Positions 1 through 64,000 of a stretch of DNA of 64,000 nucleotides are shown in pieces. Position 1 is the first letter of the stretch; every line of letters starts with the position of its first letter. Below the pieces are notes generated by a model, which had not been told where the DNA came from, did no database searches, and saw only the letters and a list, made by a program, of their open reading frames with translations. The DNA is from Lepidodermella squamata. Taxonomy: Eukaryota; Animalia; Gastrotricha. The position numbers and the translations under genes are program-made. The stretch is taken from assembly GCA_047495785.1 (NCBI GenBank), contig JBLDXI010000046.1, positions 434,001 through 498,000 on the forward strand. Direction: 5' to 3'.

Positions 1-725
1 CTCAATTGATTCCCAACTCCACTTTCCGCCGGGCCATTTCGCGTTGGCTCAACTTTAACAGGAGTCATTTGGGCAGATAGAGTTTCAGGCTTAATGTGGC
101 AGTAGTACTGGAGCACCTTCTCCTGGCCGTTATTCGCCGACCGGCCAGCCCCGTACCATTTCGCCTGGTAACCAGGTGGGCAGGTAAAGTCGCCAGTTAC
201 AGGATTAGGAACATCATCAGATATCGAATTGCCTTCTCGTTGAATCTGGTAGAAACCACCCAGCTCTGATCCGTTGAAGAACACGAAGCAGATCGATTGT
301 TGACACGCAACTGGCCGAATGTAGCGATCTTCACTGTCGAGAAAACTCGGCGATAGCAGGTTGAAAACGATTGTCTCATAGCCAAGCGGGCATGTGAAAG
401 CGTTTGTGACCGGGTTGATCGCTTCAATGGTCGGCAAATTGCCGTATTTCTCATCGCATTTGAAGAACATCCCGCCAAACGGGTCGAAGCCTCGTGTCTT
501 AGCGAGGCATAAATGCGTCTCTAAGATTTCTTCCTGGTAGTCCGAAACAGGACTTGCGACTAAGAAATCGGTGGTGTTGTCCGGGCAGTAGGCGTTTTTG
601 TCGTCAAACGTGTTGGCAATCAAAGCGCCTCGGCGATACGAGTACAAGCCGCGGAAGCTTGTTGCCTCGCTGCCTGGCAGAACTAAGCACCATAATAAAA
701 GAAATGCCGGACGTAGGGGTGTCAT
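1..725 (-). CDS. Secreted/membrane protein with MPEG1 (Perforin-2) P2-like domain; 5' part only, runs off the window; paralog of the RTK ectodomain at 14827
   Basis: Manual translation from ATG at 725 is open to position 1: signal peptide MTPLRPAFLLLWCLVLPGSEA, then SFRGLYSYR..YCP..HLCL..FGGMFFKC..INPVTNAFTCPLGY..QSICF..LGGFYQ..NPVTGDFTCPPGYQAKWYGAGR..QYYC. Colinear with the RTK ectodomain. Not in the ORF track, presumably because there is no stop inside the window. Confidence 0.85.
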   Translation of the reverse strand, partial: MTPLRPAFLLLWCLVLPGSEATSFRGLYSYRRGALIANTFDDKNAYCPDNTTDFLVASPVSDYQEEILETHLCLAKTRGFDPFGGMFFKCDEKYGNLPTIEAINPVTNAFTCPLGYETIVFNLLSPSFLDSEDRYIRPVACQQSICFVFFNGSELGGFYQIQREGNSISDDVPNPVTGDFTCPPGYQAKWYGAGRSANNGQEKVLQYYCHIKPETLSAQMTPVKVEPTRNGPAESGVGNQL

Positions 726-1670
726 TGTTCCGTAACCATTGCAGCTCCTGAGTCTTGCATTAACTTGGCGCCGTATTATACTTAGAGCCTGAATGCTTGT
801 TGTCAAGTATCTGGCTTATTCACTATGGTCAGCAAGCGTATCGCGTCAACAGCCTCGTAAATTAGACCTATTAGTGAAGGGCAAAATAATCTTTCAAGGC
901 ATAAAACAATCAAATTCAGCCTGGTTTTTTTGAATATACCTCTGGGAAAAATTATTATAAAAACAAGGCTTGAGCGTTTTATTGAAGAGCAGAATCATTT
1001 CTAACCACAATCTTAAAATAGGATTAATTGAATGGAATTAGGGAGAGACACGGCGTTTCCCTGAGACTCAATGTGAAAGACCTCTGATTTTTCTCTGATG
1101 GAACCAGACATGATTGAAAATGAAATAAAATTGATTGTTTTTGACCTTGTTGAACACAATAATAGTTTCAAGTATCGTAGTTAAATCCCATTTATCGATT
1201 TCATGTCACTGCGTCTATTATCAAGCTTTTGATAGGTAAAGCAGCACCAAGTACTGGCCGTGCCGTTTTTTATTCTAAAAATTGAATGAATATGTGGGCG
1301 TGCTTGGATTTTCGAGTATCACGAAATAGCAATTAACCATTTTTTATTGACCATCTCAGTGCAAATATCGATCGGGTATAACCAAAAAAAGGCTCGAACT
1401 CTGAAATTTCATTTTTTCGAATTCACTACTCCTCTTTGCCAAAAAAGAATTCGATAACAAAACAATTGCTTTGTCCGATGGAAAAAATTCCAGCTTAAAA
1501 CTTGTGTATTGTAAACCTTGTTCTTTGCTTGTTTTGCCGAGAAGTACACGGGATGCAGTAGTTTTTATGCTGCGCTCGGTTAAGCACGAATGTATTACAC
1601 TAGCTACGGTGAGCATTAAGTAATAAAAAAGTGAAAGCCAGAGCAACAAAATTACGCATATAATGAAAAT

Positions 1671-3844
1671 ATGTTACAAAAGCTAAAGCATGTAGCTAAA
1701 GCTAGGTTTCGTTTGCTTGTTCTACTATTCGTAAGCCTCGCACTTCTCGTCATCATTCTAGCTGTAATAAACACTTTCTACATCGAGTATGTTGGAGCTC
1801 TGTATCGCAAAATCACCAGCGGTTCTGACTCGCAATCTACGGCAGTTATTTGCCATGACCAGAACGCTCTGAACGAGCAAAGGCGAAAATTTACCTATCA
1901 AGGATGCGGCTCAATTGATAGATGGTTTGACAGCAGAGTCCAAACAAGGGAGAGGGACATCGAAAATGCCAGCCGACTAATTGAAAAGACTCATCTACCG
2001 CGAATCGTTCATTTCTACAGAAACTCACGACCTTTCCCGGATAAATTCACTTTTAAGGTAGACTTTTCACAATGTCCCACATTTTTTCAAACCTAGTTTT
2101 TTCTAGAATTTTATCAGCATTCTGAGCGCTTACAGATTTTTGGAGCCTGATAAGATTATCCTGCATTTAACTGCAATTCCCGACCCTGATGCTGGGCTGT
2201 ATCATCACTGGTGGCAGGAAGCTCTAGATTCCTTACCTTTTCTTGAGGTGAGATACATCGGGAAATTCGCGACTCATTTCGATGAATTGAGTGTGATCCA
2301 ACGAGAAATTCGGTTGCTAGCCGAGGGCGGTATCATTGTGCCACTCGAAGGCATCATTTTCAACGGAGGCGCTTGGCCTGCGGGGGATTACTCGAAGAAA
2401 CTGATGGCTGACGAAGTCGAAATGCTCAAAAATTCAAGCAAGGTTTACCTAATGAACGGACTAGACACTGCAGCAATTTCATGCGAGGACTACCAACCGA
2501 ATGAGAAGAGAAATGCCAGTAACGGAAGTCTGTATGGCGAGAACAGGAATGATGGTCCGATCGATTCTCCATGTTATTCAGTCCCCAGTGGCGTTGAGTT
2601 TTATCCGGTGGATATCATGACAGGCGATGAAGATTTTGCTCAATTAGTCCGATACCTTTTCTACTCGAATCGAAGAGAGATATTACCTCGACCGGCCGAG
2701 CATACTAAGAATCTCACGGTACCTTTGATATGCCATTATATCTGGATTTATGGGTCACAACTCGAATTTGACGCTTATCTCAGCATGCTGAGTTGTCTTT
2801 ACATCGCCAAGTAAGCTTTGAAACCTCATTGAAACCTCCATCAAAATCATGAAATATGTGCTCAGGGCGGATGTTTATGTTCACGGGTCGATGCCCCCTT
2901 CTGGCGTAAGATGGGAGAGACTTAAGACGAAAGCCGGACCACGATTGAAGTTCATCAAAACCTACCTGCCTAATCAAGCCTATGGAAATATGGTAAATCA
3001 TCCAGCTCATATAAGCGACGTTTGGCGAGTTGAAGCGTTGTTGCGGTACGGCGGCATTTACATCGATTGGGACGCGATTTTTCTCAAGCCATTAGATGAA
3101 GAGATGCTGAAACGTGATGCTGTAGTCAATTTCGACATCGTTTTATATCCTGACTATCCAGATGTGATCAGTAACGCAGTTTTGCTGGCAAAACCGGGCT
3201 CGCGATACTTTCAACAAGTTCAGGTTGGAAAACGCCTAAATTTTCACTTTTTAGGGAATTTCATGAGGGTGGAAAATTGCAAGAAAGCCAATTTTATGTA
3301 AATATTTAAAATTTAAATTTATCACAATTTTTAACCTTTAAATTGAGAATTTAAATTGCAATTTTTATTATTGTTGAATTTAAATTAAATTCTGATTTTT
3401 AATGTTTCTTTATGTTAATTTTAGAAATCGATGAAAAATTTCAACACCTTCCAGCCATCTGACAATAGATTGTTGGGTCATTTCTACAATTCGCTGTTCA
3501 TGTATTACAAAGTTTACGAATGTTACCCAGAGGACGTTTACATCGACCCTCGGCTGCAGGTCATATGCTGCTGCGATCGGCGGTGCCATCCTTCATGGAA
3601 GCCGAATTACAAATTGGGCCGACCTGATGCAAATTGGAATTTCGATGTTGATAAAGAACATGCTTACGTCATGCACAACACTTATCCGACGCCGGAGGAG
3701 TTCCGTTCTGAAGATTCGCTGTTGAAATACCCCGATAATTCGACCATGTATTACCGGATCGCGATGAAAGTGCTTTCGCATGCAAATATTGATATTCTAA
3801 CTTTGGTTATGCCGTCTAATACGTCCACAACGATAAAGCCCTAA
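1671..3844 (+). CDS. Type II membrane glycosyltransferase, GT32 / alpha-1,4-GlcNAc/Gal transferase-like (DXD), 4 exons
   Basis: Exons 1671-2057, 2107-2810, 2866-3223, 3425-3844 joined in frame by GT-AG introns. N-terminal TM anchor; motifs PLICHYIW, HISDVWRVEALLRYGGIYIDWD, ISNAVLLAKPGS. Confidence 0.85.
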
Positions 3845-3870
3845 AATCTATATTAAAGATTAAATCAAAC

Positions 3871-5025
3871 ATGAAATTTCACTGGTTAGCCATTTTTCTA
3901 GTTGAATATGCAGCTGCTAAAGTTCTGACGAAAGCTGACGAATTCTATGAAGCTTGCCCTAATGCGAGGCAAGAAGTTTATAGTCCTGGTTGTTCGATTG
4001 GGCAGGTGGAGAGCGCGGCATCTGGCCGTAATACGGAAATCTGTGACCAGACACAAATCGCAGCGAAATTTTACGCAAGCCGTTTTCACAGAATCGACGA
4101 GCCAGCCGAAACTTTCACTATAGCTGGGTCTCTGAGGCTCGAATGGCCTTTAACCTGCAGAGATTTGAGCACTGGTATGAATGAGTATTCCCTTAAGTTG
4201 AATGAAGACCGATTTTGGACGCCTGGCGTCTACCACAGTAATACGATTGACAACTTCGGGATGAGTGGGGATACATTCACGAGCCGCTTTATGGCCTTCT
4301 ACAACCTGAATACCTCTGATTTTCGAATTCTTTGGCAAAAATATGGAATTTTTTCTTCGTCATGCTCTATGGACTTTGAGAATTTCCCGTTTGATGAGCA
4401 ATCTTGCAGTATCGAATTTTGCCTTCAGGAGAACCGAAATGCAGCAACGCTTGTTATAGGGGATGGAATACAGATCCTTGGCGGTTTCATGTCGCCAAGT
4501 AGCAATTGGATGGTTGTAAATTCTTCGACTCGCACTGATGCGGTAACTTTCAGTGGAGACAGGGGAAATGTCATATTTTCAATCCAATTTCGCCGTAGAC
4601 CGGACTTTTACGTCGTTGCGCTCATTCTTCCATGCTTTTTTCTATCGACTCTGGAAATCGGTTCAGTGATGATGGAGCCAAAAATGGCTGATCGGCCTGT
4701 TTTTGCTGTCACCCTACTCCTAGCGTTTGTGTTCCTGCAAAGTGAAATTTTGCAATGGATACCGCCTAAACCTGATCGATGCTTCCTCAGGACATATACG
4801 AACCTTTGCGCTTTGTTCGCTTGGATGAACACTGTGTACACTCTGGTTACAATATGCATCGCCCGTTCGAGTAAAACCATTGAAAAATCGTCTTTTCAAG
4901 TATTTTCGCTATCGATAAGCGCCTTACGGATCGTCGATATAGTCGCAGTAACTCTGGGAAGTCTCTTCCTCATTTCTATAAATTCGATTGCGATCGACAC
5001 CGCTAAAAAGAGCGAGTATCTGTGA
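3871..5025 (+). CDS. Intronless Cys-loop ligand-gated ion channel subunit (divergent, non-alpha), copy 1
   Basis: Signal peptide, FWTPG (loop A WxP), Cys-loop CSMDFENFPFDEQSC, FRRRP before M1, four hydrophobic helices with a very short M3-M4 loop. Confidence 0.9.
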   Translation: MKFHWLAIFLVEYAAAKVLTKADEFYEACPNARQEVYSPGCSIGQVESAASGRNTEICDQTQIAAKFYASRFHRIDEPAETFTIAGSLRLEWPLTCRDLSTGMNEYSLKLNEDRFWTPGVYHSNTIDNFGMSGDTFTSRFMAFYNLNTSDFRILWQKYGIFSSSCSMDFENFPFDEQSCSIEFCLQENRNAATLVIGDGIQILGGFMSPSSNWMVVNSSTRTDAVTFSGDRGNVIFSIQFRRRPDFYVVALILPCFFLSTLEIGSVMMEPKMADRPVFAVTLLLAFVFLQSEILQWIPPKPDRCFLRTYTNLCALFAWMNTVYTLVTICIARSSKTIEKSSFQVFSLSISALRIVDIVAVTLGSLFLISINSIAIDTAKKSEYL

Positions 5026-5551
5026 GAATTCGCCTGAATTGTATTCTAAACAGACTACATTAAAAATTAAAAAAACGTCTACCTATATATTTTCAAATAA
5101 TCCTAAGAAGTTTATGGTTAATAATAATTTTGCTTTGGTTGTTTTGACTCCCGTTATTCACTGAGACTTGAGTTATTCACTGACCTTTGAGGCATGAAGG
5201 TGAAAAGGATTCCTATGTCTCGTTCTAAGATTACCTTTTAGCCTGCGACATCTCGTGGGCCTTTGCCGGCAACCTGGCATGTCAACTTGTCTACTGGTCT
5301 GCCACCTGACACTGTTCCGGCGATATTTCTTGGCGACCGAAGTAACGAAGAACTAAGTGAGCCTCGGGGTATCCAGATGGAGATCAGATCAGGTGTGTAC
5401 CTCAGGGGAGCCTTTTGAGATCTAATCGCGTCTGTTTTCGATTGAATACTGGTGCGCTAAATGGCGTCTCAAGCTTAGCCCTTCTGAGTGCTAATCTCTC
5501 CCCATTGCTAATCTCTCAACCTATCGAGGCTTACAGTGCATGATTTTTTAA

Positions 5552-6859
5552 TCAACGAAATAGCAAGCTAATTAAAATAAGGATAAGGAATGCCACATAA
5601 CTAATCATCTGTCCTTCTGCACTATTTGGAGTTGTATTCGCTTGAGTTGTCTTAGGAGGTGGCGTTGTACCCTCATAGCTGGTACCAAACGCATAGACAT
5701 ACCCATCAGAACCCTGCGCATAGAACACTCCAGCCGAAAATGCCCATTTTTCACCAAAGGAAACAGAGTCATCGCCAACTGTGATATTCGCAGCCAAGCT
5801 GCCATCAACTTTATCGTAAATCGCAAACCCGGTATAACCCTGCGCGATAATATAATCGTCCAGGACAATAGGGTCACAATCAGGTGGTGCATCGGAAAGT
5901 GGTATCCTGAAAGTAGTAACTAAATCCCCGGTTTTAATATCATGCTTTGCTATAACGACATGTTCGGCCGGTTTACATTTGCGGTAGACGAATTCATTGT
6001 CTGTAACAGCTACCAAAAAGTCATCGCTGCTAGTCGATGCGGTCCATTTCACACTTTTACTGTCGATATCAACAGCAACCATTTGAGTATTTTTCCTGGT
6101 TATTGCGACATTACCAGAAATCATAGGCCCATGATTGAGGTAGGCGTTTTCTAGTGGGAAATTGATATTCCACAGCTTGTTACCATTCTTCGTCGCATCA
6201 AACTCGGCGATAGCTTCGGTTGTAGTGCTCATAGTCAAACTGATCAGTCGATTGTCGTTTGAGAGGGATAGGTAGTAAGGAATATCCGTGGAATTGACTC
6301 CAAATGAAGATTTCGTCTCCCCAGTTTGGAAGTCTAGGGCGACAAGCTGGCCATTATTCTCGTCAGTTGAAAACCCAACAACGAGATCTTTCAACCCAGT
6401 AACAGGGATGATGTCGTAGAGATCCCCAGCCAGTTTTCGTGACCATAGAACCTTCTCCTTCCCGTCTTCGAGGCTGATCCCGAAAACCTTTCCGTCGCCA
6501 TTTGCAAGGAACATCAGTTTGTTCTGCGGCTCAATCACCTGTTTCGAGGTTGAGAAATCCGTTAGGATTGTGAACTTTTTGATCCGTAGGCCAGTTTTTG
6601 CGTCGATAATTGCTAAACTTCCATCGCCAGTGTTAATGTACAATTTCTGGTTGTAAACAAGAATTCCATTCAGGCCTATGCGAGTAGTTTCTAATTGGGT
6701 TTTCCAAAGGATATCGATTTTGTTTACGTAACCCAGTGAGTACGGCTTGTAGCCAGTATGGCTGTAGTCACCCCCATCAGCTACCCAATCATCCACAGAT
6801 GCATTAGCGTGAAGCAATGAAGCTACTAAGAAAAAGGCAGAAACAAGAACTTGTCTCAT
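5552..6859 (-). CDS. Intronless secreted, probably GPI-anchored PQQ/BamB-like beta-propeller protein
   Basis: Signal peptide; DWVADGGDYSHTG N-terminal motif; repeated blades (DGSLAIIDAKTG, DGKVFGISLEDG..LW, LVALDFQTG, GSDGYVYAF); Thr/Pro linker; hydrophobic C-terminal tail. Confidence 0.8.
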   Translation of the reverse strand: MRQVLVSAFFLVASLLHANASVDDWVADGGDYSHTGYKPYSLGYVNKIDILWKTQLETTRIGLNGILVYNQKLYINTGDGSLAIIDAKTGLRIKKFTILTDFSTSKQVIEPQNKLMFLANGDGKVFGISLEDGKEKVLWSRKLAGDLYDIIPVTGLKDLVVGFSTDENNGQLVALDFQTGETKSSFGVNSTDIPYYLSLSNDNRLISLTMSTTTEAIAEFDATKNGNKLWNINFPLENAYLNHGPMISGNVAITRKNTQMVAVDIDSKSVKWTASTSSDDFLVAVTDNEFVYRKCKPAEHVVIAKHDIKTGDLVTTFRIPLSDAPPDCDPIVLDDYIIAQGYTGFAIYDKVDGSLAANITVGDDSVSFGEKWAFSAGVFYAQGSDGYVYAFGTSYEGTTPPPKTTQANTTPNSAEGQMISYVAFLILILISLLFR

Positions 6860-8194
6860 TTTGTGGTGAATGGTGAAAATGCTCTTTATTGCAATTACTT
6901 ATAATATATATAACAATATACAGGAGAATAATCGCTTTTTGGCGCAATACTATCAGCTCTTATCTCGGTTAAGATAGCGAAAATTCTACGCATTATAAGA
7001 TTTGTCGGCACTTTGATGTTCTTTTTAGTGCCGTCTGGGCTTGTATTTCGAGGTGCGATCTTCGACCCCCGAGCTCCCGGGGATGGAAAAATTTTTTTTG
7101 CTGTTTTTGCTAATAATTTGGCTAATAACCGAGCGAAGCGAGAAAATTTTGGAGATTTTCCACTGAAACGCGCCCCAGAACCTTCCAAAATTAACAAAAC
7201 CGTGGGATGATCCCCCCATCCCCCCCTGAAAGTCGCACACTGTATTTGAATATTTACAGTAATTGTTTAATAATTCAAGTGGTAAATGCTCATTTTTTAG
7301 GGCAGAGTTCAGAGCAAGCCAACTTTCTATAGTGAACACATATTTAGATCAGAATAAGACGTGACATTTTAATTTCTTTAAATAACCCCCGTCGTAGTCA
7401 CTGTCCAAATCGATTCTAGTCCCAAATCGAGTATTCAGTAATCACTTTGCTTGAACCACATACTATCAGGTAAAAGGTAAACCACAGTCCGGTATAGAAA
7501 ATCTACAATGGCCATTTCCACTTAGACAAAGCTCCAAATGGGTAACGTGAAGAGACTCGGAGTTCAAAGTGCGTTGTACGCGGCGATCCTACGTTTTGGT
7601 CATGATGTATGACATTCCAACACAGACATTCAGCCTGTACTGTACCCTCCGGTACTTCGCACACTGCTCAAATCCGATAAGGATTTGGCTAGAACGTCTC
7701 GTGTGGGCTTGTAGACTAGATTTTAAGGAATGCAGTGAGAATTTGAGGTGATTGCAGTTTCCTTTTTTCGATTCATGTTTTCCCTCTTATGTTTCTGCTG
7801 CAGGTAAACTTCGATCGACGGCCCCATCCTTCCTGGTAAAAGCCCAATTACAAGTTGGGCCAACTATGCTAATTGGTTGTTTGATGTGAACAAATAACAA
7901 GCTAGCGTTATGCCGCACTGGAAGAGTCACGGTGCTATTGCTTTTGCATGCAGATATTGATAATCGAACACAGAGCTGGAAAACTAGCAACTAGCAGAAA
8001 TGACACATCAGGTGTGTAGAAAATTTTAGCTTAGCAAGCAGTAGAAAATTGAAGGAAATGGTTGTTTATTAGGAAATTGCGAAATCAGTGCGTAGGAAAT
8101 CCTGCAGGTTATCCAACTCTGATCGAAGATTTGTTTTGCTATCAGATGCGATCATGAACAGCAACGAAGTATCTATCAGATGATTAAATTAAAA

Positions 8195-9349
8195 ATGAAG
8201 TTTTGTTGGTTCGCCATGTATCTGTTTAAATTTGTTGCTTCCGAAGTTCGAACGAAAGCTGACGAAATCTTCGAAGCATGCCCTAATGTTAGGCGAGAAG
8301 TTTACACCCCTCATTGTTCGATTCGGCAGGTGGAGAATGCGACTGCAGGCCACATTACGGCATTATGTAATCAGACAAGGATCGCAGCGAAATTTTTCCC
8401 CAGCCGTTTTCACAGAATCGACGAGCCTGCCGAAACCTTCACTATAGCTGGGTCTCTAAGGCTCGAATGGCGTATCAATTGCAGAGATTTCGAACCTGGG
8501 TCCGACGATTATTCCCTCAAGTTAACGGAAGACCAATTTTGGACTCCTGGCATCTACCACAGTAACACAATCGACAACTTCGGGATGAGTGGGGATACAT
8601 TCACGACTCGCTTCATGGCCTTGTACCTCCCGAATACTTCTGAGTTCCAATTTGCCTGGCAAAAATACGGAATCTATTCTTCGTCCTGCTCCATGGACTT
8701 TGAGAAGTTCCCTTTCGATGAGCAATCTTGCAGTATCGAATTTCGCCTTCAGGAGAACCGAATGGCAGCGACGCTTGCTATTATGGATGGAATACAGATT
8801 CTTGAAGGTTTTATGTCACCCAGCAGCAACTGGCAGGTCAAAAACTCTTCGACTCGCACCGATGCGATAACTTTGGACGGAGACAAGGGAAACATTGTGT
8901 TTTCCATCCAATTCCGCCGTAGACCGGACTTTTACGTAGTTGCGCTTATTTTGCCATGCTTTTTCCTATCGACTCTAGAAATCGGCGCAGTTATGATAGA
9001 GCCGAAAATGGCTGACCGGCCTGTTTTTGCTGTCACCCTACTCCTAGCGTTTGTATTCCTGCAAAGTGAAATTTTGCAATGGATACCGCCCAAACCGGAT
9101 GGATGCTTCCTTAGGACATACACGAACCTTTGCGCTTTGTTCGCTTGGATGAACACTGTGTACACTCTGGTTACAATATGCATCGCCCGTTCGAGTAAAT
9201 TCATAGCGAAGTCGACTATTCAAGTCTTCTCGGTATCGATTAGCGCCTTACGCATCGTCGATATATTTGCAGTATTTCTTGGGAGCCTCTTCCTCATTTC
9301 TATAAATTCTATTGCGCTCGACACAGCTAAAAAGAGCGAGTATTTGTGA
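8195..9349 (+). CDS. Intronless Cys-loop ligand-gated ion channel subunit, copy 2
   Basis: Highly similar to 3871-5025 along its whole length, with an almost identical TM region. Cys-loop CSMDFEKFPFDEQSC. Start MKFCW aligns with MKFHW of copy 1; the ORF track starts at 8180. Confidence 0.9.
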   Translation: MKFCWFAMYLFKFVASEVRTKADEIFEACPNVRREVYTPHCSIRQVENATAGHITALCNQTRIAAKFFPSRFHRIDEPAETFTIAGSLRLEWRINCRDFEPGSDDYSLKLTEDQFWTPGIYHSNTIDNFGMSGDTFTTRFMALYLPNTSEFQFAWQKYGIYSSSCSMDFEKFPFDEQSCSIEFRLQENRMAATLAIMDGIQILEGFMSPSSNWQVKNSSTRTDAITLDGDKGNIVFSIQFRRRPDFYVVALILPCFFLSTLEIGAVMIEPKMADRPVFAVTLLLAFVFLQSEILQWIPPKPDGCFLRTYTNLCALFAWMNTVYTLVTICIARSSKFIAKSTIQVFSVSISALRIVDIFAVFLGSLFLISINSIALDTAKKSEYL

Positions 9350-9880
9350 TCTGTAATCAGCCTGAATTTTATTGTGAACGACTACATCAAGACAACGTCA
9401 ATTGTTTCAAATAATCCTATGCAGTTTATCTTTAATACCGTAAACTACAGTATAAATATATTATGTAATATGCAAAAAACTGACAGCTAACCTTGGCCAC
9501 TGACCGTGGAGGAAAACCTTTCGGACGTGGGGCGTATACCGAAGATGCTGCTGATTAACCAGGTAATAATTGCTTCACCAATTGCGAATAAGTGTTCCAA
9601 TTATTGCTCGAATGTCAAATCGCGTCTGTTTCCGAGTGAAAACTGATGTACTATATGCACAATGGCATCTCAAGCTTAACCCTGTTGAGTGCGAGTGTAA
9701 AATTGCTAATCATCTCAACCAATCAAGTCTTACAGTGCATACTTTTTTAATTGTGTGGTTCCTTAGATCTAGCCAGCTAAATACTATTTATTTATTTATT
9801 TAGAAGCTATTACACCCAAAGAGGGAAGCTTGTAAATACCCTAATAGATAATTAACCCGTCGCCAGCGGGGTTATTATAC

Positions 9881-10597
9881 GCACATTTTCAGGCCCGCCT
9901 AAGTTTCCTCCACGCGCGCACTCTGATTGGTCGGCCGCGCGCTCAACGAATGATAAAGGATAACTTTCGAATTTACCGGCGGTTTTTATATCAAAATAAA
10001 ATTCATTAAATTTGGAATCGATTGAATATGGTGTTCTCGCTCGAAAAATGTAAAGCGAAAATGTTTTACGTGCACTCAAAATAATGCGCGCACGCACTAG
10101 TTAGTTGTGCGCGCGCGCGTTAACGAAAATTCAGACGACAAATTGTTATTACACGTAAAAATAATTTGCTTTACATTTTTCGAGCGAGAACACCATATTC
10201 AATCGATTCCAAATTTAATGAATTTTATTTTGATATAAAAACCGCCGGGAATTTCGATAATTAGCCTTTGTAATTGCCGCGCGCGGTTTTTAAATACTAG
10301 AAACCATGTGCGGGCACGACTTTAACATGTGCGCGCGCAAGTCCAAACGAATCAATTTAAATTTCAAATAAACCATTGCATACGAATTTTAGATGAGAAT
10401 ATTCAGTTTTTACTACTCTGTCCACTGTGTTATCATGATCGTGGAAAAATTTAATTTAAAAAATAAATTGGGGTATAATTCGAGATTTTGTTTGCTTGCA
10501 TTGTGCGCGCGCTCACGTGTTGCGCAATCGCGCGCCTAAAACGTCAGCCAATAGGAGCGCGCGCGTGGAGGAAACTTATGCGGGCCTGAAAATGTGC
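9881..10597. mobile_element. Mutator (MULE)-type MITE
   Basis: TIRs GCACATTTTCAGGCCCGC...GCGGGCCTGAAAATGTGC, 9-bp direct TSD TTATTATAC on both sides, plus an internal inverted repeat of about 95 bp (approx. 9965-10060 / 10165-10258). Confidence 0.9.
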
Positions 10598-24240: not shown

Positions 24241-24269
24241 GCGCCAGGTTTTATCACCCGTTTTCTTGC

Positions 24270-25316
24270 AAAAAGACATCAAATATTGACAGGGAAAGGT
24301 TGGTAACTGCCTTCGAAAATGGCGAAGATTTTCATGCGGCTGCAAAGGTTCTCGCAATTTCTAAAAGAACCATGTATAATATCATCAACACATATCGCAC
24401 CGATGCTCGCATTGAAGCTGAGCATCGAGGAGGTGCTCCCCGCCGTTGGGAAGCTCAGTTTACTGAACATTTAGTTGGGGCAATCGAAGAAAACTCCCAG
24501 CTGACGTTGGAGGATCTCAGGATGAGACTGCTGCAAAATTTTAATGCTGAATTTTCGATCACGACGATCCACAGAAAATTGGATGGCGCCCTAATTACGA
24601 TGAAACGTCTTCACCCGTATCCCGCTGCTCGCAACCGGGCTGATGTTATTTTGGAACGAGCCGCATATGCGCTCTGGTTCTCTGATATCCGCAATCGCCA
24701 AATTCACTACTACCAAGACGAATTTGGCGTTTCGCTTTGGACTCGTCGCGGCCGTGGCAGACCGCCGAAAGGACAGCGAGCCTATGTTTTACTGCCGACA
24801 GCTTCTCCCGGCAAAAATATGTCTGTGGCGGTGGTAGTTTCACCTGTTGGAGGGCTGGTCTACTACGAAATTTCTGAAACGGGCATGACTGCTGAACGAT
24901 TCGCAACGTTTACCACGCAAACTAGCGAGCGAATTGGCCATCAAAACGAAGCTGTCATTATTCTGGACAATTTGAGAAGCCATTATCCTGACGCCGATTT
25001 TCCGCTGTGGGAGCTGCATCAGTTCAAATTTCTCCCACCTTATTCGCCGTTTTTGAACCCTATCGAAAACGTTTTTTCAGCTGTAAAAGCTGCGATAAAA
25101 AACGAACTAGCTATGCGTAGGCTGGAATACTACCAGCTTATCGAGGCTGCGCGTGTTGTTGGCGCTGTTCTAGAAAATACCCGTCGTGACTTTTCGAGTG
25201 AAATCATTGAAAGGCATCTTCGTGCAGTTATTACACCTGAACTTGTGGCTAATTGCGATCGCCATGTGCTAAACTATCTACCAGCCTGCATCGCGAGCGA
25301 ACCAATAATGGGTTAA
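24270..25316 (+). mobile_element. IS630/Tc1-family transposase (HTH + DDE); true start missing or unclear
   Basis: HTH (AAAKVLAISKRTMYNII), second HTH (SITTIHRKL), QDEFG, ILDNLRSH, FLPPYSPFLNPIE. The first ~70 aa of the track ORF overlap the antisense MULE relic. Confidence 0.88.
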
Positions 25317-25436
25317 ATATCAAACATTAATTGCGATTTCGAAATTGGCGAGAATTAAAAGTTGAATAAAAACTGTGAGGAGCAAACACCTGAAGTAATC
25401 ATTTATTTCTTCTTCATCAAATTAAACGCTTCAAAT

Positions 25437-26174
25437 TCAAGTTTTATTTATTTTTTTGCGATCCCTGATGACTTGGCTAGCTTTGTAAGAAATCGCTCTA
25501 GAGTTGCGGCGCAGCAAAGCTGAAAAATCGCCCCGACCAGTATTGCGGAACCAAGCGATAAAGTCATCGACCATCTGCTCCGAAGGTTTATCACCCAGTG
25601 AATTGCAGTACCAGATGACCCATTCCAGAAGGCTTATCTCGTACGGGTTCCATTGTCTTTTTGCACGCGAGGATTGACAGTACAGTTGAATTGAAGTCAC
25701 ATTCGGGGCCTGAAATCCTGTTGTATCAGGCAGCAAATTTGGCGGCGCGGAAACAAACGAACCAAATGAACCTTGGTTTGAGGTACCTGCCGAATCGGGC
25801 GAAACAGACATTCCCGTGGCTAGCGTATGAAACGTCGATGATGAGGACGCACCAAATGAGGTTGGAAAGCCGGACAGATTCGGCAGTGGCAGTGGAGGAC
25901 CGGCCGCTAAAACAGAGTCTTTATCCGCGTTCTTCATCGGCCTTCCGCGCCGTTTGTTGACTGCCGCATCGCGATTTTTCTTCTGTTTAGCAGCTTGTTT
26001 AGCTTTCTCAGTCTGTTTTTTCTCGATAAGCTGTTGTAGATTGGGGGTTTTCACCGTTGAGCGCGAACGCAGCGTAATGCGCCTTGCTGTTTCAACAATG
26101 ACAGTTTTTGGAAAAACTGGCGAGAAGTGCGCGCTAGTGTTATTTAGAGAAACTGCTTCTTCAGATGAAGCCAT
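25437..26174 (-). CDS. Intronless basic nuclear protein with AT-hook and C-terminal Myb/SANT-like domain
   Basis: 245-aa ORF with KRRGRP (AT-hook), a Ser-rich linker and KRQWNPYEISLL...RRNSRAISYKA (Myb/SANT-like). AATAAA signals on both strands in the 120-bp gap to the transposase. Confidence 0.6.
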   Translation of the reverse strand: MASSEEAVSLNNTSAHFSPVFPKTVIVETARRITLRSRSTVKTPNLQQLIEKKQTEKAKQAAKQKKNRDAAVNKRRGRPMKNADKDSVLAAGPPLPLPNLSGFPTSFGASSSSTFHTLATGMSVSPDSAGTSNQGSFGSFVSAPPNLLPDTTGFQAPNVTSIQLYCQSSRAKRQWNPYEISLLEWVIWYCNSLGDKPSEQMVDDFIAWFRNTGRGDFSALLRRNSRAISYKASQVIRDRKKINKT

Positions 26175-26635
26175 GATAGAAACGAAAAAAGTAGCGCGGG
26201 TAATAAAATGAAAATAATGAGAAAAAAATCAAATTTAAATATGAGAACACGCGATCAAACATCGCCTTTGTGAAATTGGTTTTGCACATTATGAAAATGC
26301 AAATGAAAAAAGGTGTATGACCCGCTCAAGAATATTTTCGCCTATGCCAAGAACATGGTATCTACTCGTCAATCGGGTAACGGGATGCATATTCTATACA
26401 CTCGGCTCTCCTTCATTTTGAGCGATGCTCAAGAATCGAGATCAATTCTTTCCCAATGCTCGACAGTTCGCCAAGTTGAGAGCTACCGTTCATGCCTGGG
26501 TCGTTCAGATGTGGTACGCCCCGATGCTACAAAATTACGTAACTGCTGCTTTTGAAAAACAAGAAGATTGAAGTGAAGCCGCGTCGAATCACCCCTTAGC
26601 CGAATTAACAATTCGACTAGCGTCTTCTCAGTTAA

Positions 26636-27140
26636 CACTTTAACTGCCAAAAATAGACTGCGAGGTCCGATATTTGGGTCTAATTCCTGGGTCTGTCAAA
26701 AAGTCATTTTTTTCGGGTCAACGATGCGTCGAGGGGCAAAATGCCTGACGGCAAAGTGTAGGCCATGACCTGGCGGTTCTTTTGACACCGAATTCGGGGC
26801 CAAAGACTTCAAGGAACGCACAGAAATCAAACTTGAAAAACAGTGAAATTTCGATTGTTGCGCCATAATCTGGGTCTAATAATTAGGTCCAATTCTTGGG
26901 TCTGATTTTTGGCTCTAATCCAAAATTTTCGACGTTATTTCACTGTCATTTTCAATGACCTGCTCAGACCTTGTGGCCCCGAATTCGGTGTCAAAAGAAC
27001 CGCCAGGTCATGGCCTACACTTTGCCGTCAGGCATTTTGCCCCTCGACGCATCGTTGACCCGAAAAAAATGACTTTTTGACAGACCCAGGAATTAGACCC
27101 AAATATCGGACCTCGCAGTCTATTTTTGGCAGTTAAAGTG
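26636..27140. mobile_element. piggyBac-type MITE
   Basis: TTAA on both sides; termini CACTTT...AAAGTG; 167-bp TIRs (26636-26802 / 26974-27140) that look identical by eye. Confidence 0.9.
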
Positions 27141-27441
27141 TTAATTATATCGTTTAGCGAGATCTTCTGAGGTTCGACTCCGATTCCATCGGTTCCAAAT
27201 TCTATGATAATCTGTTATTTTTCCCAGTTTTTTCGGACAACGACGAATAAACGACAAAGTGACGAACTAATTTTTTTTGCTAAACGTGGAATTTGATCCT
27301 GCAACGGACTATATAATAAAGAGGCTTTGAAAATAGCTCCCAGGGTCGCTCGCGTGCCGACCTATGGTTTCATGCACGTGAACACCACGTGATTCAATGT
27401 GCATGTATCTGGCCATATCAATATATGAATCCTTCTCTCTT

Positions 27442-27602
27442 GCACACAGCATACGCTCTCTCTCTTCATTCATGAAAAAACTGGATAAAAAATTGTTTTT
27501 AACCTTATTTTTAAACGAAGTTCTCATGCACACAGCACGCGCTCTCTCTCTCTGTTCATTCATGAAAAAGCTGGTTAAAATTGTTTTTGACCTTATTTTT
27601 AA
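27442..27602. repeat. Two-copy direct repeat of about 75-85 bp upstream of amidase copy 2
   Basis: GCACACAGCA..CGCTCTCTCTCT..TTCATTCATGAAAAA.CTGG.TAAAA..TTGTTTTT.ACCTTATTTTTAA occurs twice. Confidence 0.75.
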
Positions 27603-27671
27603 GTCGTATGATTACTACATATACCTAAGCTTTATTCTTTACTGTTAATTTGGACTATTTTTGCTTCAAAA

Positions 27672-29386
27672 ATGAGCTGGTATTCAAAAGACAATTTAAA
27701 GGCTAAAATTGCTGATTTTAGACAACGAGAAAGCTCAAAGCGGACAAATCTCCTAAAATCAATCGGTGATAAATCAGATCGGTCAGTCACAAATCTTCCA
27801 GCAACTGAAATTGTTGCGGCAACGAAAGAAGGCCGCCTAAAACCAAGCGATGTTCTGCTAGCCTTTCAATCATCGGCACTCATAACAACTGGCGATCTTA
27901 ATGCTGTCACAGAATTCATCGAAGATGCTTATCAAGCTGCTCTGAAGTTGGACGAGATACCTCAGAACAATCGCGGCCCTCTCCATGGCGTCCCTCTGAG
28001 TGTAAAAGAATGCTTCTTCATCAAAGGGACCGAGACAACCTGTGGCTACAGCCAGTTCCTAGGAGAATGCGTTGAATACCCAGCCGCGCCGATCGTCGAA
28101 TTCCTGAAGTATTTAGGCTGTGTTCCTTTTGTTAAGACCAACATCCCACAGGGCATGTTTTCGATCGATTCGGTCAACCCGATCCACGGCCAGACGAAGA
28201 ACCCTCATGACAAGACTCGTTCACCTGGAGGTTCGTCAAGTGGCGAGGGAGCTTTAGTTGCTTCAAAATCTTCCCTGCTCGGCCTTGCGACCGATGCTGG
28301 TGGTAGCTTACGAGTTCCGGTAAGTTGCTTTAAATTTATTAGATTTTTACTGAATGATTTATTCAGGCATCCTGGTGTGGTTGCTACAGTTTGAAGCCAA
28401 GTTCAAATCGAATCATCCAAGGCGGTGATTTTAACCTCGAATTCCAAGCTCGAATTATTGCCAACGATTACTATTCCCCTGGATTTCTATCGGCAGATGT
28501 TGATTTGCTTGTTGCTGTTTTCCGCAATCTCTACTCGAAATCTACCTTCGAGAAGTTTCCGAACAACTCTTTGCCTCCAATTGAATTTCGCGATGAGCTT
28601 TTTTCCTCGAAGAAGAAGTTGAGAATCGGTTACTGCGAATTCGATGGCATCGTCAATTTGCTGCCAGGCCCCAAACGAGTTTTACGAGAAGCTAGGGAAA
28701 AGTTGGAAAAACTTGGCCATGAAGTTGTTGACTGGCCGGATATCGAATTGTTGAGAAATGGCTACATGGTCTGCTGCAGCACGTTTACAATCGATGGTTT
28801 AGTTGAAGTAATCGAATACATGGATAATGACATTGAAATCAGCTATCCTAACAAAATGACTCATTTGCTGTTCAAACTACCGAATTGGGTCAAGTGGTTG
28901 TTTGAAAAGTTCGCCGGCTTGACCATGGGTCAACTAACGGCTGAAATGATTGGGAACATGCGAACTGGATCTCGGCCGCATGACATGAACTTGGTCTACA
29001 GGAAAATCTTGAAATTCCGTCAGGATTTTGCGAAAATCTACCGCGACCAGGGCTTCGATGCTCTACTTTGGCCTGCAATGCCCTGCCAAGCACTGCCGTT
29101 GAATGCTGCGAGGGAGATAGCACCAGCCTTGAGTTACGTTGTCCTGTTCAATCAACTCAACTGGCCGGCTGGAACTTGCCCGTTCGGTCACGTGACCAGC
29201 CAAGATGAGGCCGAGCTTGAAGCTAATGATGCGCCAAATGGAGATTTCTATTACGCCCAAATGCGGAATTTTCTGAGATCCCCGCCCCAGACGAGTTCAG
29301 TTGGCCTTCCTCTTGCTGTTCAAGTGGCTGCGCCTCAGTTTCAGGAGGAAACAGTGCTTCGACTACTTAAAGAACTTTCTTCTTGA
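27672..29386 (+). CDS. Fatty acid amide hydrolase-like amidase, copy 2 (2 exons)
   Basis: Close paralog of 21041-22765; same intron position (28320-28366); catalytic motifs intact. Confidence 0.92.
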
Positions 29387-29867
29387 ATGGCGTCATGGTG
29401 ACTTATAGACTCAATTGCGATTCTGGTTTAGAAGTGAATAAAAGTGGGACATGTGAGAAATGTTTGCATTGCGGACGACGATGTCAAAGGGCTACTTTCG
29501 AAAAATGTGGCGGTTTTGATACCAAAATACAAATCGTAAAACTCTCTGTCGATTGAGAATGGAAAGAAATTTGGAAATATTTAGAAAATATTTAGCTAAA
29601 ATTACAAAAAAATTGGAAAATTTTACGACTGACTGCGGCGCAAATTATTCATTTTGGTAGCAAAATACTTCGAAAGTTGTCCTTTGACCTCATTGCACGC
29701 CGTCGAAAGTCCTTAAAATCAGCATTTTTCAAGTGCGGAAAGAGTAATTTTTCGTGCAAATAAAATCGGCAATAATTGATAATAAATTTATTAATCTAAA
29801 ATCGCACCATTTGAGCGCTATTGCTAAAAATCTAAGCTAAAACATTCAGAAGAAAATTCAGAATAAT

Positions 29868-30762
29868 TCATTTTGCGGCACCTTGCAAGATCGCCGTGAT
29901 TTCCGAGCTGTTTTTAGCCGCAGTTTTAGCAATTTCAACCAAATTTTGGCCGTTGTTATTCGTCGCATTGATATTGGCTCCTTTCGATACCAGGTACTCA
30001 ACAGCTTCCACATTTCCAGCTCTCGCCGCTCTCATTACAGCCGTCCAGCCTTCATTGTTTTTCGTCTCAATTTCAACAAGAATTTCGCCGGAATTTGTCG
30101 TAAATTCACAGATTTTCTTCAGAGTATTCAACGCGTTGTACTCAGCCGCAATATGAAGAGCAGTATTTCCATTCGAATTGCGGTGATTTATCAATTTTTT
30201 CAGCGATTGATACGCCTGTTGCTTCGAATAGCCGTCTTCATGAATTTCAAGGTTCAATTTAACCTCGAAAATTCGCTCGACAAATAAATCGCGGTTGTAG
30301 GCCGCGCATGGGAACAGGCACGTGTCGCCGGTTGTTACCTGCCAGCCGCCTAATTCAGATCCATGGCGATGGGGGTGGGATAAGGCACTGATTATGGACA
30401 AGCCGTCGCAGTGTGAACAGCTCAGGAACATTTCAAACCGCTCACGATCGCCCTCAACCAAGGCAATAAAAAATTTCTGAAAAATTCAAAAAATTCAAAA
30501 ATAAAATAAAATTAATAAAATACGAGAATATGTGACCTGGTTACGGACAAAAATGAAAGAAAATTTAATTTTAGAAATTTAACTGAATTTTAAATTTTTT
30601 TAAATTTAATTAAAATTTTAAAATTTTAAAGGCTTCGAATTTTGTATCAAAAATAATGTGTACAAAAATCAGTATATTTGTATAAAATTTCCGAACCCAT
30701 ACCTTTTCATCGTCTATTGTTGGAACGCGGTGAAGCTTTGACGAACCATTTTCCAGATCCAT
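29868..30762 (-). CDS. Small ankyrin-repeat protein (2 coding exons)
   Basis: Exon 30762-30703 (MDLENG..DDEK) splices in frame to 30476-29868. Ankyrin motifs GNTALHIAA, GWTAVMRAARAGNVEAVEYLVSKGA. Confidence 0.8.
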
Positions 30763-31887
30763 AGTAAAATGAATATAGGAAACCTAAAAACAATTCAGAA
30801 ACATCGTATCCGAACGTAAATATTCAAGTAATTTGATCTTTTTTAGACAATTTATGGCTAGGAATAAATCGGATTAATTACTTATAGTAGAGGAAACCCG
30901 AGCCCTATCTCATCGAATATTCATCATTTCCGCCGCATCGCTATATAGCGCTGAAAATTAACTAGAAAAATAAGACGTTTGTTGTGATGGCTATCATCGG
31001 ATATTGACGTTTTTTCACACTACATATGTATAAAGCTTGTGCTTATATTTGATATATAGAGAAGCCTGTAAAACTGAAAACTCGCTGCTTTAGTGCGTAA
31101 ATTTTTTTGCGTGCGAGAGTGAGATGTTGTGTGTTATGGCTAATATAAAAAGGTAAAATAACTCATCGCCAGACCTGAAATTGGTTGTAATATAATGCCA
31201 ATGGAGCGTGTTTAATGCTAAATCATATGCGCGAAAAAGCCTCACCTCATTTTGGACACATTATATTAGGAAGGTCAGTGAGCAAGATTCCAAAATGAAA
31301 TAAAATTAGGCAACCTGAGACGTTAGACCGCGAGAAATTAGCTCCTTGGAACCGATAGAGTACGAATATAAATTATAAACATAAAATTATTTTATCTATA
31401 GGGATCGACAACTAAAAGAACTAGGAGAACACACTTTTGTTTCGAAAAAAATGGATAGCAAATAAATTCTGTGTTTGCCCAATGACGGCGGCGCACAAGA
31501 GTCGAGGACTAAGAATAACTATTGATTTCTGATAGATAGTATACGTAATAATGTTGAACCGGTGAATGTAAGCTACTTGTTCTATTACCTGTAATCACAT
31601 CGCCGTGAAAAATTAAAAGAATAGGAATTTGTTAAAAAATAATTCAAATCGTATCAGAGCTAAATCTCGTAACGACAAGTAAGCAGGTAAAAAATGAGAG
31701 AAAAAATAGCAAATAAATATCATTAAAAATAATAATAATCATTTTATTTTGGGTCTAACTCCGCACTTTGGCTGAATCAAATTTCAGGTAAATAATTAGT
31801 CTAAAATGCATTTTATTAATTTTTCATTTGGTGCGCGATAGAACGCAGTAATTGCCTCCGGGCTTAGTACTTGAAGCAATAAAAACC

Positions 31888-32645
31888 GCACATTTTCCGG
31901 CCCGCCGGTGTTTCCTCCGCGCGCGCGCTCCTATTGGTTGGCTCGTTTTACGCGTAAATACGCCTCGCTCGCATTCATTGCGCAACGAATAATTGCAGCC
32001 CTCCCTCGCGCGCGCGCAGGAAAATGTACAAGTCCGAAATTCAGGAGAATAACGGCGCGCTAGGGGTTGGATATAAGTGGCGGGTGGAATATAGAAGGCG
32101 AAATTTTCGTATTTTCGCTTTTTTCATTGGTTTTAAATTTGAACATAATTTTTCCCTGAAGTGTTCAACGTCACCCTAAAATAGCCTAAAACAGCCTAAA
32201 ATAGCGCGCCTAAAATGGCTATTTCCAGTTTATTTTATTTTTATTTATTAATTTTTCATAAAAAAAAGCATGTTCTTCGAAAAAATCCATCGCATCCTTT
32301 CTCTTAAATCAACTTTTTAAATTCTTATGGCCGGTGTTTTTGGATACGAACAGATAAGTCATCAAATAAAGACGTGTTGGCCGCCGCGATGCAGTCAATT
32401 TTGTTGTCGTATTAACAATACCAAACATCCTTTTCAAGGGTGGGCTATATATGTTTGTTGGAAAGCATGCAGCATGCTTGTCTTCGACATAGCAAACTGT
32501 CTTAGACTTAGCGCACGGGCGCTCAGGGCGCGTTCGAGTGCGCGCGCGCGGGGGTAGGCTATAATTATCTTGAAATGTTGCGCAATAGGCCCCAACCATT
32601 AGGAGCGCACTTGCGGAGGAAACACCGGCGGGCCGGAAAATGTGC
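31888..32645. mobile_element. Mutator (MULE)-type MITE related to 9881-10597
   Basis: TIRs GCACATTTTCCGGCCCGCC...GGCGGGCCGGAAAATGTGC; 9-bp TSD ATAAAAACC on both sides. Confidence 0.9.
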
Positions 32646-33347
32646 ATAAAAACCAGATTTTTTAGGTCAAACCCTGGTTTATTTGAAACCTTAGGTTTTC
32701 ATTCTCAGTTGGAAATTTCCCAAAAATTACCTAATTTTGTACAGCTGGTAATTTTGGGCGCTCATTTGCATATGCAAGGGCCTTGTGATTTACACTTGAG
32801 AGAAAAATATTTGGAGACATTTTTTCTGTTGTGGTAAAAAAATACTAATTATTTGCTAATGTTCTTATTTTTTGCTCAATTTTTACTATCATTTTATTGA
32901 ATTTGCTTTTTTTGCTGCTATCCAGTCGTCGATCTTTTTCCGTTTTTCGCATCTAGGGTTTCTACCTATCCTCATTTGATTCGTCATGATTTTCACTTTC
33001 TTTTTTGACACCGGACGATAAACTGAAACAGAACGCATGGTTGTTATAATACAACGTGGCTCCTCGTTATTTCATTCGGTAACACTTGTCGCAATAAGGC
33101 GCTATACTGAAACTATGTTCAAGTTGCTATATGTGTAGCGTACATCTCAGAGGCGGAAGGAAGTGGCAAAACCACTCTGCTGGCACTGCTTTTCATAGCA
33201 TAGGCAGCATCAAGTGAGAAATCCAAACTGCTGGCTATATGGTCTATGGTACTTATTGGTATAAGGGAGAGAGAAACGTACTACGTATAAGCGTAACACC
33301 GTTCATTATACCAGTCGCCGCAGTACTGATGATAAATAAATTGAAAA

Positions 33348-35063
33348 ATGGTCGAAATTCTGCGATTACAGGTACAGGAAAAATATATAAAAATTCTTCA
33401 AAAATACTGATTTATTCCATTTTTCCAGAGCCTCCTTCTGCTTCTTTTTATTGCAGCACTAGAGCTATTTAGCAGCGGAAAAGGACAGTATGGCCGGGTA
33501 CAGATCAGCCTATCATCAAGTGAGTAATTTCCCATTTTTTTATAATTTTTTGAAAATTCGATTTTTTCAAGACTGTTCATCGCCGCAAGCAAAGTGTGCT
33601 GACAACGAATACTGCGAGTCGTTTACAAAAATTGTTTTCAATTTTATTCAGTAAAATAATTTAATTTAATTAACAATTATTATTTTTTTACAGGATCCGC
33701 CTTGTAAATCGAAAGCTTGCATGTGCAATGGCTGTTCTTGGAGAAGCGGCAAAATTTGCAAACAAGGTAAAACATTTTCGCCAAAATTCATGAATTGAGC
33801 GAAAATCAAGATTAAGATTAAGAATTTAAATTTAATGAATTTTTCATTTTTGAAATTTGGTGAAATTTTTTAAAAAATATTGAAATTTTATTCAGTTTAA
33901 GGAAATTTAATTCCAATTTTTTGAAAGTGAAGCCAGCGATATCAGAGCTGGATGTGACTCGGATACAATTATTACAGTTTCATGATTTTCAATTTTTTGA
34001 AATTTCATTGAAATATTTTTGAAATTTAAGAAATTCATATTATTTTCAAGAACTTTTAAAATGAAAATTTTAAGCCTCAATCAATTAATTTTTTTAAACT
34101 AAAGCCAAATTTGCCAACGATATTGGAGATCGATGCGACTCAGATACAATTATCACAGTGCCCGGCGCAATTTGTTCGAACAACCGCGTCAATTGTTCGA
34201 TAGGCGAGTCTGCAAATGGCTGCAGCATCGGCAACTGCACCGAGCCAGCCGACGGCTTCAAATGCCACGAATCCACCTTAATCTGCGAAAATGACTGGGA
34301 ACTTTTCGATGAAGCCCTGCGAATCTGCCGGCCGCGTAAAATCGGCGAGCCGTGCCGTAGCGATTCTGATTGTTCAAAGCCAAACAGCCATTTGCTGATT
34401 TGTTCTGCCGATGCTAAATTATGCTCGTGCGACGTGACGCAGGGTGTCCGGACTTGGTTGATGGTTCTTAACGAATTCAACCAATTCGCGCTGGTTGATC
34501 AATGCGTGGCAAAGGGAGCGGTTGTTAACATCACGAAGGGCGGCGAGTGTAATACGGAAGAAGGGACTGAAAAATTTCTGACCTCAATTACGGCGAAATT
34601 TTGCGATCAAAACACGTTTTGCATGAAATGCCCGGGCGAAAAAACAGCACTTTGCCGTAAGTTAACAAATCTCCTGCAATATTCTGTGAATTTTCAAAAT
34701 AAAATTTTTGACATTTTCAAAATTAAAATTTTCGAATTATAAATTTTCAAAATTTTCGAAAATATTTTTTTCGATAGTGAATTAATTTTTTAGCTTTTAA
34801 AAAAATTAAGAAAATTACGAAAAAGTGCTTTTAATTTCAAAAATTGAGATGACGCATTTTTCTATTTCCGCAATTTTTTTTTCGTGCAATTATTTTATTT
34901 TGTTTCTATTTCAGGGTCAATATCACCGGAATTTCTCAAACCGGCCGTGCTTTGTGGCCGCAAGCAGTTTCGCTATTCATCAGCAATAAGGCTATCAAAC
35001 TTTAATTCCAACTTCGCAACTTCAATTTTTCTTTATTTTTTTCATCCACTCTTTTTAAATTAA
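33348..35063 (+). CDS. Cys-rich secreted/GPI family, member A (divergent, 6 exons)
   Basis: Exons encode MVEILRLQ / SLLLLLFIAA.. / CSSPQAKCADNEYCESF / DPPCKSKACMC.. / large Cys-rich exon ending LC / ..CGRKQFRYS plus hydrophobic tail. Same exon plan and phases as members B-F. Confidence 0.75.
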
Positions 35064-35396
35064 AAATATGAAAATAAATTTTTAAGAAAAAACTGAAAAA
35101 TTGCTCAGAAAATGTGTCTCATTTGCAATGTCAAATTCTCTTGATATCTGACGCGATCGATCAAGAAATCGAAACATAATTGCGCGGTGAATTTTACGCC
35201 TCGGCTCAATGACGTCTTGGAGATGTTTTCAGGAGAAATTAATCCAGGTAAAAAATAATCGATAATACAAGCCACACACTTGACAAAATGCCGTGATTGC
35301 TACCCATTAGTCTGGCTATATGCGACGGAAGACGCTGGAAAAGAAACACGTCCGTTAATTCTAGAAACGACAAAAACATAATTTTGTTCTAGAAAA

Positions 35397-37578
35397 ATGC
35401 GATTTTTCGAATTTTTCGCAATTTTTGTAATTTTTATTTTTGAATTCTGCGACTCGCAGTCATCGATTCCAACCCCGCCGCCTCCAACGCCCTGCCAGGG
35501 TCAAACCACGGCTGTTTCGGAGCAAGATGTTGCTAATAAATATTTTAAACCCTACGGAAAATGGCAGAGGCCGAAGCGAAACGGCAGCGAAACTGTCAAA
35601 GTCTTCATGGCATTTGTTTTCTCATCAATCGCCGACATAGTAATTCCGGAAAATTTCATAATTCATCGAAAAATTATTAAAAAATTTTCAGCATGAAAAG
35701 GAGAGAAAATTGGAAATTTCTGGATATTTAAGCATCGTAAGTCTTTATTTAAATTATTTCCTTATTTAAATTTTCCTCAACAGAGATGGATGGATGAGTT
35801 TAGGGTGTGGAAAAATGATACGCCCTATAATTGCATCGACTACGTCGGTAAGACTTTTCGCGGTTTTTTTCCATTTTTTTCGAATATTTTCTCGATTAGT
35901 TTTGCCTGCGAATGAAGTTTGGCTGCCTGATATAGCTGTTATGAACTCGGACGATCGGTATACTTTGATGAGTAAGGAAAGCGAGAAAGTTCGCGTCTAC
36001 TCGAATGGCTACTCGGTCTACAGTCCTGGTGGCAAAATTGCACTCTACTGCGAATATGACCTCACTTTGTAAGAAAAATCTCAACATTTTAAAATAATCA
36101 TAACAATAATTTCCAACAGGTTCCCTTTGGATACGCAAATGTGCGCTTTGGAGCTCGAAAGGTTACTGAAATTTCAAATTTTAAATTTTTTCATCAATTT
36201 TTTTGAAATTTTGAAATTTCAAGCTTTTCAATTTTTAAAATGTAATTTCTTCGATTTTAGCTGGCGATATACTCGGCAGTACATGAGCTTCTATTTTTTT
36301 GCCAATATCACGCGAAAATATTTCAAAGAAAACGAACAATGGGAACTGGTCGATTTTTCGCAAGCTAAGATCGACGTTACCTACCTGGACCCGGCTAATT
36401 CATTCGATCACATCGAATTCTACTTCACCATGCGGCGAAAAGTCATGTATTACATGTGAGAAAATTCCAAAATGTTGCCGGAAAAATTTGATAATTTTTT
36501 TTTTAATTAGGATGAATGTGTTGATTCCGAGTCTTTTGATCGCCCTGGCTCATTTGGCTGTTTTCGCGGTGCCAATAGGCGAACCTGAGAAAATTCACAT
36601 CTCATTTACTTGTCTCCTCGCCTATTCAGTATTTCAGGTCATGGTCATCGAAGACATGCCGAGGTTTAATTAGGAACACAGCCGATTAAATTTCAAATTA
36701 TGGATTTGTCTTTCCAGGTCAAGCGATCACATTCCGATAATTTCTATCTATATCGATCTGCAAATGGCCTACATTTCAGTATCAATGGTGAGAAATAATA
36801 TCCGAATTTTGTTGTTTGAAAATTAAAAAAAATTGAAATTTCAACAAAATTCTTTGGATTTTTTTTAAATTCTTCGGAAGCTTGAAATCTTTTAATTTGA
36901 AATTAATTTTAATTAATCAAAATCATCCGCCCGAAAATTTCAGATTTTAAAATTGAATTTTCCCTGATTTTAAACTTGAATTTTAAATTTTCCCTGATTT
37001 TAAATTTGAATTTTTGTAAAATCTCAATTTTGTAAAATTTCCCATGTTTTGCGTAGCTTGGAGAGGGCATTGCTATGTACGCTCTTCACATAGGCGCCCA
37101 TAAAGGCGTCCGATCCGATTGTTACGTCCCGCGATGGCTACTCAGCATCACAAAAATCATCGCTAAACTGCTACTTCTCGACTATAATCTACCTGAAAAA
37201 TCGTCAAAATTGCCGCAAAAAACTGTCGGTAATCAGGTCATATTGAGCCATATCGATTACAAGGGCGAAATGTGGCACGAATCTCCCATGCCATCAACCA
37301 CCTGTTGCTGCGAGCGGAAGAGAAGGAAAAGCCGTTCGGATTCTAAAAAAATTCGAAGCGTTGACGATTACGAGCCTAATAATCAGGCTAATATTGAGGA
37401 TGAAAACACTTCAAGGAACACTACGTCATCTCAGCTGGAAATCCGCGAGCTTGAATGGCAGCTGGTTGCTTTCACCCTGGAAAGACTTGTCGGTGTTACG
37501 TACCTGTTAGCTATCATTTTAACGCCGATTGTCATTTTTCTCATCTATCCTAATACTTTACCAAACCGGCATAAATAA
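35397..37578 (+). CDS. nAChR-like Cys-loop subunit (non-alpha), intron-rich
   Basis: Signal peptide, VWLPDI, Cys-loop CEYDLTLFPLDTQMC split by an intron, SWRY loop B, MRRK before M1, PEK before M2, M4 ERLVGVTYLLAIILTP; many short GT-AG introns. Confidence 0.88.
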
Positions 37579-37663
37579 TTATCTCAATTTTTGGAATATT
37601 TTCAATATTTTTCTATTTTTATTGAATAATTTTTCTAACAAGCCGTAATAAAAATTGAATGAC

Positions 37664-38900
37664 TTAATTATATTTATTTGAGAAAAAAATTCCGGAAACT
37701 AATGCTATGAAGTTCGTAAAAAGTAAAGATGCTGTTACGAATCGTTTTGCTCCGGATGAGTCGTAGTAGTTGCAGCGGGTTCGAATTGTTTCAGTTCTGT
37801 TCTTGGACGATTTGTTTGATATCGTACAACACTCCATGGTCGATCGCAGCCGGTCAGCAATCACCTGCTCGCTGCCACATTTCCACGACACATCAAACGT
37901 ATCCTTGTCTGGCACTTCATTGTCTAATTTTTGAAAATTGAATTTTTTCAAATATTTCAAATTTCGCCGTCCAATTGATAAATTTTAAAAATATTGATAA
38001 ATAAATTGATAAATTATTTTGAGAATTTGTCAATAAATTTCAAAAATTCGATTTCATTTTAAATTTCGAAAATTTCATTCCGAAAATTCAAAAATAAAAT
38101 TTTAAAATTTCAATTTCAATTTTTTGAAATTTCGATTTTCGGGGAGGTTCAATTGAATTATTATTTTTTTTTAATTCAAAATGGTTCACATAAAATTACC
38201 TGATAAGGGGTTCACAAATGTGCAGTCTTCGCGGCGTTTAAGCTGGCTGCAACAAGCCGTTGTGAAGTTTAGCGATCTGAAAAATCGATCGAATTGAGCC
38301 GTCCAAGACTTGACGCAAATTTCATCGCTAGACGTCGTCCGGTTCAACTCTCGAATAACGTTCAAAATCGACCCTGAACATAAGTTTATCATACTTTGTT
38401 CAATTTTAGGAAAATGCTATACCATCACGAGGTTCATATCGCTGCAATGTGCAAGTCGGTGGTTGATTCGGGCAACAATCGAGCCATACTTTGATCTTCC
38501 CGCCTGCTATCTCTTGATAAATCTGAAGACACCTATCTCTAACTGAATTAGCTAGGATTGGCGAGCCTAAATCCATAGGAATGGAGTTGAAAAAATTCGA
38601 TTTCAAGATGAAAAAATTTAACTCTCAGTATTTGCGATTTGGCAATTGAAAGTTGTATAGCTTGAGCAACATCTCACAGGAGGCAGAAGCAGGCCAATAT
38701 TCAGGTCAATACAGTCCTCATTTCGTCCCAAAACACCTGTCAAATTCGCTTTATAGATGATATTCACGATGATTAAATGAAAGTTAAACCTGAAAACAGG
38801 AATAAAGAAAGCGTCAGTAATACGTTGCTGTGCGGCTGCATTGGTAGCTTGCCAATTCTTGGATGAAAACTGAGTGCTGAGCGTTTTTTGCTCTGTCATC
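37664..38900 (-). CDS. Uncharacterised multi-exon, probably GPI-anchored protein with four C-x(n)-CC-x(n)-C modules (5' end uncertain)
   Basis: Four consecutive exons joined by phase-1 GT-AG introns, each with one C..CC..C motif. Ends DSSG..hydrophobic tail. Several N-glycosylation sequons. Confidence 0.65.
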
Positions 38901-39149
38901 TGTGTGTACTGCGTGCGTAGAAGGAGAAGAATTTCTTCGTGAGAGGAAAAAAAAACTAGCAAAAACTCGAGGTCATAATACATCCTAGCGTGTGGTTATT
39001 TGAGCAGTTTTTATGAGTCACCGCATGAAAAAACACAGAAATACCCGGTTAGTGAATAAGGTATTTTTCTAAGTAGATTCTAAGTAAATTTTTCTAAGTT
39101 TAGTTTCTAAACTCTAATAACCCAAAAAGGGCACGTTTAGGAAAAAGAG

Positions 39150-39420
39150 CACTGAACAGCAAGAGCGTCAAAACAGCAAATTTCCCATTTCGTGACAAAA
39201 CAGCAAAAGCGTCATAACAGCAAATTACCAATTTCGCGACAGAAAGGCATAAGTGAACAAAAACAAAAGCGACGAAACAGCAGAAGTGACGAAAAACAAA
39301 AGCGACAAAACAGCAGAAGTGACAAAACGGAAAATTTTACGTTTGGCGGCAAAACAGCAACAGAACAATGCTGTTTTGTCGCGAGTAATTTTGCTGTTTT
39401 GTCGCTTTTGCTATTATGGC
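39150..39420. repeat. Degenerate GCGACAAAACAGC repeat array with inverted copies (MULE-like subterminal relic)
   Basis: Repeated GCGAC(A/G)AAACAGC units followed by GCTGTTTTGTCGC; same motif as 23020-23170. Confidence 0.6.
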
Positions 39421-40037
39421 TGTCTGCCCAAAACAGTTGGTCAACTGGCTTTGAAGCTTCAGAGGCTTCAAATACTCTTTCACTAATTATTGTTCAAGCG
39501 AAAACCCATATTCAACCGAATTGATGAAGACCGATCTTCAAAACAGCTTCGAAATCTCAACACTCAACGCGGAAGAAGTTTTTTATCCTATATGCCCCAA
39601 TATTTCACGATTTATTAGCAAACAGCTTTCTCGTTCGGTTTCAACTTTTCGAGAAATCAGAACTTTATGCCTGAAAACTCTTTTTTATTAACAGCTATTA
39701 AAATGTAATTATTGATTGCCGCGGCAATAAACACGCAATGTTGGCCTGGCGCCGCCGCTGGTTATCGATCGATTGTTGGCGCGTCGACCGGTGAAATATT
39801 TCCGTGCTGGGATTTCCTGTGCCTGAAATATTCAAGAAAAAAAAACTAGCTAAAATCACTCGATCAGTCATGCAAAAATGGAACTGACGCAACTGCGTCC
39901 TGGCCTTGAATTAATATTTAAGTATCCATAAAAAAATTGCACTGAGAAATAATTTCAATTAAAATCAGGTAAGTAACTATGATTTACCGTTGCATTTCGA
40001 TACTCACTTGATTTAGATGTTTTTTCAAGGAAATAAA

Positions 40038-41815
40038 ATGCGAAATAACCTGAGATTTGAGCGCCTAATGCATCCAGTTTGTATTCGACCCTAAATCCTA
40101 TGAATTTCGTTTCAAAAATTGTATAATTTAGGCTCTGCTTTTGCTACTGATCTGTCACTTCGCAATTGCTGATCTGTTCTCAACAAGTAACATAAGATTT
40201 TATTGTTCCAAGTTTTGTTTGATTTGCAAGGTTTTAGCCTGCTCCAATCCAAGCGACAAATGCGGCGATAACGAAAGATGTGAAGCATTTGCTGGCTTTG
40301 TAAATTTTTATGAACCAAGCTTTTCAAAAGGCGATCATTGACCTTTTGTTCATTTCATTTCAGGACCCGCCCTGCAAAACTAAAGCTTGCATTTGCAACG
40401 ACTGTGCTAATCGAAACACATATGGAAAATGCATTCCAAGTAAGATTTCCTAGAATATGAGATGCCTTAGAGCGATAATTCAGCTCGAATTTTGACTTCT
40501 ACACATTTCTGAGATTAAGTTTCCAGCGCTAATTGTTGCCATTTTCGATAGATTGTGGCCCATTAATGAGCCTGGATTATAAGATTTTTAGCTTTTGAAG
40601 TATCGGAAAGATACTTGGAATCGATATCGGCTTGGCCTAAGATTATGGGGAAGAATAACAATTTCTCAAATTGTTGCAAGAGAGCTTAGCTTTAGGGTTA
40701 GCTAGTTGACATTCCTTCGTAATGCTGTCGAACATCCTAATTTTCAGCTAAATACATCTATAACCTCGACGACAATTGTGCGCAAAATTCGGCGACCGAA
40801 GTGATAATTATTCCGAGGGCTTACTGCAAGGAGAACAACAAAGTCGCCTGTCTACTGGACCCCGAGGGCTTCAACGGTTGTTCAGCTGGCACCAATTGCA
40901 CGCGGCTTCAATCGCGAATGCCAAAACGGGTTGTGCCTATGCACGGGCCAGAACGAGCGTTTCGACTACGACAAGGGTGGATGTCGCGAGCGGAAGTTGG
41001 GTGACAAATGCGAAATTCAAAACGACTGCGCTTCTCCAGATGGCAACAACATGATGACCTGTACGAGTGGGAAGTGCGCCTGTGACACGACGAAAACAAA
41101 TGAAGTTCAGGTTATGGTGTGGAACGATGATACGGACATTTTCGAGACGCAGTCGATTTGTTTGAACAAGAAGGCTACGGCAAATGTTAAGCAGGGCCAG
41201 CCGTGTACTGTTGCGATTGTTCAAAATAATTATGCCGAGGATTCGTTGGCTTGCGACAAATCACTCGTCTGCTTCGCGTGTCCAGAAGACAATTCAAAGG
41301 GATTATGCCGTAAGTTTTGAAGTATGAAGTATGATTCGGTCTGGGAAGAATTATGATCCAAAGTTGAAACTTTTCTGTAAAAGCATTTTTCCATAGAAAC
41401 TTTTCCCTGCCTTGAAATTGTCCCTTCGTTTCGGGTGAGGTTCTAAACAGAATTCTCTCGTTAACAATCACCGGGAAATTCCATAGTTTGACATTATTGG
41501 AAGTGTTTTGGAGGATTCACAAACCTCAAGCACGCAACCTGGGAGACCTCGAAAAATGCAAATTTTGTCCTAGTGGTGATACTGAAATTGCTCTGTTTGG
41601 TTCCAGGAAAAGTCGTCCAGCCGTTCCAAAAAACCGCAGAACAATGTGGATGGCGAGCTTTTGTATTCAATGGTACTTCACGACCGCTGGATAACGCACC
41701 AAGATACGTCCCGCCTGCAAAGGTGAAATCTGGGGCATTGAAACATCATGCCGGGGCCTTCATTACGCTATCGCTTATGAGTATTGGCTATTTATCACAG
41801 ACCACGAGCCTTTGA
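40038..41815 (+). pseudogene. Cys-rich family member B, frameshifted
   Basis: Same six-exon plan. In exon 5 the frame breaks at about 40900: GCSAGTNCT in one frame, GFNRECQNGLCLC in the next, with the SxDxC residues of the paralogs missing. Confidence 0.7.
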
Positions 41816-43781
41816 AGGGAATTTGTGAATTAAACTGAAAAAACATTGATTTCTCTGTTGCTACGCTGTTGACTGAAGATACGACATGACGTTTACAGCT
41901 CTGGTTTTGTCATACACATTTTCTGTATTTACATCTGTCGACATTTCGTAACAATCCTCAATGTCACTTTTCCTTCAAGAGAAGACTGTTGGCAGTAAAT
42001 TAGTTCGCGATGATCTTGCCGAAAGGATTTTGCACGTTTGTTTCCTTTTTCATCTTCGTTGTCAGCAATCTCTAATAGGTTGGCCATAAGAAGGTCGCAG
42101 GCTGTGACTGAAACGATCACAATACCGAAAAGTACTAGGATAATTGCTTGAAAATTCCAGAAACTGAGCAAATTCACCGTAAATTCGAAAAATGATTCGC
42201 AAGCACCGTAGAACAGTGATTCTCAAACATTTCTCAAACATTCTATAATCCAAAAAGGCTCACACGCAACTTTACCAACTCTAACAACTGTTGTTATGCT
42301 GTCTCTAAACAAGGCCTTTGTGCTTTTGATAACGCGTTTCTTGCCCTATAATGTTGTATGTTTTGCCCTTATATCCAGCCATTTTCTGTTGAGAAGGTGA
42401 GTTTTTGCATGATCGCATATTGCATCATCACGGCACAGTGCTTAAATGAAAATATCGATTTTTTTAATTGAATGAAAAATCATGGTGATTTTGGCGAAAA
42501 TTGTCACGGTTGACTAGATCTTAAATAACTGGCGAAATAACAGCTAACCGCTCAAAAATCGCCTATCAAAACCTGCGAAAAATGCGACTCAGATATTCAA
42601 AATTCAAAATGGTTCAATTTTAAACAAATTCTATCAAGTCTCAAAGTCTAAGTATAAATGCAGCCCATTCTGGCGCGATATTTGCAATGTTACGATCATG
42701 ACCTCGTTCTGGCCGGTATTATTGCTTGGCGGGAAAATTAATTTATGAATGGCGGCTCCCGTAGGTTTACTGAGAAAGCGAGTTTTTGCCTCATCGCATT
42801 TTGCATTATCGCGGCGCGGCCAGTGCTATTATGAACATATCAATTTTCGGCATTAAGCCTGCATTGGCAAGGGAGCGTGCTGCCGAAGGCCTGATTTCCA
42901 TGAAACACCCAGGAAAAAAACATGCGCCCATTTTATGATTCTTTTTGGTTAACTTTCTACGGAATACCGGGCACCAACTGCAAAAAATCCCGGTTGTTAT
43001 GCGGAAAATCCTTTTTGTTATGCAAAAGACATCCGCTGTTACATTGCTCATAAAGAATTCTCCTCAAAGATATAGGTCGATTAGCTGTGCCAATTCGATA
43101 TTTTACGATATAACGTTATAGCATATGAAAATTGAACGCACACCTGTTTTTATACAAGAAAGTTTACTGATTGCTCGCATTTTATACGTAATATTAGACA
43201 AGATGGGTTATGCTTCTGCTGCCCGGGAAAAAAGTTACACCGCTCGCAAACATACGAATTACTATGCGGCTGCGCTTATGCATGCGGGTTTTGAAAAAGT
43301 AGCGATGAGATCTTCATCCACTTAATCTAGCGTTCGATATCCTGCTAAGATTTGCTTTCGACTTACGTGGTTAATTCAACGCCGTCAATTGCCCCCATGA
43401 AGTGCTACCTCATCTCTCAGCTACTCTCCCAGTTTCCATCAAAATTTGTTGTATAATTAATTGATAACAAGAATTTGATACTCATACAGTACCCGGTAAT
43501 GCCGATTAAGGCTAAAAATTAAACATTCTCTACTTTACTGAGGTAGGACACTCTTACTGTTAACACGTCGAAAATTTCCAGGGCGTGTCATTTATAGTGT
43601 TTATAATTTAGTAGCCTGAGTTCGACCTCTTGAGGTAGAATTTTCACAGTCAGATGTCGATTTCTTCAACGTCTATATACTCTTCCATATACTCTTCTAT
43701 ACAAAAATCTATATCTAACAATACACATCTACTCTTCTATATATATAGTCTATATACTCTTCCATTGAGCTTACAAGCAGC

Positions 43782-46700
43782 ATGCTATCGAGCATTATTC
43801 TGGTGAGATGCTTTGAAAAGAGCAATTCATATTTGTTTTATGTTTCCGCTCTGAAAAAACAGATGTTGTCGCTTGCATCGAGCGCAATTGGAAAACCCAT
43901 GGGGAAAAGTAAGTCTCATGAGGTAGTTTAGAGTTTCTTTTTGGAAATGTCTTTCGGATTATTAATGGTTAATATTTACTATTAATGCTTAGATTGCACG
44001 GATGCCTCGGTGCAATGCCCAAAGTATCAAAGATGCGAATCCTTCTCGACTTTTGTAAGAAACATTGTGGAGCCACTACATCGTTGAGTTTCAGCACGCG
44101 CGCTAATTGGTCAACGGTCTTTGCATTTTGGCCGTGCAATCGACTAATAAGTTGAAATTTATTAGAATTTATTAGAAATTTATAAGTTTAAAACTGTCTC
44201 CAAGATTTCGACGAGAGAATGCAAAATTAATACATATTTCCAATTTACTACGGTGAATGATGCAGTACAGTTTATGAGACTACCCAAAAGGCACAATTGC
44301 AACCCAGCCTTCTCGGGTTAAATCATTGATCCACAGTCTTGGTACCAGTCTCAAATTACAGATCATCTTGAATACAAAAAATTGTATACTACGTTCCAAT
44401 TCATGGTTCCAACTATTTCAAGTCCTTCAAATCCAAGTTTAGTCCAAGATGGAGTCAAAAGGGAAAGGTTAAAAAGGTTTAAAACGCAATTACTAATTGA
44501 TGTTACAAATAGAAAACAGGTCCAAGGTTTATAATATCTTTCGATCAGATTTTCGATAGTCGCAAATTTCAACCAAAAAAATAGAGCGGAGTCATAGAAA
44601 CGACCCATTGACCAATTAGCGTGAACTTTCAGGAGGTGGTTTCACAATGAAGGCTAGGCAAATTGCCTGCTTGCCTCCTGCTTCTCTACTTGACTTTTCA
44701 AATCTAGGATCCACCTTGCAAGTCGAAAGCTTGCGTTTGTGAAGACTGTGCTAAGCGAATCGACGATCTGGATATCTGTCTTCCGGGTACGTTTTTCCCA
44801 TGGCATCGGAAAAAATAGATAACCATTTCTTTTATCGAAGTCACTTACATCAACTCCTTATACGACCCATGCCTCCCTGGCGTAGTCGTAACCATACCAG
44901 GCGCGGCATGTTTTTCCGAATCGAACAAAACGCAGTGCATCGTTGACAATCTGGGAAATGGCTGCGCCGCTCGGACACGATGTGGCAATGGAACTCGTGG
45001 TTTTTGCGATGGTTACAACCGCGAGTGCGTGCAAGATTGGTGCGTTTGCGTGGAGGAGAACGAGGTTTTCGACTACAACATTGGCGGCTGTGTCGCTCGT
45101 CAAATCGGCGATTTATGCTCGAAGGATTCTGAATGCGCTATTACGCGCCAATATGGCAAGAAGAACTACTTGGTCTGCCGCAGTGGCAAATGCGCCTGCG
45201 ATACGGAGGTTTCTGTTGAAACTGAGTACCGTGATTACAATTCTGAGTGGAATACCTACGATGTCAAGCGGGCGTGTCTGCACAAGAATGCCACGATTAA
45301 CCTAAAACAGGGCGAGAAGTGCGACCTTCCTGAGAACAGCCGGCCCCGGATGTGGATGGACTTAAGATGGCAATTTAACTGGGATGACGGCACGGTTCGT
45401 GTTTGCGAAAAATCACTGATTTGCTTCGCTTGTATGGAAGATGGCAGTGTGGGGTTGTGCCGTGAGTTTTGAGGTGGCTTTTCAATGTGAATTCGAACCT
45501 GGGTGGTTTATTTACCTTTTTAATGTGTTTCTGCTTTTTTGACCATAATTTTTAACTGGATTTCAACTTTTATAACCGCCTGAGTAACAGTGCTTTTACA
45601 GGCGAGGGGGAGGGGGCTCCGGCTGCATTTGAAAACCACCAGTTTGAAGGACGACGTGGCGTCAATGCGGCAAATTTAATAGATTTTTAATAATCATATT
45701 ATTATAGACGCTGCTTGGTGGGTAAAACGACGTTAGGCAGCTTTCAAAGTCTGTCTTGGATGCTGCGTTACTGCTAAGATACATGCTGGGATGTCCACTT
45801 ATTAACAGGCGTTGGTTATTTGGTTGTTAAATCATAAACAAATAACCGGGGAAAAACTTGAAAACCACCCTGTGAAAACTGCAGTAAATACCGTGAACAG
45901 CTCTGATTTATCCGCACTAGGCAAGTTCAATGGACCCATCGGAAAGTCGGCTGATCAATGCGGGCGAAAGAAATTCGTCTATTCCGGCCCGAAGCCATTA
46001 GAAAGTGCTCCATTCAAGAGCCTTTCCAGGCAACGCCTGATCAAAAGTGAGCGCACAACAATGCACTGTATAGTATCGTTAACAAAATGTTCCATTAATT
46101 AATAGATTGCACAGATGCCTCGGTGAAATGCCCACAAAATCAAAGATGCGAATCCTTCTCCACTTTAGTAAGGAATTTCTTTGATTCGCCAATTACCTGC
46201 TCTCTCTGTTTACAACCCTAAATAATCTAGGACCCAGCGTGCACGTCGAAAGCTTGCGTTTGTAACGACTGCGCCCTGCGACCATTTGAATATGGCGATG
46301 AATGTGTTCCAAGTATGTTTTTTTCTATATAAAACCGTACAATGTTTCTTTTCTTCACCGTGCAGCTACCTACATCAACTCCTTAAACTCAACCTGCACA
46401 AATACCCATGGCGAGGTTGTAACCATACCCGGCGCGGCCTGTCATTTGCAATCGAACAAAACCCGGTGCCTTAATGGTACCCAGGGCAATGGCTGTAATA
46501 CTGGGGCAAGATGCTCATCTAACGAAGATTGTTTTGGCAGCGGCCGCATTTGCGAGCGAGGTTGGTGCGTTTGCAAGTTGAAGTACCAAGTTTTCGACTA
46601 CAACACCGGCAGGTGCGTCGAACCTCAAATCGGCGATTCGTGTTCAAATAACACCGACTGTACTATTTCGCCCGATATTAAGAACTTTTTGGTCTGCCGC

Positions 46701-47278
46701 AGTGGCGAATGCGTCTGTGATACGAAGTTTTCTGTTGAAACCGAGTACCGTGAATACAATCAGGAGTGGAATAGCTTCGACGTCAAGCGTGCCTGTATTA
46801 GTGAGGAGTCCACTTTTAACCTGAAACAGGGCGAGAAGTGCGACGTTCTCGTAAACAGCCGGAAGTGGAACTTGAAGTGGAGACCGGAGTGGACTTTTAA
46901 TAGGTACTTGCGGCCCTGGGAAGACAGCAAGATTCGGGTTTGCGAAAAATCACTGATTTGCTTCGCTTGCATAGAAGATGGCGACGGGGGACTGTGCCGT
47001 GAGTTTTGAGGTGGCTTTTAAATTCGAATATGACCGTACCATTAATAATAGGCAAGTTCAATGGAACCATTGGAAAGTCGGCTGATCAATGCGGGCGTAA
47101 AGAATTCGTCTATTCTGGCCCGAAGATGTTAGAAAGCGCTCCGACTAGATCCGTTACCAGGCAACGCCAACTGACAAGTATGCACAACGATACCAGCGCC
47201 GGAAAGAACGGCGTGACTTCGGCTGTGCCCTCAGCCACAATCCTGACGGCTGTCCTGCTCGTCGTTTCAGCTTTATAG
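43782..47278 (+). CDS. Cys-rich family member C, two tandem modules
   Basis: 21-nt first exon MLSSIIL, signal exon, module 1 (exons near 43993, 44709, 44841, 45920), spliced through 46047 into module 2 (46105, 46231, 46366, 47052). Ends SGPK..SATILTAVLLVVSAL. Confidence 0.8.
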
Positions 47279-47752
47279 TAACTGAATTGATAGATCCGGC
47301 TGATTTATCTGAGGCATACTGATGATGACGAACCTTTCGAAACGCTAAAATAAATTTCGTAGTCCTAATCTGTAAATCGTAGCCAAACTGTAAATTGTCA
47401 CTTGTGCACGCAACAAATCGTATAAAGTGTAAACACAAATGTGAAGCCGTAGCTAGATGCCAGATGTAGTAATCGGCAAGCCGAAAAATTAAATTGCCCC
47501 TCTATCGAATTCTATTATGAGCGAGAATTTTACCATTTTTGACGATTATGTCCTCGCAATCAAATTAAGTCTCAGATCAACCACTCTTCCCCGTCTTCCG
47601 CCGCGTAAACCCCGACTATCACGACCACAACCACGAGTACCACCACGAGCCCCACGACCGCCGATAGCCAAGCTCCGCGGACTAGGAAAAACTTATTCTG
47701 CAGAATTGCAGAAGTCGATTGTAAAAATATTGCTCATCGCTCATAAAAATTA

Positions 47753-48038
47753 CTTAGTGGAACCATCGAATCCACAAAATCGCTATTGGCTGGGCTAAAA
47801 ATGGTTGAAAGACGCGATTGGTTAGATTTTCCAGCATATTGGCATTTTATTTCTTGAAATGTGAAAAACTCTCAGAAAAATGATGCTCGGCCACCGCGAA
47901 TCGAACCCGGGAAATTCAGGATTTTCTTTCTGTTCAAGAAATAACACGCTAAGACGCCGGAAAATCTAACCAATCGCGTCCTTCAACCATTTTTAGTCCA
48001 ACCAATAGCGATTTTGTGGATTCGATGGTTCCACTAAG
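47753..48038. mobile_element. TA-flanked MITE
   Basis: About 85-bp TIRs CTTAGTGGAACCATCGAATCC...GGATTCGATGGTTCCACTAAG, with TA on both sides. Confidence 0.8.
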
Positions 48039-48407
48039 TAGGACTCTAATTTTTTTATGTAGCGATCACGTCATTTTGACACCATGAGGTATACTTCATA
48101 CTGGAATAGGCAGGGTACGTGCAACTTTTAAAGTCACGTTGAATGACACCTGGAGGGAATGTTACGATAAAAACAAGTTGGAAAACTGTTCGTCACATGT
48201 CACATGCTGCAGATGGGGCCACAATGCCAACATTTCATGGCACCCAATGTCGACATCAAGGTCAATAGCATTTCGCTTTCGTTCTGACTAACTAAAAATG
48301 CATACTATTGTAAGAAATGAATCTTGAAACCTTGTTAGACTTACGGCCTTTAATTGTCGCCATTACGGCGGTAAAAAAGTTCACTCTCCAAGAGGTCTTG
48401 GATATGC

Positions 48408-50150
48408 TACCGTATTACCGCGCTTCCTACGACATGTCGATATATTTTTTTGCAACAACGACATGTCGATATAATTCAGATATATCGACACTGTCGAAAG
48501 GCGAGGTTTTTTTTCTTTAGCGGATGAATGAGTGAAGCCAACCTAATATCGACACTCGAGCACGTTGTCACCACGTGGCACGTCTACATTTTTTATATGT
48601 CAGTTTTGAGCTTGACAAAAATAACGCTGGTAATGATAAGAACTTGAGTAAGCAATAATGCCGTCATCTGAAGAGTGGTCATCAGACGATGTTCTCTCTG
48701 TATCCTCTTCCTCGTCATCATCATCATCGTCATCATCGTCGTCGTGTTCAAAGTCGCCACGTGATATAGCTACACCATCAGCTGAAATGGCGGCCTTTCG
48801 GTTCAATCCTGGGACCCCTACAACACCAACTGAGGTTCATAAAAGGAGCCGGCTTAACCGAACCTTAATGAAGAAGGAACAGGTACTAGCGCTCAACGGC
48901 TCTTCCGAGAAACTTATCCCGAGAAATCGCCGCAATCATTCAAGGCATCTAACGGTTGGTTATGGCGATTTAATTATCGTTTAGATGTGGCTAGTAGGCG
49001 AACAACGTCAGTTGGGCAAAAAGTACCCGATAACGCACCGATTCTTGCTCAAAATTTCATCGAATTTTGCAAGAATAATGGCCTTCACGCGACTGGTCGC
49101 CATTTGATAGGCAACATGGACGAAGTGCCGTGCTGGATGGATATGCCGTCTAGCCGCATAGACGATATAAAAGGCATCAAAGTCGTCCGTGCCCGTACGA
49201 CCGGGTACGAAAAACTCCGATATACGGCCGTTCTTGCTATTCTTGCTGATGGCACCAAATTACCACCCATGGTAATTTTCAAAGGCCTGAAAAAGGCGCC
49301 TAGAGGTACGTTATTTAGCTGGCGTGCGAGTGAGTAAACAAATAACACGCGTCACATGTTACGTAACTCAGTCGCGCTCGCCTCTCCCGCATGTATACAC
49401 TTAATACTTAATCCTCTTATCGCGCAGGTAATTTCAACAAGAATGTAGTGGTAGAGGCCAAGAAAAGTGGGTCAATGGACGCACCATTTATCAAAGTATG
49501 GCTCGACCACGTCTGGAACAAGCGGCCGCGCGGATCGGCTTTTTTCGACCAGACTTACAGTTGGCTAGTCTTCGACTCGGCTAGCTCGCACTGGCCGAAG
49601 AAAAAACAAGCGGCCCTGACGCTGAGTTGAAAAAAGCCGCACTAATAAGGTGGTCATCCCCGGCGGAATGACGCCTATTCTCGAGCCGCTGGACGTGGCT
49701 ATAAATCGTGCCTTCAAAGCCGCCCTCTCCAAATTGTGGAAAAATTGGCTTCGTAATGGCGAGCGGACTTACACCAAAACCGGCAAGCGCCAGCGAGCCT
49801 CATACGAGACCATCATCAACTGGGTGGCCGATGCCTAGTCTTCCATCAGCCCAGAGATGGTGCAATTGTCTTTTGACCAGTGCGGTATCACTTCCGACAA
49901 GCCCGTTCGCCTTCACACCCGGCTATTGTCAGTTTTGGGGATGGCCTCGGCTGAAGCCGTTGTTGAAGAAGAGCCGACTGGCATGTCCGACCACGAAACC
50001 GACGTTTCCCAGTCAGATGAGGACGAGGATGATGATGACGATAATTAAGGAGATGTTGAAGTGTGAAAAAGAGTAATAACAGGGTAGTATCGATATAACT
50101 CAGAAATAACGACAGTGTCGAAAAGCGAGGTTTTTTATTTTTTCCCTAAA
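48408..50150 (+). mobile_element. pogo/Tigger (DDE_1, POGK-like) transposon relic
   Basis: IGNMDEVP, TTGYEK.RYT.VL..ADGTKLPP..IFKG, LVFDS, IPGGMT..L.PLDVAINRAFK. Stops at about 49628 and 49836. Left end TACCGTATT; related subterminal motifs at about 48466 and 50090. Confidence 0.85.
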
Positions 50151-50899
50151 ATTTACAACAACGAATCCAAATAGCAATCCGTACAGTAACAAGATGCCAT
50201 CGATCCAGCAAACAGGTGAGTCTTTTTTCAAACAATTGCCTAACAACTTGCCGTCTCAAATATTAGGCCCGGATGCAACTAATTCCGGTCTTCGCCAACG
50301 ACGCCGAAATGTGCTTTCGTCACTTACAGATGAAGAAAGAGCCGCCGTTGCTACGCAAGCCGAAAGGACGCCGTTTACCGAGCGCCAAACTGAAAGTACC
50401 CCTACCCCTATATGTATCGGTATATTATTAGTTCATCAACAGTGTACCTCGAAACACTCCATTTTTCCTATATACGTTTTGAATCGTTCGAAATTTTCCA
50501 CTGCAGCATGAAAATTCTCAGCAATTTCCTGATGTAACCCAGGCCTATTCGTTGGTGTTCTGATGAAAGGGCTCGTCTCCTGAAATATGCCGCAAATGAT
50601 TATTACATCACACTTCGTAAATAGCTATTATTATTCGTAATGCCCATTTGATGTTGGGGGAATTCATAACTGCTATGTTGTTACATGTTGTAGTATGTTG
50701 TAGAGTTCGTTCATTAAAAAATTATCTTCTCTTTTACTTTGGCCTGGTATTTTATTAGTAATCCTCTTAAAATGTTCCAGTTGCTAATGTTCCAGTTTCA
50801 TAAAATACAGCTTGGAACTCCACATAAAGCCACGAAATCAGAAGAAAAATGATCGCCAAATCGTAAATTATCGATGAGATTTCTCAGCAATTATAAAAA

Positions 50900-51500
50900 T
50901 AAGTAATAAGCTACCCGCTCAAAAATCGCCGATCAAACCTGCGAAAAATGCTACTCAGATATTCAACATGATTCAGTTTTAAACAAATTCTATCAATTTT
51001 CAAAGTCTGAATAAAAATGCAGCCTTGGCGGGATTATGCAATGTATTATGATCATGAGCTCGTTCTGGCCAGTATTATCGATTGGCGTGAAAATTTATTT
51101 ATGAATGGCGGTGACCGTATGTCTGCTGAGAAGGCGAGTTTCTGCCTCATCGCATATTGCATTATCGCGGCGCTGCCATTGCTTCCATGAACATATCAAT
51201 TTCTGACAGGAAAGCCTGCATATGGCAAGGGAGTGCGCTACCTAAGGCCTTTTTCCATGGAACACCCGGAAAAAACATTCGTTGCTCATCTTGCATAAAA
51301 ACTGGAACGCACACCTGTTGAACAAGAAAACGTACTGATTGCTCGCATCTTTTGCGAAATATTAGACAATATGCTTCTGTTTCAAATAATGCTTCTGCTG
51401 CCCGGGAAAAAAAGTTACGCCGCTCGCAAACATATGAATAACTACGCGGCTGCCAGGCAAAATTAGGGCAAAAGTAGCGGCAAGATCTTCATCCACTTCT
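50900..51500. repeat. Diverged duplicate of 42540-43330 (upstream region shared by members C and D)
   Basis: Colinear blocks, e.g. CCGCTCAAAAATCGCC, GCCTCATCGCAT.TTGCATTATCGCGGCG, GCTTCTGCTGCCCGGGAAAAAA. Confidence 0.8.
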
Positions 51501-51956
51501 TCTATCGTTTTCCATACTTCGTCACGATCACTAAGGCCTTCTCCTAGTCCATAAAAGTAATCAAGAATAATTGATCAACGAACAGATTTTTATTGTGTCC
51601 TTTCTCCAAAACAATTAATTATGTCTGAAGAAAATGGAGGGGAAGAAAGGTTCTGCGACCGAGGGTATTACTTCCACCCAGCCGGAGCAGTAGGTGTTAA
51701 GAGCTCTGCTCAGTTATACAGTATACACACGCGCCGTGACTTGGAGGCGCCCACTGACCTTCAGAGAACGGACAGCGCACGCTTAGCCACTAGGCCACGT
51801 GCTCCCCCTTGTAATACTTGTAATAACTATTAGTAGCCCGAGTTGGCTTTGAAGAAATCGACATCTGACTGACATCTGACAATTCTAGCTGAAAAGCATT
51901 CTGCAGTACTGTAATCTATAAACTCTATATACTCTTCGATTGAGCTTACAAGCAGC

Positions 51957-54900
51957 ATGATATCGAGCATTATTCTGGTGAGATGTTTTGAAAAAGTAAT
52001 TCATATATTTGTTTTATATTTCCTCTCTGAAAAACAGATGTTGTCCCTTGCATCGAGCGCAATTGGGCAACCCATGGGGATAAGTAAGCCTCACGAGGGA
52101 TGTAGTTTATTTTTGGATATGTCTTTTGGATTTTTTGATGGATTAATATTTACTTATATTAATATTAATTGTTAGATTGCACGGATGCCTCGGTGCAATG
52201 CCCACAGTATCAAAGATGCGAATCATTTTCAACTTTTGTAAGAAACATTGTGGAACTATAAAATCGTTGAGCTTCAGCAAGCGCGCTGATTGGTCAACGG
52301 TCGTTACATTTTGGCCATGCAATCGACTAATGAATTAATTGAAAAATGGCATCGCCAAATTAATTGCATGGTATCCAATGACTAGACCCCGCATGATAAT
52401 CTTGGCTAAACTGCAGCAAAACAAAAACTTGTAGCAACATTTAATGGATCGCACGACCGACATGTTTCATGCCAGTCGTTGAAACGACCGATTGACTAAT
52501 CAGCGTGTGCCAGAGAAATGGCATTGGTTCCATAATGAACGCAAAATGTCTGCTTTTCTACTTGAGACTTATCAAATCTAGGACCCACCGTGCAAGTCGA
52601 AAGCTTGCGTTTGTGAGGACTGTACTAAGCGAAAAGGTTTCCCTCACTCATTTGACAGGTGTCGTCCGGGTATGTTTTTCCCACGCCCCACAGCATCGGA
52701 AAAATAACCATTTCTTTTATCTCAGTCACTTACATCAATTCCTTAGACGACTCCTGCATCCCCGATAGTCCTGATGCTGTTCTAACCGTTACAGTACCCA
52801 ACGCGAACTGTAATGAACAGAACAAACCCGAGTGCATCTTCGACAGGCAAGGAAATGGCTGCGACGCTGGGACACGATGCGGCAATGGAACTGATGGTTT
52901 TTGCGATGGTTACAACCGCGAATGCGTGCAAGATTGGTGCGTTTGCGTGGAGGAGAACGAGGTTTTCGACTACAACTACGGCGGTTGCGGTGCACGTCTC
53001 ATCGGCGATTCATGCTCAAAGGATTCGGAATGCGCTGTTATGCCCCAATATGGCAAGAAGAACTACTTGGTCTGCCGCAGTGGCAAATGCGCCTGCGATA
53101 TCGAGGTTTCTGTTGAAACTGAGTACCGTGAATACAATGAAGAGCGGAACAGCTTCGATGTCAAACGTGCTTGTTTGCATAAGAATGCCACGATTAACCT
53201 AAAACAGGGCGAGGAGTGTGACCTTCCCGAGAACAGCCGGGAATGGAGATGGATGGGCGGCAAATGGGAATGGAACTGGCAAGAAGGCACGGTTCGCGTT
53301 TGCGAGAAATCACTTATTTGCCTCGCTTGCATCGAAGATGGCGACGTAGGCTTGTGCCGTGAGTTTTGAGGTTGCTTTTCTAAGTCTATTTAACCCTGGG
53401 TGGTTTATTTACTTTTTTTATGTTTTTGCTGCGTTGGTTATATCGTTAGCGACGTTGAATAACTCGGATTTAGGCTTGTTTACAGCATTTTCGAAGCGAC
53501 GGGTGACAAATAAAATGCGGTGTTTTTAGCGTGAATGAAGAGGCAAAACAAAAGACTGTTTCCTTGTCACCTCGCACTTTGAAACGATGTAAACAAGTCT
53601 AAATCCGACTTACTCAAGGTCGCTAACGATATGGTTGTTAAATCATAAATAAATACCGGGTGAAAACAATCAAAAACCACTCTGTGAAAACTGCAGTAAA
53701 CACCATGAACAGCTCTGAGTTAACAGTACCATTAACAGGCAAGTTCAATGGACCCATTGGAATGACGGCTGAACAATGCGGGCGTAAAACATTCGTCTAT
53801 TCCGGTCCGAAGTCCTCGGAGAGTGCTCCATTCAAGAGCTTTTCCAGGCAACGCCTGATCACAAGTGAGAACACAGTGATGCAATGTATAATTTCGTTAA
53901 TAAAATTGTCTATTAATTAATAGATTGCACAGATGCCTCGGTGAAATGCCCACAAAATCAAAGATGCGAATCCTTCTCCACTTTTGTAAGGAAGTTCGCT
54001 TCGCGAATTACCTGCTTCTCTATTCACAACCCTAAATAATCTAGGACCCACCGTGCACGTCGAAAGCTTGTGTTTGTAACGACTGCGCTCTGCGACCATT
54101 GGAATATGGCGATGAATGTGTTCCAAGTTTGTTTTTCTCTTTATAAAACCGTAGAATTTTTCATTTCTTCACCATGCAGCTACTTACATCAACTCCTTAA
54201 ACTCTACCTGCACATCCACCCCTGGCGAGGTTGTAACCATACCCGGCGCGGCCTGTCATTCACCATCGAACAAAACCCAGTGCCTTAATGGCACACAGGG
54301 CAATGGTTGTAATACTGTGGCAAGATGCTCATCTGACGAAGATTGTTCTGGCAACGAACGCATTTGCAAGCAGGGATGGTGCGTTTGCAAGTTTAAGTAC
54401 CAGGTTTTCGACTACAACACCGGCAGGTGCGTCGAATGACAAATCGGCGATCCGTGTTCAAAAGACACCGACTGCACTATTGAGTACAATCTCAGCACTT
54501 TCTTGGTCTGCCGCAGTGGCAAATGCGTCTGTGAGAAGTATTCTGTTGAAACCGAGTTCCTTGAATACAATCAGGAGTGGAATAGCTTCGAGGTCAAGCG
54601 GGCTTGTATTAGTGAGGAGTCCACGTTTAACTTGGAACAGGGCGAGAAGTGCGACGTTCTGTTAAACGGCCGGAAGTGGAACTTGAAGTGGAGACCGGAG
54701 TGGGGTCTTAGCCGGTACTTGGAGCCCTATGAGGACAGCAAGATTCGCCTTTGCAAAAAATCACTGATTTGCTTCGCTTGCATAGAAGATGGCGACACGG
54801 GATTGTGCCGTGAGTTTTGACGTGGCTTTTCAATGTGAATTTGACTGTACCATTAATAATAGGCAAGTTCAATGGAACCATTGGAAAGTCGGCTGAACAA

Positions 54901-55089
54901 TGCGGCCGTAAAGAATTCGTCTATTCTGGCCCGAATCCCTTAGAAAGCGCTCCGACCAAGTCAATTTCTAGGCAACGCCACCTGACAAGTAAGCACAAAG
55001 ATACCATTGCCGGAAAGAACGGCGTGACTTCGGCCGTGTCCTCCGCCACAATCCTGGCTGCTGTCTTGCTCGTCGTTTCAGCTTTGTAG
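51957..55089 (+). pseudogene. Cys-rich family member D, two modules, premature stop in module 2
   Basis: Colinear with member C. TGA at 54437-54439 where member E has CGA (GRCVE-R-QIGD); the rest of the frame and the splice sites are intact. Confidence 0.75.
53440..53632. mobile_element. Small MITE in an intron of member D
   Basis: TIRs ATATCGTTAGCGAC..GTCGCTAACGATAT; absent at the matching position of member C (about 45820). Confidence 0.75.
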
Positions 55090-55339
55090 TAGCTGAATTA
55101 ATTGATCCGGCGTATTTATCTGAGGCTGACTGATAGCGACAATGCTTTCGAAATGCTGAGCTTTGAAAAAATCTTATTGACATATCTCATTCACGTATTG
55201 CCGGTACTAAATGTTGAAACATTTGTAAAATGTAATTTTCAAGGTTGAAAGTTTCATATTTTAATGAATGCTTCTGCTTATGTTGCGGCCGAGATATGCA
55301 ATCGCGCTCAACTGAGCTCTCTGAAACCAAACGAAGCGA

Positions 55340-55420
55340 AAGCAAACGATGTTCAGGTCATGACGTGGAACGATGATACTGACGTTTTCGAGACCTAGTC
55401 GATTTGTTTGAATAAGGCGT
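55340..55420 (+). pseudogene. Fragment of a member-B-like exon
   Basis: GTTCAGGTCATGACGTGGAACGATGATACTGACGTTTTCGAGACC..TCGATTTGTTTGAATAAG matches about 41105-41170 and contains a stop. Confidence 0.7.
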
Positions 55421-57027
55421 ATAATTTTGCATTTTGGGAACGATATCTGCTCACATCCGACAATCCGGCCCAAATTATCTCATGATTTCTCGACTTACGG
55501 TCCTGATTGTCGCAACAGGGTTTACATTGATTTCCGGCTTGACGTTATAGAAGTTGGTAATCGAAACCGGTGGATTTGATTATGTGGTCAAGAGGCCCGC
55601 GGCACTACGGTTACTCGCATGAGCAAATTCTTCAGCTCTAAATTTTGCCACAGTCGGGCTTTCTGAAAAATTGAGCCTTTTCAATGATCCATTTATTCAT
55701 TCATTCAGTAATTCATTGCATTTTAATTAACGGCAATGGAGATTGAGAGCGTGATTTCAGATGGCTCCATAATGATTTTAAAATCGGCTAAAAATTCTGG
55801 AAAATTAAATTGTGACACATTTTTGAGTCGGAGCAGCTGCACATATATGTGCAACTGTTAGGCCATTGACATCATAATCGAATTCCATCGGGTTTACTAG
55901 CTTCCAGCCACGATAGGTAATGATTTTTGTTTAGAAGAAATGCAGGCTGTGAGCTATGAGTGAGATGAGTCACAATCCAAAAAGAGAGGTACTAAATTGG
56001 GGTTTAGCTTTCTTTACTTAATAGGACAAAACCAGGAGAAAACAACTCCTCTAAAATAGAAAAGTAGGGCGTAATGCGTTTTCTCCATCTCCACTGAAGA
56101 GTACCTAGGTGCAAAAGGTTATTTTACGCCATTCGCTTCTATTTTAGGCGAGTCGCAACACGCAATACATATTTACCATTGCGCATACGCATGTTGTATT
56201 ATGACAGCTATGATTTTAGCACTTTTCTTTTTCTGTGTCCCAAGTGCCTTCAATACCGTGAGAGTACAAATCCTACACTTGACAACTCCTAAGAATGATT
56301 GATAATATCGAGGGATTACGGAATCGCAAACAATTATTAAGAAAGCGATTAATTTGTTGGGAGTTGCAAGATTCAATTTCGGTCACTTGTGTGTCGCTGC
56401 CACTGAGTGGTAAAGGAAATCAGTTATTTACTCAGAAAATAAGATTTTTTCGTTTAAGGAATTTTTTTCGAGGTAAGGAATTTTTGAAATAGAGACAAAG
56501 CAGGTATTTGGCCCACCTTAAATATTCGAAAAATGTTGATAAAAATTCCCACCGACTATGGTTAATGGTTAAATTCTGACATAATGTTAATAAAAAAATG
56601 TTGATAAGCCGCTCAGTCCAAGGTCGTGCCGGGGTGAAAAAACGCCATCTTTGGCTAAAAGCGTTGTTATATATCTCATTTGTCATTTTTTACTGCTTCG
56701 TGAATCTGTAATAATATATAAGCTCGCTCACACACCGCCAGAATGCGTGTTTTTTTTTACTAAGGCATAAAAAAACTAAAAATGCGCCGGCCGGGCGGTG
56801 GAATGATATGGAAAGATATTCGGGTAGGATGATGATGCAGGTGTGAGGCGTACATAAAACAAATTATATAACCGGCGAGCATGCACCGAGGCAGTTGAAC
56901 TTAACGCGCAAGAATGTCATACCGCAGTTAAAGACTATAAAATTGCCTTTTTGTAGAAGAAAGCCAGTCTTGCTTTATACACGCCGAAGATTTATTTCTT
57001 CTAGATTTCTTCTATTCAGCATTCAGC

Positions 57028-58266
57028 ATGCTAACAAGAATCATTTTGGTGAGACTTTTCAACAAAATTGAATATTTTTCTTATTTCCTTCCTGAAAATC
57101 AGACGTTGTGTCTTGCATCGAGCGCATTGGGGCAAAAACTTTCTACAAGTAAGCCCCGCGATGCTTTATAGAGTTGCGTTGACATCATTCTTTAATTGAT
57201 AGATTGCACAGATGCCTCGGTGAAATGCCCAGATAATCAAAGATGCGAGGCCTTCTCCACTTTTGTAAGAAATTTCGCTTTGCAGGCAATTCGCTTTTCT
57301 ATTCAAAAACTTAATTCTAGGACCCACCATGCAAGTCGAAGGCTTGCGTTTGTAACGACTGCGCTGTTCGAGGTGAATATGGCGATGATTGTGTCCCGAG
57401 TATGTTTTTTCTTTCGCTAGATAGATTCGCAGAATTTCTCATTCCTTTCATCTTAGCTACCTACGTCAATGCCCTAGGCGCAGCCTGCAATACGCCTGGT
57501 GCTGTTATAACCATACCCGCCGCAGATTGTGATAAGCCAGCGAACAAAGCCCGATGCCTTCTTAGTACCCAGGGCAATGGCTGTGATGCCGGGACGAAAT
57601 GCTCATCCAACGATCAGTGTGCTGGCTACGACCGCACTTGCGAGCAAGGTTGGTGCGTTTGCAGGGAGAAGTTCCAGGTTTTCGACTACAACACCGGCAG
57701 GTGCGTCGAACGACAAATCGGCGATTCGTGCTCGAACGACACCGACTGCGCTATCACACGCGATAAGAAGAACTACTTGGTCTGCCGTAGTGGCAAATGC
57801 GCCTGTGATACGGCCGCTGGTGTTGAAACCGAGTACCGTGAATATAATCAGCTGTGGAATACCTTCGATGTTAAGCGTGCTTGTTTGAACAAAAAGGCCA
57901 CGGTTAACGTGAAACAGGGAGAACGATGTGACCCAGTCGTCACCAACATCAACTATGAAACAGCTAAGGTTTGCGAAAAATCACTGGTCTGCTTCGCCTG
58001 CATGGAAGATAGCGGGCTGTGCCGTGAGTTTTTAAGGATGCTCTTTGAAATCTGAAGTTATCTCGATTCTTCCAGGCAAGTTCAACGGACCTATTGGAAA
58101 GTCGGCTGATCAATGCGGGCGACAAAAGTTCGTGTATTCAGGTCAAAAGCCGTTGGATGATGCTCCGATCAAGACTGCCTCGGGCAAGAGCGGTGCGACT
58201 GTCATCGCATCCTCGGTCTCGGCGCCAATCCTTGCTGCTTTCTTGCTCATTGTTTCGGCTTATTAA
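57028..58266 (+). CDS. Cys-rich family member E, single module
   Basis: Six exons: MLTRIIL / TLCLASSALG.. / CTDASVKCPDNQRCE / DPPCKSKACVC / large exon / KFNGP..CGRQKFVYSG..ILAAFLLIVSAY. Confidence 0.85.
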
Positions 58267-61200
58267 AAACTTTATTGGTTTCCAAAGCATCAGATGTCAG
58301 AAGAATATGACGATGCTTTCAGGATTGCAATTCCCCAGCTTTACACATTACCGACTGAAATAACTCATCTGATAAATAAAAAAGTTATTTTTGAGTTCAA
58401 CGTTAACTGGATTAGAAGGGCGCGAAGGCCTCAACCGTTCTGCAACACCTGAGATGCGATTTCAAACAACACGCTCAACCTTTCATTATTCTTGACTGTT
58501 ATCAGGTTTTTGGGCATGCCCGCACTATACGAGCGTGATATCTGCTCATTCAGGAATACCCGGTCCGTTTTTGCTAATAGGGACAACCCGTTATAGATGT
58601 AGGTGAATCAAGGCCGGCGGATTCAATTATATGTGGTCAAGGGTCAAGGGACCCAACAGTTGCGCGTATGGGTGGATGTGAGCTACTCCAAAATTGCCAA
58701 CATTCGATGGTAGTGACACCAGAAATGCGTCTCATGGTTTAATCCAACAAAAGAGCGCAGCCTACCGAAATGAGTCGTGTTAAAAGCGTTTGTTAATATC
58801 ATCTATCCATTTCACTTACGTCATATAATTAACAAAAAACATCAGTGAAGTAAAAAGACGAGAAATTAAACAAACAATTCAAGTCGAAGGGCGAAAATGA
58901 AGTGGCGAAAAATGGCAAGTTCAAGCTATGTGATTCATAGGAGCTTTTTTGTTAGCTCTTTGAGACGAATGGCTGACGAGATTTTTTACTTCGCCGCCAA
59001 AACACGCCAAAGTTTTTCCCATTTTTTAATGCGAGGACCGGGGCATTTAGTCAGGGGTCAAATCGTAGCGAATACTAGAATAGTAGAGAAGAATTCCGCA
59101 ATTTTTGACAATTTCGGTTGCAAATATCCGACATAGCCGGTCGAATTTGTTGCCATTTAATCAGCGGATGTACCTGAAATTAAATGAGAATATATATCAA
59201 TTACTAGCTACAAAATCGGAGATCGGGTTAATTCGATTCTTAGCTTGTAAGCTTTTCTTAATAATCCGAGAAATTTCCAAAAAATTATAATAAATTTTAG
59301 AATTATGAATTTAAATATTTGAGGAATTTTTCCCATGAAAACGAGCGATATCAGCACATTTCGAAATTTTGAAACGATAAGACCTGGTTTTTTTCGTAAG
59401 ATGTAAACTTCTGCTTTCTTCAGTTACCTAAAAAGCGCGATTTTTTCCCGCGACCTCGAACGGCTAGTAGCCCATGTTTCCGTGCAGCTTCGGTACAGCG
59501 CACCGACATGCACTAGGCGCTGTTTACGAGTTGCGTCATGCAAAGTGACAATCTCCAGTATACATTGCTTTCCGCAGTATCACGTCTGGGACCAATAAGC
59601 TACGGCTAGTACTGAACGCTAGTACCGCTCCGGCTACCTAGGTTACAATAGTAATTATCTGAAATAATCAATATTTAAAATCAAGTAGCATATATATGGC
59701 GAGAAAGCAACACATCTACTTCTTCTTCAAGCCCCATAGGGCACATCCAATGCCACCAAAAGTTTGTTATTTTTGCGAGTTTTCTGAGCTGCGAACTGTC
59801 GTGAAGGTGGGCCAGATGAACTGCCATCTGCCCATTCATCTGGCTGTCGTTTAAGGCAGAGAGCGAATCTCTACCAGTTACATCGGTCCATACGGTGAGG
59901 TCGGTCAAGGACCACAGGGGATTTCGCGGTCCTACTTCGCTCTTTGTTTTAATCCTTTCTTGGCCGAATTATTTATCTCCGGTAGAAAAACTGTTTTAGG
60001 GTCGAGGGGTTATAGGGGTCCCTGATCGCGATTTTGAAACCCGCTTCTCTCTATCCATCACCGTAAAGGCTGTTCAAAAAGTGATCGAAATCGCCCTATT
60101 GGCCCAGCTGATTTCAGCACATTTTTCAAACACCCTAGTTTCAGCTAGTTTCAATTTTCAAGTTCTAAGCCTCTCCTTCAACACTCCTTGACAATCTTCC
60201 TTTTTTATTTCGAGGAACAAATTAGTTAAAACCAGTTTTCAAAGTCAGAATTTTTATCAGTTTTCAGCAAAGTCAGCTTTTTCACACACTATGGCGGACA
60301 CGATATCATTTTTAGTTTGATCAATAAAAGATGAGAAACCACCGTAATGTCGAAATTTCAATCTCAGGTAGACTATTTTAAAACAGCTACAATGTGCTGA
60401 CCATGCCAAATAACGGCGCGTTCGTTTGAAATTCTTATAGTTAACATCGAAAAGTCGTATTCCTTAAACGGGTGATGAACAATTCATCAAATTAAAATTA
60501 CTGCAGATTTTCAAAGTCTAAATTCCAAAATCGCCCTTATGTATACGGCCATGAAAGGTTGAAGACGATCACAACTTCCACGACCATTAAAATTTGCAAG
60601 ATTGAGCGTTCTCTTCAAGAATTGCTATTCCGAGTAGGGAAACAAATAATTGAAATCAAATGTGGAGGCTTAGTTTGAATTTTACGTTGCAAAAAAAATT
60701 ATGAATGAATTTTAGAAGAATAATTAGGTCAGCTCAAGGCGCAGGATAGCAATTATCAAGATTTTCAAACCGAATTACTTCTCGGGAGTCGTAAAAATGA
60801 ATTTCGGTCGCTGTCTTTAGGTGTTAAAGGAAATTACTCGTTTGTTTAGGAAAGATATTTTTCGTCTACAGAAGTTTTTCCAAGGTTAAGATTTTGTACA
60901 GTTTGTAAAGAAAAATTCGAAAAATTGTTTTTAAAAAATATGGTATCGGCGTTCTATGAAATAATGTTTTTTGCAAACTGTTGATAAGCCGTTACTTAAT
61001 GGCAAAAAAAAAACTTTGATATACATCTCATTTGTCATTTTTTACTGCTCCGTGAATCTGTAATAATATATATGTTCGCTCACACACCGTAGAATGCGTG
61101 TTTTTTACTTAAGAAGGCATAAAAAAATAACAGAAAATGCGCCGGCCGGTGGAATGATGTGGAAAGATATTCGGGCGTGATGATGATACAGGTGTGAGGC

Positions 61201-61383
61201 GTACAACAACTTATATAACTGGCGAGCATGCACCGGGGCAGTTGAACTCTTCGTGCAAGAATGTCATAATGCCGCTACTATAAAATTGCTTTATTTGCTG
61301 TAGTACGACAGTCTTGCTTTTTACACGCCGAAGATTTATTTCTTCAACAATTTACGTTTTCGACTTTTCTTTAGCCAAGCAAC

Positions 61384-62586
61384 ATGCAATCGAGCATTAT
61401 TCTGGTGAGATTTTTCTGAATGATTCAAATACTTTTTAAATTTTCTACCTGAAATTTAGATACTGTCCCTTGTATCGGGAGCACTGGGACAAAAGCTGTT
61501 CTCAAGTAAGTCTTTCCCCGATGCGTAACAGAGTTTCGTTAATGTAATTTGTTAATTGATACTAGATTGCACGGATAATTCTGCGAAATGTCCACAAAAT
61601 CAACGATGCGAGCCCTTCACGACTTTTGTAAGCACGCTTATTATCTATCTACTCTATTTACACATTCTCAATCCAAATTGTAGGACCCACCATGCAAGAC
61701 GAAGGCTTGCGTTTGTAACGATTGCGCTCGAGGGTACATGGCCGATGATTGTGTCCAGGGTATATTTTCCTTTCTCAAGAAAATCCCGCAGATTTTATCA
61801 TTTCTTTCATCTCAGCAACCTACGTCAATTCCTTGAACGCAGCCTGCAATATGCCTGGCGGTATTTTAACCATACCCGGTTCGTTCTGTGATATTAAGGG
61901 GAACCAAGCTCTGTGCCTCACTAGCCCTAAGGCGAATGGTTGCGAAACTACTACACAGTGCTCATCTAACGAAGATTGTGGAGCCACCCGAAAATGCGAC
62001 AATAAAGTGTGCGTTTGCTTTGAGGCTTATCAGGCTTACGACTACAACACCGGCCTGTGCGCCGCACGGCAAATCGGTGATTCATGCTCGAATGACGCTG
62101 ACTGCGCTATTACGCGTGGTAGTCCGAACTATTTGGTCTGCCGTAGTGGAAAATGCGCCTGTGATACGGCCGTTAGTAATGAAACCGAGTACCGTGAATA
62201 CAACGACGACTGGAACAGCTTCGACACCAAGCGAGCTTGCTTCGGCAAGAATGCCGCGCTTAACCTGAAACAGGGTGAAAGATGCGACCAAAAACCGAGC
62301 AATGATAACTACCTAGCGCCTAAGGTTTGCGAGAAGTCACTGGTATGCTTTGCTTGCATGGAGGATAGCGGACTGTGCCGTGAGTTTTTGAAACGGAAAT
62401 GTTTAATATCTGAGAATTGAATTCTTTCAATTCTTTCCAGGCAAGTTCAACGGACCCACACAGCCCACTGGAAAGTCGGCTGATCAATGCGGGCGCAAAA
62501 AGTTCGTCTATTCGGGCCAGCCTCGTTTGTCCTCCGGCTCAGCATCCGTCATAGCTGCCGTTTTGCTCATTGCTTCTGCTTTTTGA
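61384..62586 (+). CDS. Cys-rich family member F, single module
   Basis: Same six-exon plan: MQSSIIL / ILSLVSGALG.. / CTDNSAKCPQNQRCE / DPPCKTKACVC / large exon / ..SASVIAAVLLIASAF. Confidence 0.85.
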
Positions 62587-62924
62587 TGATAACTCACTTG
62601 ATTTGTAGCAATAGCATCTGACGTCAGACTGAATAATGACGATGCTTTCGATATTGCAACGCCTAGCTTTACACATTTCCAATTGAAAAAACTCATTCAT
62701 GTATTACCGGTAATATGTAAACATTCGAATATTCGTCATATAAAGTGAAATGTTACGATTAATTTGCCACATGCCCTCAATTACGAAATATAGTTTCTAG
62801 ATCTTAGTTGAGGATACAGTATGAGGTTACTTTCGACCAGCAGTCTGGGCTACGTCATAAGACGAAGAGCTGTTTAATAACTTCAAATACTTCAAACATG
62901 AATCTAAAAAAGTCGCTAAAGAAC

Positions 62925-63055
62925 TTTTTGGCTATTCGTTATTCCTACATATTTTCGGCTTTCAACTGAATTGTAATTCAGGTTAGGATTAGGGTTAGGA
63001 ATAGTTAGGCTAAGGTTGGGTTTGAGATTTGAGAATATTTACGAATAGCCAAATA
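62925..63055. repeat. Small inverted-repeat element containing TTAGG/TTAGGG-like repeats
   Basis: TTGGCTATTCGT...ACGAATAGCCAA flanking GGTTAGGATTAGGGTTAGG. Confidence 0.55.
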
Positions 63056-63099
63056 GTTGAACAACATAACTATGTCAGTGCGATAAGAGGATACCTAAT

Positions 63100-64000
63100 A
63101 CTAATCAATCAATGCTTCTCTTACATATTGCATTGAACGTCCTTTGAATAATCGCTTAGCCGTAACATATGGTTCCATATCGGAACCAATTGGGACATTG
63201 GACATGCGATGACTTCGCTTTCCGAGACTAACAAATATCATCTTCCGCTTGGCCGCACGGGCCTGATGCACGCGGTGGGCGACACGAACTGGAATGTCAA
63301 ATGTCAGCCGCCGAGTGATGTTCACGAAAAGCATATTGATTGTCCGGGAGGAGATGGTGAGGCTCCAACTACTGGGCTATTCAACGCGCGATAGCAGCGG
63401 TAGCAGAGGACGCTGCGACGACGAGCACGCGGCTTCCCCGACTTATGCACGGCCACGGCAACTGCCTCCTTCCAATCCCGCAGTGTGTATTGGCTGCCGA
63501 GCATATGCTGTAGAGCAGACGAATGTGAATCTGTAGAGGCACACCTCCCCACTTATAAAAGACGTTGCCGACACCGTTGAGTCCAGGGGCTCTGAAAGGC
63601 TTCAGGTTATCAATTGCGCTAGCATGCGCTGGCGGACACTGAATTCCTGCGGACCTGCGGGCTTCGACGAGAGCAGCGTTGATTGCACGGCGGTACTCGG
63701 TGAAGCGAAGGATCGGTTCGCAAGCTGAGGGAGTCGGATCGCACCGAGAAGGTACGCTGGTAGTCCTTACGATCAGCCCGGGAGAATTCGAACCGAAGGG
63801 TGGGTTCACGACTGGGCAGGACGCGCTTAACGCCAAGCAGCGGCATCTCAAAGAGTGTAGAATTTCTGAAGTGATCACTCTCCAGCCGATTGCCGATGGT
63901 AATAGATCCACTGAGCAGCTGACGGACAGCTACATTTACCACCCAGACATCGAGTGTCGACAAGCTATTCCAGTGTGCGGATTCCAGAAATCATTTGTGC
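63100..64000 (-). mobile_element. Degraded non-LTR retrotransposon (end of APE domain + start of RT)
   Basis: TLDV...SDHF (APE C-terminus); AIDNLKPFRAPGLNGV (KAPGxDG-type motif); WKEAVAVAVHKSGKP (RT N-terminal region); spread over shifted frames. Confidence 0.75.

Follow-up and report, generated by a model that had tools for sequence, protein, structure and literature searches.

A single-exon, 326-codon gene on the minus strand, which runs off the edge of the window (the whole 64,000-nucleotide stretch analyzed in this study, C46:434001-498000 of a 121-Mb assembly in 151 contigs), is a real, intact and selectively maintained protein-coding gene. Judged from its sequence, the product is a kinase-less single-pass type I membrane protein of the secretory pathway, that is, a "receptor-like protein." Its ectodomain, according to sequence similarity and a predicted fold, belongs to the perforin-2 P2 superfamily, minus the hairpin. 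As it has no MACPF domain and no kinase, the protein is neither MPEG1 nor a receptor tyrosine kinase (RTK). By analogy with known receptor pairs, it may act as a co-receptor or decoy of a sister RTK encoded nearby, a reading to which we assign a probability of about 0.5.

Within the window, 241 stop-free codons were read from the ATG up to the edge (window 1-725, minus strand), which agrees with the open frame reported in the preliminary description of this DNA. The same description remarked that the gene was missing from the ORF list, and the sole reason is that its frame leaves the window, as the list skips frames running off the window end. Reading beyond position 1 (L001), as proposed there, completed the gene with one membrane helix, a 58-residue tail and a stop, and revealed no kinase. 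The open frame contains no in-frame ATG further upstream, and the sequence TATAATA is located about 50 nt 5' of the start codon.

The predicted protein comprises a signal peptide, a 188-residue domain with eight cysteines, a 35-residue linker, one membrane helix and the tail (Table 1). The signal peptide that had been described earlier is recognizable both in the hydrophobic N-terminal residues and in the full-length model; cleavage is likely after ...PGSEA, and homology to the RTK ectodomain begins right there. The eight ectodomain cysteines are residues 47, 73, 90, 112, 141, 146, 182, and 209, and two N-glycosylation sequons are present (N50 and N151). A linker does follow the domain where a Pro/Thr-rich stalk had been claimed, with only a mild richness in these residues (4 Pro and 5 Ser/Thr among 35). 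The full-length model shows low-confidence coil at residues 220-246, a helix at 247-289 and disorder at 291-326. In this order of parts, from P2 through a type I membrane helix to a short cytosolic tail, the protein is like MPEG1.

Table 1. Coordinates of the kinase-less P2 gene, its predicted protein regions and related genes (plain numbers are window positions).
Feature	Position	Strand	Remarks
Start codon ATG	723..725	-	A at -3
Signal peptide, residues 1-21	663..725	-	Hydrophobic core LLLWCLVL; model helix 7-14
P2-type ectodomain, residues 22-209	99..662	-	All-beta; three pseudo-repeats, three strands each
Ectodomain pseudo-repeats	~492-662, 270-491, 99-269	-	Three strands each
Linker, residues 210-244 (210-241 inside window)	1..98 (in-window part)	-	Mostly predicted coil
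Membrane helix, residues 245-268	L001:1420-1491	-	Strong hydropathy peak; model helix 247-289
Tail, residues 269-326	L001:1246-1419	-	Ser-rich, 14 Ser/Thr, no Tyr; disordered from 291
Stop TGA	L001:1243-1245 = C46:433745-433747	-	Same stop in C46 and C29 copies
AATAAA poly(A) signal	L001:1176-1181	-	62 nt past stop of kinase-less gene
P2 receptor tyrosine kinase ORF	12881 to ATG 14827	-	PK_Tyr_Ser-Thr E 8e-74
RTK ectodomain	14195..14755	-	39% identity to kinase-less ectodomain
Different receptor tyrosine kinase	L006:1993-6152 = C46:420993-425152	-	Own signal peptide, large ectodomain
Sushi-P2 gene	L036:1409-4153 = C46:1796908-1799652	+	Intronless ORF, 914 codons

Pfam assigned no family to the 241 in-window residues, even at E 10. 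The best match of a phmmer search against all PDB sequences was 6sb1_A, the isolated murine P2 (E 5e-6), and all significant matches were MPEG1/perforin-2; a family profile searched against PDB sequences reached MPEG1 P2 at E 2e-6. In the PDB, human MPEG1 has NPLTGDFSCPSGY at the aligned motif position, as expected from the close resemblance to the MPEG1 motif that had been pointed out before. According to a previous study, P2 has a pseudo-threefold layout with three repeats of three strands (PMC6989145). The AlphaFold2 model of the ectodomain, built on 45 relatives (pLDDT 90.6, pTM 0.87), contains three groups of three main strands. Its top Foldseek matches were all perforin-2 P2, at a probability of 0.99-1.0 with low TM-scores (0.23). 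VIA-align to 6sb1_A gave Z 9.6 and an rmsd of 3.1 Å over 115 residues with 24% identity, the structural alignments covering mainly model residues 60-193 (repeats 2 and 3). MPEG1 P2 was the best and essentially only structural match: the next non-MPEG1 chains in an unbiased VIA-align pass over 48,161 chains were accessory domains of other perforin-like proteins (Z ≤4.3). Repeat-by-repeat matching to mouse P2 was ambiguous owing to pseudo-symmetric alignments, and the partial coverage probably results from this pseudo-symmetry together with the mouse hairpin, which confuses the register.

The ectodomain shares with the MABP-like P2 of perforin-2/MPEG1 (PDB 6SB1, 6SB4, 6U23) the NP.TG..SCP.GY motif, the threefold occurrence of a three-strand repeat and a cysteine pair per repeat, and in both proteins a linker, a single membrane helix and a short tail come after P2. 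The cysteine pairs 47/73, 112/146, and 182/209 occupy the columns expected for one putative inter-strand disulfide per repeat, and they are conserved family-wide. Different from MPEG1, the protein has neither a MACPF nor an EGF-like part in front; no N-terminal MACPF domain was identified, and nothing separates the signal peptide from P2, which starts at residue 22. In repeat 1, mammalian P2 carries a 45-Å basic hairpin with a hydrophobic tip, which serves to bind anionic lipids (Y427-V452 in mouse), whereas this extended hairpin is absent here: no strand of the model exceeds 11 residues, and the repeat-1 cysteines are spaced by 26 residues compared with about 51 in human MPEG1. The ectodomain also differs from MPEG1 P2 in being acidic and in its degenerated repeat-1 motif.

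The statement in the preliminary description that this gene and an RTK in the window share the same domain was borne out by the alignment of RTK residues 25-211 with residues 22-209 of the kinase-less protein (39% identity; blastp E 4e-45, tblastn E 3e-43), the next best in-window match to the ectodomain being at E 5. This alignment starts with the first mature residue and reaches the last cysteine of both ectodomains, and blastp detected no similarity between their linkers, helices or cytoplasmic parts. Among five aligned sequences, eight of the nine cysteines of the RTK ectodomain match the eight found here, and FGG/LGG, two NP.T...CP.G motifs and WYGAGR are aligned as well; these are the shared positions and motifs that had been named at the outset. 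Both proteins have a type I single-pass layout, and they differ in that only the RTK possesses a tyrosine-kinase domain. Accordingly, the ectodomain of a signaling receptor kinase has its homolog here in a membrane-anchored protein that lacks a catalytic domain. Synonymous sites between the two paralogs are saturated (pS 0.71, dN 0.57), which indicates that the duplication is old; the dN/dS ratio between them is not meaningful for the same reason.

The RTK lies 14 kb from the kinase-less gene, and the two are linked on both contigs that carry them. Because about five unrelated genes separate them, including a sugar transferase, two Cys-loop receptors and a beta-propeller protein, the pair is not tight or operon-like. 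The sugar transferase just upstream of the kinase-less gene is a multi-exon Gly_transf_sug (DXD) gene at window 1671-3844 (+), and the Cys-loop receptor genes are located at window 3871-5025 and 8180-9349.

Contig C29 holds a second copy of both the kinase-less gene and the RTK. The two copies of the kinase-less gene differ at 55 of 981 nt, with 10, 5, and 40 differences at codon positions 1, 2, and 3, respectively, and four-fold sites differ by 14%. The estimate of dN/dS that had been suggested gave 0.09 (dS 0.21, dN 0.019); regionally, residues 1-215 (ectodomain with signal peptide) have a ratio of 0.04, and the linker, helix and tail one of 0.25. Neither copy has lost any of the eight cysteines or either sequon. 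The third-position bias, the low dN/dS and the retained cysteines and sequons indicate a working protein-coding gene in both copies. The kinase-less gene and the RTK are both under purifying selection in two genomic copies, and the family is, as previously proposed, old and selected. That the kinase-less gene is a functionless, decaying remnant of an RTK duplicate is extremely improbable: exact-protein look-ups with both copies matched no record and public data yielded no ortholog, as might be expected of such a remnant, but the frames are intact in two copies despite the four-fold divergence, the cysteines and sequons have persisted, and 40 of the 55 differences fall at third codon positions.

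Approximately 600 bp directly 5' of the ATG (window 726-1300 = L001:2224-2800, compared with L002) contain two differences between C46 and C29, the first 300 bp being identical, whereas the divergence of other flanks amounts to 3-7% in addition to indels. The near identity reflects either strong constraint on a promoter or gene conversion along a tract that stops at the ATG. An upstream ORF of five codons (window 725-739, minus strand; ATG GTT ACG GAA CAA TGA), whose TGA overlaps the main ATG, is also identical in both copies.

Two possibilities had been raised initially, a second P2-RTK or a kinase-less protein, and the tail, the conserved stop 58 codons past the membrane helix in both copies and the AATAAA 62 nt further on settle the matter for the latter; no kinase domain is encoded in the same gene. 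Using the sister RTK as the query, we searched 15 kb downstream on both contigs for kinase-coding DNA. None was found downstream of the gene copy on C29. On C46, the nearest same-strand kinase-coding DNA, and the only such DNA within 15 kb, is 12 kb downstream and belongs to a different receptor, in which one exon encodes both the kinase and a membrane helix, and the signal peptide lies in another exon further upstream that matches Laminin_G_3 weakly, below the cut-off. The kinase-less assignment is right because the stop is conserved and this only downstream kinase is part of another receptor. A donor-like CAG|GTGCAT directly after the membrane helix could, together with the same-strand kinase exon 12 kb away, allow a hidden splice joining the membrane-proximal region to downstream kinase exons, which would make the gene a second RTK. 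We consider this to have next to no likelihood, given that the distant kinase exon has its own membrane helix and an ectodomain encoded by a separate exon with a signal peptide, that an HD-domain gene intervenes on the same strand, that no kinase occurs in the corresponding 15 kb of C29, and that the tail past the donor-like site is constrained (dN/dS 0.25), its stop being conserved and followed by a poly(A) signal. On the opposite strand of the same interval, sugar-transferase-like ORFs without Pfam assignment (L006:6923-8916, +) resemble the Gly_transf_sug gene on the other side of the kinase-less gene.

The gene family postulated in the preliminary description exists and is small. The profile search of this genome, also proposed there, recovered three subfamily loci, namely the kinase-less gene (two copies), the RTK (two copies) and a Sushi-P2 gene, of which no second copy was found in the genome. 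The latter encodes a secreted protein of about 890 residues. Its signal peptide precedes a Cys-rich region; a Sushi repeat and a segment without assignment come next, and the P2 domain is C-terminal. The protein also has a sub-threshold match to DUF7587 and a weak match to a Rhs-family protein chain. A broader profile identified at least eight MACPF-plus-P2 genes in the genome and divergent P2-like domains on contigs C73 and C10. The C10 domain (L017:1096-1992, +; approximately 1008678-1009574) is directly followed by collagen Gly-X-Y repeats. Three of the MACPF-plus-P2 genes are arranged in tandem, head to tail, at C14:331000-345000, adjoined by a P2-only ORF on the opposite strand (L035, 285 aa).

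A maximum-likelihood tree of 132 P2 domains placed the kinase-less gene and the RTK as sisters (SH-aLRT 99), joined by the Sushi-P2 gene at 91, in a three-member clade separate from the MACPF-linked P2 clade of this genome. The separation argues against the possibility that the kinase-less protein is a MACPF-less perforin-2-like derivative with a regulatory role toward the pore-formers of the animal itself, for instance by docking or blocking MACPF-P2 proteins at the host membrane. Such a role would fit the MACPF-P2 genes present, the inter-subunit contacts that P2 mediates in perforin-2 pre-pores (PMC6989145) and the correspondence of P2, helix and tail to the C-terminal half of MPEG1; however, the hairpin that forms the inter-subunit sheet of perforin-2 is also absent, and we regard this role as very unlikely.

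Beyond this genome, a search of 1.84 billion representative proteins gave only 132 matches at E 1e-3 or better (best 3e-39). Screened by motif and hydropathy, these 132 public relatives showed neither a kinase nor the bare layout of signal peptide, P2, helix and tail. The best-scoring relatives (E 1e-14 to 3e-39) are MACPF-P2 proteins of protists and metagenomes, among which P0009 of Amoeba proteus, P0001, P0008, and P0021 are collinear with the ectodomain across all three repeats but are of the pore-former type, with an N-terminal MACPF domain. Multi-copy P2-like repeats occur in Myxococcota and Bdellovibrionota proteins (P0004, P0056, and P0089), and the bacterial P0089 additionally carries a PA14 domain. 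In matches of unassigned source, the partners are phospholipase C, reprolysin, Vps62, malectin, or lipocalin domains; P0045, also of unassigned source, has a sub-cut-off zinc phospholipase C match beside its P2-like domain. No close ortholog was found in the public protein search or in metagenome contigs. A word-indexed search with the full protein yielded no significant hit among 3,330 candidates, a scan of metagenome contigs with the family alignment gave 371 pattern matches with none confirmed, and neighbors in a protein language-model atlas were weak (≤0.81) and generic type I membrane proteins.

The signal peptide would place the compact, hairpin-less P2 domain, putatively braced by disulfides, outside the cell or in the lumen, where it may serve as a binding module. 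We infer that it binds surfaces, because P2 is elsewhere attached to surface-acting effectors (MACPF pore-formers, phospholipase C, proteases, and PA14). Having no catalytic domain and no tail tyrosine, the protein has no enzymatic or phosphotyrosine output of its own; as it could not signal alone, it would either depend on a partner or sequester a ligand. Most likely it would belong to the recognition pathway of the sister RTK, as co-receptor or decoy. Counting against such a partnership are the acidic ectodomain (net charge -8, versus a neutral RTK ectodomain), the restriction of similarity to the ectodomains and the genes between the pair; moreover, the ligands of the two ectodomains, which are 39% identical, may differ.

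That distance between old paralogs is equally in keeping with a tentative second reading, somewhat less probable than the first, in which the protein is a stand-alone recognition or adhesion receptor at the cell surface or in endosomes, independent of the RTK. P2 would then bind a component of microbial or self surfaces (a glycan, a lipid head group or a protein), and sorting or endocytosis would be the task of the Ser-rich tail. P2 occurs elsewhere on secreted or surface proteins beside PA14, malectin, Ig-like, and collagen domains, and MPEG1 itself is laid out as P2, membrane helix and short trafficking tail (PMC10781884). On the other hand, no sorting motif was identified with confidence in the tail, the hairpin-less P2 domain has no known ligand, and the kinase-less gene and the RTK have remained linked on both contigs.

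The co-receptor or decoy reading resembles the logic of plant RLPs paired with RLKs and of the TGF-beta pseudoreceptor BAMBI, in which a membrane-anchored protein with a short tail and no catalytic part displays the ectodomain of a receptor-kinase family. The comparison is one of analogy, not homology, since neither the ectodomain folds nor the lineages are related, and partner and ligand are here only presumed. The bare-anchor P2 protein paired with a P2-RTK is a new combination of known parts, not a new kind of system. The pair provides a simple and testable example, in an animal, of a receptor whose sister does not signal.

A 2023 survey of metazoan MPEG1 considered the P2 domain "unique to MPEG1" (PMC10781884). 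In the present genome, P2 is freed from the pore-former: a receptor kinase and a kinase-less membrane protein carry it, as does a secreted multidomain protein, and it also occurs next to collagen. Together with the P2-like domains of bacterial and other non-MPEG1 proteins, this suggests that P2 is a mobile surface-targeting module and not an MPEG1 accessory. It is a speculative and rather unlikely extension that the three subfamily members form one recognition system, with one target for their shared hairpin-less P2. If so, the P2-RTK would be the sensor, the kinase-less protein a modulator or decoy, and the Sushi-P2 protein a secreted, effector-like component with the common targeting domain, and the animal would have built a recognition system from a domain borrowed from pore-forming immunity.

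Elsewhere in the window, two near-duplicate, two-exon amidase genes (21041-22765 and 27672-29386, +) flank a DDE_3/HTH_32 transposase ORF (24060-25316, +).

What the first reader, a model, noticed from the sequence alone, without database searches (positions are those of the whole stretch)
33348..62586. Tandem array of an uncharacterised Cys-rich, probably GPI-anchored surface protein family
Seen: six loci (A-F; eight modules) over ~29 kb, all on the plus strand, with one exon plan: a tiny start exon (21 nt in C-F), signal exon, C..C..C exon, DPPCKSKAC.C..C exon, a large exon with EB-like C-S-x-D-x-D-C..C..G.C.C units ending CF.C..LCR, and a CGRK.F.YSG exon with a hydrophobic tail. More than 20 Cys per module are conserved while the loops vary. 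I do not recognise the family. Inference: a birth-and-death surface recognition, adhesion or defence family.
Basis: partly seen in the sequence, partly recalled or inferred. Interest (0 to 1): 0.75.

Follow-up and report, generated by a model that had tools for sequence, protein, structure and literature searches.

The report
EB-like cysteine-rich surface protein gene array
A microscopic freshwater animal (almost certainly the gastrotrich Lepidodermella squamata) carries a head-to-tail row of genes for small, disulfide-packed, probably lipid-anchored surface proteins built around two EB-type modules. The genes are real and turn over quickly, but nothing shows an immune-like role, and the same family fills other parts of this genome.

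Summary
Window 33348-62586 holds six plus-strand genes (eight modules) with one GT-AG exon plan, consistent phases and 30 scaffold cysteines per module (28 in locus A). C and D are two-module genes. The family is not unrecognisable. The large exon contains two EB-like modules (Pfam PF01683; 22 of 29 genome paralogs match at E<=0.01). After these comes a beta-hairpin/Cys-rich extension, then a CGRK exon with a hydrophobic, uncharged tail typical of a GPI signal. A profile search of 1.84 billion proteins found about 45 full-domain relatives. All are unnamed metagenome-assembly proteins from other species, except one uncharacterised annelid protein. No solved structure matches. Birth-and-death is supported. 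A diverged twin of the array on contig C29 has an extra two-module gene. The window copy has a frameshifted B and a nonsense codon in D2, and the twin has a transposon in D1'. dN/dS is below 1 for every whole exon and pooled region (0.03-0.63); one loop is about 1 and not significant. So recognition or defence is unproven. The family has at least 74 exon matches genome-wide, and this scan had already reported it on another contig. Joined spliced models were not searched; exons were searched one at a time.

The parts
33348..35063 (+). Locus A, a divergent single-module gene. Exons: 33348-33371, 33429-33519, 33572-33633, 33694-33766, 34105-34656, 34915-35063.
   Evidence: GT-AG at all introns; CDS 951 nt; no internal stops; 28 Cys. 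The exon 3 donor GTTTTC is weak. dN/dS against the C29 twin is 0.09. The tail ends ..ATSIFLYFFHPLFLN.
40038..41815 (+). Locus B, a single-module gene that is disabled in this copy. Exons: 40038-40076 (start uncertain), 40132-40186, 40238-40299, 40364-40439, 40748-41309, 41607-41815.
   Evidence: A 20-nt deletion relative to the C29 twin lies near 40900 inside the large exon. It shifts the frame and removes a conserved Cys. The twin is open.
43782..47278 (+). Locus C, a two-module gene (C1+C2) with 10 exons: 43782-43802, 43863-43908, 43993-44054, 44708-44786, 44841-45461, 45921-46046, 46106-46167, 46231-46312, 46366-46998, 47052-47278.
   Evidence: All introns are GT-AG; CDS 1959 nt; no stops; 30 Cys per module. 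The link intron 46047-46105 keeps phase 1. A Trp/Arg-rich insert sits between the 17th and 18th Cys of each large exon.
48410..50156 (+). Decayed pogo-type DDE transposon inserted between loci C and D. It is absent from the C29 twin.
   Evidence: Pfam DDE_1 on ORFs 49448-49627 and 49650-49835, in different frames. The twin has about 300 nt in place of these 1.75 kb.
51957..55089 (+). Locus D, a two-module gene (D1+D2) and a young duplicate of C. Exons: 51957-51977, 52038-52083, 52176-52237, 52582-52669, 52726-53358, 53739-53864, 53924-53985, 54045-54126, 54180-54809, 54863-55089.
   Evidence: It has the same plan as C; CDS 1977 nt. There is one in-frame TGA at 54437-54439 in the D2 large exon, where paralogs and the twin have Arg. 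It is 86-91% identical to C at the DNA level, introns included.
57028..58266 (+). Locus E, an intact single-module gene used as the reference. Exons: 57028-57048, 57103-57148, 57203-57264, 57321-57399, 57457-58023, 58076-58266.
   Evidence: Read base by base and checked. CDS 966 nt. dN/dS against the twin is 0.03. AATAAA lies at 58375. The AF2 model of the large exon has pLDDT 86.
61384..62586 (+). Locus F, an intact single-module gene. Exons: 61384-61404, 61460-61505, 61566-61627, 61684-61759, 61816-62379, 62441-62586.
   Evidence: All introns are GT-AG; CDS 915 nt; 30 Cys. The large exon is identical to the twin's. The tail ends ..SSGSASVIAAVLLIASAF.
57708..57806 (+). Best EB-module match within the E large exon (residues about 84-116: C-x8-C-x5-C-x11-C-x4-C-x-C). 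A weaker first EB-like unit lies upstream, at residues about 24-68.
   Evidence: Pfam EB 22.1 bits, residues 79-118 on profile positions 9-43. hhalign aligns family columns 19-140 to two consecutive EB modules of P0016.
57807..58022 (+). C-terminal extension of the large exon: a long beta-hairpin, a variable loop and a C..C..C cluster. Pfam EB does not cover it.
   Evidence: AF2 on this part alone gives pLDDT 86. No PDB fold match: Foldseek E>=0.8, VIA Z<=2.2. It is conserved in the unnamed relatives and in Dimorphilus P0072.

Best explanation
This is one segment of a large expansion of genes for small extracellular proteins. The expansion looks restricted to a few lineages.

Shown:
- Each module is a rigid scaffold with 30 cysteines. 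It consists of an 8-Cys N-terminal piece (exons 3-4), two EB-type (EGF-derived) modules, a beta-hairpin/Cys-rich extension (the large exon) and a short CGRK piece.
- The genes evolve by birth-and-death. Whole two-module units have been duplicated (C, D, and X' in the twin). The two-module genes look like fusions of an I-like and an E-like single-module gene. Individual members have been disabled by a deletion, a nonsense codon or a transposon.
- Intact members are under purifying selection that is relaxed in the loops.

Inferred:
- A short signal peptide (exons 1-2) sends the protein into the secretory pathway.
- The hydrophobic, uncharged C-terminal tail is replaced by a GPI anchor, so the scaffold is displayed on the outer face of the cell membrane.
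- There it acts as a binding or adhesion module of the body surface or apical matrix, with the variable loops between fixed cysteines as the contact surface.
- In the two-module genes, the first module has lost its own tail to a splice donor, so two scaffolds hang on one anchor.
For: - Exon plan, phases and Cys counts.
- Family reality: 12 invariant Cys in 29 paralogs; at least 74 exon matches in the genome.
- EB homology: Pfam EB in 22 of 29 members, best E 1.9e-8. The family profile hits multi-EB arthropod proteins at E 1e-26 to 1e-20. hhalign to P0016 gives probability 93%. Unnamed relatives pass the Pfam gathering score at 34-54 bits.
- Whole-module architecture is seen uninterrupted in relatives. 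P0014 reads signal, C-x4-C-x-C-x2-C, large domain..CR...C. P0012 and P0189 add a Thr-rich stalk and a hydrophobic end.
- Tails: no charge in the last 15 residues, mean hydropathy 2.0-2.5 in C2, D2, E and F, small residues (S/G/A) just upstream, stop directly after.
- Selection: twin dN/dS is A 0.09, E 0.03, I 0.10; paralogs are 0.24-0.63. By region the range is 0.08 (C-terminal cluster) to 0.54.
- Turnover. The tree places module 1s with I (81/88) and module 2s with E/F (88/86).
Against:
- No signal-peptide or GPI predictor was available, and joined models were not analysed. Secretion and anchoring therefore rest on sequence rules only.
- The tails of A and B are less typical (aromatic, or only weakly hydrophobic).
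- Window members individually stay below the Pfam EB gathering score (15-22 bits against 24.3).
- The function of EB modules is unknown, so 'binding scaffold' is an analogy.
- C1, C2 and D2 have twin dN/dS of 0.6-1.0, which would also fit decay.
Confidence: 0.6

Rival explanations
1. These are structural components of the cuticle, scales or apical extracellular matrix rather than binding or recognition proteins. Many copies would be needed for bulk production and for stage- or region-specific surfaces, and the anchor would be only a delivery step before shedding.
For: The only named relatives of the EB part are multi-EB proteins of arthropods, and the Atlas neighbours are EB/Dumpy-DPY/EGF matrix-type proteins. 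Selection is purifying overall. Relatives have Thr-rich, mucin-like stalks.
Against: The modules are small (about 300 aa) and single or double, not long repeat chains. No Pfam DPY, ZP or chitin-binding match was found. Copy-number variation and pseudogenes would be unusual for essential matrix genes.
Confidence: 0.2
2. This is an immune-type or self/non-self variable recognition family. The loop between the 17th and 18th Cys of the large exon, expanded and Trp/Arg-rich in the two-module genes, would be a diversifying ligand-binding site.
For: The loop sits at a fixed position and varies in length by up to 22 residues. In module 1 its pN/pS is about 1.0-1.1 against 0.34-0.45 for the rest of the exon. 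The array shows tandem layout, copy-number difference and pseudogenes.
Against: No region pooled over pairs has dN/dS above 1. The loop excess is not significant (Fisher p 0.07-0.15) and is absent in module 2. A ratio near 1 fits relaxed constraint. There are no expression or challenge data.
Confidence: 0.08
3. These are lipid-anchored modulators of ligand-gated ion channels, in the manner of Ly6/lynx prototoxins. The idea comes from the Cys-loop receptor gene that lies inside the array.
For: A Neur_chan_LBD/Neur_chan_memb gene lies between loci A and B on the same strand. The weak fold neighbours are small disulfide-rich channel toxins.
Against: Those fold matches have Z<=2.7 and are not significant. 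There is only one channel gene among at least 10 loci.
Confidence: 0.04
4. The array is mostly decaying, non-functional duplicated DNA.
For: B and D2 are disabled here and D1' is disabled in the twin. Twin dN/dS is 0.6-1.0 for C1, C2 and D2.
Against: A, C, E and F have complete open models with intact GT-AG sites. dN/dS is 0.03-0.19 for A, E, G and I. All Cys are kept down to 25-30% identity.
Confidence: 0.05

Closest known systems
EB module proteins (Pfam PF01683), e.g. XP_057337116.1 'prion-like-(Q/N-rich) domain-bearing protein 25' of Microplitis mediator (P0016, 12 EB modules)
   Same: Residues about 18-116 of the large exon align to two consecutive EB modules (hhalign probability 93%, E 3e-7). 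The family profile finds such proteins at E 1e-26. Pfam EB matches 22 of 29 paralogs.
   Different: Those proteins are long chains of 7-16 EB repeats, and no lipid-anchor tail was noted in them. Here there are only two EB-like units, set between an 8-Cys N-terminal piece and a 70-residue hairpin/Cys extension that Pfam does not cover. These are followed by a CGRK piece and a hydrophobic tail. The function of the EB module is itself unknown. One interactome study treats EB, WR1 and Lustrin Cys-rich domains as elaborations of EGF (bioRxiv 10.1101/2024.07.08.602367).
DgyrCDS9126 of the annelid Dimorphilus gyrociliatus (CAD5120560.1; P0072), uncharacterised
   Same: It is the only named-organism protein found that shares the second EB-like unit together with the hairpin and the C-terminal Cys cluster (hhalign probability 94%, E 1e-7, columns 45-189).
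   Different: It is 477 aa with several other EB/EGF-like units upstream. It shares 24% identity. It ends without a comparable hydrophobic tail (sequence).
Unnamed metagenome-assembly proteins (ENA, JGI/IMG, Logan), e.g. P0001-P0015
   Same: They have the full large-exon domain (E 1e-55 to 1e-27). The N-terminal C-x4-C-x-C-x2-C piece, the ..CR.. end and the Thr-rich stalks are visible in single uninterrupted sequences.
   Different: They are 41-57% identical to other paralogs of this genome (contigs C1, C15) and only about 30% identical to the window's subfamily. They therefore come from other species, whose identity could not be established.
Other arrays of the same family in this genome (scan finding s1-368303, 'Tandem array of EB-like surface proteins')
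   Same: The description is the same (30 Cys, EB-type module, probable GPI tail, faster loops, no proof of an immune role). I independently found family clusters on C1, C74, C24, C32, C7, C15 and C20.
   Different: This array is a separate subfamily (25-40% identical to the others). It holds the two-module fusion genes with the Trp/Arg-rich loop.
Ly6/uPAR-type GPI-anchored families (comparison of working principle only)
   Same: They are small, disulfide-rigid ectodomains on a lipid anchor, with tandem lineage-specific expansions and variable loops.
   Different: The fold and Cys pattern are different. No sequence or structure match was found here.

Membership tests
EB module (Pfam PF01683) | Match to the Pfam EB profile at or above the gathering score (24.3 bits) | tested here: inconclusive
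   Window members score 15.3-22.1 bits, E 2e-4 to 0.02, just below the cut-off; A and D2 gave no match. At family level, 22 of 29 paralogs match at E<=0.01 (best 1.9e-8), and the unnamed relatives score 34-54 bits.
EB module (Pfam PF01683) | Reciprocal relation: a profile of the family finds accepted EB proteins | tested here: met
   hmmsearch with A1 hits P0016 (Pfam EB 261 bits, 12 modules) at E 2e-26 and P0021 at 9e-25. hhalign of A1 against P0016 gives probability 93% over 110 columns.
EB module (Pfam PF01683) | About 52 residues with 8 conserved cysteines (as I recall the Pfam description) | tested here: inconclusive
   The best unit aligns to profile positions 9-43 of 52 with six Cys (C82, C91, C97, C109, C114, C116). 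The profile ends are not matched. Disulfide connectivity could not be read from the model.
GPI-anchored surface proteins | N-terminal signal peptide | tested here: inconclusive
   Exon 1 (for example MLTRIIL) and exon 2 (TLCLASSALGQKLST), read separately, look like a short n-h-c signal. No predictor was available and the exons were not joined.
GPI-anchored surface proteins | Hydrophobic, uncharged stretch at the extreme C-terminus with no cytoplasmic residues after it | tested here: met
   C2, D2, E and F have 0 charged residues in the last 15, with mean Kyte-Doolittle 2.0-2.5, and the stop follows directly. B (0.79) and A (aromatic-rich) are weaker.
GPI-anchored surface proteins | Omega site of small residues plus a spacer, accepted by a GPI predictor | not testable with these tools
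   S/G/A clusters lie upstream of the tail (..ASGKSGAT....SSGSAS....SAGKNGVTS..). NetGPI, PredGPI and big-PI are not on hand.
GPI-anchored surface proteins | Release by PI-PLC, or lipid-anchor chemistry | not testable with these tools
   This needs an experiment.
Diversifying immune-type receptor families | Excess of non-synonymous change (dN/dS > 1) in defined sites | tested here: not met
   Nei-Gojobori dN/dS is 0.08-0.54 by region pooled over pairs. The loop is about 1.0-1.1 in module 1 only, with Fisher p 0.07-0.15. No site-model test was run.
Dumpy DPY module (PF21164), a lead from the Atlas | Match to the Pfam profile | tested here: not met
   No DPY match at E<=1 for any exon or at E<=0.01 for 29 paralogs. 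The Atlas scores of 0.78-0.83 are below the trust level.
Knottin / colipase-type small disulfide folds | Structural match well above background | tested here: not met
   The best VIA Z is 2.7 (residues 1-45) for the whole model and 2.2 for the C-terminal part. Foldseek E is at least 0.1.

The most novel reading that the evidence does not exclude
The array would be part of a gastrotrich-type variable surface recognition system. It would consist of lipid-anchored 30-Cys scaffolds whose one expandable, Trp/Arg-rich loop is the specificity site. New specificities would arise through unit duplication, module fusion and conversion between the two diverged copies of the locus, so that individuals or lineages differ in repertoire.
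Probability: 0.08. Interest if true: 0.8.

Novelty: new variant of a known kind. Interest (0 to 1): 0.35.

Why it matters
Gastrotrichs are almost unstudied at the molecular level. This family (at least 74 exon matches and probably around a hundred genes) is one of several large expansions of lipid-anchored surface proteins in the one available genome. It also gives the function-less EB module a defined new context: two EB units with a conserved extension that Pfam and the PDB do not cover. Relatives occur in an annelid and in unidentified organisms. Finally, the two diverged copies of the locus offer a clean case of birth-and-death, with unit duplication, gene fusion and three different kinds of disabling lesion. 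It is useful comparative material but not a surprise. The kind of thing is known, and this scan had already reported the family on another contig.

Tried and rejected
- Word-indexed protein search with the E large exon found nothing, and the same search with the family profile found only one unnamed hit. The tool is too insensitive for this family, so these blanks are not evidence of absence.
- Protein Atlas: EB/DPY clusters at 0.77-0.88, used as a lead only.
- Pfam on the small exons (3, 4, 6), the N-terminal 47 residues and the C-terminal 72 residues: nothing.
- PDB by sequence with the family profile: nothing.
- PDB by fold: the whole large exon and its C-terminal part, with both Foldseek and VIA-align wide, gave only insignificant knottin/colipase/Dickkopf-like rows.
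Neither the source organisms of the unnamed relatives nor any transcript evidence could therefore be obtained.
- Test of whether the Logan/ENA relatives are this species' own transcripts: they are only 41-57% identical to the best paralog, so they are not.
- The bacterial-type promoter scan upstream of E is uninformative for an animal.
- The idea that C2 and D2 are separate genes was rejected. Only 59 nt separate them from the previous module, which leaves no room for signal exons, and a phase-matched donor exists.
- Joined spliced proteins were deliberately not built, searched or folded. All searches used single exons by reference.

Full report
**Rules followed.** Spliced (joined) gene models were not built, searched or folded. 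I took no contig for human.

**1. Observation**

The window is animal DNA with short introns.
- eight DPPCKSKAC-type exons;
- eight large exons ending CFAC..LCR(E/K)F;
- eight CGRK.F.YSG-type exons;
- eight C..C..C exons.

Direct-repeat analysis finds the same units as families of 3 to 8 copies. I read locus E base by base and then checked every locus by script:
- All introns are GT-AG.
- The phases are the same in all loci (0, 1, 0, 1, 1).
- Coding lengths are A 951, C 1959, D 1977, E 966 and F 915 nt, all multiples of three.
- Each module has 3+5+21+1 = 30 scaffold cysteines; A has 28.

C and D are two-module genes. Exon 6 of the first module has a phase-1 GTGAG donor (46047, 53865). It is followed by a 59-nt intron leading to the C..C..C exon of the second module. 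That leaves no room for separate signal exons.

Two members are disabled in this copy:
- B carries a 20-nt deletion near 40900. It shifts the frame and removes a conserved Cys.
- D2 has a TGA at 54437 where all relatives have Arg.

**2. Genome context**

The window is C46:434001-498000 of a 121.2-Mb, 151-contig assembly. Three values agree with the Lepidodermella squamata assembly in PMC11660948:
- Contig C29 is 3,923,985 bp long, exactly the N50 printed in the paper.
- The paper gives 122.8 Mb in 157 contigs.
- The paper gives GC 43.3%.

That paper does not mention this family.

The E large exon finds at least 74 exon matches in the genome. They form clusters on C1 (three regions), C74, C24, C32, C7, C15, C20 and others. 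In C46 the array continues beyond the window, with loci G, H, I and J reaching C46:512.5 kb.

Contig C29 holds a collinear twin of the whole region at 87-99% nucleotide identity. The twin extends more than 100 kb. I could not decide whether it is an uncollapsed haplotype or a recent segmental duplication.

The twin differs in structure from the window copy:
- It has one extra two-module locus (X').
- It has a 2-kb insertion with a hAT-type ORF inside the large exon of D1'.
- It has intact B' and D2'.
- It lacks the 1.75-kb decayed pogo-type element that sits between C and D in the window.

**3. What the protein is**

Pfam gives only the EB module (PF01683). Window members score just below the gathering score, at 15-22 bits against 24.3.

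An alignment of 29 paralogous large exons (A1) has 12 invariant and 4 near-invariant Cys at 32% mean identity. Of its 29 members, 22 match EB at E<=0.01, with a best E of 1.9e-8.

A profile search of 1.84 billion representative proteins with A1 gave 215 hits at E<=1e-3. They fall into two classes:
- About 45 cover the whole large-exon domain. All those looked up are unnamed proteins from ENA, JGI or Logan assemblies. The one exception is an uncharacterised protein of the annelid Dimorphilus gyrociliatus (hhalign probability 94%, covering the second EB unit, the hairpin and the C-terminal cluster).
- The others are long multi-EB proteins, mostly of arthropods, that match only positions about 5-125. 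hhalign to P0016 gives probability 93%.

The unnamed relatives are 41-57% identical to other paralogs of this genome, so they come from other species. Several of them pass the Pfam EB threshold.

Some relatives show the whole module in one uninterrupted sequence. The order is signal, C-x4-C-x-C-x2-C, large domain..CR...C, Thr-rich stalk, hydrophobic end. This supports the exon joins inferred here.

AlphaFold2 models of the E large exon and of its last 72 residues are confident (pLDDT 86 for both). They are all-beta with a long hairpin. Neither model has a significant neighbour in the PDB, and the family profile finds no PDB sequence.

**4. Anchoring**

The terminal exons of C2, D2, E and F end in 13-20 hydrophobic residues with no charge, and the stop follows directly. 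S/G/A clusters lie just upstream. This is the classical layout of a GPI signal.

A and B are less typical. No GPI or signal-peptide predictor was available, so anchoring is an inference from sequence rules.

**5. Evolution**

Nei-Gojobori dN/dS between twins is 0.03-0.19 for A, E, G and I. It is 0.58-1.0 for C1, C2 and D2. Between paralogs it is 0.24-0.63.

By region pooled over pairs, no part exceeds 1. The C-terminal Cys cluster is the most constrained (0.08).

The loop between the 17th and 18th Cys carries a 13-22 residue Trp/Arg-rich insert in the two-module genes. Its pN/pS is about 1.0-1.1 in module 1 against 0.34-0.45 for the rest of the exon. The difference is not significant (Fisher p 0.07-0.15). 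In module 2 the loop does not differ from the rest.

A maximum-likelihood tree groups all first modules with locus I (support 81/88) and all second modules with E/F (88/86). On this tree the two-module unit arose once, by fusion of two different single-module genes, and was then duplicated as a unit (support is moderate).

**6. Reading**

Shown:
- This is a real, partly intact tandem gene family with a conserved 30-Cys scaffold.
- It has EB-module homology.
- It has relatives in other species.
- It shows birth-and-death dynamics and overall purifying selection.

Inferred:
- The proteins are secreted, GPI-anchored and displayed on the surface.
- They have a binding, adhesion or matrix role.

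Not supported by any test here: immune-like diversification, or a link to the Cys-loop receptor gene that lies between A and B.

**7. Comparison and novelty**

The family is a new architectural variant within the EB/EGF-like module world, not a new kind of system. The 70-residue extension and the 8-Cys N-terminal piece are not described in Pfam or the PDB. This scan had already reported the same family on another contig of this genome (s1-368303, with the same conclusion), and the loop on this stretch (s1-374293).

Noticed in passing
window 35397-37578 (+): A Cys-loop (nicotinic-type) receptor gene lies inside the array, between loci A and B. Pfam gives Neur_chan_LBD at 35 bits and a weak Neur_chan_memb match.
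   Followed up: partly
window 48410-50156: A decayed pogo-type DDE_1 transposase, with ORFs in several frames and an acidic/Ser-rich ORF. The block is absent from the C29 twin, so the insertion is specific to this copy.
   Followed up: partly
G000:C29:3860422-3862453 (L038): A 2-kb insertion splits the large exon of D1' in the twin. It has a 267-aa ORF that ends like a hAT-family dimerisation region. That assignment was read by eye and not checked with Pfam.
   Followed up: partly
window 56657-56755 and 61009-61106: An element of about 100 nt lies 290-370 nt upstream of the start codons of E and F. It is 91% identical between the two, whereas the coding exons are about 75% identical. There are only four copies in the genome (E, F and their twins). 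It is a candidate shared regulatory element.
   Followed up: partly
window 29366-64000 and L034/L042 versus C29:3828001-3898000: Identity between the two copies of the region is a mosaic, from 87% to 99%. The F large exon is identical, while A has dS 0.16. This suggests conversion or loss-of-heterozygosity tracts.
   Followed up: no
G000:C46:499688-512548 (L034, L042): The array continues past the window end with four more loci (G, H, I, J). J's large exon appears to be split by an extra intron of about 55 nt.
   Followed up: partly
G000:C29:3832845-3835552 (L035): The twin has about 2.7 kb between A' and the Cys-loop receptor gene that has no counterpart in the window copy. Its content was not examined.
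   Followed up: no
proteins P0008, P0011, P0012, P0018, P0031 and their cluster members: Unnamed ENA relatives belonging to different clusters report the same longest-contig lengths (13549, 13377, 50267 nt). The family is therefore probably in tandem arrays in that other, unidentified species too.
   Followed up: no
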